From positions 43,750 through 107,749 of IMG/VR virus record IMGVR_UViG_3300028920_000045: a DNA stretch of 64,000 nucleotides; one strand, given 5' to 3'. Under the pieces are notes generated by a model that searched no databases, was not told the origin of the DNA, and was given only the letters and a program-made list of their open reading frames with translations. Below are positions 1 to 64,000 of the stretch, piece after piece (the stretch's first letter is position 1; each line of letters opens with the position of its first letter). The position numbers and the translations under genes were made by a program. This DNA is from a virus.

Positions 1-301
1 CGCCACGGGTGGTCGGTCCCGGCCCGTGGAGTTCACGGTCACCCTCCCGATGCACGAAGACGCGGCTTACCTGGCGATGGAAGAGTGGTATCTGGAGGGC
101 AAGGACCGGGTCGCCCCGACGTACAAGCGTCCCGCGACCCTCCTGGTCCACCACCTCTCGAATCCCGTCCCCAGGTCGTTCCTCCTGATCGGCTGCTGGT
201 GCTCCCGTCGTGGTCTGCCCGAACTCGCGGCCGACAACGATGGCGAGATGGCGACGGTGGAGTACACGATCCGGGCCGACTCGATCAGCCCGGGGACCTA
301 G
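1..301 (+). CDS. Tail tube protein, C-terminal part (truncated by window edge)
   Basis: Lies directly before the chaperone and tape measure; ends LPELAADNDGEMATVEYTIRAD, resembling gp19-type tube C-termini. Confidence 0.65.
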   Translation, partial: ATGGRSRPVEFTVTLPMHEDAAYLAMEEWYLEGKDRVAPTYKRPATLLVHHLSNPVPRSFLLIGCWCSRRGLPELAADNDGEMATVEYTIRADSISPGT

Positions 302-385
302 TCCTCGACGTCGTCGACGTGGTCGACGGTGACGGTCAACCCTACAACCGCCGCCTCGTGAGGGTGGCCGACTTGGGGGTACCAA

Positions 386-1189
386 GTGGAAACGAAGACG
401 CTCAAGGACCAGGGGTACAACCTCCCCCTCGGTCTTCTCAAGGACGGTTCTCTCCGCAAGCCCTTCACGTTCAAGCCGTACACGATGGCCGAGGACAAGG
501 CCATCGCCCGACGGATCGACTCGTTCGGTGACGGAGCACCGGAGTCGGTCAAGGTCTCCTTCGTCCTGTCCCAGCTCCTGATCAACCTCGGGGGCGAGGA
601 CGTCTCCGAACTGGAGCAGGGGAAGAGGGACCTCAAGGTCTTCGGACTCGGGTTCGGGGACATCATGTACGCTTACCTCATGGCCCGGGTCGAGAGTCTC
701 GGTCCGGAGGTGAGGTTCCCCTCGGTCTGTCCGTGGTGCGAGCAGGCCTTCACCTTTGACGGTGACCTCCTCTCGGTCGAGGTCCTCACGACGGAAGACC
801 CGACGGAGCTGACCAAGGTCGTCGACCTGTCGGTCCCGTGGAAGGTCCGAGGGATCAGTGCGACGAGGGTTCTCCTCCGTCCGACGCCCTGGGGGATCTG
901 TCACGGGAAGTCGGTCACCCCGGCCGAGTTCCAGGCGCAAATGTACCAGGGGGCGATCATCGGGGTCGACGACAAGGACCCCGGGTCCGAAGATCCGATC
1001 ACCGAGATCGCCATGTCGCCCCTCGACATCGACACCCTCCCGAAGAGACTGGTCAACGAACTCGACGGGGCGGTCAACGATCTCAACGGTGGTCCTCGAC
1101 TCCGACTCACGACGAAGTGTCCTCACGACGGATGCGGTCGTCCCGTGACTCGTCCTCTGCCCTGGGGGTTTGACTCTTTTTTCGGATGA
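386..1189 (+). CDS. Tail assembly chaperone (gpG-like; Cys motifs CPWC and CPHDGC)
   Basis: Sits between tube and tape measure; slippery heptamer T TTT TTC just before the stop. Confidence 0.75.
   Translation: METKTLKDQGYNLPLGLLKDGSLRKPFTFKPYTMAEDKAIARRIDSFGDGAPESVKVSFVLSQLLINLGGEDVSELEQGKRDLKVFGLGFGDIMYAYLMARVESLGPEVRFPSVCPWCEQAFTFDGDLLSVEVLTTEDPTELTKVVDLSVPWKVRGISATRVLLRPTPWGICHGKSVTPAEFQAQMYQGAIIGVDDKDPGSEDPITEIAMSPLDIDTLPKRLVNELDGAVNDLNGGPRLRLTTKCPHDGCGRPVTRPLPWGFDSFFG
1177..1183 (+). other. Programmed -1 ribosomal frameshift site (T TTT TTC)
   Basis: GAC TCT TTT TTC GGA TGA; the -1 frame reads TTT TTT CGG ATG into ORF 1186-1392. Confidence 0.8.
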
Positions 1190-1392
1190 TGCGTCCGGGC
1201 CTCGGTCTGGACCTGGGGGAGCTGTGCGAGCTGACGTTCAAACTCGCTTTCCACTCCCAGGGCGGGATCGGTGCCTCGTACGTCGACACCCTTCCGGTGC
1301 GGGAGGTCCTCCTCTACCTCAAGAGCCTGGTCCGACAGCAGGAGAGGGAGGAGAAGTACCTCCGGACGATCATGAGGCGACGAGAGGTGTGA
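1186..1392 (+). CDS. Tail chaperone frameshift extension (gpGT / P2 E'-like)
   Basis: In the -1 frame of 386-1189; ends 1 nt before the tape measure start. Confidence 0.75.
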   Translation: MMRPGLGLDLGELCELTFKLAFHSQGGIGASYVDTLPVREVLLYLKSLVRQQEREEKYLRTIMRRREV

Positions 1393-1393
1393 C

Positions 1394-3919
1394 GTGGCGA
1401 CAGAGCTAGGACTCTTCGCAAAGCTCAACTTCCAGGGCGACCAGGCCGTCCAGGGAATGAAGAGGTCGTCGTCTGCCTTCGCTGGTCTCCGGAAGTCGGC
1501 CAAGGGAGCCCAGACCGCCGCCCAGGGTCTCCGTCAATCCTTGACCCCCGTTGCTATCGGTTCTGCCGCCGTCGCCGGGGCGACGGCCCTGGCCGTCCGA
1601 GGTGCGGTCGAGTTCCAGACCGGACTCGCCAAGGTCAACACTCTCCTCGGTCCTGCCGGTGACGGACTGGAAGATTACGGGATCGGGTTGATCCAGCTCG
1701 GGGCCGACTTTGGGAAGACGACCTCGGACGTGTCCGAGGGTCTCTTCCAGGCGATCTCGGCCGGTGTCGAGACGACGAAGGTTATGGACTTTATGTCCGT
1801 GGCCCAGAAAGCCGCCGCCGCAGGTTTCACCGAGACTCGGACCGCCGTCGACGGTCTGACCAATATCATGAATGCGTACGGGAAGACCTCGGACGAGGCC
1901 CTCTCGATCTCGGACTCGATCTTTATCGCTAACAAACTGGGCAAGACCACCTTTGAGGAGATCGCCCGGACCATCGGTCGGGTTGCGTCCCAGGCATCGG
2001 CGTCGAATATCAGTCTCAACGAACTCCTCTCCGTCGTCGTCTCGGTCACGAAGGGAGGCATCCGGACATCGGAGGTCATGTCCGGACTCAAGGCCGCTCT
2101 CGCCAACGTCGGGAAGCCGACCAAGGACGCGAAGGACGAAGCGGCCCGACTCGGGATCAAGTTCAATACCGCCGCTCTCCAGGCCAAGGGGTTCGCCGGG
2201 TTCCTCGCGGACGTCCAGAGGGCGACCGGTGGGGACATTAAGTCTCTGCAAAAACTCTTCGGGTCCGTCGAGGCCGTCAACGTGGTCACTCGGCTCACGT
2301 CAAAGGCCGGGTTTAACGATCTCAAGGTCTCTCTCGCCGCGATGGAATCCGGAGCGGGGACGACCGAGGAGGCCTTCCAGAAGGTCGCCCAGACGACCGG
2401 GTTCCAGCTCCAGAGGATGTCGTCGGCACTCAAGTCGACCGGAGCGGCGTTCGGTGCCTTCGCCCTCCCCCTCCTGACCGGTCCGTTCTCTCGGGTCTCG
2501 GACCACCTCAAGGACGCGGCCGTCGCCTTTCAGATCTATTCGACCGACGTGGACAAGAGAACCCCGAAGATGCGAGAGCAGCTCGAAGGGATGTCGACCT
2601 CGGTCAAGGAATTCGCAGAGGGTATCCGCGAGGGTGTCTCCTCGGTCAAGGCCGGGTTCGCCACGGTCCGAGGTGTACTCGGTGACGTGGCCGGTGTCTT
2701 CGGATTCGAGGGGTCGTCGAGAGAGATGGGGAAACTCGTCGTCCAGGTCGCGGCAATCGCACCCGCGATTCTCGCCGCTGTCGGAGCCCTCAAGGTCCTC
2801 GGGATGGGTTTCGGTGTCGTGGCGGGTCTGGCGAAGACGGCCGTCGGAACGACCCAGATGCTCGCCCCCGCCGCCCGACTCGGAGGTCGAGGTCTTCGAG
2901 GTCTCGGTCGACTCCTCGGTCGAGGTGCGAGTCGACTCTTCGGTGGTCGGGTGATCGGTGGTATCGGAGAGGCCGCGACCGCCGCCGCTTCCACGGTCAC
3001 TCGACAGGGTACTCCGGTCTGGGTCACGAACGTCTCGGAGTTCGGGTCCGTGGTCGGAGGTGGAGTCGGAGACGCCCTCCTCGGGAAGACCGGAGCCACG
3101 GGTCTCGGTGCGGCCAGTGCGAAAGCTGCCGCCGCAGGAGGTCTCGGTTTCGGGAGCAAGCTGGCGATGGCGGCTGGACCTCTCGCCCTCCTCACAACCG
3201 GACTCGTTCTCTTCGGGAAGGCCGTCGGGGACTCGATCAACCTGATCGGTGATTATGAGGGACTCGCGGCGAGGTCTCCTCTCCGGAAGATGATCGCGGA
3301 CGAACGGAAAGCGGCCAAGGAACGAGCCGACCAGCAGAAGGCCGAGAAACAGAAGGAGGCCCGACTCAACCGAGAACTCTTCGGGGGGCAGACGACCCTG
3401 GAGACCCTCAAGGTCGGACAGACTCTCGGAGGTCGATTCGAGGAGACGGCACGTCAACAGCTCCGGTCACAGGCCGAGAAGCTGGCCGCGACGGGAGACG
3501 TCTCCAATACGGCGAAGGTCCTCCGGGCGATGGACCTCCCGTTCATCATGAAAGAGACAGCGGCCGGTCTCCCCGAGATCAGTCTCGCAAAAAAGGAGAT
3601 GGCTCAACTCGACCAGCTCCGGAACCGGATCGAGAGAGGGAAGACCCTGACCGATACCCAGGAGGATCAGCTCGTCCGACTGGGGCAGATGGAAAAGTAC
3701 CTCTCCGACATCTCCCGAATCCTCGGGGTGACCGTGGCCGGTCAGCGATTCGAGGCGAGCCTCCAGGTCAACCTCGACGGTCGTGAGATCGCCCAGGCCC
3801 TCGTCGAGAGGAACCTCACCGACCTCAAGGGTCGAGGTGAGTCTCCGTCCCCCGAGGACGAGAGGTTGATCCAGTTCACCGGGAACCCCGAACTCCGGAA
3901 GGCCAAGCCGAAGCCGTAG
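1394..3919 (+). CDS. Tail tape measure protein (TP901 family)
   Basis: 841 aa, Ala/Gly-rich helical; GLFQAISAG, NKLGKTTFEEIA and KLFGSVEA motifs; hydrophobic central segments. Confidence 0.92.
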   Translation: MATELGLFAKLNFQGDQAVQGMKRSSSAFAGLRKSAKGAQTAAQGLRQSLTPVAIGSAAVAGATALAVRGAVEFQTGLAKVNTLLGPAGDGLEDYGIGLIQLGADFGKTTSDVSEGLFQAISAGVETTKVMDFMSVAQKAAAAGFTETRTAVDGLTNIMNAYGKTSDEALSISDSIFIANKLGKTTFEEIARTIGRVASQASASNISLNELLSVVVSVTKGGIRTSEVMSGLKAALANVGKPTKDAKDEAARLGIKFNTAALQAKGFAGFLADVQRATGGDIKSLQKLFGSVEAVNVVTRLTSKAGFNDLKVSLAAMESGAGTTEEAFQKVAQTTGFQLQRMSSALKSTGAAFGAFALPLLTGPFSRVSDHLKDAAVAFQIYSTDVDKRTPKMREQLEGMSTSVKEFAEGIREGVSSVKAGFATVRGVLGDVAGVFGFEGSSREMGKLVVQVAAIAPAILAAVGALKVLGMGFGVVAGLAKTAVGTTQMLAPAARLGGRGLRGLGRLLGRGASRLFGGRVIGGIGEAATAAASTVTRQGTPVWVTNVSEFGSVVGGGVGDALLGKTGATGLGAASAKAAAAGGLGFGSKLAMAAGPLALLTTGLVLFGKAVGDSINLIGDYEGLAARSPLRKMIADERKAAKERADQQKAEKQKEARLNRELFGGQTTLETLKVGQTLGGRFEETARQQLRSQAEKLAATGDVSNTAKVLRAMDLPFIMKETAAGLPEISLAKKEMAQLDQLRNRIERGKTLTDTQEDQLVRLGQMEKYLSDISRILGVTVAGQRFEASLQVNLDGREIAQALVERNLTDLKGRGESPSPEDERLIQFTGNPELRKAKPKP

Positions 3920-3931
3920 AGGAGACGACGT

Positions 3932-4756
3932 ATGTTCTTCGGTATCACCTGGCGGCTCTGGAACTCGGACACTTGGGACGTCCTTGAGTCCGGGTACGAG
4001 ATCGGTGGGGAGATCTCCGAGTCCTTCGGACCCACGTACATCGAGCATCAGGGCGTGGGGATGGACGCCCCGATCCAGCAGTGGGTCAGTGGGAAACAGA
4101 AGACGATCAACCTCGACCTCTTCTTCTTCGCGGAGTTCTTCACCGAGGATATTATCGACCTCGTCGAGAAGCTCAAGTCGTGGACCGAGAGGGACAAGTT
4201 CCTCAAGCCCCCTCGTCCTCCTCGTCTCCTCTTCGATTACGGTGAGGCCTTCCTGGTCCCCTGCAAGCTAGACGCCGTCGGAGGTCTCCGGTGGGAAGGT
4301 GGACTTCGGTACGACGGGACCCCGAGGATTGCCAGGGTCCCGGTCGTCCTCCGTCGGTGGGTCGACGACATACAGTACGAGACCACCGACCCGACACGTC
4401 CCCCGTCCTCGACGGTGTACCATGAGGTCGCCCAGGGCGAGACCTTCGAGCACGTCGCCGCGAGACGGTACGGCTCCGAGAACGCCCTCCTCGGGGTCCT
4501 GCTCCGACAGGACAACCCGGACAAGGTCGACCTCCGAATCGGTGACGTGATCGAGATCCCCGACCTCGACAAGATCTCCCCTCGGTTGATCCAGGGGTCC
4601 TCTCCGATCTTCTCGGGAACCGAGGACGCCGAGGAAGCCCTGTCCGAGTACTGGGACCTTCGGTCCGGTGCGTCGTCGACCAGTCTCCCAGTCCTCGATC
4701 CTCCGACCGACCTGGGAGAGATCGAGTTCTCGGCTCTCTTCACCGTGACGGAGTGA
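3932..4756 (+). CDS. Tail tube initiator with LysM-like domain (gpU/gpX-like)
   Basis: Follows tape measure; PPRLLFDYG motif; LysM-like HEVAQGETFEHVAARRYG...NP...LRIGDVIEIP. Confidence 0.8.
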   Translation: MFFGITWRLWNSDTWDVLESGYEIGGEISESFGPTYIEHQGVGMDAPIQQWVSGKQKTINLDLFFFAEFFTEDIIDLVEKLKSWTERDKFLKPPRPPRLLFDYGEAFLVPCKLDAVGGLRWEGGLRYDGTPRIARVPVVLRRWVDDIQYETTDPTRPPSSTVYHEVAQGETFEHVAARRYGSENALLGVLLRQDNPDKVDLRIGDVIEIPDLDKISPRLIQGSSPIFSGTEDAEEALSEYWDLRSGASSTSLPVLDPPTDLGEIEFSALFTVTE

Positions 4757-4760
4757 GACC

Positions 4761-5258
4761 ATGCCGACGTTTGCGACCGTCGTACTCGAAGTCCTGGACG
4801 GGTCGACCTGGAGGTCGGCCGTTCCCCAGGACATCGACTTCGGTGAGGTCGACGCGGGAACGACCTCGTCCGTCCTCGACCTCCGAGTCCGGAACTGGAG
4901 CGACGACGACAGGACCGGGGTCGGGTTCTACCTGGCACCCGAGACCGCCCCGCTCATGATCGAGGACCGAGTGGTCCTCCTCGACTGGGGTGACGTGAAC
5001 CAAGGTCTCCAGATCCAGCAGAAGACCGGACCCGGTCCGGGAGACTGGGGGTCGTGGTCCTCGTTCAAGACCGGGGTCGGAGACTCCGAGGAGGACCTGG
5101 TCCTCTTGTCGAAGGACGGAGTCGACCCCGCCCAGTCCGAAGACGGAGACCTCCCCGCCATCCTCTCCGGTCAGTTCCGGATCAGGATCGACGTCCCCTC
5201 GTTCGCACCGTCCAGGTCGAGACGGTACAAGCCGAGACTCAAGGTGAAGTACGCATGA
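4761..5258 (+). CDS. Hypothetical virion structural protein (beta-rich)
   Basis: ORF with ATG, tightly packed within the baseplate cluster. Confidence 0.55.
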   Translation: MPTFATVVLEVLDGSTWRSAVPQDIDFGEVDAGTTSSVLDLRVRNWSDDDRTGVGFYLAPETAPLMIEDRVVLLDWGDVNQGLQIQQKTGPGPGDWGSWSSFKTGVGDSEEDLVLLSKDGVDPAQSEDGDLPAILSGQFRIRIDVPSFAPSRSRRYKPRLKVKYA

Positions 5259-6478
5259 CCTCCTGGGACGTCCAGCTTCCTCCGTCCTTCTCTCTCGACG
5301 TGAACGGGACGAGAATCCAGGACGACGTCGGACGGATGGTCAAGTCCATCCGATACACCGACGCAACCGACGGAGCCGACGTCCTGGAACTCACCCTCGA
5401 CGATCCGACCCTTTGGCTGGTCGACTCGAAGATCTTTGCCGAGGGGAACGTCGTCGATCTCTTCCTGGGGTACGGACACGTCAACCGGTTCGTCGGTCGG
5501 GTCCTGATCTGGGAACCGCCCAGGGCGTCGGCTCCGAGGAACGGTCGACCGTCGACGACAGTGATCGGACACAGCGCGACCCGCTGGCTAATGGAGTCCT
5601 CGAAGAAGAAGAAGGGGCGTCGTATCGGCTCGGCCGAGACGAGGACGTCGGCCGCGAATCGAGAAGCGGACCAGGAGACCGTCGGGATCATCGCCTGGGA
5701 CTATGGGTTCAAAGCCCAAGCCGACCGGACACAGCAGAAGAGAAAGGCGATCAAGAGGAAGGGCAAGTCGGACTGGCAGCTCCTCAAGGACATGGCTCGA
5801 CTCAACGGGTTCCGAGTCTGGTGCGAGTGGATTCCGGAGAACCTCGCCGGTCAGTGGAACCTCTGTTTCCTCAAGCCGGGGAACCAGCCCCGTCGACCCC
5901 GGGATCTTCGACCTGGTCAGTACGAGTTTTTCTGGGGAGTCGACGAGACGACCCAGAACAACCGACTCCTCGACTGGTCCGCGTCGTTCTCGACCCAGGC
6001 CGGGGCGTCCGAGGTCGAGGTTCTCCGGTACGACCGGAAGACGTACTCCTATGCCCGGTATATCGCCCGTCTTGAGCAGAAGGGTCGGTCGCACCTCTTC
6101 TACGGTCCGAAGGGGAACGAACTCTCGAAGGAGGAGATCACCACGGGATCAAGGGTTCTCTTTACAGCCTTCGGTCGGCAGCTCCACGTAATCCGAGACC
6201 GACCCTTTGCGAACGACGCGGAGGCCCTGGAGTACGCCCGGTCCTGGCTCGGCAGGAACTCCCTCTCCTTCATTCACCTCCAGGGAACGGTACCCGGCCT
6301 TCCGGATCTCCGGAAGTACACGAAACAGAAGATCACGGGAGTCCCGGCGAGACTCGCGGGGGAGTACGAGTTCTTCGACATCGTACACGAACTCAACGAA
6401 GGGTCCGGGTATACGTGTCGATTCTCCGCGAGACGAGCCGAGGACATCGGACTCGATATGTCCGCGTTTAGGGTGTAG
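5255..6478 (+). CDS. Baseplate hub protein (P2 gpD / Mu gp44-like)
   Basis: ATG 5255 overlaps upstream stop; SDWQLLKDMARLNGF, GTVPGLPDLR and VHELNEGSGYTCRF motifs. Confidence 0.85.
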   Translation: MTSWDVQLPPSFSLDVNGTRIQDDVGRMVKSIRYTDATDGADVLELTLDDPTLWLVDSKIFAEGNVVDLFLGYGHVNRFVGRVLIWEPPRASAPRNGRPSTTVIGHSATRWLMESSKKKKGRRIGSAETRTSAANREADQETVGIIAWDYGFKAQADRTQQKRKAIKRKGKSDWQLLKDMARLNGFRVWCEWIPENLAGQWNLCFLKPGNQPRRPRDLRPGQYEFFWGVDETTQNNRLLDWSASFSTQAGASEVEVLRYDRKTYSYARYIARLEQKGRSHLFYGPKGNELSKEEITTGSRVLFTAFGRQLHVIRDRPFANDAEALEYARSWLGRNSLSFIHLQGTVPGLPDLRKYTKQKITGVPARLAGEYEFFDIVHELNEGSGYTCRFSARRAEDIGLDMSAFRV

Positions 6479-6480
6479 CT

Positions 6481-7620
6481 ATGCCGGTCGAGCAGTGGAA
6501 GGCAACGGTCACGGCGAACGACGACCCCCAGAAGAGGGGTCGGATTCGGGTGACGTGTCCTGCTCTCCTGGACGCGGACGACGACGAAGCCGCTGTCCGA
6601 GAGGGAGAGCACCCGGAACCTCCGGAGCTGCCCGACTGGATCGATCCCTCGTTCTTCTTCGCGGCTAACTACACAGGACGGACGAGCGCCGAGGGACAGT
6701 TCACCGAGACGAACCAGCCTGCCGGGTTCTTCTTCGTCCCTCGCATCGGTGACCAGGTCGTGATCGAAATTGACACCGACGCCGACGACCTGGAACTCGA
6801 AGAGAGAATGACCTGGAGGTTCGCCCTCTACCCGACGACCGACGACGTCCCGTCTATTTTTCAAGGGGTCTTCTCCGACGAGATCGACGAGAGAACACAG
6901 GACCTCTTGTATACCCGGATCTGGGGGTTCTTCTCGTACGAAGGTCACGGCCTGCTCATGCTCGACGTCCCAGCTAATCAGGGCGGGACTCTCTTCCTGG
7001 TCCAGAACGCACAGACGACGTCTCCTGGTCTTTCCCCCGAGCGGTTCCTGGTTATGGGGGAGATGGACGGATTCGACGACCCGGTCTTCGCAGTGATCGA
7101 CAGGAACCAGAACGAGATCTCAATCGAGGAGAGCGGCAGGATCATCCTCAACTCGGCAATCTACGGGGGGACTCTCTACTTCGACGACAAGATCGTCGGA
7201 CTATATTCCGAATATGGGTCCGGACATGAGCTAGAGATGGTCACCGATCCCGGTGCCGGTGAGGATTATATTCGGATGCTCCACCGGAACGGAGGGGTTG
7301 AGTTCTACCTGGACGAAGACCGGATCTTTATGGAGGACTCTCTCGGTGAAGTGGTCGAGCTAAACACCTCCGGAGGTCCGTCGCAGATCTATATCGGGTC
7401 CAGTGCGACCGAGCCTCTCGTCCTGGGGACTCAACTCCAGACGATCCTCAATTCGATCATGACCTTTCTCTTGACCCACGTACACGAAGGACCAGGACAC
7501 GCCCCGCCCGATGGGTTCACCGGAGGACTCGGAACGGTGTCCGCTTCGGGATGGGCGACCTTGACCGCTCTGATCGCCGGGACCACTTGGCTCTCGGACT
7601 TGGCAAAGACGAAGAAGTGA
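6481..7620 (+). CDS. Baseplate central spike (gpV/gp5 OB-fold, beta-helix, HxH tip)
   Basis: DDPQKRGRIRVTCP, FFVPRIGDQVVIE, C-terminal THVH. Confidence 0.88.
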   Translation: MPVEQWKATVTANDDPQKRGRIRVTCPALLDADDDEAAVREGEHPEPPELPDWIDPSFFFAANYTGRTSAEGQFTETNQPAGFFFVPRIGDQVVIEIDTDADDLELEERMTWRFALYPTTDDVPSIFQGVFSDEIDERTQDLLYTRIWGFFSYEGHGLLMLDVPANQGGTLFLVQNAQTTSPGLSPERFLVMGEMDGFDDPVFAVIDRNQNEISIEESGRIILNSAIYGGTLYFDDKIVGLYSEYGSGHELEMVTDPGAGEDYIRMLHRNGGVEFYLDEDRIFMEDSLGEVVELNTSGGPSQIYIGSSATEPLVLGTQLQTILNSIMTFLLTHVHEGPGHAPPDGFTGGLGTVSASGWATLTALIAGTTWLSDLAKTKK

Positions 7621-7671
7621 TCGTATCATGCAGACCTGGTTAGACCCCAGGTCAGGAAGAGGAGGAAGAAG

Positions 7672-8124
7672 ATGTCCGACGAGACGAAGACCGAGACCGC
7701 CCCGACCTTCCAGGACGTTGCGAAGGCCGCGCCCGACTTCGACGAGGATTCCCTCGACTCGTACTGCGAGCGGGTCCGCGCGACCTTCTCCCAGTTCAAG
7801 GACGGGCTCCGGGAGAAGAACGAGGAGGTCACGCCTCTCGGGAAGCTCCCGAAGCCCCCGAAGTACTCCGGCAACGACATCCCCCGGGTCTCGACCTGGA
7901 GACTCTGGCTCAAGCGGGTGTACGCCTCATTCGTGATCGTCGAGAACGATTACGAGGGCAAGAAGTACAAGATGCCCATGAGCGACGACGGGAAGGAGAT
8001 CACCTTCGACCCGAGCAAGGTGGTCGAGGTCAAGGAAGGCTGGATCGCCAAGCACAAGGGCTTCGGGATCGAGTTCTACAAGCCGACCTGGTCCCCCCTC
8101 GTCCTCGGGACCGTGGACAAGTAG
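7672..8124 (+). CDS. Hypothetical protein
   Basis: Strong RBS (GAGGAGG) and coding-like codon usage. Confidence 0.65.
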   Translation: MSDETKTETAPTFQDVAKAAPDFDEDSLDSYCERVRATFSQFKDGLREKNEEVTPLGKLPKPPKYSGNDIPRVSTWRLWLKRVYASFVIVENDYEGKKYKMPMSDDGKEITFDPSKVVEVKEGWIAKHKGFGIEFYKPTWSPLVLGTVDK

Positions 8125-8133
8125 GGGGTCGAC

Positions 8134-8721
8134 GTGACCCAGGAGAAGAAGAGAGGTCGACTCGGACAGGTCGCCTCGGTGATTGCGTCGGTCGCCGCTC
8201 TGGTCGTCGCACTCACGACGGCCTGGACCTCGGTCGCCCCCACCGTGGTCGAGGACCAGGAGAAGAAGGTCCAGGCCCAGGGGGAGAAGGTCGATCAGTT
8301 CTATGCCCTCTTCCGGACCGTGGTCGAGGAGCAGAGGGCGACCATTCGTCTCCTCCTGGACGAACTCCGGGCAGCTCGTCGGGGGGAGACACCCGTCGAG
8401 GTCTCGGCCGGGGTGGGGATGGTCACGACCGGAGGTGGTCGTCGAGTTCGGGCCGCTCCCCGGGTTCGGTCCGGGTCGCCCCCCAGGGTGACCTCGACTC
8501 CGTCTTCTCCCCCTCCGGACCCCGAGATCGAAGAGGTCGGGGAGAGCGAGACAGCCCAGGAGGGGCGATCTCCGGACTGGACCCCTCTCCCTCCGTCCCT
8601 GGAGCAGTACGTCCAGGAGAGACGACCTCCGGGCGTCCTGGCCCCCGTTCCGGGTCCTTCCCCAGACGCGGGAGCCGTCGAGACCGAGGTCGAGGCCCCT
8701 CCGAGGGTCGAGGAGGAGTAG
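8134..8721 (+). CDS. Hypothetical membrane-anchored protein (N-terminal TM, coiled coil, Pro-rich tail)
   Basis: Hydrophobic VASVIASVAALVVALTTAW segment. Confidence 0.55.
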   Translation: MTQEKKRGRLGQVASVIASVAALVVALTTAWTSVAPTVVEDQEKKVQAQGEKVDQFYALFRTVVEEQRATIRLLLDELRAARRGETPVEVSAGVGMVTTGGGRRVRAAPRVRSGSPPRVTSTPSSPPPDPEIEEVGESETAQEGRSPDWTPLPPSLEQYVQERRPPGVLAPVPGPSPDAGAVETEVEAPPRVEEE

Positions 8722-8722
8722 G

Positions 8723-9115
8723 ATGGCCGAGCCCCAGGGAGTGAGTCTCCCGGCTCGACTCACCGGAGAAGGTGGGTTCGTCTGGGTCACCGGAGAGGAC
8801 TTCGTCCGGGAGATCGTGGTCCGGGCCGTGAGCCCGAATTACTCGGACAACCCCTTCGAGTCGATCCCGATGGACGAGGACGCAGTATTCAAGATGGACG
8901 ACCCCTCGACCAGAGTCCGGGTCCTCGACGCACTCCGTCGGGGGTTTGCCTACCTGGAACGGATCGGACTGGCCCGAGCCACCGGGACCCGTCCCTTCGT
9001 CTTCCGTGAGACCGGAGTCGAGGGAGAGGCCGAGGTCCAGGTCTCGTACACGAACCTCAAGACCCAGGACCCCGGAGTCCTCACTCGTCGACTCCGGTTC
9101 TCCTCGACGACGTAG
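8723..9115 (+). CDS. Baseplate wedge / sheath initiator (gp25/gpW-like)
   Basis: 130 aa, immediately before baseplate J; C-terminal VQVSYTNLKT. Confidence 0.65.
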   Translation: MAEPQGVSLPARLTGEGGFVWVTGEDFVREIVVRAVSPNYSDNPFESIPMDEDAVFKMDDPSTRVRVLDALRRGFAYLERIGLARATGTRPFVFRETGVEGEAEVQVSYTNLKTQDPGVLTRRLRFSSTT

Positions 9116-9124
9116 GGTGAGATC

Positions 9125-11299
9125 ATGGCGACGGTAACCGTTCCCTCGTTTCGATTCGCGGTCTTCTTCTACGCGGAGATCCTCTCCGAACTCCGGGCGT
9201 ACCTCCGGATCAACGTCCCGGAGCTGTCAACCGAGAACGATTACGAACTCGCCGTCCAGATGCTCAAGTCCTTCGCCCTGGTCGGACACCTCAACTCGGT
9301 CCATACCGACGCAGCGGCGAACGAGGCCGTCTTCGGGACGGCGAAACTCCTGGAGTCCGTCCGACAGCACCTCAAGTTGATCGGGGTTGAGCCCGACACG
9401 GCGACCCCCGCCGTCTCGTACATCTTCGCCCGATTGACCAAGGTCTTCGACGCGACGACCGAGGTGGTCCCTCCCTACTCCCAATTTGCGACCGCACCGA
9501 CCGCCGACTCCGTCGGGGTCGTCTTCGAGTACAACGACGACGAGGCCCTCTCGGTTTCCAGGACCGACGAACTCTCGGCCGTCTTCTCGGACAACGGGGG
9601 AACCTTCACCGACTACACAACCGAGGCGGTCTCGGGTGCGTCGTGGTCTCCCTGGCCGACGGTCGAGGCTCAAGACGCGGTGTACTTCGGTCACGACTCG
9701 ATCATCTTCTCCGGGTTCGTGGCCGACGTCGACACGGCCGGGGCGGATTACGACGGGGTCTGGGAGTTCTATGCCGGGTCCCTGGGGTATCCCTACAGCA
9801 ACCCCTCGGACGTAACGGACCTCGGGTCGACTCTCCGCTTCGACCTCGACGGAACCCTCGGGTCCTCGAAAGCAACCGGATCTTTGATCCGAGTCCAGTA
9901 CAACCCGACGGGTGCGTACGAGGATGTCGAGTCACAGTGGGACGGGGTCCATAACTATATCGAGACGTCGACCCTCCTGGGTCAGTCGTCGCCGTCAACC
10001 GAAGAGTCCGACTACACGGTCGGGAGCGAGTGGCTCCGGGTCTTCCAGGTTTCCGACGAGTCCTCTGGGTTCAAGTCGGACGGAGAGGGGTCGGTCTTCT
10101 TCGTCCCGGGAAGCTACGTCCTCCCGTACATTCAGCCCGGGACGGTCAACGGTGTCGAGGCGTACTGGTTCCGATACCGGGTGACCGAGGTCGGTGGCGC
10201 TCCGACCGGACCAGACCTCCAGGAGATCGCCCTCTCCGGGCAGTACCAGATCATCCGATTCGAGGTGACGCAGGGGCAACGGATCGTCCAGGAACCTCTC
10301 GCCGCCGGGACGGGGACGGCGAGTCAACAGTACACCCTCGCCCGGACGTCGTACATCGGGGGGACTCTCCTGATCACCGTCGACCCGGGGACCGGAGCCC
10401 AGGACTGGGAAGAGGTCGACAACTTCCTCAACTCCACCTCGACCGACCGACACTTCACCGTCGAGGTCGGTCAAGACGACATCGTTCTTGTCACCTTCGG
10501 GAACGGAGACAACGGGGCAATCCCTCCCGTCGGTTCCGTGATCAATGCCTATTATCGGATCGGTGCCGACGTCGACGGGAACGTGGCGGCGGGGAGTATC
10601 ACGATCAACCGATCCGGTGTCCCCTACCTCGGAGACATCGCCTCCGGTCCTGGGGTCGGATGGAAACCTGCCCGGGGGTCGGACGCCGAGGACCTGGAGA
10701 AGCTCAAGATCGAGGGACCGGCCGAGATCCGGACTCTGGGGAAGGCCGTCACCGTCGACGACTTCTCCGTCGTCTCCCTCGACTACCAGAACTCCCTCGG
10801 TGCGAAACCGATCTCCCGAGCGTACGCCATCTTCGAGGAACTCGGACCGAAGACCGTGGGTCTTCACCTCGTCGCCTCGGGTGGGAACTTCCTCACGGCC
10901 GACGTCCTGGAGGACGTGGAGAAGTGGTACAACGGGGACGACGATCTCGATTACGACACCCGGGTCCTCATGGGGTACCAGGTCGGAGCCCAGAACTATC
11001 GACGGAAGACGATCACCGTCGAGGCCACGGTCAAGGCCCGGGGTGTGACCCAGGGTCAGATCAAGGCAGCTCTCCAGACATTCCTCAACCCACTGGCGAC
11101 CCACGACGACGGGGTCACCTGGAGATGGGACTTCGGAGAGAAGGTCCCCACGTCGAAGATCATCGGAGCAATCGACGGAGTCGCACCGGACAAGATCGAG
11201 GAAGTGACCTTGACCGTCCCTGCCTCCGACGTGTATCTGGACCCGGACGAGCTGCCGTGGGTCACGAACGCGGACCTCACGATCACGGTCGTCGAGTAG
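9125..11299 (+). CDS. Baseplate J-like wedge protein
   Basis: FGNGDNGAIPPVG, YRIGADVDGNV and KAVTVDDF motifs; 724 aa. Confidence 0.88.
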   Translation: MATVTVPSFRFAVFFYAEILSELRAYLRINVPELSTENDYELAVQMLKSFALVGHLNSVHTDAAANEAVFGTAKLLESVRQHLKLIGVEPDTATPAVSYIFARLTKVFDATTEVVPPYSQFATAPTADSVGVVFEYNDDEALSVSRTDELSAVFSDNGGTFTDYTTEAVSGASWSPWPTVEAQDAVYFGHDSIIFSGFVADVDTAGADYDGVWEFYAGSLGYPYSNPSDVTDLGSTLRFDLDGTLGSSKATGSLIRVQYNPTGAYEDVESQWDGVHNYIETSTLLGQSSPSTEESDYTVGSEWLRVFQVSDESSGFKSDGEGSVFFVPGSYVLPYIQPGTVNGVEAYWFRYRVTEVGGAPTGPDLQEIALSGQYQIIRFEVTQGQRIVQEPLAAGTGTASQQYTLARTSYIGGTLLITVDPGTGAQDWEEVDNFLNSTSTDRHFTVEVGQDDIVLVTFGNGDNGAIPPVGSVINAYYRIGADVDGNVAAGSITINRSGVPYLGDIASGPGVGWKPARGSDAEDLEKLKIEGPAEIRTLGKAVTVDDFSVVSLDYQNSLGAKPISRAYAIFEELGPKTVGLHLVASGGNFLTADVLEDVEKWYNGDDDLDYDTRVLMGYQVGAQNYRRKTITVEATVKARGVTQGQIKAALQTFLNPLATHDDGVTWRWDFGEKVPTSKIIGAIDGVAPDKIEEVTLTVPASDVYLDPDELPWVTNADLTITVVE

Positions 11300-11309
11300 G
11301 AGCGGCCCG

Positions 11310-12803
11310 ATGGCGAACGAAGAGTCCTTCGAGAGAGACGCCTATCGGTTCCTGCCCTTCTTCACCCGGAGGGAGGACCAGGACAAGGGGGGCTCTCTCC
11401 TCCGTCGGATCTTCGGGGCGGTCAATTCCGTCTGGGACCAGGTCGCGGACAAGATCGAAGAGATCAGAACTCTCCCGGACCCGACACAGGCTCCGGTCGA
11501 GACCCTCAAGCACCGGATGTCCCTGGTCGGCTTCGGTGGACCATTCTCGCACGTCTGGTCGGCTCTCGGTGAAGAGGACCTCCGTCGTCTCCTCTTCGCG
11601 GCTGTCCCTCTCTGGAGGGCGTCGGGAACCGTGGCCGCAATCAAGATCGCCGCCCGTCTCCTGACCGGCAAACCGATCCTTGTACGAGACTCGCACTCGT
11701 TCCTCCCGGTTTTCACGCAGAGTCCGGGGATCACCTTCGGGGTCAAGTATCGACCGAGGTACGACGAGGGTGAGTCGTTCTGGCTCGTCGGTCCGTCGAC
11801 GTCGTCCCCCCACGACATCGACTCGATTGATCTTCACCTGATCGACGAGGGTCTCAACCGGACTCTCCTCACCGACCTCCTCGGGGCGATTCGGTCTGGC
11901 GGTGAGAAGATCGTGATCGTGTACGCCGACTTTGTCGAGGACTGGGAAGGGACGGAGCTACGACCGTGGTGGGGGTACTCGTCTGGGGATGTCACGGTCG
12001 AGGACCGGTCCCTCCTCCTGGGACCGGGGGACGGTGGCGATCCGGACATGGTCGCCCTCACCGAGATCTCAACTCTGCCCTTTGGGGACTTCTACTTCTC
12101 GACCTCGTTTCTGGTCGAGAACCCGTCGGCGGTTGAGGACAGTTCGTTCACGGTCTTTTTCCGGGTCGACCTCGACGTCTTCGGTCCTGACCCGACGGGG
12201 TACGCTCTCTTTACTCTCTGCGGGTCCGGACCGTCGGCCGTCAATCGGTTCTGGCGGTTGATCCGTTTCGAGAACGGACAACCCCCCGCCCTTCTCGCCA
12301 CTGGTACTCTCGACTGGCTTGGCCCGAATCAGGAGTACCACCTCGGGATTACTTGCCGAGAAGAAGGGGTCGGAACCAGGATTCGGATCACCATTGACGG
12401 AGTCGTGATCGACGAGGTCGACGACGCGTACTCTGGTCGTCCCCTGGAGGGGAGCTTCGTCCTAATGAATATCGAAGCCGACGCCTCCCAGACCGTTCGG
12501 GTCGGGACGACCGAAGTCCTCCGGTACCCGGGAGACGTCGGACTCGTCGGACCGGTCCTCCAGGTCCACCCGACGAGGTACTCCCTGACCAGCGGACAGT
12601 CGGTCACCCTCCGAGCCCGGGGCGGGTCCGGGTCCTACGGATGGGACTTCGACGAGAACAACTCCGGGGGGACCGTGACGCCCCTCGACGAAGACGAGGC
12701 CGAGTACACGGCCGGGACCGTGGTCTCCACCGTGGTCGACCTGGTCAGACTCGAAGACAACTTCGGCAACACGACGGTCGCAGAGATCACCGTCGAGCCG
12801 TAG
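11310..12803 (+). CDS. Baseplate wedge / tail protein I-like with added beta-sandwich and Ig-like domains
   Basis: YRFLPFFTRRED, LPDPTQAP and LWRASGTVAAIK (gpI-like) followed by a beta-rich extension. Confidence 0.75.
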   Translation: MANEESFERDAYRFLPFFTRREDQDKGGSLLRRIFGAVNSVWDQVADKIEEIRTLPDPTQAPVETLKHRMSLVGFGGPFSHVWSALGEEDLRRLLFAAVPLWRASGTVAAIKIAARLLTGKPILVRDSHSFLPVFTQSPGITFGVKYRPRYDEGESFWLVGPSTSSPHDIDSIDLHLIDEGLNRTLLTDLLGAIRSGGEKIVIVYADFVEDWEGTELRPWWGYSSGDVTVEDRSLLLGPGDGGDPDMVALTEISTLPFGDFYFSTSFLVENPSAVEDSSFTVFFRVDLDVFGPDPTGYALFTLCGSGPSAVNRFWRLIRFENGQPPALLATGTLDWLGPNQEYHLGITCREEGVGTRIRITIDGVVIDEVDDAYSGRPLEGSFVLMNIEADASQTVRVGTTEVLRYPGDVGLVGPVLQVHPTRYSLTSGQSVTLRARGGSGSYGWDFDENNSGGTVTPLDEDEAEYTAGTVVSTVVDLVRLEDNFGNTTVAEITVEP

Positions 12804-12815
12804 AGGAGAGGGAAG

Positions 12816-15800
12816 ATGTCGACCGGTGACAAGCGGATCAATATGTATCCGAAGAAGGTGGCACCCGAGGACCAGATCCGAGAGGGTTGGCTTGAGTACA
12901 CCCTGTCGTTGATCTCGGACAACCTCAAGGCCCTGTACCCTTCGTCCGGGTTCTTCTCGGCTCCGACGGTGGCGGCTGGTTCCGTCGAGGACACCTTCGA
13001 GATCTCGTCGTTCACCGGTCTGTACGCAGGAGACGTCGGCCGGTATTTCGACTATGCCGGTGGAGACGAGATCCCCTTCGAGAACGCCAACACGGTCGAA
13101 TACTGGGCGGCAGTACACCTCGCCCTGGTCCCGGTCCTCGACGCGACCGGATTGGAGGGGAGTCCCGACTTCGCCACCTTCCGGTATTCCCAGCTCGAAG
13201 AGATGGTCGGGTACTTCGTCGAGCCCGACTCGGTCGTGGATACCGGGAGCGGCGTCAAGTTCTACCTCAACGACGTCCTCACCGGGAACGTCGGTTCGGG
13301 TGCCTTCGACCAGTCCGGTCGAGAAGTGTACGTCATGCTCTGGCCCGACCCGGAGAGTCTCGACCCGGCCGAGGCTTTCCAGCTCAAGACCGTCGCATGG
13401 GACACGTCGGACAACACGGTCACGACGACGAACTATCTGGGCGCGACCGGGATCAAGGCCGCGTCCTTCTATCGGGTCTTCGTCCCGGTGTGTACGGTGT
13501 CGAAGTCGTCCCCGTCGAATCCCGCCCTCTGGACGGTCAAGATCACCGGCAACGGCCCGACGGCCTTCCCGTCGGCCTTCGACTACTCGGGGCAGAATAT
13601 CCTCGGGTTCTCCCCGGCGACGATCACCGCCGCTTTCCAGAGGGAGCACGTCCTCTCCGGGAGTGCCGACGACGGGCGGCACAAGGACGTCACCTTCGGG
13701 ACCATGAGGAACCGGACCACGGCCGAGGGCGGGTCGGCAGGAAACAAGTTCTATCTTCGGTCCGTGAACTCGGGAGACGACGCAAACGAACTCTTCCGGG
13801 TCCTCAATAACGCGGGCTCGACCGTGGTCAAGATCAAGGGATCGGGTGAGACGACCATCGAAGAGGACTTCTACCTCAACGGGGACTTCGTCCAGTTCCT
13901 CGGGAACGGAGAGAACCATTCGATCTCGGGGATCGGATCGCAACGAATCCAGCCCATGCCGTTCCTCGACTTCCGGTCCTACAGCGAGTCCCCAGACGGA
14001 AACGCGAAGGGTGTGAGCCTCGTCGTCTCGGGGTCGACGTACTCGACTCCTCGACTCATGCTCCACCTCGTTCCGTACCATCAGGGGTCGGACTTCCCGT
14101 CGGACATGGTCTGCACGGTCCACGACACGGGACTCGTCGACGTGTCCGGAGCCGCTGACTTCACGGCCGACCCGGTTCTCCCTCTCCTCTCGACCGACTC
14201 CTTCGTCGTGAGGATCGACGGGACCACGAACCGGGACGGAATTTACTCGGCCGAAGTCATTGACGCGGATACCCTCGACGTACACGAACTCGACGAGTCC
14301 TCGGTTTCCTGGTCGGGGGGTGACCAGGCAGGAACGATCACCCTCTACACGATCAAGACGACCATCGCCTCGTACGAGACGGGGGGAGGTGGTCTCGACG
14401 TCGGGTTCCGGACGTCGTCGTACGACCCGGGCTCCGTCGGTCTCGGTTACATGGCCGTAGACAACCCCGCCCCGGTCGGTGGGAATGAGGTCTTCGGGTA
14501 CGGGTTCGCCCACGTCGACGTGGCGAGAGACGAGATCGTTTTCGCCACCGAGAGCGGGGGAGCCGCCCGAGGGTGGGCCTTCGGTGGACGGGATAACAGT
14601 CCGGTTGACCCCGCCGACACGACGGGACCGAAGGAGAGGTACATCGGTCTCGACGCCCTGGGGTACTCGGCCGAGGTCGACGACGTCCTCCTCATGACCG
14701 GAGAGGAGAACGGCGACGGTCGAGTGTACATCGGTCGCCCGGAGGAGGACTCCGCGAACTGGCCCTTCCTCCAGTTGACCGAACCGTTCCTCGTCCTCGA
14801 CGTCGACAGCGGGTCGATCCTCTGGACCGACCTCCGACCGTGGGCGACCGGTCAGGACCTCGGGACGTCGTCGTACCGATGGGACGTCTTCGTCGAGGAC
14901 TTCGACATCAATGGGGACGTGACCGGAGACCTGGTCCCCGTGGCTTCGTACCAAAACCTCGGGGATGCGTCTCACGTCTGGAACCTGTATTGCGCCAACC
15001 TCTTCGGTGACGCGGGAGCGGTCACGGTCGGAGCCCACTTCGAGCCTCTCGCGTCGAGTACCTACAACCTCGGTCACAGCTCTCGTCCGTGGGCGTACGT
15101 CTACGGATGGCGGTACAACATGAGCGGAGACGTCGCCTCCCCGAATCAGGGAGGATGGACGTCTCACAACTTCCCGAACCTCGACGACACGTACGACCTC
15201 GGACGACCGGTCGGGACGGGAGCCGGTACCCGGTGGCGAGACCTTCACTGTATGACCGGCACGTTCTACGAAACGCCCGGGACCCTCGCCATCGACTGTC
15301 GAGGTGACGCCGACATCGACGGAGACCTGGACGTCGGCGGTGACACGGTCCTCAAGGGAGACGTGACCCTCGGGTTCGCAATCGGGGACGACGTCGAGGT
15401 CCATGCAGGAGAACTCAAGCCCCTGTCTTCCGAGTCCCGGTGGCTCGGCCGAGCCCACACTAACAACGGGGGGATCACCCTCGCCCTCTGGGACATCCTC
15501 GCCTCTCGGTCGTGGTGGGTCGCAGAGAGGATGCACGTCGGGTCCGATTACGACCGATTCGGTCCGTGGACTCCGGGCGATGATCCGGACGGCGGGATCG
15601 ACGTCGAGTACCTGGTCAACCCGGCCGAGGGAAACGCACCGGGCGGGGCGTGGGGGTTCTCCTCGGTTCCGGACTGGACCCTCGGGGCCAGTGAGACCGA
15701 CGAGGTCCTCTTCTTCCCGATGGGCGATCTCCCTCACGGGGCGATCCTCCGCTCCTTCGAGGGACGGTCCTACACGGACGGGACCCTCTCGAAATTCGAC

Positions 15801-16100
15801 GTCGAGTTCGGGTACTGGTCGGGGGACCAGAGCAACGGATGGGCCTGGACCTCGGTCCAGACTCTCGACGTCGCCGCCATCGGTACCGGTAACCAGAACT
15901 GGTCGACCGGGTCCACCGAACCGAACGACCCGATTGACCTGTCGCAGACACCGAGACGTCAGTACGGATTCCGGGTGATCGCTACGACCGGCGTGGGACA
16001 GTCCGCGAAGATCCTGTCCCTGGCACTCGACCTCAAGGTCGACCAGGCCGATCCGTTCCCGGGGTTCGCTGACTACTCGACGGGTGCGAACCCGAGTTAA
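12816..16100 (+). CDS. Tail fibre / receptor-binding protein
   Basis: 1094 aa after the wedge genes; repeated (D/N)LG...(R/P/V)W fibre-type repeats. Confidence 0.75.
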   Translation: MSTGDKRINMYPKKVAPEDQIREGWLEYTLSLISDNLKALYPSSGFFSAPTVAAGSVEDTFEISSFTGLYAGDVGRYFDYAGGDEIPFENANTVEYWAAVHLALVPVLDATGLEGSPDFATFRYSQLEEMVGYFVEPDSVVDTGSGVKFYLNDVLTGNVGSGAFDQSGREVYVMLWPDPESLDPAEAFQLKTVAWDTSDNTVTTTNYLGATGIKAASFYRVFVPVCTVSKSSPSNPALWTVKITGNGPTAFPSAFDYSGQNILGFSPATITAAFQREHVLSGSADDGRHKDVTFGTMRNRTTAEGGSAGNKFYLRSVNSGDDANELFRVLNNAGSTVVKIKGSGETTIEEDFYLNGDFVQFLGNGENHSISGIGSQRIQPMPFLDFRSYSESPDGNAKGVSLVVSGSTYSTPRLMLHLVPYHQGSDFPSDMVCTVHDTGLVDVSGAADFTADPVLPLLSTDSFVVRIDGTTNRDGIYSAEVIDADTLDVHELDESSVSWSGGDQAGTITLYTIKTTIASYETGGGGLDVGFRTSSYDPGSVGLGYMAVDNPAPVGGNEVFGYGFAHVDVARDEIVFATESGGAARGWAFGGRDNSPVDPADTTGPKERYIGLDALGYSAEVDDVLLMTGEENGDGRVYIGRPEEDSANWPFLQLTEPFLVLDVDSGSILWTDLRPWATGQDLGTSSYRWDVFVEDFDINGDVTGDLVPVASYQNLGDASHVWNLYCANLFGDAGAVTVGAHFEPLASSTYNLGHSSRPWAYVYGWRYNMSGDVASPNQGGWTSHNFPNLDDTYDLGRPVGTGAGTRWRDLHCMTGTFYETPGTLAIDCRGDADIDGDLDVGGDTVLKGDVTLGFAIGDDVEVHAGELKPLSSESRWLGRAHTNNGGITLALWDILASRSWWVAERMHVGSDYDRFGPWTPGDDPDGGIDVEYLVNPAEGNAPGGAWGFSSVPDWTLGASETDEVLFFPMGDLPHGAILRSFEGRSYTDGTLSKFDVEFGYWSGDQSNGWAWTSVQTLDVAAIGTGNQNWSTGSTEPNDPIDLSQTPRRQYGFRVIATTGVGQSAKILSLALDLKVDQADPFPGFADYSTGANPS

Positions 16101-16163
16101 TCGTTGACCCGGTACTAACCGTCGACAGGGGGTCGACGCGATAGGCCGAGGAGGAGAGAGAAG

Positions 16164-16832
16164 ATGTCCCAGAGCAAGTCGAAGAAGAAGAAGCGGATCG
16201 CCAAGGTCGTCGGGAAGCCCCAGAGACCGGACCCGGCAGCTCCCGTCCCGACTCGGAGCCTCCCTCCGGGGGCGGTCCCGGTCCAGGTCCCGGCCCAGAC
16301 CATGACCACCTCGGGGGACAAGGACCTCGACGGTCGGGCCGACCGTCTCCTCCGGTCCGACCCCGAGAAGATCGAGGACCCGACCCTCCGTCTCCTGATC
16401 AAGACCTGGAGACCGAAGGCACTGACCCACGCCGGTCACACCGGTCGGCTCGAAAACCTCAAGGCCCAGATCCGGGGAGCCGAGGACGAGATCCAGAAGG
16501 CCCGGGGCGGGATCTCCTCGGTCGAGGAGATGATCTTCGAGCGGCTCCGCGAGATGGACCAGGAGGAGGCCGAGGGCCAGGAGGAGACCGACGACCAGGT
16601 CGAGGAGGGGTCCCAGGACTCCCAGGACGGGCCAGGAGACGAGAACTCCCCCGAGGACGGACAGGAGGACCCCCAGGAGGAGAACGAGGCCCAGGAGGGC
16701 GAGGAGACGGCCGAGTCCACCCCGGACCCGGCCGAGACCAAGGGGGAACCCGAGACGGAGACCGAGACCGAGGACGGTGAGGTTCCGGCCGAGGAGACCG
16801 TCGACAAGACCGGGGAGGCCGAGACCGGCTGA
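16164..16832 (+). CDS. Hypothetical protein (basic N-terminus, coiled coil, acidic tail)
   Basis: RBS GAGGAGGAG; ORF composition. Confidence 0.6.
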   Translation: MSQSKSKKKKRIAKVVGKPQRPDPAAPVPTRSLPPGAVPVQVPAQTMTTSGDKDLDGRADRLLRSDPEKIEDPTLRLLIKTWRPKALTHAGHTGRLENLKAQIRGAEDEIQKARGGISSVEEMIFERLREMDQEEAEGQEETDDQVEEGSQDSQDGPGDENSPEDGQEDPQEENEAQEGEETAESTPDPAETKGEPETETETEDGEVPAEETVDKTGEAETG

Positions 16833-16852
16833 CCCGGTTCCGGAGGAACGAA

Positions 16853-17212
16853 ATGGAAGACGTGATCGCCAAGGCACTCGGACACCTCCTCTCCTGGGAG
16901 GTACTCTCGCTGGCAGGAGGGGTGTACTTCCTCCTCGTCGTGGTGAAGATCCTGATCGGGCAGGAGGTCAAGGACAAGCCCTTGATCAACCGCCTCCTCT
17001 TCGTCGCCCCGTTCCTGGTCTGCGTCGGGGTGGCCTTCGTCCCGGGTATGTTCTCCGAGGTCTCGACCTGGGGTGGAGCCCTTCGCATGGGTCTCTGGAC
17101 CGGTGGGGTGTCGATCTTCTATCACGTCTTCCTCAAGTTCCTCCTCGGGGACAAGATCCGGAAGGCCATGTCGGACCGGGTCTCGTCCCTGATCGGGAAG
17201 GGCTCGTCGTGA
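16853..17212 (+). CDS. Putative holin (about 3 TM segments)
   Basis: 119 aa, three hydrophobic segments, basic C-terminus, located after the tail genes. Confidence 0.6.
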   Translation: MEDVIAKALGHLLSWEVLSLAGGVYFLLVVVKILIGQEVKDKPLINRLLFVAPFLVCVGVAFVPGMFSEVSTWGGALRMGLWTGGVSIFYHVFLKFLLGDKIRKAMSDRVSSLIGKGSS

Positions 17213-17604
17213 CCATCCTCAAGGAACGAGTCAAGACCCTCTGGCTTCGAGTTCGTCGGGGAGGGTGGAAGGTCTGGCTCGTCGTCGTCCTGGTCGTGGT
17301 CGGTGTCCTCGCGGTCCTCAAGTTCGTCCTCTCCGGTGGGGGTCTCTTCACGACGAAGGGCAAGGCCGGGGAGAGGGTCCGCGAGGAAGTGAAGAAGACG
17401 GCCGGGATGATCGAGGGTGCCATCGCCGGGACCCGGGAGAGGATCAAGACACGAACCAAGGTGATCGAGGAGAGGGAGACCGAGATCGAGGAGATCAAGA
17501 CCCTCGACTCCGAGGTCGAGAAACTCCGACGTCTGGCCGAACTCTCGAATCGGACCGTCCCTCGACGTGGCCGGGACCAGGGGCGACGAAGGGGGTCACC
17601 GTGA
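17209..17604 (+). CDS. Putative i-spanin-like protein (N-terminal TM plus coiled coil)
   Basis: GTG overlaps holin stop; WLVVVLVVVGVLAVLKF then charged coiled coil. Confidence 0.5.
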   Translation: MTILKERVKTLWLRVRRGGWKVWLVVVLVVVGVLAVLKFVLSGGGLFTTKGKAGERVREEVKKTAGMIEGAIAGTRERIKTRTKVIEERETEIEEIKTLDSEVEKLRRLAELSNRTVPRRGRDQGRRRGSP

Positions 17605-18122
17605 ACCCAGACACCCGCCGAGGTCCGTTCGGCCGTCCTGGGGGACCTCACGTCCTCCTGGTCGTGGTCCTGGTCGGTCTCATGTCCTCGATCCCGGGTC
17701 GGGCCTGGGCCGAGGGGATCAAGCTCCTTCCTGGTCTCCGAGTCGACTGGACGACCCTCCCCGAGTTCCAGCCCGCTCCAGACCCAGACCCGATCCCGGC
17801 CGACGACCCCGGAGCGGTCCTCGTCGAGAAGGGACAGGAGGCTCCGTTCTCCGGTCTCCTGATCTCGGCCGACCGGATGATCTGGTACGAGGCCGTCGTC
17901 GTCCAGAGGGACAAGCTCAAGGTCCAGGTCGAAGAGACCGTCGACCTGGCCCAGACGATCCAGACCACGGCCCTCGAAGGGATGGAACGAGCCGCGAAAG
18001 CCGCCGAGCCCAAGTGGTACGAGTCACCCGAGGTCAACCGGTGGGGAGGGTTCCTCCTGGGTCTGGTCCTGGTCTCGGGTGTCGTCGGTGTCGCCGTCGG
18101 AGTCTCCCAGGCCGTCGACTAA
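17601..18122 (+). CDS. Exported protein with signal peptide and C-terminal TM (possible non-canonical spanin partner)
   Basis: LLVVVLVGLMSSIPGRAWA|EG signal, coiled coil, C-terminal GFLLGLVLVSGVVGVAVG. Confidence 0.5.
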   Translation: MNPDTRRGPFGRPGGPHVLLVVVLVGLMSSIPGRAWAEGIKLLPGLRVDWTTLPEFQPAPDPDPIPADDPGAVLVEKGQEAPFSGLLISADRMIWYEAVVVQRDKLKVQVEETVDLAQTIQTTALEGMERAAKAAEPKWYESPEVNRWGGFLLGLVLVSGVVGVAVGVSQAVD

Positions 18123-18150
18123 CGTGTCCCCTCCCCGCGCCTAGTCCGTC

Positions 18151-18166
18151 CAGCTCTCGAAGTATC
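18151..18166 (+). promoter_or_regulatory. Candidate phage-specific promoter motif CAGCTCTCGAAGTATC
   Basis: Intergenic; identical 16-mer at 36346-36361. Confidence 0.55.
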
Positions 18167-18210
18167 CTTCGACTCTATACCCGGAGCCCTCACACCCTCC
18201 GGGGTCGAGG

Positions 18211-18453
18211 TTGTCGACTGTGAAGAAGAACCCCCTCCGAGAGAAGTTCCGACCAGGGGTCCGAGACCCCGATGTCGTCTGTCGAGGGAGGGAGATCCTG
18301 ACCGGGTTCTGTGTCCGTCACCGATGGCGGGTCAACCGGGACGGGCTTCCCTGCGACGAGGCGAACCAGAGGAACGTGACCCGGTGCGGGGAGTGTGTCC
18401 ACTATCGGAGCCCGAAGGACGAGGTCGAAGATGATCCGCTTCCGCGTCGGTGA
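18211..18453 (+). CDS. Small Cys-rich hypothetical protein
   Basis: Fills the gap before the helicase; five Cys including CGEC; start uncertain (18211 or 18220). Confidence 0.5.
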   Translation: MSTVKKNPLREKFRPGVRDPDVVCRGREILTGFCVRHRWRVNRDGLPCDEANQRNVTRCGECVHYRSPKDEVEDDPLPRR

Positions 18454-19903
18454 CGCCCGCACTGTGATCGAGGGAGTCGAGAAGTCGCTTCTCCGGGACC
18501 TCGACGAGATAACCTCGTACAAGATCGATGGAGCCCACTTCTCTCCGTCGTTCCGTCAACGACGGTGGGACGGGAAGACTCACCTCTTGAGGTACTCCCG
18601 TCGATTCGGACTCCGGTTGTACACGGGTCTCGTCCCGATAGCTGCTAGGTACCTCCGGAACCTCGGACACCGGGTCGAGGTGATCGACGAGAGACGACCT
18701 CTCAACCGAACCGTTGACACTCCCCTCCCGTGGCTCGACGACGAGTTCGTCCTCCGTCCCTACCAGGAGGATTCGGTTGAGGCCATCCTCTCGAAGAACC
18801 CCGACCTCCCCGGCCGAGGGATGGTCTCGTCGGCCGTCCGGTCTGGCAAGACCGTTATGGCCGGGGGGTTAATCCATCGGACCCAGGCGAGGGCTCTCTT
18901 CCTCGTACATCAGGAGAGGCAGTTCGATCAGACCTGGAGGTTGTACTCTCACCTCTTCGGCCGTGACCGTGTCGGGATGGTCGGGTCGGGGTACTGGGAA
19001 CCGAACGACGTGACCGTCGGGATGGTCCAGGCCCTCCACCCGAAGAGGAAGACGGCCGAGGTCAAGAGACTCCTCCAGTCCGTCGACGTCCTCGTCGTCG
19101 ACGAGTGTCACCACCTCAAGCAAGCCCAGACCTGGAAGGACCTGGTCCTCAAGTGTGACGCCCGGATCAAGGTCGGGATCTCGGCCACGATTTACCTCTC
19201 CAGGAAGAAGGAGTCCGAGAAGGCAACGGTCTGGCTCCAGGCCCTCACCGGTCCCCTCCTCTACACGATCTCGACGAAGAGGTTGATCAAGATGGGCGTC
19301 CTCGTCCCGGCGACGATCCGACTGGTCAAGGTCCAGGGACCAGACGTCGTCGACGTGGACTGGGACCAGGCCCAGAAGAAGGGGATCGTCCAGCACGATC
19401 AGAGAAACCGGATCATCGCCCGTATCGCCCAGAGGAGGGTGAGGAAGGGACGGAAGGTCCTGGTTATAGCCCGACGTCGTGAGCACATCGACCGACTGAT
19501 CTCCGAGTTCCAGGAGCACGACCTCGGTGACCTGGTCGTGAGGATCGACGGACGGACTCCGAAGGGGACCAGGACGAAGAGGGTCTCCCAGTTCGTCGAC
19601 GGATCAAAGCCTCTCTTGATCGGGTCCGTCTTCCAGGAGGCGGTCGACATCCCCCAGATCGAGGACGTGATCGTCGCGGACGGTGGGAAGGACAGGAAGG
19701 CCACGATCCAGAAACTCCGGAACCTCACCCCTCACAAGGGGAAGACTGATCGGGTCTACGTGTACGACATGATCGACTTGCACAACCCGACCTTGGCAGC
19801 TCACAGTCGGGCTCGGATCAGTGCCTATCGGTCCGAGGACTGTTTCGACTTCGAGGTGATCGACTGGTCGAAGAGAAAGACCAGGAAGAAGGGACGACGT
19901 TGA
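18431..19903 (+). CDS. Superfamily 2 DNA helicase (UvsW/XPB-like)
   Basis: LRPYQ, AVRSGKT, DECHH, SAT and EAVDIP motifs. Confidence 0.9.
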   Translation: MIRFRVGDARTVIEGVEKSLLRDLDEITSYKIDGAHFSPSFRQRRWDGKTHLLRYSRRFGLRLYTGLVPIAARYLRNLGHRVEVIDERRPLNRTVDTPLPWLDDEFVLRPYQEDSVEAILSKNPDLPGRGMVSSAVRSGKTVMAGGLIHRTQARALFLVHQERQFDQTWRLYSHLFGRDRVGMVGSGYWEPNDVTVGMVQALHPKRKTAEVKRLLQSVDVLVVDECHHLKQAQTWKDLVLKCDARIKVGISATIYLSRKKESEKATVWLQALTGPLLYTISTKRLIKMGVLVPATIRLVKVQGPDVVDVDWDQAQKKGIVQHDQRNRIIARIAQRRVRKGRKVLVIARRREHIDRLISEFQEHDLGDLVVRIDGRTPKGTRTKRVSQFVDGSKPLLIGSVFQEAVDIPQIEDVIVADGGKDRKATIQKLRNLTPHKGKTDRVYVYDMIDLHNPTLAAHSRARISAYRSEDCFDFEVIDWSKRKTRKKGRR

Positions 19904-19995
19904 CAGAGTAAGGTGTGACGTGCTAACGGTGGACACACTCCGGACCCGATCCCTAGCTGCACGGTCGAGACCGGGGTGTCCGATCCGAGGAGAAC

Positions 19996-21579
19996 GTGAG
20001 TAAGTCTTCTTCGCGTCGACAGACCCGGAAACGGGTCCCGGCCTCTCGTCCCCTGAAACGGGGTCGCGGTTCTCCCGAGAGGTCGGGGTCAGTGCAGCCC
20101 GGAGACGTCGCGCTCCCCGATAGGAGCGGGGGAACCGAGTCCTCGTCCGTCGGTTCCCCCGCTCCCCTCCCCACAAGTCTCCGACGGACGTCCATCGGAC
20201 TTCTCCTCGGGGACCTCTCCACTATGACCGACGACCCCGTCGGTCTCCTCCTCGCCGCGATCAAGGACCACGTCGGAGACCTGGCAGCTCGGGCCTTCGG
20301 CGTGGTCCTCCTCTCCACCTTCACCGGACGACAGGTCTCACGGCGGGACCTGGTCGACCTTGGTCTCTCTGTCCAGAATCTTCGGACCGCAAAGAAGAGA
20401 CTCCAGGAGTTCGGAGTCTTCTTCGAGTTCGCACGGGGGACGGAGAAGAGGACCGACTTCGTCGTCCGTGGATACGACCTCCTCTGGGACACGGCCGAAC
20501 GTATCCAGGCGAACGGACACTTCGACGATCTCCGGTCCGAAGTGCTCAAGATGATCGAGACCGACCTGGGTCCTGTGCCGATACCAAGCGGACCCTTTAG
20601 ACTGGGAGAAGACACAGTCAATCCGGCCTTTGTGTTAGGGGGCAACACAAAGGCCAACACAAAGGCGGGGACCAGTTCCTCAACGGGTGATTTTACCGAG
20701 ACAGGTTCTCCAGTCAATCCAGCCTTTGTGTTAGGGCCAGACGCCTTTGTGTTGGCCGACGGAACGACCGTGTCTCTGGACGTGGTCTTCGAGGACGTTA
20801 ACACAAAGGCTGGAATCACTAAACGAAAGTCTCGTCTAAAGGCCCTCCTCGTACGTACGGGTGAACGTACGTCCGGGTCGCGCGGAGATAGAACAGAGAA
20901 AGAAGAGAAGAGAGGGAGGAAGAGAAAGAAGAAGTCAAAGGAGAAGAGTCGGACGAAACCGCTCCCCGGTGGTCCTCGAAAGACATTCGTCGGTGACCCG
21001 GCCGAAGTCCGACGTCTTCTCTCCCTCCGTCGTCCGACCGGTCCTGACCAGAAGAGGAGGTCGGACCTCGTCCGGGTCCTGTCCGTCCGCTTCGACGGGG
21101 TGTACCGGAAGGCCTGGCGGAAGAAGGTCGGACGTCGACCGATGTCAGCTCGCCCGGGTGACTTCGAGACGGTCGCAATCTGGACGACCCTCCAGGGGAT
21201 CGACCCGGCCGAGTTCGTCGACTGGGTCACCGAGGAGTATTCGTTCACGGGTGAGGCCGTCGCCTCCGTCGGGATGATCAGGTCGAGGAAGGTCTGGGAC
21301 CGGTGGCTCTCGAAGCACCCGAAGAAGAGGACCAGGAAGAAGGGACACGCGGGGTTCTCGTACGACGAGGACCCGGACGAGGACGACCTCAAGTCCAGAC
21401 TCGTCCGGGCCGGTCTCGACGGAGCCGAGGACCTCGACGACAAGACCCTCGCCCGGATCGAGAGACTGTCTCGGGCCACGGTCAAGGCAGGGGGGAAGAT
21501 CCCGCACACCTCGAAGAGACTCCGACCGTTCGTCGAGTGGGCCTGGAAGAACGTGTACCGGAAGGAGAAGAAGAAGTGA
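19996..21579 (+). CDS. Replication initiator protein (lambda O-like organisation, internal iterons)
   Basis: HTH-like N-terminal region; internal 11-bp repeat cluster; directly upstream of DnaC-like and DnaB genes. Confidence 0.7.
   Translation: MSKSSSRRQTRKRVPASRPLKRGRGSPERSGSVQPGDVALPDRSGGTESSSVGSPAPLPTSLRRTSIGLLLGDLSTMTDDPVGLLLAAIKDHVGDLAARAFGVVLLSTFTGRQVSRRDLVDLGLSVQNLRTAKKRLQEFGVFFEFARGTEKRTDFVVRGYDLLWDTAERIQANGHFDDLRSEVLKMIETDLGPVPIPSGPFRLGEDTVNPAFVLGGNTKANTKAGTSSSTGDFTETGSPVNPAFVLGPDAFVLADGTTVSLDVVFEDVNTKAGITKRKSRLKALLVRTGERTSGSRGDRTEKEEKRGRKRKKKSKEKSRTKPLPGGPRKTFVGDPAEVRRLLSLRRPTGPDQKRRSDLVRVLSVRFDGVYRKAWRKKVGRRPMSARPGDFETVAIWTTLQGIDPAEFVDWVTEEYSFTGEAVASVGMIRSRKVWDRWLSKHPKKRTRKKGHAGFSYDEDPDEDDLKSRLVRAGLDGAEDLDDKTLARIERLSRATVKAGGKIPHTSKRLRPFVEWAWKNVYRKEKKK
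20615..20950. repeat. Putative replication origin: six GCCTTTGTGTT/AACACAAAGGC iterons plus purine tract
   Basis: Copies at 20626, 20722, 20743 (direct) and 20644, 20656, 20800 (inverted); locally lower GC; A/G tract about 20885-20950. Confidence 0.75.
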
Positions 21580-22361
21580 TCGACCTCCAGAGACTCGACC
21601 TCGAAATGACCGAGGCGAGGACGAAGATCGCGGACGGGTGTCCGAAGTGTGACGGGGTCGGGTGCCACGTCCCGGACGACGAGGACATCGACCCCGACAC
21701 CCTGGAACCGAAGGTCGTCCCCTGCGAGTGTGTCGTCCGACTCCGTCGAGAGATCTCCCTGATCGATGGGAACGTCCCCAGGGAGTTCCGTCGTCGACTC
21801 AAGAGACATTTTGATCTCTTCTCCGACGGACCGAACTCCGAGGTCGCGGACCTCCTCCGGGCGTACGTCTCGAAGTTCAAGGCAGCTCGTCGACACGGAC
21901 TCGGGTTCCTCTTCTCGGGCGAGAATGGGACGGGGAAGACACTCGCCTCGTCGTGGCTCTTGACCAGGGCCATCGCCCGGGGGTACTCGGTCTTCTACTC
22001 GACCGTAGAGGAGTGGCTCCAGGCCGTGACCCAGGGGTACCGGGACGAGGAGTTTGCGGAGTGGGTCGACTCGAAGAGGGACGTCGACTTCCTTGTCCTG
22101 GACGAACTCGGGAAGGAGCACCGGGCCAAGGGGTCCGACTTCGCACTGGCGCAAATTGATCGGTTGATCCGTTCCAGGTCCTCGGGTCTCCTCCCGACGG
22201 TCGTGGTCACGAACCTCGGGGTCGACGAACTGGAGGACGCCGTCGGGTCGTCCCTGGCTTCGATCCTCCGAGGTCGTCGATTCCGGACCGTCGAATTCGA
22301 GCCCGGTGATCACCGTGGGTCCGTTGACTGGGAGGAGTTACTCGAAGATGCCGAAGACTAG
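21576..22361 (+). CDS. DnaC/IstB-like helicase loader ATPase
   Basis: CPKC...CEC zinc site, GENGTGKT, FLVLDELGKE, VVVTNL. Confidence 0.9.
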   Translation: MIDLQRLDLEMTEARTKIADGCPKCDGVGCHVPDDEDIDPDTLEPKVVPCECVVRLRREISLIDGNVPREFRRRLKRHFDLFSDGPNSEVADLLRAYVSKFKAARRHGLGFLFSGENGTGKTLASSWLLTRAIARGYSVFYSTVEEWLQAVTQGYRDEEFAEWVDSKRDVDFLVLDELGKEHRAKGSDFALAQIDRLIRSRSSGLLPTVVVTNLGVDELEDAVGSSLASILRGRRFRTVEFEPGDHRGSVDWEELLEDAED

Positions 22362-23715
22362 ATTCGACGTCGACCTGGAGAGGTCGGTCCTGGCCCGATG
22401 TCTGGAGGACCCCACGTTCCTCCGAGAGACGGTCGAGGTCGCGGCGCACCACGACTTCTCGACCAAGCCCCATGCCTGGGTCTTCGCTCACCTGTCCCGT
22501 CACTACAGGAAGAGACGGGAGGTCATGAGTGGTCGGTCCCTGGTCGCCCGACTCCGGGCCGAGATTAGGGACTCGGACACCCGTGGTCTCCACGCAAAGG
22601 CCATCCGGGAGATCGTCGACACGAAACCCGTTGACGCTGGAGCCGCCCTCGACCTCCTCCGGGACTTCGTCCGGTTCCAGAGGATGCACTCGACCACGGT
22701 CACCGTCGTCGAGAAGCTAGAGAAGGGAGACCTCGACGGGGCCGAGGCCGAGTTCGTCCGACAGTCCAGGGAGAGAGTCGGTCGAGTGAGGTACGACTCC
22801 CTCGACTGGTACGGGTCCTTCGACGAACGAGTCGCGGACACCCTCCGGGAGATCAAGGAAGGGAAACGTCTCCGGATACGGACCGGGATCAGGAGCCTCG
22901 ACCGGATCATCCTCGGACAGCACATCGGGGAACTCGGGATGATCCTCGCCACGACCGGGAAGGGGAAGACCATCCTCCTCCTCAACTTCACCGTCGCCGC
23001 TGTCCTCCAGGGGTTCGGGGGGATCTTCTTCGCCCTGGAAATGCCAGCTCGACAGATCGCCCGACGACTGGACTCCCGCATCCTCAAGGTCCCGTACACT
23101 CACCTCCGTCAAATGAAGTTCTCGCACTCCGACTGGGTCGAGATCGAGGGGATGATCAGTCGGAGGGAGTCGACGTTCAAGGACAAGATCCAGATCGTGT
23201 CGGTCCCCGTGTCGAAGTGTACGACGTCCCTCCTGGAGTCGATCATCGAAGAGAGGCGGGCCGATGGTCACCCGGTCGACTTCGTTATGTTTGACTCACT
23301 CGACCACGTCAAGTCGGACGTCCGTCGACGGTACGAGCAGAAGAGACACGAAGCCTCCGACGTGTACTGGTGGGCCAAGGGTCTTGCGATGGGTTCGGAG
23401 TCAACTCCTGGGTTTGCATCCTGGACGACCTGTCACGCCGGTCGGGAGTGGAGGTACCGTATCGCCACGCCCGAGGCGACCTCGGAGTCGTACGACAAGT
23501 CGAGGATCGTGGACGTCGCCCTCTCGGTGAACCAGACCAGGGCCGAGGAGAAGGCCGGAATCCTGACCGGGTATCTGGCGAAGTACCGGGACGGACCGTC
23601 CTGGGTCCGTATCCCGATGTCGACGAATTATCAGCTCATGACGTACCGGGAACTCCGGGAGTCCGAACGAGCGGCGATCATGGGAGAAGACGAAGAGGAG
23701 GAAGACGCGGCATGA
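22348..23715 (+). CDS. dnaB: Replicative DNA helicase (DnaB-like)
   Basis: TGIRSLD, ATTGKGKT, FALEM and AKYRDG motifs. Confidence 0.9.
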   Translation: MPKTRFDVDLERSVLARCLEDPTFLRETVEVAAHHDFSTKPHAWVFAHLSRHYRKRREVMSGRSLVARLRAEIRDSDTRGLHAKAIREIVDTKPVDAGAALDLLRDFVRFQRMHSTTVTVVEKLEKGDLDGAEAEFVRQSRERVGRVRYDSLDWYGSFDERVADTLREIKEGKRLRIRTGIRSLDRIILGQHIGELGMILATTGKGKTILLLNFTVAAVLQGFGGIFFALEMPARQIARRLDSRILKVPYTHLRQMKFSHSDWVEIEGMISRRESTFKDKIQIVSVPVSKCTTSLLESIIEERRADGHPVDFVMFDSLDHVKSDVRRRYEQKRHEASDVYWWAKGLAMGSESTPGFASWTTCHAGREWRYRIATPEATSESYDKSRIVDVALSVNQTRAEEKAGILTGYLAKYRDGPSWVRIPMSTNYQLMTYRELRESERAAIMGEDEEEEDAA

Positions 23716-24149
23716 AGAAGAAGACGAAGAGGGACGGGGTCGAGGTCCTGTACGAGTACTCCCAGGAGAAAAGGGTCTGCGTCTTCTGTCCGAAGATGGA
23801 AGGAGGGGTTCCGGCCGTCGCGGAGAGAGTCGTCCAGGATCACCCCGGGTCGACTCACGCTGACCTGGTCAAGCAAGGAGGCCCGGACGAGAATCGCTGG
23901 TTTGAATTCCGGGTCGTGTATCCGGTCCCCGAACGGGGGCAGGATCTTGACCTGGCCCCAGACGGGGACCCGTGCGCGGTGTACTTCGACTGCCAGTCGC
24001 CGGGTCACGATCAGGACAAGTCGTACACTCGGATGCGGATTGTCCCGAGGTCTTCGACGGTCGACGACCTGGTCGGTGTCGCACTCTCCGTTATGAATGA
24101 CCCGAAGACGGATCGACTCGCCGTGATCCGAATCGAGATCCAGGACTAG
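23712..24149 (+). CDS. Hypothetical protein
   Basis: ATG overlaps dnaB stop; fills the gap to primase. Confidence 0.55.
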   Translation: MKKKTKRDGVEVLYEYSQEKRVCVFCPKMEGGVPAVAERVVQDHPGSTHADLVKQGGPDENRWFEFRVVYPVPERGQDLDLAPDGDPCAVYFDCQSPGHDQDKSYTRMRIVPRSSTVDDLVGVALSVMNDPKTDRLAVIRIEIQD

Positions 24150-24153
24150 GCCG

Positions 24154-25140
24154 GTGAGGGTCGACTTCGAGGAGCACCTCTCGACCCTGTCGGAGACTCG
24201 TATCCGGGGAGGGAAGTCCGGTCCTCAAGTCCTGGTCCGTGACTGTCCCCTCTGTGGCGACGACGGGTGGCACCTCTACGTCAACGCTCGCACCGGGTAC
24301 TGGAAGTGCTTTAAGTGCTCCCAGTCGGGGTCGTACCTCCGACTCGGAGCGGCCTTCTCCGGGATACCCGTACATGAGGCAGCTCGGAGTCTCCGGGGTC
24401 TTCCTCGTCGTCGGGCTCCGGGGTACTCGTCCCTGGAGAAGATCAAGGAACGACTTGACGCTCTGACCTGGGACCACCTCCTCCCTCCCCCGGAGATCGA
24501 CGTCCCTCTTCCGGCCGAGTTCCTCGGGTGTCGAGTCGAGGGAGGGTGGAGGGTACCTCGACCGGTGAAGAAGAGAGGATTCCGTCGGTCGACCTTGGCC
24601 GAGTTCGGTCTGGGGTTCTGTCTCCTGGGGAAGTACCGGAACCGGATCGTCGTCCCTATCGTGACCGGGACGAGTCACGCCTTCCAGTCTAGGGCGTTCA
24701 CGAAGGGTCAGGACCCGAAGTACCTCTCCCCGTCGGTGGACATGAGTCGACTCCTTTTCGGGGAACCGTGGCTCGGTCCTCGGGAGAGGTTCGTCGTCGT
24801 GGTCGAGGGAGTCTTCGACGCACTCCGTCTCTGGGAGTACGGACTCCCCGCCGTGTCGACCCTGGGGAAGACGGTCTCGGAACGACAAGCCGTCCTGATC
24901 GGTGAGAGGACGGAGAAGGTGATCCTCTTCTACGACTCGGACGACGACGGGATCTTCGGTCCTGTGTCAGAGGCAACCCGTATACTCTCGTCCGTCGTCC
25001 GAGAGGTCAAGGTCGCCTGGCCTCCGGAGGGGAAGGACCCGGACGAGTGTACGAGAGACGAGGTTGTCCAGTCGATCAAGGACTCCAGGAACGGGGCCGA
25101 CGTCTCGTCTGTTCTCGGACGTCGAGTCGGTCGACTATAA
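24154..25140 (+). CDS. DNA primase (zinc-binding plus TOPRIM)
   Basis: CPLC...CFKC, VVEGVFDAL, FYDSD and GKDPDE motifs. Confidence 0.92.
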   Translation: MRVDFEEHLSTLSETRIRGGKSGPQVLVRDCPLCGDDGWHLYVNARTGYWKCFKCSQSGSYLRLGAAFSGIPVHEAARSLRGLPRRRAPGYSSLEKIKERLDALTWDHLLPPPEIDVPLPAEFLGCRVEGGWRVPRPVKKRGFRRSTLAEFGLGFCLLGKYRNRIVVPIVTGTSHAFQSRAFTKGQDPKYLSPSVDMSRLLFGEPWLGPRERFVVVVEGVFDALRLWEYGLPAVSTLGKTVSERQAVLIGERTEKVILFYDSDDDGIFGPVSEATRILSSVVREVKVAWPPEGKDPDECTRDEVVQSIKDSRNGADVSSVLGRRVGRL

Positions 25141-25204
25141 GTCCCCTAGAAGTTTTTAGAGCGCAAACACGCGGGACCTCTACGGAACCCGCTACAATCC
25201 GGGG

Positions 25205-25233
25205 TTGACTTCCTTGTCTGCTTCGAGTATGAT
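25205..25233 (+). promoter_or_regulatory. Host sigma70-type promoter TTGACT-N17-TATGAT
   Basis: Near-consensus hexamers, 17-bp spacer, AT-rich upstream tract, RBS GGAGGA downstream. Confidence 0.75.
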
Positions 25234-25271
25234 CCCCGGCGAGAGTGGAGACCCGGACGGGGAGGAGACCA

Positions 25272-26507
25272 ATGCCTAGAGGACCAGTCGACAGAAACGG
25301 GAACCGACGGATCAAGTGTAAGGAGTGCGGGACCTGGCATCATGCCCTCGCCCCCCACCTCGGGAAAAAACACGGGATGTCCGTCGAGGAGTACATCGAC
25401 AAGCACCGGGACCCGGATTCCGGTGTCGCCCCCTTGACGATCTCCGAGTACGCCTCGAAGGAGATCGACAGGAACCGGAAGAAGAAGGGGAAGAGGGAGC
25501 GGCCGACGTCGAAGAAGAAGAACAAGGTCACCCGTCCCCCCGAGGTCCTCGACATCGGAGGATGGGAGGTCGAGATCAGACCGGACGACGACATCCCCGA
25601 CTCGGCCCGCGACGACATCCCCGTCCACGACGAGCACTGGGAGGTCGACGAGGACTTCTTCTCCCGAGTGGCCGAGGCGATCTTCCTGGACGAAGTCCTC
25701 ATGATCGTCGGTCCGACTGGAGGAGGGAAGACGTCCGGGGTCGGGGAGTTCGCCTCACTGGTCAATGCGCCCTGGGTTCGTATCCAGGGGGACAAGGAAA
25801 CCTCGGTCGGAAAACTCTTCGGGAAGACGAAGGTCGTGACCGACCCGGAGACGAAGAAGCGGGTCACGGTCTTCGTCGAGGGGATCATCCCCCGGGCTCT
25901 CCGTCTCGGGTACTTCATTGTGATCGACGAGGTCGACGGACTCGACGAGGACATCCGACTCGCCCTCCACGAAGTTCTCGAAAAGGACGCCCAGGGTCGA
26001 CGTCGGTGTACCCTGGAGACGAACCTCGACGACGAGGTCGCCCGGGTCGTCTGGGCTCACCCTCGGACCAGGTTCTTCCTCACGGGCAACAACCTCGGAT
26101 CGGATCTCATGGGTCTGTACGGGGGGACGGACTCGGCTCCGAACCTCGCTTTCCTCGACCGGTGTGAGAGAGTCAACGTGACGTACCCTCCGAAGGAGGT
26201 GATCTCGTCCATCGTTCACAATAAGTCGGGAGGTCTCGACGTTCGGTACTGTGATCTGATCGCCAACGCCGTACACGAGATCCTGGAGGCCCATGTCAAC
26301 GCGGGTTTGACCTGGGTCTTCTCGATCCGTCGGGCCGTCACTCTCGGGCTCAAGTTCAAGTTGTACGAGGAGAGGGGTCTCCCGAAGTCGGACGCGGTCC
26401 AGAGGGTGATCCTCGACAACGTCCCGACCCCCGACATTCGGAACGACGTCCGAGGGATCATACAGAGGGTCGGGCTTCCCGTTCCGACGGTGAGGGCGAC
26501 ACCGTGA
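25272..26507 (+). CDS. CobS/MoxR-like AAA+ ATPase with N-terminal Ros/MucR-like zinc finger
   Basis: CKECG...HLGKKHGMSVEEY; GPTGGGKT; IVIDEVD; TGN; AFLDR. Confidence 0.85.
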   Translation: MPRGPVDRNGNRRIKCKECGTWHHALAPHLGKKHGMSVEEYIDKHRDPDSGVAPLTISEYASKEIDRNRKKKGKRERPTSKKKNKVTRPPEVLDIGGWEVEIRPDDDIPDSARDDIPVHDEHWEVDEDFFSRVAEAIFLDEVLMIVGPTGGGKTSGVGEFASLVNAPWVRIQGDKETSVGKLFGKTKVVTDPETKKRVTVFVEGIIPRALRLGYFIVIDEVDGLDEDIRLALHEVLEKDAQGRRRCTLETNLDDEVARVVWAHPRTRFFLTGNNLGSDLMGLYGGTDSAPNLAFLDRCERVNVTYPPKEVISSIVHNKSGGLDVRYCDLIANAVHEILEAHVNAGLTWVFSIRRAVTLGLKFKLYEERGLPKSDAVQRVILDNVPTPDIRNDVRGIIQRVGLPVPTVRATP

Positions 26508-28699
26508 AGACGACCAGGACGAAGTCGAAGCCGATGGTCTCGGGGTACTTCGGGACCCTGGCCGTGGTCCTCTCCAGAGAACTCGGGGTGAAGGTCATTC
26601 CGTCCGACGGTGCCTGTTGCACCGATTGTCGTACGACCATCGCCCTCCCGATAGCTGCCGAGCACCTCCCCGACGACTCGGCCCGAATCCTCGACGGACT
26701 CCTCGACCATGAGTCCGGACATATCCGGTGCGTCAAACTCGACGAGGAACTCGGACGAGTTCCCATCGACAAGGTTGAGCCGCCGGGGACGTCTCCTCAA
26801 CTTCATACGATAATGAACGGGTTGATCGACGGTCGTGACCAGATCAAAATGACCCGACTGTACCCGGGTGTCTCGGAGAACTTCGATCACTCGTACCGGT
26901 GGGGACGGGACAGTCACCTCCGGAACGTCGAGGAGTACGAGAAGACCGGTAACCCGGCACTCGCCCCCTCCCTCTTCCGCAACGTGGTCTGCGTTCTGAC
27001 CTCGATCATGAGGGGGTACGATCCGAGTCCCTGGGGTGAGGAGGCGAACGACCTGGTCCGGACTCACCTGGCAGACGAGGTCAGGGACGGGCTCCGACTC
27101 GTCGACGAGTTCGGGTCACCCGAGGAGTTCTTCTCCCTCTCGAAGCGGGTCCTCTCGAAGCTGGGGGACCTGGCCGAAGAACCGCCGCCTCCTCCCCCCG
27201 GTCCGGGTGGGGAGGGCGATCCGACTCCGGGAGAGGACGACGACGGTGACCCGTCCGGTGGTCAGGGTGGCGAGGAGGACGAAGACGACGACCAGGACGG
27301 TGAGGGTGAGGGAGACGAGGACGAGGACGGAGACGCCCAGGGCGAAGGGGACGACGAGGACGAGGATGGTCCCCAGGACGACGGAGACGGCCCAGGAGAG
27401 ACGAACGGGGACGAGGACGAGGGCGAGGACGAGGGTGAGGGTGAGGACGGGTCCGGGTCTGGAGACGGCCAGGAGGACGACGAGGACGGCGACGACCAGG
27501 ACGGTGAGGGAGACGACGAGGTCGACGACGACCAGGACGGTGAGGGAGAGGGTGGGGGAGACGAGGACTCCGACTCCCGAGGTGGGGAGCCTTCGGACAA
27601 GTGCGAGGGTGAGGTTGACTCGGTCGATCCCGATTACGGTGACGGAGGAGGAGGGATCGGTCCCGCTCTCCGGACCGCCCTCAAGGAAGACCTCGAAGCC
27701 CTGGAGTGCGACGACGACCCGGTCGACGGAGCTGCCAGACGTCACCTCGACGAGCAGTGCAAGAGGTCCCTCGGTCGGGTCCATATCCCGCACCCCGTTG
27801 CCCTTGCCGCCGACCGGGTGTGCGACCCCCTGGAGTTCACCTCGGCAAGCCGACAGGAACTCCTCAAGCTCTACCACTCGATCAAGAACCAGGTCACTCC
27901 GGAGATCGGTCGACTCCGGTCTCAACTCCTCCGAGCCCTCAAGTGTCAGCAGGCGAAGAAGCTCCGGGTCGAGCAGGAGGACGGGGAGTCCCTCCACGAC
28001 GGGTCACTCTACAAACTGATCTCGGGTGGGGACGAGAGGGTCTTCCGGAAGAGACTCCCCGGACTCAACCTCGACACCGACCTCTCGATCCTCACCGACC
28101 AGTCTGGGTCGATGTCGGGAGGAGGGAAGATCGAGACGGCCCGGAAAGCCGTGATCGCCCTGACCGAGACCTGTGCGTCGATCAAGGTCCCGGTTGAGGT
28201 CCTCGGGTGGGACACGGGCGAGACCGTCGTCTATCCGAATCCACCGTACAACCGGGGCGAGAATCAGAGGTATCGAGTCTATAAGACCCACGACGAACCT
28301 CTCAACGACACGGTCCGGGCTCGCCTCGCGTCGATGGGTTCCGGTATCCAGAATTGCGACTCCGAGGCCGTTGCGTGGGCGGCTGACCGACTCCAGTTGA
28401 GGAGGTCGAAGAGGAAGGTCCTCCTCGTCCTGTCGGACGGACATCCCGCCTCGTCGACCGTCGACTCCGGAGTCGACGGAGTGAATATCCGACGGGTCGT
28501 CGACCGGGCCTTCGACGCCGGGATCGAGGTCGTGTCCATCGGGATCAAGACCGACGCACCGAGGTATTACTATCCGGTCTCGATTGTCCTCCACGACATC
28601 TCGGCTCTCTCGAAGACCTTGGTCGGAATCCTGGACGCCCTTCTTCGACAGGGGAAGAGGGTCGTCCGCAAGATGGACCGGACAGAACTGGGAGTGTAG
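26504..28699 (+). CDS. CobT-like VWA-domain protein (HExxH N-terminus, acidic linker, MIDAS)
   Basis: DHESGH; long D/E/G linker; DQSGSM; LVLSDGHP. Confidence 0.85.
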   Translation: MKTTRTKSKPMVSGYFGTLAVVLSRELGVKVIPSDGACCTDCRTTIALPIAAEHLPDDSARILDGLLDHESGHIRCVKLDEELGRVPIDKVEPPGTSPQLHTIMNGLIDGRDQIKMTRLYPGVSENFDHSYRWGRDSHLRNVEEYEKTGNPALAPSLFRNVVCVLTSIMRGYDPSPWGEEANDLVRTHLADEVRDGLRLVDEFGSPEEFFSLSKRVLSKLGDLAEEPPPPPPGPGGEGDPTPGEDDDGDPSGGQGGEEDEDDDQDGEGEGDEDEDGDAQGEGDDEDEDGPQDDGDGPGETNGDEDEGEDEGEGEDGSGSGDGQEDDEDGDDQDGEGDDEVDDDQDGEGEGGGDEDSDSRGGEPSDKCEGEVDSVDPDYGDGGGGIGPALRTALKEDLEALECDDDPVDGAARRHLDEQCKRSLGRVHIPHPVALAADRVCDPLEFTSASRQELLKLYHSIKNQVTPEIGRLRSQLLRALKCQQAKKLRVEQEDGESLHDGSLYKLISGGDERVFRKRLPGLNLDTDLSILTDQSGSMSGGGKIETARKAVIALTETCASIKVPVEVLGWDTGETVVYPNPPYNRGENQRYRVYKTHDEPLNDTVRARLASMGSGIQNCDSEAVAWAADRLQLRRSKRKVLLVLSDGHPASSTVDSGVDGVNIRRVVDRAFDAGIEVVSIGIKTDAPRYYYPVSIVLHDISALSKTLVGILDALLRQGKRVVRKMDRTELGV

Positions 28700-28742
28700 G
28701 AATGGACGGGGTCTCCTCTCTCTCTGCTTTCTCTCCCCGTCC

Positions 28743-28783
28743 ACGGGACGCCCGGGATGGTCTCGGGCGTCCCGTCTTTCTCC
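28743..28783 (+). terminator. Probable intrinsic terminator
   Basis: ACGGGACGCCCG(G)GA-TGG-TC(T)CGGGCGTCCCGT hairpin followed by CTTTCT. Confidence 0.6.
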
Positions 28784-28802
28784 CTAACCGGAAGGGTTGA
28801 GC

Positions 28803-29660
28803 ATGGCACCCGGACTCGAAGAACTCCGGTCTCGGTTCTCGAAGGTCGGAAAGGCCGAGAGAGAGAAGAAGGCCGAAGAGGAACGGATCGCTCTCCGGGA
28901 GCGAGAGGTCAAGATGGTCGACCTCACCCTCAAGGGACTGGTCGACGCCCGGTCCGAACTCCGACTCCAGAACGAGGAGGCGGTTCGTCGAGGTGGAGAG
29001 GGTGTCGACGTCCCCGACTGTCTCGGGTTCTGTGAGGCCAGGAACCGGGAGAAGGCCAAGAGGGATACCTGTCGGGCCTGCGGGGTCCGTGGGAATTGTG
29101 AGTCGACCGACCGAGACCTCGGGGTCTGGAAGAACCTCAAGGCGTACGCTCCTCGGTGCTTCATACAGGGGCTCAACCGGAAGGACAGGAAGAACCGTAT
29201 CCAGTGCAACGCTTGTCCGTACAAGACCCCCTGTGTCGGCCATCGGGAGTACCGGGCTCTCCTGAAAAAGAGGGAGTTCTTCCAGAAGAAACAGAAGGAG
29301 AAGGAAGAGAGGGACCGGAAGGAAGAGGAGGCTCTCGCCCGAGCTGCCAAAGCACCAGACGAGATCAAGACCGACGTCGTCTTCGAGCGGTACGAGTATC
29401 GCGGGCTCACGGCCAAGGGCCGACGGTCCGAGAAGTTCTGGGAGGTCGCTCGTCGAGGACGGTTCCTCCTCCGACGGTGGGGGAAGATCAGGGGGACGAA
29501 GGTCGACCGTCTCCTCAACGTCTACTCGTCCGATACCGTGGCTCAAGAGAGGATGGACGAACTCACGTCCCAGAAGACGGGCAAGGGGTACCGGTACGAC
29601 AGCCGACCGACTCGGTCCGTCGTGATCCGCCCCGACTCGAAGACCTGGGTCGAGGCTTGA
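28803..29660 (+). CDS. Protein with two Cys4 modules and a C-terminal WGR domain
   Basis: KFWEV...RRWGKIRGT...QKTGKGY (WGR); PDCLG..CRACGVRGNC and PRCF..CNACPYKTPC. Confidence 0.7.
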   Translation: MAPGLEELRSRFSKVGKAEREKKAEEERIALREREVKMVDLTLKGLVDARSELRLQNEEAVRRGGEGVDVPDCLGFCEARNREKAKRDTCRACGVRGNCESTDRDLGVWKNLKAYAPRCFIQGLNRKDRKNRIQCNACPYKTPCVGHREYRALLKKREFFQKKQKEKEERDRKEEEALARAAKAPDEIKTDVVFERYEYRGLTAKGRRSEKFWEVARRGRFLLRRWGKIRGTKVDRLLNVYSSDTVAQERMDELTSQKTGKGYRYDSRPTRSVVIRPDSKTWVEA

Positions 29661-29670
29661 CGGAGGACTC

Positions 29671-29988
29671 ATGCCAGAGTATACGAAGTGTCCCCATTGT
29701 GGATTTGCCGTCCCGATCCCCGGGACCAGGAAGAAGAGGACGACGAGGGTGATCGCTGGAGTGCCTGGTCAGTGGGAACCGACCGACTACCAGGGAGCAC
29801 GGAAGGGGGACGAGGTCCTTCTCGTTTTCGGGGTCGGGAAGAAGTCGCAGACCACTCGGGGCAGGGTCGTCCGGAAGTACCGGGGGATCTATCTTCGGAC
29901 CATCGGACCGCAACCGACGACTCGTACGTTCTTCGATGTCCCGACCGTGGACTCTGCGACGTCTGTCTTCCGGAGGGTGAGGACGTGA
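29671..29988 (+). CDS. Hypothetical protein (N-terminal CPHC)
   Basis: RBS GGAGGA; packed ORF. Confidence 0.55.
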   Translation: MPEYTKCPHCGFAVPIPGTRKKRTTRVIAGVPGQWEPTDYQGARKGDEVLLVFGVGKKSQTTRGRVVRKYRGIYLRTIGPQPTTRTFFDVPTVDSATSVFRRVRT

Positions 29989-30710
29989 CCCGTTCCAGGA
30001 AGATCCCTCCGGAGAGGGTCCGACCCGAGGTGGCCGTCTCCCCGGAGAACGTCCGGAAGTACGTCCGACTCCTTCGGACCCAGGCCATGAGACTCGCCCG
30101 AGCCGAACGGACCGGGATCGATGACGCCGACCAGGAGATCGCACTCCTGGTTATGGAGGCTCTCCCGAAGTACGACCCCCACCGGGCGACGGTCCGACAG
30201 TGGGTCCGACTCTACGTCACCGGCCGGGTCCGAGACCGGGTCGCCTCGGCATCGGCCGTGAAGAACCGTCCGACCGTCTGGACGTACGACCAGGTCTGGG
30301 GATGGTACCGTCAACCGGCCCAGGCGACTCCCGGGATCGAGGAAGACCAGGAGTCCGAAGATCTGACCACGACCGAGGACCAGTTCTTCGAGTCCGAACG
30401 TCGTGTCCGATTCGAGGAGGCCATCGCAGAGGCAGAGTCCGAACTTCGACGAACGGTCCGACCTGGTCAGGCCGACATCGCCGTCAAGGTCTTTCGGACT
30501 CGTCTGGAGGAGGCGACGGAGACGGGACGACAGAGACGACAGAACCCCCGGGCGACGGTTGAGTCCCTGGGGATCTCGTACTATGAGGAGAGACGACTCT
30601 GGCTCCAGGGTCGGACCCTCCTCCGGAGAGCACTCCGACAGAGAGGAGAACTCGGAGCCCCGGAGAGGGTCCGACCCCGAACTATTCACCACAAGGGCGA
30701 ACGCCCGTAA
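29985..30710 (+). CDS. Phage-encoded sigma70-family RNA polymerase sigma factor
   Basis: Region-2-like DDADQEIALLVMEALPKYDPHRATVRQWVRLYVTGRVRD; region-4-like VESLGISYYEERRLW; size typical of ECF/phage sigmas. Confidence 0.7.
   Translation: MTRSRKIPPERVRPEVAVSPENVRKYVRLLRTQAMRLARAERTGIDDADQEIALLVMEALPKYDPHRATVRQWVRLYVTGRVRDRVASASAVKNRPTVWTYDQVWGWYRQPAQATPGIEEDQESEDLTTTEDQFFESERRVRFEEAIAEAESELRRTVRPGQADIAVKVFRTRLEEATETGRQRRQNPRATVESLGISYYEERRLWLQGRTLLRRALRQRGELGAPERVRPRTIHHKGERP
30676..30687 (+). promoter_or_regulatory. Candidate phage promoter motif CCCGAACTATTC
   Basis: Matches the motif family; about 50 nt upstream of ATG 30738, within the sigma gene 3' end. Confidence 0.4.
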
Positions 30711-30737
30711 CTGGAGAGAGAGGGAGGACGAGGAACG

Positions 30738-31958
30738 ATGGCGAAGAAGAAGAAGACGAAGTCCGAGGACGAGCACTCGATCCCGAAGTGTCTGGGGTTC
30801 CATGCCGGGGACTCGACCTGCGACGGTGACCCCGAGGCGGCTGACCCGGAGATGCGGGAGAGCTGCCCGGTCCGGGAGGAGTGCATCCGGCTCCAGTCCT
30901 ACGCCACCGAGACCGGGGAGGACGCGGACGAGCTGATCAAGGGCCACGCCTCGGTCGAGTCCGTGGTCCGGATGCTCGACGAGCAGGAGGACGACGACTC
31001 CGACGTCGAGGACGAGGACGACTCCGACGTCGAGGACGAGGAGGAGGACGTCGAGGACGAGGAGGAGGACGTCGAGGACGACTCCGACGTCGAGGACGAG
31101 GACGACGTCGAGGACGACGTCGAGGACGAGGACGAGAACCAGGAGTCCGAGGAGGACGAGGAGGAGGCCGAGCCGATGCCGACGAAGAAGACCAAGGACA
31201 AGACCAAGGACAAGACGACGACGAAGAAGGAGTCGACCAAGTCGAAGACCAAGTCGACGAAGAAGACCTCGAAGAAGTCGTCGAAGAAGAAGACGGCCCC
31301 CGCCAAGGACGAGACCTCGAAGAAGTCGTCGAAGAAGAAGACGGCCAAGGCCAAGACCAAGGACTCGGGGTCGAAGAAGACCTCGAAGAAGAAGACCGAG
31401 CCCGAGAAGCCCGAGTGCTTCGAGGACGAGACCAAGTACAACGGGAACGTGGACCCCTGCAAGTCCTGTCCGGTCGGGAAGGAGTGCAAGACCCGGGTCT
31501 ACACGAAGCGGACCCTCGCCCGTCGGAAGGCGAAGAAGAAGGAGACGGCCCAGGAGCCGCCGAAGAAGCCGAAGACGACCACGACCAAGGGGTCGACCCC
31601 GAAGTCGCCCCAGACGTCGGCTCCGGTCGCCACGGACGGCAACCCGGTCCTCGGGGTCGCCCACTCCCAGGGGTGGGACGTCCAGGACTTCGGGACGTAC
31701 CAGGAGGTCGGTCGGTTCGTCGGCCGGGGCCAGACCCCCGAGGTCTTCCTCCGGGTCTTCGAGGACGGGGCGTTCCTCCGGGTCGCCACCTCCGACACCT
31801 CCCCGGCCGGTCTCCGGGCCGACCCGTCATTCCTGGTCGAGACCCTCAAGGCGAAGAAGTCCGACGCCCCCGGCTTCGACTTCGACCTGGAGGTCAAGAC
31901 CAAGGGCGTCCGGAAGTCCCTGATCGAGACCCTGACCGACGAGCCCTCGATCATCTAG
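30738..31958 (+). CDS. Hypothetical protein: Cys4 module, acidic block, Lys/Thr/Ser block, Cys4 module, globular C-terminus
   Basis: Composition directly visible; strong RBS. Confidence 0.75.
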   Translation: MAKKKKTKSEDEHSIPKCLGFHAGDSTCDGDPEAADPEMRESCPVREECIRLQSYATETGEDADELIKGHASVESVVRMLDEQEDDDSDVEDEDDSDVEDEEEDVEDEEEDVEDDSDVEDEDDVEDDVEDEDENQESEEDEEEAEPMPTKKTKDKTKDKTTTKKESTKSKTKSTKKTSKKSSKKKTAPAKDETSKKSSKKKTAKAKTKDSGSKKTSKKKTEPEKPECFEDETKYNGNVDPCKSCPVGKECKTRVYTKRTLARRKAKKKETAQEPPKKPKTTTTKGSTPKSPQTSAPVATDGNPVLGVAHSQGWDVQDFGTYQEVGRFVGRGQTPEVFLRVFEDGAFLRVATSDTSPAGLRADPSFLVETLKAKKSDAPGFDFDLEVKTKGVRKSLIETLTDEPSII

Positions 31959-31968
31959 GAGGTCCGAC

Positions 31969-32586
31969 GTGGCCCCTTCCATCGACGACCTCCGGAAACG
32001 ATACCGTCCCGGACGTCGGAAGAAGGACGACGAGACCGAGACCTCTGGCCGTGGTGGTCGGGGGTCTCGGTCAACCCGTCCTTGTATCCGGTGCAAGGGC
32101 CAGGGTACGGTCGGGGGGGACGAGTTCTCGAAGACGGCCGAGGTCCGGTGTCCTCGGTGCGGGGGGACGGGGATCGATCCCGACACACCCCACGAAGAAC
32201 GACGGCCCCGACGAGCCGGGACCGAGGTTGACCCCGAGGACCTCTTCCGTACTCCCGACGAGAGGAAGAAGGCCAGGCAGAAGAAGGTCAACCCGAAAGC
32301 CCTGGCCGACAAGGTCCGGAAGAAGACCGGGAAGAAGTACAAGATCGTCGACGACGGCCGTGGTCACAAGGACGCGGTCCTCTACTTCGGGAAGTACTCC
32401 GGGTCGAAGGTCTCTCACCTGGTCGCGGACGAGGATGGACGGAGCTATCTTCTCTGGGTCCTCAAGGAAGGATTCGAGGACGAACTCAAGGAAGTCGTCG
32501 TCCACCGTCTCCACCTCGAAGGGTACGACCCGGCCGAACGGATGTCAGACCCCCGAGGTACCCTCCCCCGTCGGACCCCTTTCTAG
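31969..32586 (+). CDS. Protein with DnaJ-type CxxCxGxG repeats and a C-terminal FGKY (DUF3820/ExoX-C-like) domain
   Basis: CIRCKGQG, CPRCGGTG; LYFGKYSG...SYLLW. Confidence 0.6.
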   Translation: MAPSIDDLRKRYRPGRRKKDDETETSGRGGRGSRSTRPCIRCKGQGTVGGDEFSKTAEVRCPRCGGTGIDPDTPHEERRPRRAGTEVDPEDLFRTPDERKKARQKKVNPKALADKVRKKTGKKYKIVDDGRGHKDAVLYFGKYSGSKVSHLVADEDGRSYLLWVLKEGFEDELKEVVVHRLHLEGYDPAERMSDPRGTLPRRTPF

Positions 32587-32604
32587 CACCTCGGAGGTGC
32601 CGTC

Positions 32605-35600
32605 TTGAGTCCCACTGCTGACCCCTGGGTCAATCTTCACGTTCACTCTATGTTCTCCCTCCTCGACGGGGTCGGGTCGTATGAGGACTATGCGAAGAGG
32701 TTGATCCGGTGGAGGGAGAAGGTCGGACTCAAGGGACCGGGGTACCTCGCCGCGACCGAGCACGGGTCGATGCGGGGGATCGTCCGTCTCCAGAAGGTCG
32801 CAGAGGAGAACGACCTCCGACCCATCTTCGGGATCGAGTTCTACACGGCCGAGGACCTCACCGTTAAGTCTCTCTCCGACGCGGACAAGAGTCTCGTCCA
32901 GAAGGAACCGTTCCGGGAGAGACGGTCGTTCCAGGCTCGACTCGAAAAGTACCGGGGAATCCGACCCCGGTGGCACCTCACCGCCTGGGCCTTGAACGAG
33001 ACCGGACTCCGGAACCTGATCCGTCTCTCCTCGATTGCCTGGATAGACGGGTTCTATTACAAGCCCCGGATCGACTTCCCCACCCTGGAGAAGTACTCGG
33101 ACGGGATCGCCATCGGGTCGGCTTGCCTGGCCGGTCCTCTCTGTTCTCCGGTCCTCGACGGTGAGCCGTTGGTCGCCGTCGAGAACGCGGTCTTCCTCAA
33201 GGACGTCTTCGGTGATCGGTTCTACGTCGAGATCATGGCGAACGGTATCCCCGAGCAGGACCGGGCGAACCGTGCTCTCGTCCGTATCGCCCGACGACTC
33301 GACCTCCCGTTGATCGCCACGGTGGACAGTCATTACACACAGCCTCGGGACTGGAGACTCCAGGAGGCGCTACTCTGTGTCCAGACGAACGACAAGATCG
33401 CCAACCCTAAACGGTTCCAGTTCTCCTCTCGGGACTTCTGGTACAAGACCGGAGACGAAGTCCGAAAGGGGTTCCGCCAGTACCATCCCTGGCTCAAGAC
33501 CTCGGTCGTCCGACGGGCGATTCGGACCACGGCCGAACTCGCGGAGAGGTGCGAGGCGACCTTGACCCTCGACCCCTTGGCAGCTCTCCTTCCGACGCCG
33601 TCCGACCGGGACACGACACCCGAGGAGGACTTCGAGGCTCTCCGGGACCTGTGTGTCGAGGGGTGGGTCTGGAGACGGATCGAGGACCGGGCCAAGTTCG
33701 TCGCGGGGGTGAGGAAGTCCTCGGTCTCTCGGGTCGTGAAGGAGTATAAGAAACGACTCGCCCACGAACTCCGAGTCCTCCGGGAGAAGAAGTTTTCCCG
33801 GTACATCCTGGTCCTGTATGACCTGGTCCAGTGGGCGAGGGATCAAGGGATCTTTGTAGGACCAGGACGAGGGTCGGCGGCGGGGTGTCTGGTCGCGTAC
33901 CTCGTCGGGGTGACGTCGATGGACCCGGTCGAGCACGGACTCCTATTCGAGAGGTTCCTCCCTCCTGGTCGAGTGGACTTCCCGGACATCGACGTCGACT
34001 TCGAGAAGGAGAGACGACCCGAGGTGATCCAGTACCTCGTCGACAAGTACGGTCGAGGGAGCACGGCCCAGATCTCGACGTACTCGACCATGAAAGGGAG
34101 GGGTTGTTTCCGGGACGTTGCCAGGGTGTACTCGGTCTCCACGACCGAGACGAACCGGGTGGCCTCTGCCATCCTCCAGAGACTCCCAGGACACGAACGA
34201 GAGGACCACTGTATCGAGGACTCTCTCGATACGTCTCCCGAGTGCAAGGCCTTCCGGAAGAAGAACCCGGTCGTCTTCTCGGTGGCCGAACGTCTGGAGG
34301 GGACCATCCGTCAAGTCGGTCTCCACGCGGCCGGGGTCGTGGTCACTCCGAACCCGCTGATCGAGATCGTCCCTCTGGAGTCACGGGTCGACCCAGACAC
34401 GAAGGCCCGGGTCCCGGTGATCGCTGTCGACTTCCGGGACGCCCAGGAACTCGGGTTGATCAAACTCGACGCTCTCGGTCTCAAGCACCTCACGGCAATC
34501 CGTCACTCCCTCCAGGCCGTCGAGGATCTGTACGGTGGGGCGATCACCCTGGAGGACCTGGAGTCGGAGCACTACCAGGACCCGAAGGTCCTCGGCGCGT
34601 TTGACGATCCGGCGAACCGGGTGGGGGTCTTCCAGTTTGACTCTCCGACCATGTCGTCGATCATGACCTTCCCGGTGACCAGATTCGAGGACCTGGTCGC
34701 ACTCAACGCACTCAACCGTCCCGGGGCCATGAGGTCAGGACTCGCCCGACGGTACGCCGCCCGAGCCCGGAAGGGAACCAAGCCGAAGAAGGTCCATCCG
34801 ATCCTCGACCGGATCACGTTCCCGACTCTCGGGGTCCTTTGCTACCAGGAGCAGGTGACCAGGGTCTTCGTCGAGCTGGCAGGGTACGACCCCGGGGACG
34901 CCGACAAGATCCGGAAGAAGATCGGAAAGAGTGAGGGTGAGAAGGCCATCGCTCCGGAGAAGACGAAGTTCGTGACCGGTGCTGTCGACCGTGGTCTGGA
35001 CGAGGACAAGTCGAAGGTCCTCTTCGCCCAGATCCTCAAGTTCGGCGGGTACGCTTTCAATAAGTCCCACGCCGCTGCGTATTCGGCTCTGGCATACTGG
35101 GAAATGAGACTCCTCGTCGAGTTCCCCGACACGTTCTTCCTCGGTCTCCTCCAGGCCGAGGATCAACTTCCGAAGGTCGCCCGGTATATCGAGACGTCGT
35201 CTCGGCACGGTGTCGACGTTCTTCCTCCGGACGTGAACGAGTCGACGACCCGGTACCGTCTGGTCCACCGCAACACGATTCGATGTCCCCTCAACGGACT
35301 CAAGGGTATCGGTGCGAAAGCTGCCGACTCGATAGTCAAGGGTCAACCGTTTCGGTCCGTGGCCGACCTGGTCAACCGAACGGACTCCCGGGCCGTGACG
35401 TCGAAGGCCCTGGAGGTTCTGGCCCAGGCAGGAGCCCTCGACTCCCTGGTCCCGAATCGGAGGTACCTGGTCGAGAACGCAAAGGACCTGGCCGAGAGGA
35501 TCAGGAAGAAGGACGGCGAGTCGGTCGACACCGAGGTCAGTCTCTCCGGTTCGTCTCCCGACTACTCGAAGACGGAGAGGATAAGACGGGCGGTCGAGAT

Positions 35601-36333
35601 CGGGGTGTACGGACCTGGTCACTCGCCCCTCGATGCGTACACCGATCTCTGGGAAGAACTGGAGTCTCACGGTGTCGAGTTCGTCCGACTCGGTGACATC
35701 GACTGGAACGAGGCTCTCGTCTGGGTTCGGGCCGTTGCCCGTGAAGCCAAGGCGATCACGACCGACGACGGACGGGTCGCAAACATGGTCCTCACCGACG
35801 GGTCTGGTCCGGACATCCGGGCGAGGGTGGAGACCAAGGAACTCGACCGATTCGAGAGAGCCGCCACGAAGGCACAAGGAAAGGCCGTCCTCGTCCGGGC
35901 AGGACTCAACGCGAAGTCGAAGGGTCTCCGAGTACTCAAGGTCTTCCTGGCCGAAGACTTCCACGCACACTGGCGGTCGAAGGAACTGACCGACGAGGAG
36001 AAGAGGGTCTTCCGTCACCCCCTCCACGGTATCCGTCCGAGGTACAACGTGAGGAAGGCCATCGCAGACGAGGACGTCGGTCTCCTCTCGTTCGTCGGTC
36101 GGATCGAGTCGGTCAAGATCTGGGAGGACAGGAAAAAGAAGAAGATGGCCTTCTTCGATGTCCAGGCGTGGACAGGGTCGATCCCGGTCGTCTGTTTCGG
36201 GTCGTCGTTCCCCTCGTTCAAGAACGCGATCTATACCGGAGCCGTGGTCAAGGTCGAGGTTCTCCGAGGAGACGGCCCGTCCTGGGTCCTCGATTCGGAG
36301 TCGGGTTGCTCGATCAAGGACCTCGGACACTGA
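32605..36333 (+). CDS. dnaE: DNA polymerase III alpha subunit
   Basis: HVHSMFSLLDG, GPGRGSAAG, FERFL, PDIDVDF, HAAGVV, YQEQ and YAFNKSHA motifs; TTG start with GGAGG RBS. Confidence 0.97.
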   Translation: MSPTADPWVNLHVHSMFSLLDGVGSYEDYAKRLIRWREKVGLKGPGYLAATEHGSMRGIVRLQKVAEENDLRPIFGIEFYTAEDLTVKSLSDADKSLVQKEPFRERRSFQARLEKYRGIRPRWHLTAWALNETGLRNLIRLSSIAWIDGFYYKPRIDFPTLEKYSDGIAIGSACLAGPLCSPVLDGEPLVAVENAVFLKDVFGDRFYVEIMANGIPEQDRANRALVRIARRLDLPLIATVDSHYTQPRDWRLQEALLCVQTNDKIANPKRFQFSSRDFWYKTGDEVRKGFRQYHPWLKTSVVRRAIRTTAELAERCEATLTLDPLAALLPTPSDRDTTPEEDFEALRDLCVEGWVWRRIEDRAKFVAGVRKSSVSRVVKEYKKRLAHELRVLREKKFSRYILVLYDLVQWARDQGIFVGPGRGSAAGCLVAYLVGVTSMDPVEHGLLFERFLPPGRVDFPDIDVDFEKERRPEVIQYLVDKYGRGSTAQISTYSTMKGRGCFRDVARVYSVSTTETNRVASAILQRLPGHEREDHCIEDSLDTSPECKAFRKKNPVVFSVAERLEGTIRQVGLHAAGVVVTPNPLIEIVPLESRVDPDTKARVPVIAVDFRDAQELGLIKLDALGLKHLTAIRHSLQAVEDLYGGAITLEDLESEHYQDPKVLGAFDDPANRVGVFQFDSPTMSSIMTFPVTRFEDLVALNALNRPGAMRSGLARRYAARARKGTKPKKVHPILDRITFPTLGVLCYQEQVTRVFVELAGYDPGDADKIRKKIGKSEGEKAIAPEKTKFVTGAVDRGLDEDKSKVLFAQILKFGGYAFNKSHAAAYSALAYWEMRLLVEFPDTFFLGLLQAEDQLPKVARYIETSSRHGVDVLPPDVNESTTRYRLVHRNTIRCPLNGLKGIGAKAADSIVKGQPFRSVADLVNRTDSRAVTSKALEVLAQAGALDSLVPNRRYLVENAKDLAERIRKKDGESVDTEVSLSGSSPDYSKTERIRRAVEIGVYGPGHSPLDAYTDLWEELESHGVEFVRLGDIDWNEALVWVRAVAREAKAITTDDGRVANMVLTDGSGPDIRARVETKELDRFERAATKAQGKAVLVRAGLNAKSKGLRVLKVFLAEDFHAHWRSKELTDEEKRVFRHPLHGIRPRYNVRKAIADEDVGLLSFVGRIESVKIWEDRKKKKMAFFDVQAWTGSIPVVCFGSSFPSFKNAIYTGAVVKVEVLRGDGPSWVLDSESGCSIKDLGH

Positions 36334-36345
36334 CACGAACCCTGG

Positions 36346-36361
36346 CAGCTCTCGAAGTATC
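36346..36361 (+). promoter_or_regulatory. Candidate phage promoter motif CAGCTCTCGAAGTATC
   Basis: Intergenic; identical to 18151-18166; about 34 nt before ATG 36395. Confidence 0.55.
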
Positions 36362-36394
36362 AGAGGGACACGAACCCCAGGAGGAAAAGAGACC

Positions 36395-36943
36395 ATGCCC
36401 GAGAAGATCGTGATCAAGATCAACGGAGAGGATGTCAACGTCACGTCCGACCTCGTCGTCGGACCGGACCTCGACAGGGAACTCGACCGGGGGTCGGCCC
36501 TCGTCGCCAAGTACGGCCGTCTCCTGTCGAGAGCCCAGAACAAGGAAGCCCAGTGCCTCGCGGAGTACCGGCACTGGCGAGCCCGACAGACCGAGACCAT
36601 CCTCCAGGCCGACCCGAAACTGGCCGAGTGGAAGGTCAAGGCCAAGGTCGAGAGCCTCCCCCAGTTCCTCCAGCACAAGGAAGACATTGCGTCGGCCGAG
36701 GAGGAGACGCACGGTCTCTGGGGTGTGTACGAGGCCGTCTGCCGACGGTGTGACCTCCTCCAGTCCCGGAACTCCAGGGACGTCCGGAACCTGTCGACTC
36801 TCGGGACCGACGGTCTCCCGGGCGAGGAGGAGATCGACAAGGCCGAGAAGACCCGACGGGTCAGTGAGATCGTCGGGCGGAAGAAGAAGTCGAAGACCAA
36901 GGGCGCACCGACTCGGGAGCGTCCGAAGAAGACGCGGTCCTAG
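36395..36943 (+). CDS. Putative recombination mediator (UvsY-like)
   Basis: Helical protein upstream of SSB and RecA; call rests mainly on synteny. Confidence 0.5.
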   Translation: MPEKIVIKINGEDVNVTSDLVVGPDLDRELDRGSALVAKYGRLLSRAQNKEAQCLAEYRHWRARQTETILQADPKLAEWKVKAKVESLPQFLQHKEDIASAEEETHGLWGVYEAVCRRCDLLQSRNSRDVRNLSTLGTDGLPGEEEIDKAEKTRRVSEIVGRKKKSKTKGAPTRERPKKTRS

Positions 36944-36967
36944 TCGGACCAGAGAAGGAGAGAAGAC

Positions 36968-38260
36968 ATGGGAACTGACCTCGACAAGCTCCGGAAGTAC
37001 AAGAAAGACAGAGCCACGGGGAGGAACCTCCTGATCCCCGAGGGCGACTCCCTCGTGTACATCGCCCCGCCCGCCCGGGAGGACTGGGACCTCCCGTTCC
37101 TGGAGACGGCCGTTCACTTCGGGTTCCCCGGTGGTCCGAAGCTCTGCCTCAACTCCGACCGGAACCCGCTCCTCAAGGACCCCGAGTTCCTCAAGGTGGC
37201 GAAGAAGGCCGGGGTCGACGTCAACGGTCCCTGCAAGATCTGTCAGAAGCTCTCGGGGAAGCCCGGGAAGCCGGGTCTCTGGGACACGGACAAGGAAGCC
37301 GCCCGGAAGATCTCCGCGAGCAACCGGTTCCTGATGATCGCCGGTCGCCTCTGGGGTCGGAAGGACTCGACCGACTCGTACTCCCCGGTCGAGCCCTTCG
37401 AGCTGAAGCCCCTTCCCGTCGGCAAAAAGATCTGGGAGGCCGTGGTCGACATCTTCCTCGACCTGGAGGTCGACCTCACCGATCCCCTCGCCGCCATCCT
37501 GATCAAGTTCCACCGGGAAGGGACGGGCCTGGAGTCCCAGTACAACATCACCGCCGACCCGAAGACGACGAAGAAGCCCCTCCGTCTCGGGAAGGCCGAG
37601 CGCCGGATGATCCGGGAGGCGCTCGCGGAGGGGTCCGACTGTGATCCCTACCTCGCCGCCCTGGAGTGGTACACCTCCCCCGAGGAGATGTCCGCGCTCC
37701 TGGAGGGGGTCGACCTCGACGACGACGACGAGGACGACGACGACGACGACGAGGTCGAGGCCAAGCCGCCGAAGAAGTCGAAGAAGACCTCGAAGAAGAA
37801 GACCTCGAAGAAGAAGTCGAAGAAGAAGCCCACGTGCTTCGGGATCGACTACTCCTCCGACGACGAGGACTGTGAGGACTGTGAGTTCCGGTCCGAGTGC
37901 GCGGACGAGTCCGGGCACGAGTCCGACGACGACGAGGACGAGGACGAGGACGACGAGGTCGACGAGGTCGAGGACGACGACGAGGACGACGAGGAGGAGG
38001 ACTCCGACGACGAGGACTCCGACGACGACGACGAGGACGAGGACGACGAGGACGACGAGGACGACGAGGACGAGGACGACTCCGACGAGGACCTGGAGGA
38101 CCTGGAGGCGGCTCTCGACAAGAAGACCGGCAAGGGCAAGAAGTCGAAGAAGAAGCCGGTCAAGTCCTCGAAGAAGAAGACCTCGAAGAAGAAGACCTCG
38201 AAGAAGACCTCGAAGAAGAAGTCGAAGAAGACCCCCGCCCGCAAGCGGCCGAAGAAGTAG
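36968..38260 (+). CDS. Single-stranded DNA-binding protein (gp32-like) with long charge-block tail
   Basis: H..C..CKIC zinc site, DLTDP, REGTGLESQY; acidic and Lys-rich C-terminal blocks around a Cys4 module. Confidence 0.75.
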   Translation: MGTDLDKLRKYKKDRATGRNLLIPEGDSLVYIAPPAREDWDLPFLETAVHFGFPGGPKLCLNSDRNPLLKDPEFLKVAKKAGVDVNGPCKICQKLSGKPGKPGLWDTDKEAARKISASNRFLMIAGRLWGRKDSTDSYSPVEPFELKPLPVGKKIWEAVVDIFLDLEVDLTDPLAAILIKFHREGTGLESQYNITADPKTTKKPLRLGKAERRMIREALAEGSDCDPYLAALEWYTSPEEMSALLEGVDLDDDDEDDDDDDEVEAKPPKKSKKTSKKKTSKKKSKKKPTCFGIDYSSDDEDCEDCEFRSECADESGHESDDDEDEDEDDEVDEVEDDDEDDEEEDSDDEDSDDDDEDEDDEDDEDDEDEDDSDEDLEDLEAALDKKTGKGKKSKKKPVKSSKKKTSKKKTSKKTSKKKSKKTPARKRPKK

Positions 38261-38282
38261 CCGTCCCGGTGCCAGGTTCCCA

Positions 38283-38364
38283 GGCAGAACCCCCGGTCCA
38301 GGAGAAACGGTCCCTCTCGTTCCCCCGGACCCTCGACCCCCGCCCGGGGGTTCTGCCGTTTCTT
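38283..38364 (+). terminator. Stem-loop (14-bp perfect stem, 47-nt loop) with T-rich tail
   Basis: GGCAGAACCCCCGG (38283-38296) pairs with CCGGGGGTTCTGCC (38344-38357), followed by GTTTCTT. Confidence 0.55.
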
Positions 38365-38377
38365 GAGGAGGAGTGAG

Positions 38378-39475
38378 ATGGCGAAGTCGAAGAAGAGGAC
38401 TCGGCCGAAGAGGAAGAAGTCGGTCGCACAGCTCATGGTCTCGGCCGACTCGGAACTCATGGTCGGTCAGTCGGCCCGAGACGCCGGTCGTCTTCGGGGT
38501 GTGATCCCGACGGGTCTGGAGTCGGTCGACATCGCCATCGGTCGAGGAGGTCTCCCCCAGGGCCGGGTGTCGATGATCCAGGGGGACGAGGGTGGAGGGA
38601 AGACGACGTTCTGTCTCTCCTGCTGTCGGTCCGTCCAGGAGCGGGGAGGGGTGGCGATCTATGCTGACCCCGAGAGGAAGCTCGATCTCGGGTACGCCGA
38701 GAAAGTCGGGGTTGACCTGGACGAGCTGATCCTCGACCACCCGAGAACGATGGAACGGTTCGCACTGACCCTCAAGAGGTCGGTTGATCGTCTCCTCGAC
38801 ATCTGCGAGGAGGAGGGGGAAGAGATCCCGGGGTTGATCGTGGTCGACTCGATCACGGCCCTCGACACCTTCCTCGAAACGTCTCTCGAAGACCTGGCCG
38901 GTCAGGGCAAGCCGAGGAAGGGGAGGAAGAAGGGAGAGGGGGTCGCCCCGAGGGTCGGTGCTCAACCGTTGGCGATGTCGGTTCTCCTACGGAAGATCGT
39001 CCCGGTTCTGGCCGAGTCGCCTATCGCACTCCTCCTCGTCTCACAGCTTCGGACCAAGCTGACCCACTGGGGAGCCCAGAACGACTCGACCTGTGGTCGT
39101 GCTCCGAAGTTCTATTCCTGCCTGATTATCCAGGCTCGTCCGGAGTCGGAGAACGAGTCGGGTTCAAGAGTCGGGGAGCGGGTCGAGTTCTACGTCGCCA
39201 AGAACCAGATCGCACAGCCGTTCAAGTCGGGACAGTACTCGATCCTCGGAGCCCGGGGTCTCGACCGGGAGAGGGACATCCTCGACGCGGCCGTGACCCT
39301 GGACCTTGCCGAGAGAGCTGCCAAGGGCGGGTGGATTACGTTCTCGGACGACACCCCGTTCAAGGGTCTCAAGGTCCAGGGACCGAGGGGTCTCCGGGTG
39401 AAGATGCGGAAGAGACCGGAACTCGGGGACGAGATCCGAGCCGTGATCCGGAAGACGGCCGGGTGGGAGGACTAG
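38378..39475 (+). CDS. recA: RecA/UvsX-like recombinase
   Basis: IPTG..VDIAIGRGGLPQGR, GDEGGGKTT, IVVDSITAL, SQLR, KFYS. Confidence 0.93.
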   Translation: MAKSKKRTRPKRKKSVAQLMVSADSELMVGQSARDAGRLRGVIPTGLESVDIAIGRGGLPQGRVSMIQGDEGGGKTTFCLSCCRSVQERGGVAIYADPERKLDLGYAEKVGVDLDELILDHPRTMERFALTLKRSVDRLLDICEEEGEEIPGLIVVDSITALDTFLETSLEDLAGQGKPRKGRKKGEGVAPRVGAQPLAMSVLLRKIVPVLAESPIALLLVSQLRTKLTHWGAQNDSTCGRAPKFYSCLIIQARPESENESGSRVGERVEFYVAKNQIAQPFKSGQYSILGARGLDRERDILDAAVTLDLAERAAKGGWITFSDDTPFKGLKVQGPRGLRVKMRKRPELGDEIRAVIRKTAGWED

Positions 39476-39476
39476 G

Positions 39477-39752
39477 ATGGGACAGACGAAGGGTGAGATC
39501 GAGACCGAGGTCCTCTCTCTGGAGACCAGACTCCGAGAGGTCAGGGACCAGATCCGGGTACTCTCCGAGAAGACCAGAGCACAACCTCGAATCCGGATCG
39601 GGAAGAGTAAGAAGGCCGAGGCGAAGAGACAGGACCGCCTCGACCGTCTGGTCAAGGCACGGGTTGAGAAAGACCAGATCACCCGCGCCCTCAAGAGAGC
39701 CCGACATCGCCTCGTGAGTCACGTCAAGGGCGAGATGTCGAAAGGGGGGTGA
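39477..39752 (+). CDS. Hypothetical basic coiled-coil protein
   Basis: Packed ORF between recA and the Mre11-like gene. Confidence 0.55.
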   Translation: MGQTKGEIETEVLSLETRLREVRDQIRVLSEKTRAQPRIRIGKSKKAEAKRQDRLDRLVKARVEKDQITRALKRARHRLVSHVKGEMSKGG

Positions 39753-40993
39753 CGGTGAGTCCGAAGAGAGCAAGACCGAAGAAGAAGGCCAAGCCGACGA
39801 AGACGACGGTCGTGGCTTTCTCCGATCTCCACGCCGACAACGGGATGTCGATGTCGAAGTACGACGACCGTGGGGTCTCGGACAGACTGACCGACGCCCT
39901 GGACATCCTCGACCGTGTCTGGAGGTTGGCCGACAACGTCGACGCAAACGCCATCCTCTTCCTCGGTGACCTCTTCGAGAGAGCCCGGGTCGACTCGATC
40001 ACCTTCACCGAGGTTGCGGCCCGACTCCAGCTCCTCCAGGCGAACCTCATGATCCCCCTCTTCCTCATGCCCGGGAATCATGACCTCGTCGCCAAGGACT
40101 CCCCCCGTTCCTCGGTCGACATCTTCGACGCCCTGGAACTGCCTCACACCTTCGTCGCCTCGTACGAGAACCCGCTCTTTACCCCGGCCGGTGAGGAGGC
40201 GACTCGGTTCCTCGGGTGTCCGTACGAGAGACCGACGGTCGCCCGCCGTCGACTGGCCGATGTCTTGACCTCTGGGACGGCCGAGCCCTTCTCCAGAACC
40301 GTCCCCCTCCTCCACCACGACATCGACGGCGGGAGGGTCGGGACGTACTCCCCGACGGACACGGTCGGTCGGGACATCTTCTCTCACTTCCCTCTCTCGA
40401 TCTCGGGCCACTATCACACCCCCCAGATCCTCACCGTCAAAGGACGGCACTTCTACCCCGGGAAGAAGGACCCGTACTCGGCCGAGTCGATGCGACACGG
40501 ACTGGTCTACCTCGGGTCTCCACGTCACCTCGACTTCGCAGACGAGGGAGAGCACGGTGCCTGGATCTTCGAGTTCGTCGACGGCAAGTTGACCGAGGCC
40601 GAACTCTACCCTCTCGACGCCCCCCGGTTCCTGACCGTGGACTTCCAGTCCAGTCTCGACCCGAGTGAGGCAGCTCGTCTCGTCGACGGCAAGACGGCGT
40701 CGTACATCCGGGTCCGGGTCAAGGGTCCACGTCACGCCGTCGACGGTCTCGACCGAGAGGTGTACGAGGGAGCGTTCGTCGAGGCTCTCTCCGACAAGTC
40801 GGTCGTCCGGGCCTTCTCCTGGGAACCCCAGATCGAGGCGCACCACGTCACCCGGGTCGAGGTCGACTCGACTCTCGGTCTCGACAAGATGATCGAGGCG
40901 TATGTCGACTCGGACTCGGTCGCCCTCGGGGAACTCGACGAGGACGAGGTCCTCGACTATGGGAAGAGACTTCTCGCGGAGGTGCGGAAGTGA
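39749..40993 (+). CDS. SbcD/Mre11 (gp47-like) nuclease
   Basis: SDLH, GDLF, GNHD, HH and GHYH metallophosphoesterase motifs. Confidence 0.92.
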   Translation: MTVSPKRARPKKKAKPTKTTVVAFSDLHADNGMSMSKYDDRGVSDRLTDALDILDRVWRLADNVDANAILFLGDLFERARVDSITFTEVAARLQLLQANLMIPLFLMPGNHDLVAKDSPRSSVDIFDALELPHTFVASYENPLFTPAGEEATRFLGCPYERPTVARRRLADVLTSGTAEPFSRTVPLLHHDIDGGRVGTYSPTDTVGRDIFSHFPLSISGHYHTPQILTVKGRHFYPGKKDPYSAESMRHGLVYLGSPRHLDFADEGEHGAWIFEFVDGKLTEAELYPLDAPRFLTVDFQSSLDPSEAARLVDGKTASYIRVRVKGPRHAVDGLDREVYEGAFVEALSDKSVVRAFSWEPQIEAHHVTRVEVDSTLGLDKMIEAYVDSDSVALGELDEDEVLDYGKRLLAEVRK

Positions 40994-42948
40994 TCGTCCT
41001 GGAGAACGTGACCTTCGGTGGGTTCCTCGGATACGTCGACCGGTTCACTGTCCCTCTCCGGAGTCGGGGCTTGACCTTGATCGTCGGGGAGAACGTCGGT
41101 CGGTCCGGGTCGGACAGCAACGGGTCTGGGAAGACCACGGTCTTCGACGCCGTGACGTGGGGACTCTACGGGGAGACGGTGACCGGCGAGAAGACCGAGG
41201 AGGTGATCAACCGTCTGTCGAAGAAGGCCACGGTCAGGGTCGTCCTCACCGACGAGGACCGGGAGGTCTCGTACCGGATCACCCGGACTCGGAAGAAGTC
41301 GGGCGGGACTCTGGAGTTCCTCCAGGTCGACGACCCCGAGGACGAGGAGGGGATCGACCTCAAGGGTTCGTCGATGTCAGAGACCCAGGAGAAGATCGAC
41401 ACTCTCCTCGGTCTCGACTCCCTGGCCTTCCGGACCTGTGTTCTCTTCGGTCAGGGAGAGGCCACTCGGTTCGCCTCGTCGTCGACGACCGACGCGGAGA
41501 GGAAGAGGATCTTCCGTTCGGTCATGCGACTCGAAGAGTGTGAGCGGGCCAGGGCTCTCGCGGCCGAGAAGAAGAGGGACCTCGACTCCCGGGTCACGAC
41601 CAGGTCGACCGACCTCCGTCACGCCCAGGACCGACTCGACGAGATCGAGGAGGACCTGGAGTCGGCCGAGGAGAAGGTGGGGACCTGGTCGGAAGACCGT
41701 GACCGTCGACTCCAGGAGGTCGACGAGGAGATCGAGGACCTGGAGTCTTCGGCCGAGGACCTGGCCGGTGTCCGGAAGGAACTCAAGTCGACCTCGAAGA
41801 AGAAGAACAAAGCCCTCGACCGAGGTGAGGAGCTGGTCCGTCTCCAGGGCAAGGTCGACGACCTCGACCGGGAGATCCGGGAGAAGAGGTCGGAGGAGTC
41901 GGAGATCAAGTCCGAGGTCTCCAGGGTCAAGGCCACGGTCGAAGCTGCCGAGTCCCGTCTTCTGGAACTGGACCAGGCCCAGGAGGAGGGTCGGTGCGAG
42001 TCCTGCGGGTCCTACCTGGACTCCGACCAGGAGAACGTCGGCTTCGAGGAGACCAGGTCCTCGACCCGCCGTCTCCTGGAGACGTCCCAGGAGGCGCTAT
42101 CGGAGGTCGAGGGGTCTCTCGATACCTGTCAGGGGGAGATCGAGGCTCTCCGGGGACGTCGGGCGGTCCTACGGGCCAAGATGGACGACCTCGGGGACCC
42201 AGGACAGGAGGTTCGGGATCTGGAGAAGACCGAGAGGCGGCTCCGGGAGGAGGAGGACCGTCTCCGGGGAGCCGAGTCCGAGGTCAAGGTCAAGAGGGAG
42301 TCCCGGGAGTCCATCGCCCGGGAGACGAACCCCCACGTCGAGGAGGTCACCCGGCTCAAGGAACGGAGGTCCCAGGCCCGACGGAAGGTCGGTCGACTGG
42401 AGATGGACCTCGACCGTCTCCGGGAGGAACTCGCCCTCGCCTCGTTCTGGGTCAAGGGGTGGGGGTCGAAGGGGATACAGTCCTTCGCCATCGACCACGC
42501 CCTCCCGAAACTCTCGGCCGCTTCCCAGGAGTACCTCACGACCCTGTCGGGTGGAGACCTGGAGGTCGACTTCGACTCGGTCTCGAAGACGAAGAAGGGG
42601 GAGGTCCGGGACACGTTCCGGATCATTCCCAGGGTCGAGGGGGACGAGGGACTCAAGATCTCCGGTGGACAGAAGACCAGAATCGAACTCTCCACCTCCT
42701 TCGGTCTGTCCGACCTGGTCGCGGAGAGGGAGTCGGCGTCCATCGACTGTTACTTCCTCGACGAAGTCTTCGACGCCCTGGATCAGACCGGCAAGGACCG
42801 GTTGATCGATCTCCTCCGGTTGCTCCGGTCCAGGCGGTCGACTATCCTGGCCGTGTCCCACGATCCGGACGTCGTCCGTCACTTCGACCGGGTGATCCGG
42901 GTCCAGAGGAAGGACAAGGTCTCTCGGATCGTGGAGGGTGCGGAGTGA
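40990..42948 (+). CDS. SbcC/Rad50 (gp46-like) ATPase
   Basis: NGSGKTT, FGQG, CESC zinc hook, ISGGQ, FLDEVFDALD. Confidence 0.95.
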   Translation: MIVLENVTFGGFLGYVDRFTVPLRSRGLTLIVGENVGRSGSDSNGSGKTTVFDAVTWGLYGETVTGEKTEEVINRLSKKATVRVVLTDEDREVSYRITRTRKKSGGTLEFLQVDDPEDEEGIDLKGSSMSETQEKIDTLLGLDSLAFRTCVLFGQGEATRFASSSTTDAERKRIFRSVMRLEECERARALAAEKKRDLDSRVTTRSTDLRHAQDRLDEIEEDLESAEEKVGTWSEDRDRRLQEVDEEIEDLESSAEDLAGVRKELKSTSKKKNKALDRGEELVRLQGKVDDLDREIREKRSEESEIKSEVSRVKATVEAAESRLLELDQAQEEGRCESCGSYLDSDQENVGFEETRSSTRRLLETSQEALSEVEGSLDTCQGEIEALRGRRAVLRAKMDDLGDPGQEVRDLEKTERRLREEEDRLRGAESEVKVKRESRESIARETNPHVEEVTRLKERRSQARRKVGRLEMDLDRLREELALASFWVKGWGSKGIQSFAIDHALPKLSAASQEYLTTLSGGDLEVDFDSVSKTKKGEVRDTFRIIPRVEGDEGLKISGGQKTRIELSTSFGLSDLVAERESASIDCYFLDEVFDALDQTGKDRLIDLLRLLRSRRSTILAVSHDPDVVRHFDRVIRVQRKDKVSRIVEGAE

Positions 42949-43160
42949 GGATACTCGTCGGTCCGTGTCTGGAGTGCAAGGTCGACGACCGGCTTCTCTG
43001 GGTCGTCGAGCTGACCATCCCCGAGACGGGTGGAGGAGAGGGGTCCATCGTGTACGAGTGCTTGACCTGTCACACCCGACACTCGGCAGAGTTCCACCTC
43101 CCTCCGGTATCGGGTCGGCTTGCTCGTCCTGGTCTGTCCTCCGTCAAGAGGGGTGCGTAA
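42945..43160 (+). CDS. Small zinc-ribbon protein
   Basis: CLEC...CLTC; GTG overlaps upstream stop. Confidence 0.5.
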   Translation: MRILVGPCLECKVDDRLLWVVELTIPETGGGEGSIVYECLTCHTRHSAEFHLPPVSGRLARPGLSSVKRGA

Positions 43161-43384
43161 TGGGGATCATCCTCAAATCGGGCGAGACCCTCGCCGTGGT
43201 CTTCTCGGACTCGGTCGAGGGAGAGGACCGGACATTCGAGGAGGTCGAGGACCTGGTCAACGCCATCCGGACCACGGCCGGGGCCAGAGGTTTCGAGGTG
43301 GAGATCTGGGGACCGGAACCGTCGGCCGAGAAGTTCCTGGCCGACCGTCGTCTCCGAAGGGAGAGGGAGAGTGAGTCCGAATAG
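43160..43384 (+). CDS. Hypothetical protein
   Basis: ATG overlaps upstream TAA. Confidence 0.5.
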   Translation: MGIILKSGETLAVVFSDSVEGEDRTFEEVEDLVNAIRTTAGARGFEVEIWGPEPSAEKFLADRRLRRERESESE

Positions 43385-44009
43385 GGTGAGACCTTGCTGG
43401 TTCGTCCGGGTCGTGTACTGGATCGGAATGACCGTCGTCTTCGGTCTGGGTCTGTACTACTCCTGGAGTCGTCGGTACCGCCGTCTCCGTCAACCGGGGT
43501 GGGAAGGACACGTCGAGAAGAGACTCACCGTCCGGGCCGTCCTCGACCGTATCCGCGAGAGGAAGTGGAGACAGGACGGACTCTCCGAACTCGGTGACGC
43601 CATCGGCTTCCCCAGGTTCTTCGACGAGGCGTCCGACGAGGAGAGGTCGTCTCTCGGTCAGGATTGCGACGAGTACGGGATTTTCGCTCTGGACGCCGGT
43701 CGAGACGGACTGGAACTCAAGGGGGAGACCTTCCGCCCCGTCGGGTTCCTCTCGGTGATCGGGTGCCAGGGGTGGCGGCGATTCTGGAAACAGAAGGGAC
43801 ACAACGTCGCCGTCTTCCAGGGCGAGCCTCGGTTCGGAGGTGAGGTCCAGGGAGAGTACTACCACTTCGGGAACTGGGGCTTCCTCGGACCGTTCGATCA
43901 GGTCGACGACCTCTGCGAGATGATCGCCCGACGGATGGACTCTCACCTCATGGGGTACTCGCTGGTCGACGGGGACCTCGACCTCCTGGAGTGGAGGTTC
44001 CTCGCATGA
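43371..44009 (+). CDS. Membrane-anchored transglutaminase-like/cysteine-protease-like protein
   Basis: N-terminal TM; QDCDEYG...GHNVAVF...HFGNWG resembles a Cys-His-Asn/Asp triad. Confidence 0.45.
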   Translation: MSPNRVRPCWFVRVVYWIGMTVVFGLGLYYSWSRRYRRLRQPGWEGHVEKRLTVRAVLDRIRERKWRQDGLSELGDAIGFPRFFDEASDEERSSLGQDCDEYGIFALDAGRDGLELKGETFRPVGFLSVIGCQGWRRFWKQKGHNVAVFQGEPRFGGEVQGEYYHFGNWGFLGPFDQVDDLCEMIARRMDSHLMGYSLVDGDLDLLEWRFLA

Positions 44010-44590
44010 GCAGGAAGAGAGACGAGAGGTCGAAGGCCGCGACCGGGACGAAGAAGGGTTCGGTCTTCGAGAGGGACGTCGCCCGGTTCCTCTCCCTATG
44101 GTGGGGAGACGACAAGGACCTCGGTGCGAAGGAACTCTCGTTCCGTCGGTCCCCCGGGTCTGGAGGTGTCGACCCCCAGGAGTGGCCGGGTGACGTGATC
44201 CCGACGAGACGGATTGTCCACAAGTGGCCTCTCGTCGTCGAGTGCAAGGCCCAGGACTCCGAGTTCGGTGACCTGATCGAACTCCTGTCCGCTCCGAAGT
44301 CGAGGTTCTGGGACTGGATCGACCAGGTCAAGAGGGACGCCCAGGGGGTCGGTCGGTCCTGGTTCCTCTTCGTCCGTCGTGTCCGGTACCCGTGGCTCCT
44401 GGTCCTCGACGTCCGGGACTGGCTCAAGGTCCGGGCCGTGGTCCAGGACGTCGCCCGACTCACGCACTTCCGTCTCACCCGTGAGGACCGACAGGTCAAC
44501 GCGATCATCGTACGAGCCGACCAGTTCTTCGACCTGGTCACGCCCGACGACCTCCTGTCGGTCCTGACCATTCGGGAGACGAGACTCTAG
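44006..44590 (+). CDS. Holliday junction resolvase (Hjc-like PD-(D/E)xK)
   Basis: KGSVFERDVA, PGDVI, VVECK. Confidence 0.85.
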   Translation: MSRKRDERSKAATGTKKGSVFERDVARFLSLWWGDDKDLGAKELSFRRSPGSGGVDPQEWPGDVIPTRRIVHKWPLVVECKAQDSEFGDLIELLSAPKSRFWDWIDQVKRDAQGVGRSWFLFVRRVRYPWLLVLDVRDWLKVRAVVQDVARLTHFRLTREDRQVNAIIVRADQFFDLVTPDDLLSVLTIRETRL

Positions 44591-44598
44591 GGGGAGAC

Positions 44599-45579
44599 GT
44601 GTCAAAGCCAACCTTGATCGTCGATGGGAATAACGTCCTCTATCGGATGTCGTACGCTCTCTTGACCCAGTCTCTCTCGGTGATCCTCGACGAGACCCGA
44701 GTCGAGACCGGGCCGACGTTCCTCACGTTCAAGACCCTGGTCGAGATCGCGGACGAGTACGACGCGGTCCCCTTGGTCTGCTGGGACCCGGAGTCCGGAC
44801 GAGGTCGTCTCCAGAGACGGAAGATACACAAGGGATACAAGTCGGGACGGGAACCGGCGAACGAGATCGACCGGGACTTCCATCGGGAGGTCACGGACCA
44901 GAGGGAGATCGTCCAGACCATCCTCGGGACGGCCGGGGTCTTCCAGACGAGAGCCCTCAAGGGGTGGGAAGCCGACGACGTGATCGCCCGACTCGCCCGA
45001 CAGCTATCCCGACGAGGACGTGAGGTCCTGATTCTGTCAAACGACAAGGACCTCGTCCCTCTCCTCGCCCTCCCCGGTGTCCGGATCGTCGCCATCGGTT
45101 CCCGGAAGTGGTCTCAACCCGGAGAGAGGTACGAGGTCCGCGACGAGGAGTGGGTCAAGGCCCAGTACGAGGGACTTACCCCGGACAAATGGATCGAGTT
45201 CCGGTCTCTGGCCGGTGACCCGTCCGACAAGGTCCAGGGGGTGAAGGGGATCGGGAAGGTCTGGGGAGTCAAGCTCGTCCAGGAGTACGGGTCTGCCCTC
45301 GAAGCGGTCCAGGTTGCGGAGAAAGCCGAGAAGGCACTGGGAGGGTACGGGCTCCTCCTCGACAAAGGAGGGGTCCGTCGGAAACTCCTGGGACAGACCG
45401 ACCAGGTCAAGGCAGCTCGGAAGGTCTTGACCTTGAACTATCGAGCGCCCTTCGAGTGGTTATCCCGAGAGGGAGACCGGAAGAAAACCCAGGCTTTGAT
45501 CCGACGGTACCGGTTCCGGTCATTCATGGCCGGGACTCTTCGGGTCCAGCTCAACGGACTCCTCGATGCGATTACTTGA
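44599..45579 (+). CDS. 5'-3' exonuclease / flap endonuclease (T4 RNase H-like)
   Basis: IVDGNN, YKSGR, EADDVIA, SNDKDL, GDPSDKVQGVKGIG. Confidence 0.93.
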   Translation: MSKPTLIVDGNNVLYRMSYALLTQSLSVILDETRVETGPTFLTFKTLVEIADEYDAVPLVCWDPESGRGRLQRRKIHKGYKSGREPANEIDRDFHREVTDQREIVQTILGTAGVFQTRALKGWEADDVIARLARQLSRRGREVLILSNDKDLVPLLALPGVRIVAIGSRKWSQPGERYEVRDEEWVKAQYEGLTPDKWIEFRSLAGDPSDKVQGVKGIGKVWGVKLVQEYGSALEAVQVAEKAEKALGGYGLLLDKGGVRRKLLGQTDQVKAARKVLTLNYRAPFEWLSREGDRKKTQALIRRYRFRSFMAGTLRVQLNGLLDAIT

Positions 45580-46162
45580 CCGACTCCGACGGAACGTCGA
45601 GGGGTGTGACCTCTGTCCCGACCTCGTCGAGTCCAGGACGAGGATCGTCTTCGGTGACGGACCGGACGACGCCGACTGGGTCGTGGTCGGTGAGTCCCCC
45701 GGTGCGACCGAGGATAAGGTCGGCTCACCGTTCCGGGGGAAGGCCGGTCGCAAGGCTCGGATGGCGATGGTCGACGAGGGTCTCGATCCGGAGTCGGCGT
45801 TCTGGACGAATGTCCTCCTCTGTCACCCCGAGAAGAACCGGGACCCTCGACCCGAGGAGGTCCGGAACTGTTCTCTCCGTCTCCTCCTCACCCTGTCGAT
45901 CCTCCGACCGAAGGTGGTCCTCACGTTCGGTCTCCCGTCGTTCAAGGCTCTGGCCGGGGTGACGGGTCGGGTGTCGATGTCGGAGTACCGGGGACGTCGG
46001 TTCCGGTACCGGGTCAAGACCAGGTCGGGGGGATACCTCGACACGGTCCTCGTCCCGACGTATCACCCGGCGTACATCGCACGACCGACCGGGAAGCCGT
46101 ACGAGGCCGACTGGAGGGAGGACCTCCGACTCGTCCGACGTCTTCTGGAGAGGTCACCGTGA
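45566..46162 (+). CDS. Uracil-DNA glycosylase family 4 (Fe-S type)
   Basis: CDLC, VGESPG..ED..G.PF.G.AG, TNVLLCHP, TYHPAY. Confidence 0.93.
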   Translation: MRLLDRLRRNVEGCDLCPDLVESRTRIVFGDGPDDADWVVVGESPGATEDKVGSPFRGKAGRKARMAMVDEGLDPESAFWTNVLLCHPEKNRDPRPEEVRNCSLRLLLTLSILRPKVVLTFGLPSFKALAGVTGRVSMSEYRGRRFRYRVKTRSGGYLDTVLVPTYHPAYIARPTGKPYEADWREDLRLVRRLLERSP

Positions 46163-46446
46163 GCAATCCCAGGACCATCGCAAAAGAGCTGCCTCCGGAA
46201 GCGGAGGAGATCCGACGTCGACTCCGACGAGAGAAGGCCGAACTCCGACGACAGGAGGAGAAGGTCAGGTCGACCCATGCGGAACTCTGGGTCGTACTAC
46301 AACGGCACTTCGACCTCGACCTCGACGGGTGTCACTACCAGATCGACGCCGACGGTCAACTCCTCCAGGTCCTCCAGAGAGACCGACCAGGTGACACCTC
46401 AACGCGCGTCCGGACTCGACGAGACCCGGACTCCTCGCTACACTAG
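46159..46446 (+). CDS. Hypothetical protein
   Basis: Overlapping start and stop; coiled coil. Confidence 0.5.
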   Translation: MSNPRTIAKELPPEAEEIRRRLRREKAELRRQEEKVRSTHAELWVVLQRHFDLDLDGCHYQIDADGQLLQVLQRDRPGDTSTRVRTRRDPDSSLH

Positions 46447-46457
46447 GGAGCCGTGAT

Positions 46458-47246
46458 ATGACTAGACAGGACCAGGAACGACTCAAGGTGATCGACCGAC
46501 TCCTCCGGGAAGACGTGGTCGACAAGATCGTCCCCTCCCCGCACCGGTCCGAGGGGTGGGGCAAGGGACGTCCGGATCGACCGACTCCCTGGGGGGTCGT
46601 GGTCCACTTCACCGGGGGACCTCACGGGACCGCTGCCAAGTGGTTCCAGGACCCCCGGGCCAAGGCGTCGGCCCATGTCGTGATCCAGAGGGACGGGACC
46701 GTCGTCCTCTGTGTCCCCGTCTTCGACCGGGCCTGGCACGCAGGAGACTCGGTCTGGAAGGGAGAGCGGTACTGTAATCGGTTCACCTTCGGGATCGAGC
46801 TGGAGAACTGGGGACCCATCGTTCGTCGAGGAGACGGATACTTCGTCTGGCCCCCGGTCGATCCGAAGACCAAGGTCCGACAGTACCGTCGTCGGTTCCG
46901 AGGGACGGGTATCCATCATGCCCCGTTCCGGTCCGACTTCGAGTTCTGGGAGTCGTACGACCCCAGGCAGATCGACGCACTCGTCGAGGTCCTCAAGATC
47001 CTGGTCGCCCCTCCCGGTGACTGGACTCCTCTCGACGTGGGGAACGTGGTCGGGCATGAGCAGGTCGCACCGGGCAGGAAGATCGATCCCGGTCCTGCCT
47101 TTCCGTGGAAGGAGGTCGTCGCCCGGGTCTTCGAGATCGACCCGTACCTCGACACGGACGCCGACCCAGACGAGGACGAGGACGACGAGCACTTCTTCCA
47201 GATCCTCGACGGGACGTCGAAGGACAGAGGGGACGGTGTCGCATGA
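46458..47246 (+). CDS. N-acetylmuramoyl-L-alanine amidase (Amidase_2/AmpD-like), probable endolysin
   Basis: VVHFT, SAHVVI, RAWHAG, GIELEN, VGHEQVAPGRKIDPG. Confidence 0.92.
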   Translation: MTRQDQERLKVIDRLLREDVVDKIVPSPHRSEGWGKGRPDRPTPWGVVVHFTGGPHGTAAKWFQDPRAKASAHVVIQRDGTVVLCVPVFDRAWHAGDSVWKGERYCNRFTFGIELENWGPIVRRGDGYFVWPPVDPKTKVRQYRRRFRGTGIHHAPFRSDFEFWESYDPRQIDALVEVLKILVAPPGDWTPLDVGNVVGHEQVAPGRKIDPGPAFPWKEVVARVFEIDPYLDTDADPDEDEDDEHFFQILDGTSKDRGDGVA

Positions 47247-47869
47247 GTCCCCTCACGACAGTCGTCTCGTATCCGGAGAGGGGTCCGTTCGGTGACCACA
47301 AGTTCCGGGGGAATTGCTCCGGGTATCTGGTCAAGGACCTCGTCGAGTACTTCGAGCCGAAGACCCTCCTCGACCCGATGGAAGGTGGAGGGACCTCACG
47401 GGAGGTCTGCGAGGCTCTCGGGGTCGAGTACGAGGGACACGACCTCGCCCAAGGCGACGATCACGACGTCTTCGAGAAGCCCTGGGGGGACCGTCGATTC
47501 GACCTGGTCTTCTGGCATCCCCCGTACGCGTCGATGATCAAGTACTCGGACAATCCACTCGACCTCTCCGGTCTCACCGTCCCCGAGTTCCGTGAGGCTC
47601 TGATCGCTGTCGCGGACCTCCTCTTCCGCGAGGCCGTCGTGGACGGCGGTCGACTCGCCGTCCTGATCGGGACCATGAGGAAGAACGGACGGATCTTCGC
47701 CTTCGCCCGTGACTTGATCACGGACTGGAGGGAACCGTCCGAACCGGAGATCGTCAAGGTCCAGCACCATGTCACCTCGAAGTCGACTCGGGCGGCTCAA
47801 CTCTTCGGGAACCGGTTTATCCCGATTGTCGACGAGAGAGTCCTCGTCTGGAGGAAGCCATGCCCGTGA
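47243..47869 (+). CDS. DNA amino-methyltransferase (N6A/N4C type)
   Basis: DPMEGGGT (motif I) and FWHPPY (motif IV). Confidence 0.8.
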   Translation: MSPLTTVVSYPERGPFGDHKFRGNCSGYLVKDLVEYFEPKTLLDPMEGGGTSREVCEALGVEYEGHDLAQGDDHDVFEKPWGDRRFDLVFWHPPYASMIKYSDNPLDLSGLTVPEFREALIAVADLLFREAVVDGGRLAVLIGTMRKNGRIFAFARDLITDWREPSEPEIVKVQHHVTSKSTRAAQLFGNRFIPIVDERVLVWRKPCP

Positions 47870-48042
47870 TCGGCCGAGAGTCTTTCAAAGTCCGTTGCAT
47901 CCGATGTCAGTCCGACAACGTCGTCGAGAAGAAGGTCCGTCCTCCCTCGACGGCCGACAAACCAGCACAACACGGACCGGGGTACTTCCGCGTCCAGAGG
48001 ACGTGTCGGAGGTGCGGGTTCGTCTGGGAGAAGAAGACATGA
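47860..48042 (+). CDS. Small zinc-ribbon protein
   Basis: CIRC...CRRC. Confidence 0.5.
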   Translation: MPVIGRESFKVRCIRCQSDNVVEKKVRPPSTADKPAQHGPGYFRVQRTCRRCGFVWEKKT

Positions 48043-48488
48043 TCGACACTCTGATCGACCGAGTCCTCGACCCGAAGTTTCTGGTCAAGGTCCTGGTCTT
48101 CGGATTCGCGGTCCTCACCCTGATCACGATAAGGACCGACGTGAGGAACGACGAACTCGTCGACCAGGTCGAGACCCTCCGGGCCTGTCTCGGTCCCGTC
48201 GAAGGTCGTCCCCTCGTTCTCGACGGGGAGGTCGACCCGTGCGCTAGAGTCGTGGACCTGGAGAAGAGGGTCGACTCTCTGTCCTGGAGATCAAAGGGTC
48301 TCTTTATGGATTGCTCCGACCTCTCCGAGTCCTGTGTCCGTATGACCGCGATCATCGACGACGCCCTCCGAGACTTCATACGGACCCACGTCGACCCGGC
48401 CGAGATCGAGAGAGCCCGTGACGGGATCGAGAGGTACGCCCGACGCCGAGGACCCCCAGAGGGCGGTGTCGGTGGAGAGGAAGACTAG
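48039..48488 (+). CDS. Hypothetical membrane protein
   Basis: N-terminal TM FLVKVLVFGFAVLTLITI. Confidence 0.5.
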   Translation: MIDTLIDRVLDPKFLVKVLVFGFAVLTLITIRTDVRNDELVDQVETLRACLGPVEGRPLVLDGEVDPCARVVDLEKRVDSLSWRSKGLFMDCSDLSESCVRMTAIIDDALRDFIRTHVDPAEIERARDGIERYARRRGPPEGGVGGEED

Positions 48489-48514
48489 CGGGAACGGGTC
48501 CTCTGCTCCCTGGA

Positions 48515-48528
48515 GTCCCGAACTATCC
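48515..48528 (+). promoter_or_regulatory. Candidate phage promoter motif GTCCCGAACTATCC
   Basis: Intergenic; identical 14-mer at 55611-55624. Confidence 0.55.
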
Positions 48529-48545
48529 TCCGAAGGAGTGCGAGG

Positions 48546-48923
48546 ATGATCACGGCCCTCGACGTACTGGAAGCCCTGACCGAGACCATGTCGTCGAAGA
48601 CGACTGTCCACCGAGCGGCTCGAAGTCTGGCCCGTGACCCCGTCTTCCTCCAGAGGGTAGCCGCCAAGCTGCGGAAGAAGGTCAAGGCCCAGATCGAGGA
48701 GAAGTCGTTGACCGAGAACGAACTGACAGGAGACCTCGTCGGGTTCTGCTCGACGACGACTCGGGCCAGGGAAGCCGCCGTCCGACTCCGGACCGTCTTC
48801 CACGTTCTCCACCGACTCCCGGACAAGAAAGAAGTCCCGAGGGTGAAGCTACCTCCGGAACTGATCGAGAGACCGAAGAAGAAGCCGAAGACGAAGAAGC
48901 ACGGAAGGAGAGTCGTCCGATGA
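48546..48923 (+). CDS. Hypothetical protein with basic C-terminal tail
   Basis: RBS present; overlaps the next gene start. Confidence 0.55.
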   Translation: MITALDVLEALTETMSSKTTVHRAARSLARDPVFLQRVAAKLRKKVKAQIEEKSLTENELTGDLVGFCSTTTRAREAAVRLRTVFHVLHRLPDKKEVPRVKLPPELIERPKKKPKTKKHGRRVVR

Positions 48924-49810
48924 TCGACAAGACGGATCAGTACAATCGTTTCCTCGGGGGGTGGGTCGGTGCGTTCCTGGGGAACGTCCTCGGGTCGTAC
49001 ACGGAGGGGAAGTCCCCCGCCCAGGTCGAGGACTCCTTCCCCCGGGGACTCCAGGTCCTCCCGGCTCCGACCGCACCGTCGGGTCTCGCCCGAGTCCTTC
49101 GGGAGACGGGTGAGGCGATCTCTTCGAGGACGTTCCCTCGTCCTCCGAGGAAGTCGGACGTCGGTCTCCTGTCCCCGGTCCTCCGGGCGATCACCCCGGG
49201 ACTCTCCTCGGTTCCGGCCGGTCTCTCCCCCGACGAGCTGGACGAGTTCGTCCTCCGGTCCATCGGCCAGGACGACCCACCCTTCCCGGCCCCGTCCGTC
49301 CTCCTGGCCCTCTGGTACGCCCGGGTCCTCCGGGTCGTGGTCACGACCGACGACGACGGACTCCAGGAGGTCGACGAGTACCTCTTCGGACCCATCGACA
49401 AGATCGAACGCCCCTCCCCGGCTTTCATCCGGGCCAAGGACGACGACCAGTCGTACGTATGGGGAGAGGCTCGTCTCCTCTTGGCCGAGGGTGTCGGGAC
49501 AGGTCTCGCCACGCTGGAGCGTTTCGACTTCACCGACCCGGTCCTCGATCCCTACACCCTCGCGGCCGGTGTCGTCGCCTGGGCGACCGACGTCCGGGAC
49601 GAGACCTTCGCCCGGTCCCTGGCCTTCCTGGTCTCCCGTGGTGGGGACTCCTCGTCTCTCGGGATGATCGGAGGGGCGGTCCTCGGAGCCCGGATCGGAT
49701 TCGACGATCTCGACCCCGACCTCCTGGAAGGGCTCACCGGTCTCGACCGTCTGGTCGAGGAGGGGTCCCGTCTCTTCCAGGCCGCACAGGAGTACAAGTC
49801 GGGGGAGTGA
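48920..49810 (+). CDS. ADP-ribosylglycohydrolase (ARH/DraG)-fold protein with degenerate active site
   Basis: RFLGGWVGAFLGNVLG...GGDSSSLGMIGGAVLGARIG match ARH termini; TDD motif absent. Confidence 0.7.
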   Translation: MIDKTDQYNRFLGGWVGAFLGNVLGSYTEGKSPAQVEDSFPRGLQVLPAPTAPSGLARVLRETGEAISSRTFPRPPRKSDVGLLSPVLRAITPGLSSVPAGLSPDELDEFVLRSIGQDDPPFPAPSVLLALWYARVLRVVVTTDDDGLQEVDEYLFGPIDKIERPSPAFIRAKDDDQSYVWGEARLLLAEGVGTGLATLERFDFTDPVLDPYTLAAGVVAWATDVRDETFARSLAFLVSRGGDSSSLGMIGGAVLGARIGFDDLDPDLLEGLTGLDRLVEEGSRLFQAAQEYKSGE

Positions 49811-49811
49811 C

Positions 49812-50153
49812 GTGACTCGGGACTCGAAGAAGAAGTGCGAGCACTGCGGGGGACCGAACCCGTGTATCCTGGTCCGTCCGAAGGGGAAGCCCGCGAAGTG
49901 GTACTGCGTCAAGGTCGGGTGTCAGTCGGCCGCGTCGACGTACTACGGACAGATCTTCAGCGAGAAAGACCTGGTCGGGATCAGCACTGACCCGGAGCCG
50001 CCGAGTCCCCCGACTCCCAGGAAGACCAGGGTCAAGAGGGAACGACCGACACCGACCAAGGTCAAGAGGGAGAGGCCGAAGAAGGCCCCGACCCGTGAAC
50101 GGCCGAAGAAGACCGTCGTCCGAGAGAGACCTCGTCGAGTCGTGAAGGGGTAA
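49812..50153 (+). CDS. Zinc-finger protein with four RERP repeats in a basic tail
   Basis: CEHC...CVKVGC; four RERP copies. Confidence 0.6.
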   Translation: MTRDSKKKCEHCGGPNPCILVRPKGKPAKWYCVKVGCQSAASTYYGQIFSEKDLVGISTDPEPPSPPTPRKTRVKRERPTPTKVKRERPKKAPTRERPKKTVVRERPRRVVKG

Positions 50154-50156
50154 CCC

Positions 50157-50936
50157 ATGCCTGCCGGGAAGTCCGTCCTCAAGCTGCCACGGGCCGAACT
50201 CCGACTCCTCGTCGCACTGGTCCGACAGTGGCTCACCGAGCACAAGACCGACGCCGAGATCCTGGAGACCATCGAAGAGTACGGGATCACCGACATCCGG
50301 GAAGTCCGAACCCTCAAGAGACTGGTCAAGGACGAGGACCGAGACGAGGTCAAGGGGAAGGAACCCCTCGACGTCTTCGTCGAGTACCGCCGAGACCTTC
50401 TCGCCATCGCCCGAGACGCGGACGACTTTATCGAGAGGATGTCGACCAAGGAAACGCAACAGTCGACGATCCCGTCTGCCCTCCGAGTGAAACTCGACGC
50501 CCTCGACAAGATCGCCCAGAGAGGGATCGACCTGGGGATCTTCCGAGCCCGACCGAAGGGGAGGGGGGTCCTCCTCGGGGGGATCATCCTGGCCGACCTG
50601 TCCGACGAAGAACTCCTCGGAGTGGTCGAGCAGATCACCGACAACGTCCGAGGTCTCCGAGAGGTAGCGAGTCGACCCCTCCTCCCGGCCGGTGGATACC
50701 GTCGGACGAAGACCCCCGCCGATTACAAGCCGACGAAGGACGAGAACGAAGACGACGTCGTCGAAGCCGAGGTCGTCGAGGAGGCTCCGGTCACAGTCCC
50801 ACCCGAGCAGAGGAAAAAGAGGAAGCCCTCTCCTGTCCGTGAGAGACCGAAGAGGGTCAAGGACAAGATGTCGATCACGACCTCGGACGGGGAGACCGAC
50901 GGACGAGCCCGACCTCGTCGACGGAGACCGACCTAG
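50157..50936 (+). CDS. Hypothetical helical protein with charged tail
   Basis: Packed ORF, 259 aa. Confidence 0.6.
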   Translation: MPAGKSVLKLPRAELRLLVALVRQWLTEHKTDAEILETIEEYGITDIREVRTLKRLVKDEDRDEVKGKEPLDVFVEYRRDLLAIARDADDFIERMSTKETQQSTIPSALRVKLDALDKIAQRGIDLGIFRARPKGRGVLLGGIILADLSDEELLGVVEQITDNVRGLREVASRPLLPAGGYRRTKTPADYKPTKDENEDDVVEAEVVEEAPVTVPPEQRKKRKPSPVRERPKRVKDKMSITTSDGETDGRARPRRRRPT

Positions 50937-51694
50937 TGCCGATGCGGATACCGTGGGGATGGGAGATCGCCGTCCCGGTCATGCTCAACTTGGCCGAGGT
51001 CTGGTCCGAACGTCCTATCGTTCGTCCGTCCAGTGAAGAGATCTCCCAGGACGAGGGTATCCCGAACGGTGGACGGTGGCTCTCCCAGGCCCTCGCCAAG
51101 CTGGTCCGAGCCAAGCTCCTCACGCACCAGAAGAGGGGGCAGAGAGGATACCGTCTCCAGAGGTCACCGTCGAGGATTAACATGTACTCGGTCCTCATGG
51201 CAGGGCCGACCCGGTCCGAGGCGAGACCGAGCAACCGGATCTTTGATCACCGAGTTCTCTTCCTCGACCGGTCCGACCAGGACCGGACCCGGGAGTCGAG
51301 AGGACGGAACCCGAGCGCCTGGTTATTCGACCGGACCGAGGACCTCGTCGTCGAGTTCCTCAAGCGGACGACACTGGCCCAGGTCCTCGCCGTCAACCTC
51401 GACCTCGTCCCCCGAGTGGTCTACACCGACGAAGGGAAGACGAACCAGCACCTCCGGTCAATCCGGGAGTCGACGCACAAGATCCTCCGAGAGTTCTGTC
51501 CCCTGATCGAGACGACGAAGAGTCGACTCCAGGTCTGGCCGTATCGAGACGTCGCAGACGCCGTCAAGGATGGGTTCCGGGCGTGGTACGAGGACCTCCC
51601 CGAGAACCGACGGAGGGAGCCGAGGTACCTCCTGGACCGAGACCTCGGTTCCCTCCGTCTCTCGATCCTCGACCGGGTGTCCGATGCCGGTTAG
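50936..51694 (+). CDS. Rrf2-family winged-helix transcriptional regulator with C-terminal extension
   Basis: WLSQALAKLVRAKLLTHQKRGQRGYRLQRSPSRINMYSVL matches the Rrf2 signature. Confidence 0.7.
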   Translation: MPMRIPWGWEIAVPVMLNLAEVWSERPIVRPSSEEISQDEGIPNGGRWLSQALAKLVRAKLLTHQKRGQRGYRLQRSPSRINMYSVLMAGPTRSEARPSNRIFDHRVLFLDRSDQDRTRESRGRNPSAWLFDRTEDLVVEFLKRTTLAQVLAVNLDLVPRVVYTDEGKTNQHLRSIRESTHKILREFCPLIETTKSRLQVWPYRDVADAVKDGFRAWYEDLPENRRREPRYLLDRDLGSLRLSILDRVSDAG

Positions 51695-52100
51695 GAAGTT
51701 TGGGCCGACCCTCCCGGGTACGACCGAGGTGGACGAGTCCCCGATCACGAAGTACGAGGAGGACCTCAAGCGGGGACGAGTCACGACGAAACAGATCCTC
51801 GACGCCCTCGGTGGTCTCGGGGTCATGGTCGAGAACGACCGGGACATCCTCGACGGTGGTATCCTCTACACCCTCTCGGTCGAGGTCCCAGGAAGTCGAG
51901 CGGGCGAGGTCCGGTCCTCCTCGTTCAAGATCACGGACGGGGAAGCCGAGGTTCTCTCGAAGAGGCGACTCGAAGTCAAGGTCGCATACCGTCTCTTCTG
52001 GATCGGGACTCTCGTCTATCTGGACGCCCGAGCCCGACGGGGGAAGGAGACCGTCCGCAAGATGTCGGACGGGACCGAACTGGTCGAGGTGGAGCTGTGA
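51684..52100 (+). CDS. Hypothetical protein
   Basis: Packed ORF. Confidence 0.5.
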   Translation: MPVRKFGPTLPGTTEVDESPITKYEEDLKRGRVTTKQILDALGGLGVMVENDRDILDGGILYTLSVEVPGSRAGEVRSSSFKITDGEAEVLSKRRLEVKVAYRLFWIGTLVYLDARARRGKETVRKMSDGTELVEVEL

Positions 52101-52435
52101 GGTTCGTCGTCCGACAGTTCCGGGCCTGGGAGAGAGCACTCGCCTCGGAGTTCTGTCACGTCGACCCAGGGGTCAACGTGGCCGTCGTCGAGTCGACCCC
52201 CTGGAGGGGACGTCCGTCCTTCGAGGTCCTCGGTGTCCTCCGAGTCCACCTCCTCCGGTTCGCACACCTCGCCGGATGCGGCCAGGACGTCAAGGACCAG
52301 ATCCAGGAGGACGGACCCGGAGCCCCGTTCCCGGTCGAGATCGTCGGTGGTCTCCGGACCGAGGGTGTCTGGAGGTACGTCGACCGACGTCCCGGAGCTG
52401 CCAAGTCGTACCGGTCTCTCGTCGGTGGACAATGA
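52097..52435 (+). CDS. Hypothetical protein
   Basis: 4-nt overlaps on both sides. Confidence 0.5.
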   Translation: MRFVVRQFRAWERALASEFCHVDPGVNVAVVESTPWRGRPSFEVLGVLRVHLLRFAHLAGCGQDVKDQIQEDGPGAPFPVEIVGGLRTEGVWRYVDRRPGAAKSYRSLVGGQ

Positions 52436-53277
52436 GCCTCGACAGGATGCGACGTCGGTTCTCGGCTGGTCGAGAGACCGAGCCTCGACCCGAGTGTTTC
52501 GGTGACTTCGACGAGGACCTGGTCGAGACTCGGGAGTGTGAGGACCGTCCGTGTCCTCACCGTCGTCGGTGCCAGGCTACGACTCCCGACGAGCAGGATG
52601 TCCCGGACTGTTTCACCCGGTACGACCTGACCCTCCCGAAGTGTCTGGGGTGTGACCTCAAGCCGTGGTGTATGGACGAGTCGATCAGGGAACTCGTCTT
52701 CGAGGGAGATGTCGAGGGACCTGGTCCGGAGTCTCGGCCGGGGTACGAGAGGGACGACCCGGATACCTGGGGGAAGGCCGTCCTCAAGGAACGGAACCGG
52801 GTCCGGGAGTGGCTCAAGAACCGACCCGGGTGCTTTGGGACGTACTCGAAGAAGGGTCGGACCGACGACCGTGACTGTCTCGACTGTGAACTCGACAAGG
52901 TCTGTGTCGAGTGGTCACGGTCTCCTCTTCGGGCGAAGGGGTCTCACCTCTACGGCTTGTCGGCCCAGGAGATCCATGCCGAGGAAGAGGAGGCAAGGAT
53001 CGCACCGTTCCGAGCCCTCCAGGAGTCGATCCGGGGATACGCCCAGAAGATCACGAACCGGATCTCTGACCCGGACGAGATCTCCGAGAACCTTCCGGTC
53101 GTGGCCGAGGCGATCACCCTCGGAGCGACCAGGAACGGGGAGAACGAGGTCGAGACCGCTAGGGTCTTCGACTTCCTGGTCCAGAGGAGTCGGGTCACGT
53201 CGATCCGGTTCTTCCGGGAGGTTGTCGCCTCGCGGGGTGAGTATCGACAAATCATGGCCGATCACGGGATCGGTTGA
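52432..53277 (+). CDS. Protein with three PxCF-type Cys4 modules
   Basis: PECFG..CEDRPCPHRRRC; PDCF..CLGCDLKPWC; PGCFG..CLDCELDKVC. Confidence 0.65.
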   Translation: MSLDRMRRRFSAGRETEPRPECFGDFDEDLVETRECEDRPCPHRRRCQATTPDEQDVPDCFTRYDLTLPKCLGCDLKPWCMDESIRELVFEGDVEGPGPESRPGYERDDPDTWGKAVLKERNRVREWLKNRPGCFGTYSKKGRTDDRDCLDCELDKVCVEWSRSPLRAKGSHLYGLSAQEIHAEEEEARIAPFRALQESIRGYAQKITNRISDPDEISENLPVVAEAITLGATRNGENEVETARVFDFLVQRSRVTSIRFFREVVASRGEYRQIMADHGIG

Positions 53278-53288
53278 GGAGGGGTACC

Positions 53289-54209
53289 ATGTCCGAGAAC
53301 AAGACCGTCGTCGTCGTCTTCGAGGGAGTCCTGGTTCCGAGTTCGGCCGAGTCCGAGGGAGCGATGGAACCGGAGCGTCTCCGTCCCGGGGCCGAGAACC
53401 TCCTTCGGGCCATCGCGGACAGGGGGTACTCGATCATCCTCTCGACGTCACAGGACGTCGGGCAGCTCCTCCGGTGGGTCGAGAGGAACGACCTCAACGA
53501 CGTCGTCGACGACGTCGTACCTCTCCCCGGGGAGATCCTCGTCGGACCCGAGGCCGTCCGCTTCGACGGGGACGTCTCGAAGATCCTCCAGGACCTCGAC
53601 CTCGGTCCGTTCTGGGAGACCGAACCCCAGGTCCCCCAGACCATCCCCGACAACCTCCGAGGGTCACCCCGACTCGCCCTCCTCCGGAAGAAGCCCGACG
53701 ACCTCCAGCGTCTCCGGGTCCGTCTCCGGGAGACCGAGGAGAGGGTACTCGACAAGGTCCTCAAGCGGGCCGTCGACATCGCCCACGACCAGAGGTGGGA
53801 CCCGGTCGCGGTTCGTCTCCTGGAGAACCTGATCCAGACCATCCGGGAGGAGGGTGACTTCTCGGTCACCGACGTCCTCCGAGCCCAGGCCGAGGAGTAC
53901 CGGGACGGGATGCGGATTGCGTATGCCAAGGCCCTCCAGAAGATCGACGAGGTCGAGAAGTACCAGACGGCCCTCAACGTGTCGAGGAAGACCGAGGGGG
54001 AACTCCGGGCCAGGGTGATCGACCTGGAGAGTCGGGTCATGTCTCTCCAGGAGACGAACGAGATCCTCACTCGACAGAACCGGGCCTTCTCCCGCCGTGA
54101 GGTCCGGGTCAAGTCCGGTCTCGATCCGGACGTGGCGACCGAGGAGGAGGTCGAGTCCGAGGACCTAAAAGGAGGGGTTGACACCGAGGACGGAGACGAG
54201 GTAGACTGA
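53289..54209 (+). CDS. Degenerate HAD-like N-terminal domain plus coiled coil
   Basis: TVVVVFEGVLV...PGAENLLRAIADRGYSIILSTS resembles HAD motifs I/II without the nucleophilic Asp. Confidence 0.5.
   Translation: MSENKTVVVVFEGVLVPSSAESEGAMEPERLRPGAENLLRAIADRGYSIILSTSQDVGQLLRWVERNDLNDVVDDVVPLPGEILVGPEAVRFDGDVSKILQDLDLGPFWETEPQVPQTIPDNLRGSPRLALLRKKPDDLQRLRVRLRETEERVLDKVLKRAVDIAHDQRWDPVAVRLLENLIQTIREEGDFSVTDVLRAQAEEYRDGMRIAYAKALQKIDEVEKYQTALNVSRKTEGELRARVIDLESRVMSLQETNEILTRQNRAFSRREVRVKSGLDPDVATEEEVESEDLKGGVDTEDGDEVD
54178..54207 (+). promoter_or_regulatory. Candidate host sigma70 promoter TTGACA-N18-TAGACT
   Basis: Perfect -35, plausible -10, about 65 nt upstream of ATG 54272. Confidence 0.5.
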
Positions 54210-54271
54210 CCCCCGAGTGTAACCCGAGCTGGAGAGGTCATGTCGACCCAGACAGCCACAGGAGGAAGACC

Positions 54272-55189
54272 ATGAGCCGAGAAGCCTTTGTCCACAAGAA
54301 CTTTAAGTCGTCGTCCCGGGAGATCATCGACGCGGCGAACGAGATCATCGACGAGTACCGCGCCCAGGGTTTCGACCTGTCCCTCCGTCAGCTCTTTTAC
54401 CAGTTCGTCTCGCGGGACATCCTCCCCAACACGCAACGGCAGTACAAGTCCCTCGGGGGGATCATCTCCGACGCCCGCCTCGCCGGTCTGATCGACTGGG
54501 ACTCGATTGTCGACCGTGTCCGGGCGACCGAGATCAACTCGCACTGGACGTCCCCGGCCGAGATCGTCCGGGCCTGTGCTCACTCCTTCCGGATCGACAA
54601 GTGGGCCGACCAGCCCGTCCACGTCGAGGTCATGTCCGAGAAGGACGCCCTCTCCGGTGTCCTGGTCCCGACCTGTAGTAAGCTCGACATCGGGTTCACG
54701 GCGAATCGGGGGTACTCGTCCCAGTCCTTCATGTACCGGAAGGGGAAGTCCCTCGGGTGGAAGTCCCTCCGCAAGCGGGTCGTGATCCTCTACGTCGGAG
54801 ACCACGACCCCTCGGGTCTCGACATGGATCGGGACGTGGTCGAGAGGTTGAGCATGTTCGCCGGGACCCGGGTCGAGTTCACCCGACTCGCCCTTACCTT
54901 CGACCAGGTCGAGGAGTGGTCCCCGCCCCCGAATACGGCGAAGAAGTCCGACGTCCGACACCCGGACTATGTCGCCAAGTACGGACCGGAGTCCTGGGAG
55001 CTGGACGCCGTCGACCCGACGACCTTGGCTCGTCTGGTCACCGACGCCGTCGTGGAACTCCGGGACGACGACCTCTGGGAGAAGGCCGTCCGACGTGAGG
55101 AGAAGATGCGGGCCGAACTCACCCGGTTCTCGGACGAGTACGAGGAGCCCGACTTCGACGAGGACGACGAGGACGACCTCGACGACTAG
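54272..55189 (+). CDS. Topo6A/Spo11-like (DUF2399/JetD-related) wHTH-TOPRIM protein
   Basis: SLRQLFYQ, EVMSEKDAL, RGYSS, YVGDHDPSG, WELDA. Confidence 0.8.
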   Translation: MSREAFVHKNFKSSSREIIDAANEIIDEYRAQGFDLSLRQLFYQFVSRDILPNTQRQYKSLGGIISDARLAGLIDWDSIVDRVRATEINSHWTSPAEIVRACAHSFRIDKWADQPVHVEVMSEKDALSGVLVPTCSKLDIGFTANRGYSSQSFMYRKGKSLGWKSLRKRVVILYVGDHDPSGLDMDRDVVERLSMFAGTRVEFTRLALTFDQVEEWSPPPNTAKKSDVRHPDYVAKYGPESWELDAVDPTTLARLVTDAVVELRDDDLWEKAVRREEKMRAELTRFSDEYEEPDFDEDDEDDLDD

Positions 55190-55199
55190 GTGACCTCCA

Positions 55200-55601
55200 G
55201 TGCCATCCCTCTCCGAACTCCGACACCGATTCCGCAAGAAACCTCCCCAGGACGAACGGAGCCGTCCCAGGACGGACGAACGACCCTCGACGGGGACCCG
55301 AACCCGTCCCGGGGCGTTCGCCGTCTCTGGGGGACGACAGGTCACTCCGGAGACCCCCCAGGGGAAGGAGGTCGCGGTCCGTCACCTGTGTCGGGTCGCG
55401 GAACTCGACCGGAAGACCATCCTCAAGTGTCTCGGGGCCGAGTCGGGAAAGGTGGGTCTCTCCCTCTCGACCTTGATCGAGTTTCTGGTCGACCTGGTCG
55501 CCCGAGAGAGACCTCGACGATCACCCTCCGACGTCCGTGACCTCGTCCGGTCGTTCCTCCAGGACTCTCGGCCGCACCTCGACGAGAACCGACGGGTCTA
55601 G
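55200..55601 (+). CDS. Hypothetical protein (possible RHH DNA-binding)
   Basis: GLSLSTLIEFLV resembles RHH helix B; contains RERP. Confidence 0.45.
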   Translation: MPSLSELRHRFRKKPPQDERSRPRTDERPSTGTRTRPGAFAVSGGRQVTPETPQGKEVAVRHLCRVAELDRKTILKCLGAESGKVGLSLSTLIEFLVDLVARERPRRSPSDVRDLVRSFLQDSRPHLDENRRV

Positions 55602-55610
55602 TAAGATCCG

Positions 55611-55624
55611 GTCCCGAACTATCC
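55611..55624 (+). promoter_or_regulatory. Candidate phage promoter motif GTCCCGAACTATCC
   Basis: Intergenic; identical to 48515-48528; precedes RBS GGAGG. Confidence 0.55.
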
Positions 55625-55640
55625 CGAGGGAGGTGACCTC

Positions 55641-55898
55641 ATGCGAGAGGTCCGAGGAGTCTGCTTTCTGGCCTTCACGTTCAAGACGTCCGAGGACGTC
55701 GACGACGAGGGAGCCCGACTCCTGGCACTCCGGTCTCTCCTCAAGGCCGAGATCGAAGCCAACAGAGCAGGTGACCTCCGGGTCCACTTCTTCCCTCCGG
55801 AGTTCACCGACCCGGACCAGTCGAAGACCCTGGCCGAGATCTTCTCGGGGTCCAGGGACGAGGCCGTCGAATTCGTCGGCCGTCTGATCAAGGGGTGA
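55641..55898 (+). CDS. Hypothetical protein
   Basis: RBS GGAGGTG. Confidence 0.55.
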   Translation: MREVRGVCFLAFTFKTSEDVDDEGARLLALRSLLKAEIEANRAGDLRVHFFPPEFTDPDQSKTLAEIFSGSRDEAVEFVGRLIKG

Positions 55899-55899
55899 C

Positions 55900-56277
55900 A
55901 TGGGTACGACTCGACGAGTAGACCCACCGCCTGTCGTCCACGGCCGACGACCTGGGGTTCTCCTGGTCAACCCGGAGTGTCTGGGTCAGTCCCTCGACTC
56001 GGCCACGGCACAGATCCTCAAGGAACAAGACGCAGGGTACCTCGACCCTCACACCGCAATCCGGCAACTCCTCACGGTCCAGGACCTCCGTCGGTCCCTG
56101 ACCGGGAAGGACGACCCGGTATTCCGTCAACTCCTCAACCGGGCGAAGGCTCAACTTGAGAACACAGTCTTCGTCGTCCGACAGATCACAGGGGAAGACC
56201 ATGTCCGAGAAGTCCGATTCCGAGTCTACGTTGATCACGACCCGGGACGTGTACAACCGCGTCGTCGAAAGGGTTGA
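55900..56277 (+). CDS. Hypothetical protein
   Basis: Packed ORF. Confidence 0.45.
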   Translation: MGTTRRVDPPPVVHGRRPGVLLVNPECLGQSLDSATAQILKEQDAGYLDPHTAIRQLLTVQDLRRSLTGKDDPVFRQLLNRAKAQLENTVFVVRQITGEDHVREVRFRVYVDHDPGRVQPRRRKG

Positions 56278-56581
56278 TCCCGAGTCGTTCGGAGACAACC
56301 CCCGACTCGCCATTTCCATCCTCAAGGCCGTCGCGGAGGTCTTCACCGAGATCCTCGCGGAACTCATGCCGCCCCGGGACGAGGACCTCGGACCGGGCGA
56401 CATCCGGTTCACGTTCCCAGACGGGAACCGGGTCACGGCCCGGTGCCGGTACGAGGAGGACGACGACCCCGACCCCGACCCCGACGAGACCCGATGGGTC
56501 CTCCCCCTCGGGAATGGGAACCGGATGGTCGTCGACCTGGAGCACGACCGGATCGAAACCGACGACGGAGGTGAGCCGTGA
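56201..56581 (+). CDS. Hypothetical protein
   Basis: ATG with purine-rich RBS. Confidence 0.5.
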   Translation: MSEKSDSESTLITTRDVYNRVVERVDPESFGDNPRLAISILKAVAEVFTEILAELMPPRDEDLGPGDIRFTFPDGNRVTARCRYEEDDDPDPDPDETRWVLPLGNGNRMVVDLEHDRIETDDGGEP

Positions 56582-56832
56582 CCGACGACCTCGACCGGAA
56601 AGCCCTGGGTCTCGTCCTGGGAGCCAACGACGTCGCCGTCCGGACCGCCCTCCGGTGTCTGGCCGAGGACCTCGGTGTCGACCAGGAGAAGATCAAGACG
56701 GTCCTTGAGAACGGGTCCGAAGACCCGGAGGACCTGGTCCTCGTCGAAGAGATCAAGACGTACTTCGACCAGGACAACCGAGACCAGGCGAGAGCCGCCG
56801 TCCAGGAACTTCGGAGGTTGAGGGGTGTATGA
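56578..56832 (+). CDS. Hypothetical protein
   Basis: RBS GGAGG; overlapping start. Confidence 0.55.
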   Translation: MTDDLDRKALGLVLGANDVAVRTALRCLAEDLGVDQEKIKTVLENGSEDPEDLVLVEEIKTYFDQDNRDQARAAVQELRRLRGV

Positions 56833-57064
56833 CTTCTCGGCCGCAACGACCATCCTGGTCGGGTGTCAAGAGACCCTGTCCGTGGTCCACTCCCTTCTCG
56901 CACTCGTCGAGGAGAGGTGGAAGTCGAAGGACGTGTCCGAGGCCGTCCGACTCGTCGGGATCGCCTGTGACCTCCTCCGACCTCCGTTCAAGGGACTCCA
57001 GAAGAAACCCCCCGAGGTCAGGGAACGACCTCCTCGGGTGAAGAAGACGAAGAGGAAGACGTGA
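56825..57064 (+). CDS. Hypothetical protein with RERP basic tail
   Basis: Ends KKPPEVRERPPRVKKTKRKT. Confidence 0.5.
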   Translation: MYDFSAATTILVGCQETLSVVHSLLALVEERWKSKDVSEAVRLVGIACDLLRPPFKGLQKKPPEVRERPPRVKKTKRKT

Positions 57065-57336
57065 CCGACGACGCTCTCAAGATCACGACTCGGCTCCGAG
57101 GGGAGTGGTACAACGAGACCCTCGAAGTCCGACACGTTACCGTCGAGACCTTCGACGTGGTCAGGGCGTACGGGTGGAAGTGGAAGTCGGTTCGATTCCG
57201 TCTCTCGGACGGGAGGGTCCTGGTCGACGTGGAACTGGAGACGCCCTTCGTTGCGACGAGGGTGTCGGAGAACGGGTACTCGGTCGGAGGACTCTTCGAC
57301 CTCAAGAGAGGGGAGATCGTACATGGCAGAGGATAG
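57061..57336 (+). CDS. Hypothetical protein
   Basis: Overlapping start and stop. Confidence 0.5.
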   Translation: MTDDALKITTRLRGEWYNETLEVRHVTVETFDVVRAYGWKWKSVRFRLSDGRVLVDVELETPFVATRVSENGYSVGGLFDLKRGEIVHGRG

Positions 57337-57790
57337 GACAGCGGAACCGGAGGTCGACCCCAGGGAGGTCGTCCGAGAGGCACTGGCACTCGTTCACCAG
57401 GCAATCCGGAAGGCACGGTCCACGGCCCGGGTCGGTATCCGTCGACGGATGGGAACCAAGGAAGCCCGGGTGATCAAGAGGTCGGTCGACGTGGCCCTCC
57501 ATATCGCGGAGGACCGGGTCGAGTACCTCTTCGAGATGATCCGTCCGACGGAGAGACACCTCGAAGTCGCCCACGACCAGGTCGAGGAACTGGTCTCGGT
57601 CGGGTCACCCGGTCGAGTCGGTGAGACCCTCCCGGGCCTGGAAGACGGGGTCTGTGCGATCTGCGGCCGACTCCCGTGTCGACACTACCCGGAGCCCGAG
57701 GAGAAGACCTCGGGGGACGGTGGAGACCAGGACGACGAGGACAACGTCGCCCACCTCCCGGACGACGCCGATGCGCCCGACCCGGAGTGA
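57323..57790 (+). CDS. Hypothetical protein (CAIC..PCRH)
   Basis: RBS GGGGAG. Confidence 0.5.
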   Translation: MAEDRTAEPEVDPREVVREALALVHQAIRKARSTARVGIRRRMGTKEARVIKRSVDVALHIAEDRVEYLFEMIRPTERHLEVAHDQVEELVSVGSPGRVGETLPGLEDGVCAICGRLPCRHYPEPEEKTSGDGGDQDDEDNVAHLPDDADAPDPE

Positions 57791-57889
57791 GTACTTCCGA
57801 CTGGTCCTCCGGGACCTGGTCCGGATCGTGACTTGGCCGGTGAGGAGGATCTGGAAGGTCCTCCTCGGAGACGAGAGGGGGATCAACCC

Positions 57890-58333
57890 GTGAGCCGATT
57901 CGCATACTCCACCGTCTTCGTCGAGGGGACCAAGGACGTCCCCCTCTCGTCGTCGATGTCGTACGTCCCGGGAGAGACCTTCTCCTGTCGGATGCTATAT
58001 CACGTCCTCAAGAGGTTCCCTCCTCCCTGGACTCGACTCCGGGCGTTCGTCTGTCGTCGACTGTATCGGGAATGGGCCGAGCAGGGAGCTAGGGTCAAGC
58101 TCCCGGACCCTGCCGAGGGAGCGGTCTTGCTCAACCTCGCCTGCAAGGGAGACGGGTACGGTCCGATCCAGGAGTACCTCGACGAGAGAGCAGGGAACCC
58201 CGACAAGAGAGACACCCTCGTCGAGTTCACCCTGGCGAACCAGTCCCTCAACCTCTACGGGGTCAAGGTCCAGTGTCCGGACTGGGTCCCCGATGGTCTG
58301 GTCCTCGTCGTCCGGGACGGAGGTGGGTCGTGA
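57890..58333 (+). CDS. Hypothetical protein
   Basis: GTG with RBS GAGGGGG. Confidence 0.5.
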   Translation: MSRFAYSTVFVEGTKDVPLSSSMSYVPGETFSCRMLYHVLKRFPPPWTRLRAFVCRRLYREWAEQGARVKLPDPAEGAVLLNLACKGDGYGPIQEYLDERAGNPDKRDTLVEFTLANQSLNLYGVKVQCPDWVPDGLVLVVRDGGGS

Positions 58334-58638
58334 GTCGTCTGGCGAACCTCGACGTCTTCGGGAAGGTGGTCGACGGTGTCTTCCGTCCTCTCACCCCCGA
58401 CGAGTCCCGGGAACTCGGAGCCGCCGTCGGAGACCGAGTCCGAGAACAGTTCAAGGACCTGGTCGGTCAGACCGTCACCCCGTTCCTCCGGGAGAGGGTC
58501 AGGCAGCTCACGACCGAGATCGTCCTCGACGAGATGTCCGAGAGGGACGTGATCACCTTCGGGACGTTCCTGGTCTCGAAGGTCTCAATCGAGGCCGTGA
58601 TCGACGAGGAGAGTGGTACTGTCCGATGGCCCGAGTAG
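58330..58638 (+). CDS. Hypothetical protein
   Basis: RBS GGAGG; GTGA overlap. Confidence 0.5.
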   Translation: MSRLANLDVFGKVVDGVFRPLTPDESRELGAAVGDRVREQFKDLVGQTVTPFLRERVRQLTTEIVLDEMSERDVITFGTFLVSKVSIEAVIDEESGTVRWPE

Positions 58639-58841
58639 ACCCGAAGACCTGGCAACGGACCGTCCGGTCCCGATCCGGGGATCGTCTTCTCGGTGAGGTC
58701 CGGATCGTCCGACACCGGGACAACACCTTCACGGTCACGACTCGACCGAGGATGTCGAAGACCGAACTCAAGCAGCTAAAGAGAATCGTTGATCGGGCGA
58801 TCAAAGCACGGCCCGACTCGAAGAGGAGACGAGGAGAATGA
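58626..58841 (+). CDS. Hypothetical basic protein
   Basis: Packed ORF. Confidence 0.45.
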   Translation: MARVDPKTWQRTVRSRSGDRLLGEVRIVRHRDNTFTVTTRPRMSKTELKQLKRIVDRAIKARPDSKRRRGE

Positions 58842-59203
58842 CCGGTGAGAAGATCTCCGCGATCCCGCTCCAGTACTACCGTCTCCGGAAGAGACTCCGG
58901 AACCTCACTCGACTCCAGGGAGGGATCTGGACTCACCGGACGAAGAGGGGAGAGGAGCACGTCGAGCACGTCTTCGGCGCGGGACCGTGGGACGAGGTCG
59001 ACTTCGACGACATCCGAGAGGGAGACGTGATCAAGTCCGACCCGAGGGACGACCGGTCCTGGGTCTGCTCTCGGTGCGGGGAGGTCCACGGGACTCCGAA
59101 GATCTCGGTCGTGATCAAGGTCGAGAACAACCTCCTCCAGACCGAGGAACTCTGCGACGACCCCGAGGCCAGGAAACTCGGGAGACCGGGAGGTGAGTCG
59201 TGA
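58838..59203 (+). CDS. Hypothetical protein (CSRC)
   Basis: RBS GAGGAG; ATGA overlap. Confidence 0.5.
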   Translation: MTGEKISAIPLQYYRLRKRLRNLTRLQGGIWTHRTKRGEEHVEHVFGAGPWDEVDFDDIREGDVIKSDPRDDRSWVCSRCGEVHGTPKISVVIKVENNLLQTEELCDDPEARKLGRPGGES

Positions 59204-59556
59204 GACGGAGACGGTGGGGACGACCCCTCAACCGATTCGAGCTGAAGGTCCGGAGCCTCCAGGCGAACGCCCTGGGGTGCTTCCTGATCAACCTATTCCC
59301 GAACCCGAACGGGTCGACGACCTGGTTCCGGGCCTTCGTCTGCCGCTGGTTCCATCGGGGGGTGAGGTGCTCGTCCGGTCTCCCGTCTGCGAGTCACCTC
59401 TTGACCCACGACATCCGGTGTCAGAAGTGCGGGGCCACGTACGAGATCGTCCGTCCGAATAACCCCCAGTACTCGACGAAGATGCCGTTCCAGTCTCCGG
59501 ACCGTACACAACCGAAGACCTGGGACGACTGGCACCGGGAACGGGGTGAGGCGTGA
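59200..59556 (+). CDS. Hypothetical protein (C/H-rich)
   Basis: RBS GGAGG; GTGA overlap. Confidence 0.45.
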   Translation: MRRRRWGRPLNRFELKVRSLQANALGCFLINLFPNPNGSTTWFRAFVCRWFHRGVRCSSGLPSASHLLTHDIRCQKCGATYEIVRPNNPQYSTKMPFQSPDRTQPKTWDDWHRERGEA

Positions 59557-59701
59557 GGACCGTCTTCGACCTGGTCCGGTTCCTCCTGTCGAGAGACGGA
59601 CTCCGTCTCGTCTGGGTCCTCCTGACCGACGAGGACGGAGTCCGAGACCTGTACTGGCACCTCGTCTTCCTTCGGGCGATGGACGAACTTGAGAGAGGGG
59701 G

Positions 59702-59965
59702 TTGATCGTGAAGATGTCGGACTCTGCGTTCCTGTCGACCATGTCGGCCGTCACCGTCTTCGGGACCCTGGTCCTCCGGATGGACCTCGACGGGTTTCTG
59801 GAGAGGATCGACTCGGCCGAGAGTCTGGGTCCCATCCTCGACCCGACCCTCTTCCAGAAGGGCAAGGACAACCTCCAGGCCGTCAAGGACCTGGCCGAGT
59901 CCCTCCGACCATTCCGGGAGACGTTCCTCCGACTCATGGCCGACGGTCCAGGAGGTGAGTCGTGA
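59702..59965 (+). CDS. Hypothetical protein
   Basis: Packed ORF. Confidence 0.5.
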
Positions 59966-60858
59966 ACCGCCGAGAGAACGTCCTCGACCTCCTCGTCGAC
60001 CTGGTCGTCGTGGTCGTCCTGGGTCTCAACCTCGGGGTCCTCGGGTGTGCGGCCGAGGACGGTGTCGACGGTTCCCAGGGTGACCAGGGGCTCGTCGGAC
60101 CCCAGGGACCGCCCGGGGAGACCGGCGAGACGGGTCCCCAGGGTCCCCCAGGTCCTCCAGGAGACGCGGGAGCCCCCGGACGGGACGGGGAGGACGGCCA
60201 GGACGGAGAACGTGGACCAGAGGGACCGACAGGTCCTCCGGGTCCCCAGGGACCGGAGGGGCCACGGGGAGACCAGGGACCCACCGGACCCCAGGGACCA
60301 CCGGGCGAGACTGGACCCCAGGGACCACGGGGGGACGAGGGACCGACCGGACCGACGGGACCGGCCGGGGACCAGGGTGACCAAGGTCCCCAGGGAGATC
60401 CAGGACCGACAGGACCACCGGGACCGATGGGTCCGACCGTGGTCTGGAGGGACCGGACCGGAGCCGTGGTCGGTCACGGTCCACTGGAGGGAGGTCGGGT
60501 CTACTTCCACGACGACGAGACCGGTCTCTTCTGGAGACTCGACCCGAGGTGGTCGAGGTACGACCTGGTCAAGAGGGCGGTCTTCTGGTCGGACCTCGGG
60601 TGCCAGGGGACACCTCACGTCGTCGAGTCGACTCCGATGATCCCCTTCGAGACGTACGGTGACGGGAAGACCTGGAACCGGCCGGTCGAGTCCGACGTCG
60701 TCTTCGACCTGACCTCGAAGTCCGAGACCCGATGGGACGGGAGCTGCCAGGACGGGGACACGTACCTCGACCGGACCGTCCGGGTGTCCGACCTGGTCGA
60801 GACCGTCCGACCCTCTCTCCCGTTCGTGTCCCCGTTCTATCCGACGGTAGGAGAGTGA
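59962..60858 (+). CDS. Collagen-like lipoprotein
   Basis: Hydrophobic signal ending VLG|C; about 42 uninterrupted Gly-X-Y triplets; globular C-terminal domain. Confidence 0.8.
60061..60438 (+). repeat. Gly-X-Y collagen repeat (9-bp periodicity)
   Basis: GGN-CCN-NNN periodic DNA. Confidence 0.85.
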
Positions 60859-60989
60859 GCCGTGGACCCGTACCTCGGACTCGTCCTGATCCTCAACCTG
60901 ATCATCCTCTGGGTTGAGCTGCCAAAATACGACCGGACTCCGTTGAGTGCTCGGATGGTCACCGATGCCGGGAGGGAAGGAGCGGAAAG

Positions 60990-61502
60990 ATGGGAACGAC
61001 TGATCGGGAGGTGAGGGACTTCCTCGTCCTCGACGACCTGGAGGCCGGTGGGACCATGTCCGAGGAGACGGCCCGTCGGTTCCTGGACTTCGTCGAGAGG
61101 GACATCTTCCTCGACCGTCTCTTCCCACCGAACGTCGTGATCGGACCGCTCCCGATCCTCGACCGGTTCGCACAGTGGGTCTGTAACTGGAGTGCTCGTC
61201 TCCAGAGAGCCCACGTCCGGTCGTGGTGCAAGGTTCACGGGGTCGACTGTCCGTACGGGTACATCGACCACGTCCGGAAGAACGGAGCGGACCTCCTCAC
61301 TCCCTGGACTCGACGACCCGACTGTCGGACGTACCCCAGGGCCGAGGTCCGAGACGGGAACGGGTCCCAGGTCGTGATCCTCTCGACGGGTCCGATCAAG
61401 GACGACCTCTTCCGTCACCTCGACAAGATCACGACTCCGACCGACGGTGCGAGGGAGAAGATGGACGAACTCGGAATCGAGACCAGAGGAGGAGACCGGT
61501 GA
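60990..61502 (+). CDS. Hypothetical protein
   Basis: RBS GGAAGGAG. Confidence 0.5.
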   Translation: MGTTDREVRDFLVLDDLEAGGTMSEETARRFLDFVERDIFLDRLFPPNVVIGPLPILDRFAQWVCNWSARLQRAHVRSWCKVHGVDCPYGYIDHVRKNGADLLTPWTRRPDCRTYPRAEVRDGNGSQVVILSTGPIKDDLFRHLDKITTPTDGAREKMDELGIETRGGDR

Positions 61503-61732
61503 GCAGGAGAGAGGAGATCACGAAGAGGATCGTCGACCAGCTCCCCCAGTACCTCAAGGACGTCTCGGGTCGACAGGCCGTGGTCGACCTGGTCACGACC
61601 ATCGGGTCGGTCGTGGCCGACGAACTGGAGGTCCTGGAGTCCCGACTCCGGAAGGAGATCTCCGAGTCGTCGAAGCGGGCCGAGGAGAACGCCCGGGTCA
61701 AGGGACCGGTCGTCTTCGGGGGTGGAGGGTGA
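61499..61732 (+). CDS. Hypothetical protein
   Basis: RBS GAGGAGG; GTGA overlap. Confidence 0.5.
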   Translation: MSRREEITKRIVDQLPQYLKDVSGRQAVVDLVTTIGSVVADELEVLESRLRKEISESSKRAEENARVKGPVVFGGGG

Positions 61733-62145
61733 GTCGGACTCTCCAGGACGGACTCAAGTCGGCGGGACTCGTCTCCCAGAAGGACCTCGACCGACTCGAA
61801 AGGGACCGACAGCGGGCCGAGAGAGAGAACCAGAAGAGACGACGACAGGAGGCCCAGGAGAGGAACCGTCTGGAGAATGACCGTCTCCGACGACAGAAGA
61901 TCGAGGGGTACCTCCAGAAGACGACTCGGCAGACGGGGATCGAGTTCCCCGGTCACGTCCGGGACGACTTCTTCCGACTCCCGGACCGGGAGGTCTTCGT
62001 CCTCCTCGGGACGTGTCTGACCCTCTGGAGTATCGAGAGGGATGTCGGACTCGACGACCAGGAGGTCAAGACCAGGTTCCTCCGACGGGTCGAGGAGGAC
62101 CTCGAAGCCAAGCTCGTCGGACGGGTCGAGGAGGTCGAATCGTGA
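61729..62145 (+). CDS. Hypothetical protein
   Basis: N-terminal LQDGLKSAGLVS then charged helix. Confidence 0.5.
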   Translation: MSRTLQDGLKSAGLVSQKDLDRLERDRQRAERENQKRRRQEAQERNRLENDRLRRQKIEGYLQKTTRQTGIEFPGHVRDDFFRLPDREVFVLLGTCLTLWSIERDVGLDDQEVKTRFLRRVEEDLEAKLVGRVEEVES

Positions 62146-62945
62146 GCGACAGAGACATCGCCGTCCTCGCATCGGGGGACCACGTCTCGGCCCTGGTCAC
62201 CCGGGACGTCCGGGACTCGGAGTCGATCCTCTTCGTCTGGTCCGAACTCCTCCGGGACTGGCTCGACCAGATCGAGGACACCGACAGGATCGGACTCGTC
62301 CTCCTCCTCTCCCCCGACATGGTCCCCAGACTGGAGATCGAACTCAACCGGGCCGAGGACCTCCACCTCTGTCCGAGGACGACGTTCGGGTCGGACTGGA
62401 GACAGCTCTCGATTAGGGGTGTCTTCGTCGGGGTCCCAGTCCAGCCCGGACCACCTCGGACTCTCGTCCTAGCCCGGAGGGGTGCGGTCGAGACGAACTG
62501 GGTTCAGACGAAGTCGAGAGGACTGGTCGAGGTCCGTGTCGTCGACGATCTCAACCGGGTCGTGTCCAGGGGTGACCGACAGACCAGGACCGGACGTCGA
62601 GACGACCCTCCTCCCGGGACGAAGACCAGACGGTCGACCGGACCACTCGACAAGGTCTTCCTCACCCGGGCGATCAAGGGAGCGGGGATCATCCTCGGAC
62701 TCAACCGTCGTCCGATCCAGAGGGACCTCGCACTCGTCCTCGGGGTGAGCCTGACCACGGTCAATGCCTGGTCGACCGGACGACGGGAGCCGAGACGGAG
62801 GGACATGTACCGCGCCCTCGTCCGACTGGCCGACCTGGAGTCCGACGTCGAGAGGTCGAGGAGGACCACGGCCAAGGACCTCGGGAAGATCCTCGACCGG
62901 ACCATCCCGACCACCGAGAAAGCCGCCAGAGACCCGAGGGTGTGA
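62142..62945 (+). CDS. Protein with C-terminal XRE-type HTH
   Basis: IQRDLALVLGVSLTTVNAWSTGRREP. Confidence 0.65.
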   Translation: MSDRDIAVLASGDHVSALVTRDVRDSESILFVWSELLRDWLDQIEDTDRIGLVLLLSPDMVPRLEIELNRAEDLHLCPRTTFGSDWRQLSIRGVFVGVPVQPGPPRTLVLARRGAVETNWVQTKSRGLVEVRVVDDLNRVVSRGDRQTRTGRRDDPPPGTKTRRSTGPLDKVFLTRAIKGAGIILGLNRRPIQRDLALVLGVSLTTVNAWSTGRREPRRRDMYRALVRLADLESDVERSRRTTAKDLGKILDRTIPTTEKAARDPRV

Positions 62946-62964
62946 CCCTCGTCGGAGGCGAGTC

Positions 62965-63336
62965 ATGATCTCGACGTACTCACCGGACGGACTTCGAGAG
63001 TCGTTCCGGTATCAGTTCAGGACCCTGGTCCGACAATGGGCCAAGGACCACGGCCAGATCCGACGGGGCAAGAGACGAGAGGTCGCCTTCCACGCAAACG
63101 AGTACACCTGTTTCGAGTACGTCGAGGTCCTCCGTCTTCGGGCGACCTGTCGAGGTGACTTTGCGCTCATGGCGTGGTCGGAGATCGCACCGTTCGGAAT
63201 CCGAATCCTGATCGACGACTCCCTCGACGACGGAGTGATCGAACTCCGACGGCGGTGGGAAGGGACAGCACACCTCAAGGAACTCGGGGTCGACTGTGCC
63301 GGGAACGTCTCCGACAAACCCGACGGCTGGATCTAG
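62965..63336 (+). CDS. Hypothetical protein
   Basis: RBS GGAGG. Confidence 0.5.
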   Translation: MISTYSPDGLRESFRYQFRTLVRQWAKDHGQIRRGKRREVAFHANEYTCFEYVEVLRLRATCRGDFALMAWSEIAPFGIRILIDDSLDDGVIELRRRWEGTAHLKELGVDCAGNVSDKPDGWI

Positions 63337-63346
63337 GGGGACGACC

Positions 63347-63628
63347 GTGACCGACAAGACGACCTGTCGATACTGCGGACAACCGTCGACGAGGATCTCC
63401 GGACTCGACGGAGACGTCGTCGGGGTCTGTGACTCCGACGAGTGCTGGTTCAAACTGGAGGAGGAGTCCATCCGGGTCCTCGGGAGAGACTGGACCCCGG
63501 ACCTCCAGAGGAAGATCACCGAGGACGTCCTCGGTGACCGACCGGACCAGACCCGACAGGTCCGACTCACCCCTCTCGGTCGACTCATGGCCGAGACCAC
63601 CCGAGACCAGGAAGGAGACGAGACGTGA
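63347..63628 (+). CDS. Small zinc-binding hypothetical protein
   Basis: CRYC...CDSDEC. Confidence 0.5.
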   Translation: MTDKTTCRYCGQPSTRISGLDGDVVGVCDSDECWFKLEEESIRVLGRDWTPDLQRKITEDVLGDRPDQTRQVRLTPLGRLMAETTRDQEGDET

Positions 63629-63855
63629 CTGACCCGAAGAAGACCGAGCCGACGACCGAGGAACTGACCTGTCCGAAGTGCGGGAACGTGATCGAGTGGA
63701 ACGAGGAGCAAGCCGAACTGGAGGCTCTCGGGTGGAGCCGGTTCCCGACCTGTCCGGAGTGCGGTCTCGGGACTTGTGAGGAGTGCAACCCGATGGGTCG
63801 AGGGTGTCGGTGTCTGGAGTGTGAGGAGTCACCCTCCCTCGACGGAGAGGAGTGA
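63625..63855 (+). CDS. Small Cys-rich zinc-binding protein
   Basis: CPKC, CPEC, CEEC, CLEC. Confidence 0.55.
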   Translation: MTDPKKTEPTTEELTCPKCGNVIEWNEEQAELEALGWSRFPTCPECGLGTCEECNPMGRGCRCLECEESPSLDGEE

Positions 63856-63859
63856 GACC

Positions 63860-64000
63860 ATGACCGACCCGAAGAAGACCACGGCCGACGAGGGAGAGAC
63901 CATCGACCTCGACACCCTCGAAGACCTCCTCGGGGTGTACGACGACGACGTCCTCGTCGAGTTCCTCCCGGACGGGACCATCCGACTCGTCGAGACCCCG
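63860..64000 (+). CDS. Hypothetical protein (truncated at window end)
   Basis: RBS GAGGAG, ATG, open to the window end. Confidence 0.45.
   Translation, partial: MTDPKKTTADEGETIDLDTLEDLLGVYDDDVLVEFLPDGTIRLVETP

Follow-up and report, generated by a model that had tools for sequence, protein, structure and literature searches.

The window analysed here, a stretch of 64,000 nucleotides, comes from an uncultured 108-kb phage. It encodes nine in-frame copies of the tetrapeptide RERP in six proteins, starting at positions 25494, 36914, 50037, 50067, 50094, 50121, 50838, 55503, and 57020, and these nine are the only ones among 24 six-frame matches that lie in the frame of a called gene. Genome-wide, RERP occurs 11 times in 8 of the 142 called proteins, the two copies beyond the window's nine being found at the N-terminus of the beta clamp and in a 129-aa protein encoded upstream of the window. 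Of the nine window copies, eight belong to tails or linkers rich in Lys/Arg (the exception is residue 102 of the protein encoded at 55200), and codons vary among the tags, in which all six Arg codons are used. The sequence-only reading of this DNA, which had counted nine copies in six proteins, placed most of them in basic ends or linkers and seen conservation at the peptide level, thus described the locus accurately, as it did in quoting R-x-R-P ends from the RecA, Mre11/SbcD, SSB-like, and sigma proteins.

We compared the phage (G0) with two complete relatives (G1 and G2), three outgroup phages, and a near-identical strain, L003, which served for the comparison of substitutions. All features described below lie on the plus strand. 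An AAA_5/CobS-like ATPase (gene 25272-26507) carries RERP in the basic linker KKKGK-RERP-TSKKK (25494-25505), directly after a Ros/MucR-type zinc finger (residues 12-63 match PF05443 with E 6.7e-5 and 23.4 bits, below the 25.4-bit cut-off), and both relatives have a tag at the same place (RERP, RARP). A sigma-like protein (gene 29985-30710; Sigma70_r2 match with E 5.4e-5, slightly short of the cut-off) has RVRP at residue 11 (30015-30026), and this N-terminal tag is present in both relatives (RVRP, RRRP at residue 6); a second RVRP near its C-terminus (30666-30677) is kept in neither. The 205-aa protein encoded at 31969-32586 has RYRP at residue 11 (31999-32010), preceded by a second type of N-terminal tag, SIDDLRKRY. 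Its orthologues have KGKRPKR and KRGRAPKP in place of R-x-R-P; in a G1 paralogue, RGRP between basic flanks occurs close to this N-terminal site.

Several recombination proteins are encoded close together. The UvsY-like mediator (gene 36395-36943), for which the best PDB matches of the predicted structure are T4 UvsY entries 4zwt/4zwr (TM 0.72 by target, E 7e-3), bears RERP five residues from its C-terminus (36914-36925), within a tail (residues 164-182) predicted with pLDDT below 50; the relatives have RARP and RERP there. The adjacent SSB gene (36968-38260) is likened to gp32 by a protein atlas, the sole source of this assignment, which we treat as a lead. Its product ends in long Asp/Glu and Lys blocks followed by RKRP two residues from the C-terminus (38240-38251), and R425, R427, and P428 are invariant in three orthologues. 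In the RecA/UvsX-like recombinase (gene 38378-39475), RTRP at residue 7 (38396-38407) belongs to an N-terminal tag found in 3/3 homologues that are 52-57% identical and complete at the N-terminus (RKRP, RTRP, RRRP), a count that leaves aside a fourth homologue with an incomplete N-terminus; a 34%-identity homologue lacks the motif. A further RKRP at RecA residue 344, 18 residues from the C-terminus (39407-39418), has no counterpart in the relatives and probably lies outside the tag system. The Mre11/SbcD-like nuclease (gene 39755-40993) has RARP at residue 5 (39767-39778), which is HARP in one relative, lost in the other, and RTRP in L003.

Further downstream, a 113-aa protein (gene 49812-50153) combines an N-terminal Cys4 zinc-ribbon-like domain with a C-terminal half that contains four RERP copies spaced 9-10 residues apart (50037-50132), a tail predicted to be coil. 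Its family, with three real matches among 1.84 billion representatives, is found only in this clade, and the orthologues retain two to four R-x-R-P copies (RARP/RQRP in one, RIRP and three RQRP in the other). The neighbouring 259-aa protein (gene 50157-50936) has RERP in a basic linker (50838-50849), an insertion missing in the relatives, and a C-terminal double tag RARP-R-RRRP-T (50904-50930) that recurs as RKRP-x-RRRP in both. The protein encoded at 55200-55601 has RSRP at residue 20 (55257-55268), preceded by SLSELRHRF, another instance of the second N-terminal tag; its RERP at residue 102 (55503-55514) is internal, lies in a non-basic context, and may be a chance copy. Finally, a 79-aa protein (gene 56825-57064) carries RERP in its basic C-terminal tail (57020-57031). 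Neither of these last two proteins has an orthologue in the two relatives.

The selected unit is R-x-R-P, not RERP. R-x-R-P occurs 37 times in 25 of the 142 proteins, whereas each of the 11 alternative orders of these residues occurs 13-18 times. Terminal copies, those no more than 25 residues from a protein end, make up 23 of the 37, compared to 6.3±2.4 in 500 shuffles of ten-residue blocks, none of which reaches 23; exact RERP (11 copies genome-wide against 1.09±1.0) is likewise never matched in 500 shuffles. The middle residue is free (Glu in G0; Lys/Arg in one relative and Gln/Arg/Glu in the other), with Glu in 7 of the 23 terminal copies of G0 and Gly rare throughout (1/37 in G0, 2/29 and 2/24 in the relatives). 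All three genomes have an excess of Lys and Arg at positions -5, -4, and -1, and G0 also at +4 and +5. Lys-rich flanks are largely specific to G0. The relatives keep the tag with far smaller Lys blocks, and several conserved tags are flanked by neutral or acidic residues, such as ERRRPEL in sigma and RQRPEV in the G2 array. In its preferred longer version the motif reads [VI]-K-R-x-R-P, and Lys/Arg residues precede it by a few positions. Longer peptides, VKRERP and APTRERPKK, are repeated in unrelated proteins, and the latter is identical at 9/9 residues between the UvsY-like tail and the four-copy array; the two 27-base coding sequences differ at 5 positions, all synonymous. The element is a peptide-level short linear motif; neither a DNA word nor composition accounts for it, and many unrelated proteins carry it on their flexible ends. 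The earlier proposal that RERP is a shared linear motif was right about the kind of element and its location, and too narrow about the unit.

When all tetrapeptides of the single genome are scanned, the motif does not clear multiple testing on its own. RERP ranks 2 of 1,672 exact tetrapeptides (p 1.3e-5), R.RP ranks 50 of 7,354 gapped patterns counted by proteins, and in terminal segments R.RP ranks fourth in two genomes and outside the top 8 in the third. The tetrapeptide enrichment that the sequence-only reading had suggested computing is therefore evident against shuffles and falls short in the ranking. We accept the motif as real because its excess is replicated in relatives and because tagged ends are conserved in orthologues. 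R.RP occurs 29 and 24 times in the two relatives, versus 6-15 and 4-13 for the other orderings, which are two to three times rarer in all three genomes. Terminal copies number 21 against 5.8 shuffled and 14 against 4.9 (0/500 shuffles reach either value), while exact RERP is present in only 2 and 4 copies. R-x-R-P is found in the orthologue for 16 of 33 tagged ends, where 2.0±1.3 are expected (0/5000 shuffles), versus 5 of 277 untagged ends. Conservation in related phages, to which the earlier reading had also looked, is thus borne out. In strain L003, substitutions fall on the middle residue and the flanks and spare Arg, Arg, and Pro. The three outgroup phages, one of which has 58% GC, show no R-x-R-P excess, and by this comparison the tag system, together with 29 core genes, is specific to the clade. 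Within the clade, tags are gained and lost between orthologues: only G0 has the clamp tag, only the relatives have the UvsW tag, and the tags of SbcD and PDDEXK are variable. A motif without function that arose from low-complexity, Arg/Pro/Lys-rich tails of a high-GC genome and was noticed post hoc would fit the uncleared multiple testing within one genome, but the rarer alternative orderings, the unmatched block shuffles, the conserved ends, the outgroups, and the L003 substitutions all argue against this explanation, which we strongly disfavour.

The annotated carriers are the clamp, portal, RecA, UvsY-like, gp32-like, SbcD, and sigma-like proteins and the ATPase with the MucR-type finger, to which the relatives add UvsW and a PDDEXK nuclease; the small protein with two to four copies is a further carrier. 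By our own sorting of annotated proteins, 7 of 24 DNA-handling proteins are tagged, as opposed to none of 17 others (p 0.015). The DnaE polymerase lacks the tag. In the set annotated with Pfam (139 of the 142 called proteins) and PHROGs (136 of 142), no tail, lysis, or metabolic protein has a terminal copy, in agreement with the earlier remark that tail genes lack RERP. The description of the carriers as non-virion proteins does not hold, as the portal, a virion protein encoded outside the window, is tagged at both ends. A shared end-tag on unrelated DNA-handling proteins looks like a common address or docking handle.

The data do not separate the targets that the sequence-only reading had proposed for it (a hub, the nucleoid, or a compartment); DNA or the nucleoid ranks first among the candidates, with a protein hub as a serious rival. 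We tentatively favour R-x-R-P as a relaxed AT-hook-like handle, with DNA as its inferred ligand. The common ancestor of a small phage clade would have appended the motif to the disordered N- or C-terminal ends, or the linkers, of unrelated DNA-transaction proteins as a sequence-tolerant handle on polyanions that acts on DNA. On the model of relaxed AT-hooks, or of the R-x-R arms of other groove binders, the two arginines could project from one face of an extended peptide ahead of a proline kink and contact the groove or the phosphates, flanking Lys/Arg contributing extra charge. The effect would be to concentrate replication, recombination, transcription, and packaging proteins on phage DNA, and the four-tag small protein may serve as an HMGA-like architectural protein. 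All annotated carriers being DNA-handling, the tag following a zinc-finger module in two proteins, the canonical AT-hook core RGRP in the G1 paralogue, the Lys/Arg enrichment around the motif, and the retention of a multi-copy array on a small basic protein in all lineages are consistent with such a handle. On the other hand, the frequent middle Glu and the neutral or acidic flanks are poor features for a DNA binder, the Gly that defines AT-hooks is almost never in the middle, and the long identical peptides and extreme-end positions better fit a specific protein pocket; a Pfam comparison of seven carriers or carrier parts at E up to 5 returned no AT_hook.

That pocket might belong to a shared hub, for which the gp32-like SSB (its acidic domain or its core) is the prime candidate. 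The tags would then load recombination and replication proteins onto gp32-coated DNA, an arrangement that reverses the polarity of partner recruitment by acidic SSB tails and echoes the basic LAST motif of T4 gp32. This main rival is a real, if lesser, possibility. The tags behave as linear motifs typically do, with very terminal positions, a core that is short and invariant, and rapid gain and loss; VKRERP and APTRERPKK recur with synonymous differences; the carriers cover the whole T4-type recombination set (RecA/UvsX, UvsY-like, UvsW, SbcD, gp32-like); and both the tag system and the 29 core genes are confined to the clade. The gp32-like protein has long Asp/Glu blocks in all three genomes, and its N-terminus (K-R-E-R-S-T or K-K-D-R-A-T) resembles K-R-E-R-P-T at the position where the T4 LAST motif lies, according to PMC12893549. 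The second, helix-like N-terminal tag in the same proteomes also fits a docking system. Against a gp32 hub, a profile of that second tag does not retrieve the gp32-like N-terminus, the portal, sigma-like, and zinc-finger proteins are not expected clients, and the gp32-like protein is itself tagged. The beta clamp is an unlikely receptor, since the G0 clamp carries the tag and DnaE does not. An address label for a place, such as an import or retention signal for a phage compartment or a condensate sticker, is improbable. One end-tag is common to many unrelated proteins, long stretches in which Asp/Glu blocks alternate with Lys blocks, a pattern able to drive charge-based demixing, occur in several proteins (the gp32-like, 30738, and CobT-like proteins, with blocky acidic and basic stretches, are candidate scaffolds), and the multi-copy protein could cross-link such a phase; yet the portal, bound for the capsid assembly site, is also tagged, and the Lys blocks dwindle in the relatives while the tag is retained. 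Nothing in the Pfam and PHROGs scans, which covered 139 and 136 of the 142 called proteins and returned no shell-, tubulin-, or transport-like match, points to a compartment. At least as improbable is a mark recognized by an enzyme, which could be an AAA+ remodeller or protease that uses it as a handle (the phage AAA_5/VWA pair, or a host Clp-type machine reading basic end-tags); the tag might also be a site of arginine modification such as ADP-ribosylation. Tags a few residues from either end resemble end-recognized AAA+ tags, the phage encodes the AAA_5 ATPase and a CobT-like VWA protein, and the gene immediately upstream of the one with four tags is ADP-ribosylglycohydrolase-like, with a WGR-domain protein encoded nearby. 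The AAA_5 ATPase is, however, itself tagged, structural or stoichiometric proteins (portal, gp32-like) are odd degradation targets, the ADP-ribosyl link is one of gene neighbourhood only, and the same scans found no ADP-ribosyltransferase.

Known short basic motifs offer partial parallels. Classical nuclear localization signals are clusters of Lys/Arg, some of them K-R-x-R-P-like, that act as transferable address labels. The phage tag is a similar basic string, but has invariant Arg, Arg, and Pro rather than a K-K/R-x-K/R patch, and no compartment genes were found in the scans; to our knowledge, bacteria lack the importin system. Among bacterial proteins, Myxococcus CarD has four AT-hooks following an acidic region. 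As given in PMC11354804, AT-hooks have a GRP core flanked by Lys/Arg and often Pro, and non-canonical AT-hook-like forms exist. The phage tag resembles the AT-hooks of HMGA in its very short Arg-x-Arg-Pro core, its disordered basic setting, its occurrence singly or in arrays, and its frequent position beside other DNA-binding modules. It differs in having Glu, Gln, Lys, Arg, Val, Ser, Thr, or Ala instead of Gly in nearly all copies and in sitting at the extreme ends of enzymes proteome-wide, and it is known from sequence alone. The LAST sequence Lys-Arg-Lys-Ser-Thr in T4 gp32 is a five-residue basic motif in a terminal arm that resembles DNA-contacting core residues and binds an acidic surface on the next gp32, while the C-domain binds other replication and recombination proteins (PMC12893549). 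The phage likewise pairs a gp32-like protein that has a large acidic domain with tags on the matching set of putative clients, but its basic peptide is on the clients and at the SSB C-terminus and reads R-x-R-P, not (K/R)3(S/T)2. Replisome hubs are addressed by motifs such as the beta-clamp-binding QL[SD]LF, the PIP box, SSB C-terminal tips, and the acidic tails of T7 gp2.5/gp4, which are hydrophobic and/or acidic and have known receptors. Unlike these, the phage tag is basic and has no hydrophobic anchor except an occasional Val/Ile at -2; like them, it is one short peptide on the flexible ends of unrelated DNA enzymes, quickly gained and lost between relatives.

The source record is a single contig of 107,749 bases with 63% G+C that carries nearly all of its genes on the + strand. 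Using a codon-usage model trained on the genome itself, we called 142 proteins (34,573 residues); gene starts are our own calls, so some of the N-terminal tags discussed here hinge on the choice of start. Pfam and PHROGs matches indicate a contractile-tailed phage (sheath, baseplate, tape measure) with a T4-style recombination set beside a bacterial-style replisome. Its replication and recombination genes include DnaE, beta clamp, DnaB, loader, primase, UvsW, RecA/UvsX, SbcCD, FEN and UDG, and further genes include a sigma-like factor, a CobS/CobT-like AAA_5 plus VWA pair and 7-deazaguanine genes. We found no close cultured relative, and a megablast search of 20 kb against cultured phages gave no match.

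The sequence-only reading had described nine in-frame RERP copies in six window proteins, all of which lie where it placed them, and it quoted the RxRP ends of RecA, SbcD, the SSB-like protein and sigma correctly. Two further copies occur upstream of the window, one at the N-terminus of the beta clamp and the other at the C-terminal end of a 129-aa protein. Genome-wide, RERP is present in 11 copies in 8 of the 142 proteins, against 0.94 copies expected from composition. The more general form R-x-R-P (hereafter the tag) is present in 37 copies in 25 proteins, where two Arg, one Pro and a wildcard put in any of the 11 other possible orders reach 13-18 copies each, and 23 of the 37 start no more than 25 residues from a protein end, a zone that holds 24% of residues. 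Shuffling within 10-residue blocks, which preserves local composition (n=500), gives 15.2±3.7 copies of R-x-R-P, 1.09±1.0 of RERP and 6.3±2.4 of terminal R-x-R-P; the observed values were reached in none of the 500 shuffles. The tetrapeptide enrichment is upheld by the shuffles, but RERP ranks second among 1,672 exact tetrapeptides (p 1.3e-5). By protein count, R-x-R-P ranks 50th of 7,354 gapped patterns proteome-wide, and a de novo scan of terminal segments places it 4th of 1,692 in this genome (G0), 4th of 1,410 in one complete relative (G1) and outside the top 8 in a second (G2). Because the motif was picked after looking and these proteome-wide ranks are weaker, one genome alone would not convince.

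The relatives were reached through RecA homologues of 52-57% identity: an IMG/VR close-relative scan with RecA alone returned none, and an alignment-based scan found two complete genomes, G1 (113,077 bases, 67% GC) and G2 (107,406 bases, 64% GC), as well as the fragment G3 and L002 (72% GC), which is a fourth lineage. R-x-R-P is the commonest ordering in relatives too (29 copies versus 6-15, 24 versus 4-13 and 8 versus 1-3), and terminal copies number 21 in G1 and 14 in G2, versus 5.8±2.2 and 4.9±2.2 expected, and none of 500 shuffles reached the observed counts. The sequence-only reading had proposed looking for conservation in related phages, and it is found there: orthologues of tagged G0 ends keep R-x-R-P at 16 of 33 ends (17 with a longer start for G2 RecA), where shuffled orthologue tails give 2.0±1.3 (0 of 5000 shuffles reaching the observed count) and only 5 of 277 untagged ends carry it. 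At the level of sequence, the relatives settle the question of chance. The three genomes are related, so this replication shows selection and not independent origin.

Tags present in all three genomes are found at the portal C-terminus (VK-R-[QE]-R-P), the sigma and RecA N-termini, the C-termini of the UvsY-like and gp32-like proteins, the linkers of the AAA_5 ATPase and of a 204-aa protein, the 129-aa protein, a 113-aa protein with an array of four tags (window 49812-50153), and the double tag of the protein that starts at window position 50157. Other sites vary: the clamp is tagged in G0 only, the UvsW C-terminus in G1 and G2 only, a PDDEXK nuclease in G1 and L002, and the SbcD site reads RARP, HARP or nothing. 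In a strain 95-99% identical (L003), tag changes fall on the middle residue and the flanks, never on Arg, Arg or Pro.

This pattern overturns RERP itself as the conserved unit, since the relatives have just 2 and 4 copies of that form and the middle residue is free: mostly E in G0 (7 of 23 terminal copies), K or R in G1, and R, E or Q in G2. Common to the genomes are K/R at -5, -4 and -1 and Val, Ile or Pro at -2, and the long Lys runs are largely peculiar to G0. C-terminal tags mostly end 0-5 residues before the stop, and N-terminal tags mostly start at residues 3-12. Longer peptides also recur. VKRERP appears in unrelated proteins with synonymous differences, and APTRERPKK occurs both in the UvsY-like tail and in the third repeat of the array, encoded by DNA that agrees at 22 of 27 bases. 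Codon variation among tags is borne out, with all six Arg codons in use; since recurring peptides also differ by synonymous changes, we rejected a DNA-level cause. Likewise, the ordering counts, the block shuffles and outgroups lacking the excess led us to reject composition as the only cause. Across the whole genome, CGC makes up only 4% of Arg codons despite 63% GC (CGG 38%, CGA 21%, AGG 17%).

The outgroups were three phages with gp32-like, UvsY-like and portal families at 24-41% identity. Their R-x-R-P counts show no excess (4 versus 2.7, 2 versus 1.7 and 6 versus 4.5), none of nine outgroup orthologue ends carries a terminal tag, and their gp32-like proteins end at the helix that precedes the basic tail of the tagged clade. 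Further out, 34 more distant RecA loci contain 0-2 copies each, and R-x-R-P occurs in 1 of 95 distant RecA N-termini. Two distant RecA homologues of other phage lineages, P0009 (35% identity) and that of the locus L089, do begin with it (MGRRARPK..., MERKRPTSK...), and the whole genome bearing the L089 RecA copy shows no general excess. A representative search with the four-tag protein returned three clade members and one spurious eukaryotic repeat protein.

Sorting annotated proteins into functional classes of our own, we found tags on 7 of 24 DNA-handling proteins and on 0 of 17 tail, head-shell, lysis or metabolic proteins (Fisher p 0.015). PHROGs has no family for the UvsY-like, gp32-like or four-tag proteins, or for those starting at window positions 50157, 55200 and 56825. 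The UvsY-like label of the sequence-only reading (window 36395-36943) stands, as T4 UvsY chains are the best PDB matches (TM 0.72 by target, E 7e-3) of an AlphaFold model built from 3 sequences at pLDDT 77; in this model the tag-bearing tail falls below pLDDT 50. The SSB label (window 36968-38260) is no more than a lead: the gp32 family assignment rests on protein-atlas look-alikes, which are gp32-family clusters (score 0.94), and sequence searches of Pfam, PHROGs and the PDB add nothing to it. Specifically, Pfam gave no match for this protein at E up to 5, PDB searches with gp32-like and UvsY-like profiles gave low-complexity matches only or none, and a word-based homologue search with the gp32-like core retrieved clade members only. 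In the AAA_5 ATPase (window 25272-26507) the tag comes after a Ros/MucR-type zinc finger, and in the array protein after a Cys4 domain. The C2H2 finger opens the CobS-like ATPase (window 25272-25460) and is kept in both relatives; its match to PF05443 (E 6.7e-5, 23.4 bits) is below the 25.4-bit cut-off, and we know of no other fusion of such a finger to a CobS-like AAA_5 domain.

What the tag binds is the point on which readings diverge. We tentatively rank first a putative direct binding of DNA, or polyanion, which would account for annotated carriers that all touch DNA, the portal included, for zinc-finger modules beside the tag and basic flanks, for a small protein with an HMGA-like array and for the canonical RGRP on one paralogue in a relative. 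One of the closest known elements is the AT-hook, a binder of the minor groove of AT-rich DNA. It has, in an excerpt of PMC11354804, a GRP core and R-x-R arms that enter DNA grooves. The tag resembles it in its basic flanks (K/R enriched at -5, -4 and -1 in three genomes, and at +4 and +5 in G0) and in the Pro common at -2 in G0. What defines an AT-hook is nevertheless lacking. A Gly in the middle, as the GRP core demands, occurs in 1 of 37 copies in G0, 2 of 29 in G1 and 2 of 24 in G2, and just one of these five is terminal. The AT_hook profile (PF02178) gave no match either, whether in 7 carriers or parts of carriers with E up to 5, the four-copy protein among them, or in the 139 proteins scanned at E up to 0.001. 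Other points also speak against DNA binding: the middle residue is frequently Glu, the flanks of some conserved tags are neutral or acidic, identical longer peptides turn up repeatedly, and tags sit right at the protein ends. Such features fit a protein pocket, and the main rival is thus a putative hub-docking peptide, possible though rather doubtful, with the gp32-like protein as best candidate receptor. Consistent with docking, this protein keeps large Asp/Glu blocks, its N-terminal arm (KRERST or KKDRAT) resembles the tag form KRERPT, and T4 offers a precedent: in an excerpt of PMC12893549, a basic N-terminal motif docks on an acidic surface of a neighbouring gp32 and the acidic C-domain recruits partners.

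Other receptors and addresses were weighed beside DNA binding and hub docking. Clients of the beta clamp, the replicative polymerase among them, bind it through a hydrophobic motif of the QL[SD]LF type; the tag lacks such residues. DnaE of all three genomes has no terminal R-x-R-P while the G0 clamp carries one, and the clamp was rejected as receptor on these grounds. The K-K/R-x-K/R patch of a classical monopartite NLS, which importin-alpha reads, is present in some G0 tags (KKRTRPKRKK), but conservation is confined to R, R and P and the relatives' tags often lack the patch; to our knowledge importin is not expected in bacteria. A phage nucleus was rejected, with no shell or tubulin match in Pfam scans of 139 and PHROGs scans of 136 of the 142 called proteins. 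A compartment or condensate address, an enzyme recognition mark and chance each rank lower than DNA binding and hub docking. Wiring by hub and peptide is textbook in cellular replisomes, T4 and T7 (clamp-binding motifs, SSB tips, gp32 tails). The tag is of the same kind, but its sequence and polarity are new and its range of clients is unusually wide, and its chemistry is unlike that of clamp and SSB-tip motifs. At title and abstract level, literature searches yielded no RxRP or RERP motif in phages, no proteome-wide basic end-tags and no basic Arg-x-Arg-Pro handle common to clamp, recombinase, mediator, SSB, nuclease, helicase, sigma factor and portal.

A second recurrent tag, confined to N-termini, reads M-x-x-[LS]-[DE]-[DE]-L-R-x-R-[FY]-x-[KR], frequently with K/R and R-P after it. 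This tag lies at window 28803-28850, 31969-32020 and 55200-55250, at G1 314, 73698, 94317 and 96276, and at G2 11506, 33885 and 38547, on unrelated carriers (a WGR protein and those starting at 31969 and 55200; in relatives a topoisomerase-like protein and others). Matches to L[RK].[RKY][FY] fall within the first 25 residues in 4 of 6, 4 of 5 and 3 of 7 cases. The gp32-like N-termini (KKDRAT, KRDRAT, KRERST) resemble the LAST-type motif of the T4 gp32 N-terminal arm, (Lys/Arg)3(Ser/Thr)2, and some tags read KRERPT; a profile of 10 second-tag ends picked up some 5 further N-termini, the gp32-like one not among them, so the notion that tags copy the gp32 arm is a resemblance only.

The gp32-like protein (window 36968-38260) is also one of several blocky polyampholytes, with Asp/Glu-rich stretches as long as 69 residues alternating with Lys-rich ones (TSKKK repeats); the others are a 406-aa protein (window 30738-31958), the CobT-like protein (window 26504-28699) and a 153-aa protein (genome 11743-12204). 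Their Lys blocks are much shorter in relatives. Amid the acidic blocks of the gp32-like protein (window 37830-37900, residues about 290-312) and of the 204-aa head-region protein (genome 29200-29300) lies a Cys4 module, C-F/Y-G-x-D-Y...D-E-D-C-x-x-C-x5-C, and CP.C is the top-ranked gapped pattern in two scans.

A bolder picture, which we regard as unlikely but worth stating, is that of an address code made of peptides and spread over the whole proteome of the clade. Its portable end-tags would number at least two, R-x-R-P at the N- or C-terminus and an x-L-D-E-L-R-x-R-F/Y helix at the N-terminus. With them, proteins of replication, recombination, late transcription and packaging would dock into a single nucleoprotein scaffold on the polyampholyte gp32-like protein. 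This would be a reverse-polarity acidic-tail SSB hub that arose in a single ancestor and was later passed from protein to protein. Were the tag's partner DNA, this would be a bacterial-virus counterpart of AT-hook tethering, on enzymes proteome-wide; were it a protein, a new docking pair would couple replication, recombination, transcription and packaging. With either partner, a peptide some 10 residues long, three of its positions invariant, offers a cheap, testable handle on the DNA factory of an uncultured phage, and the search rule gained is to look for recurrent end-peptides conserved in orthologues.

Twenty-nine core genes are common to the three tag-bearing genomes and have no BLAST match in the three untagged outgroups; the locus at genome 3099-4349 belongs to this set. 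We list their products as candidate tag receptors, among them the beta clamp, the sigma-like factor, the four-tag protein, an ADP-ribosylglycohydrolase-like protein and several strongly acidic proteins of no assigned function (net charge -20 to -40). A tight four-gene block (window 48920-51694) encodes the ADP-ribosylglycohydrolase-like, four-tag and double-tag proteins and an Rrf2-like regulator; each of these genes has an orthologue in both relatives, where the last three adjoin as well.
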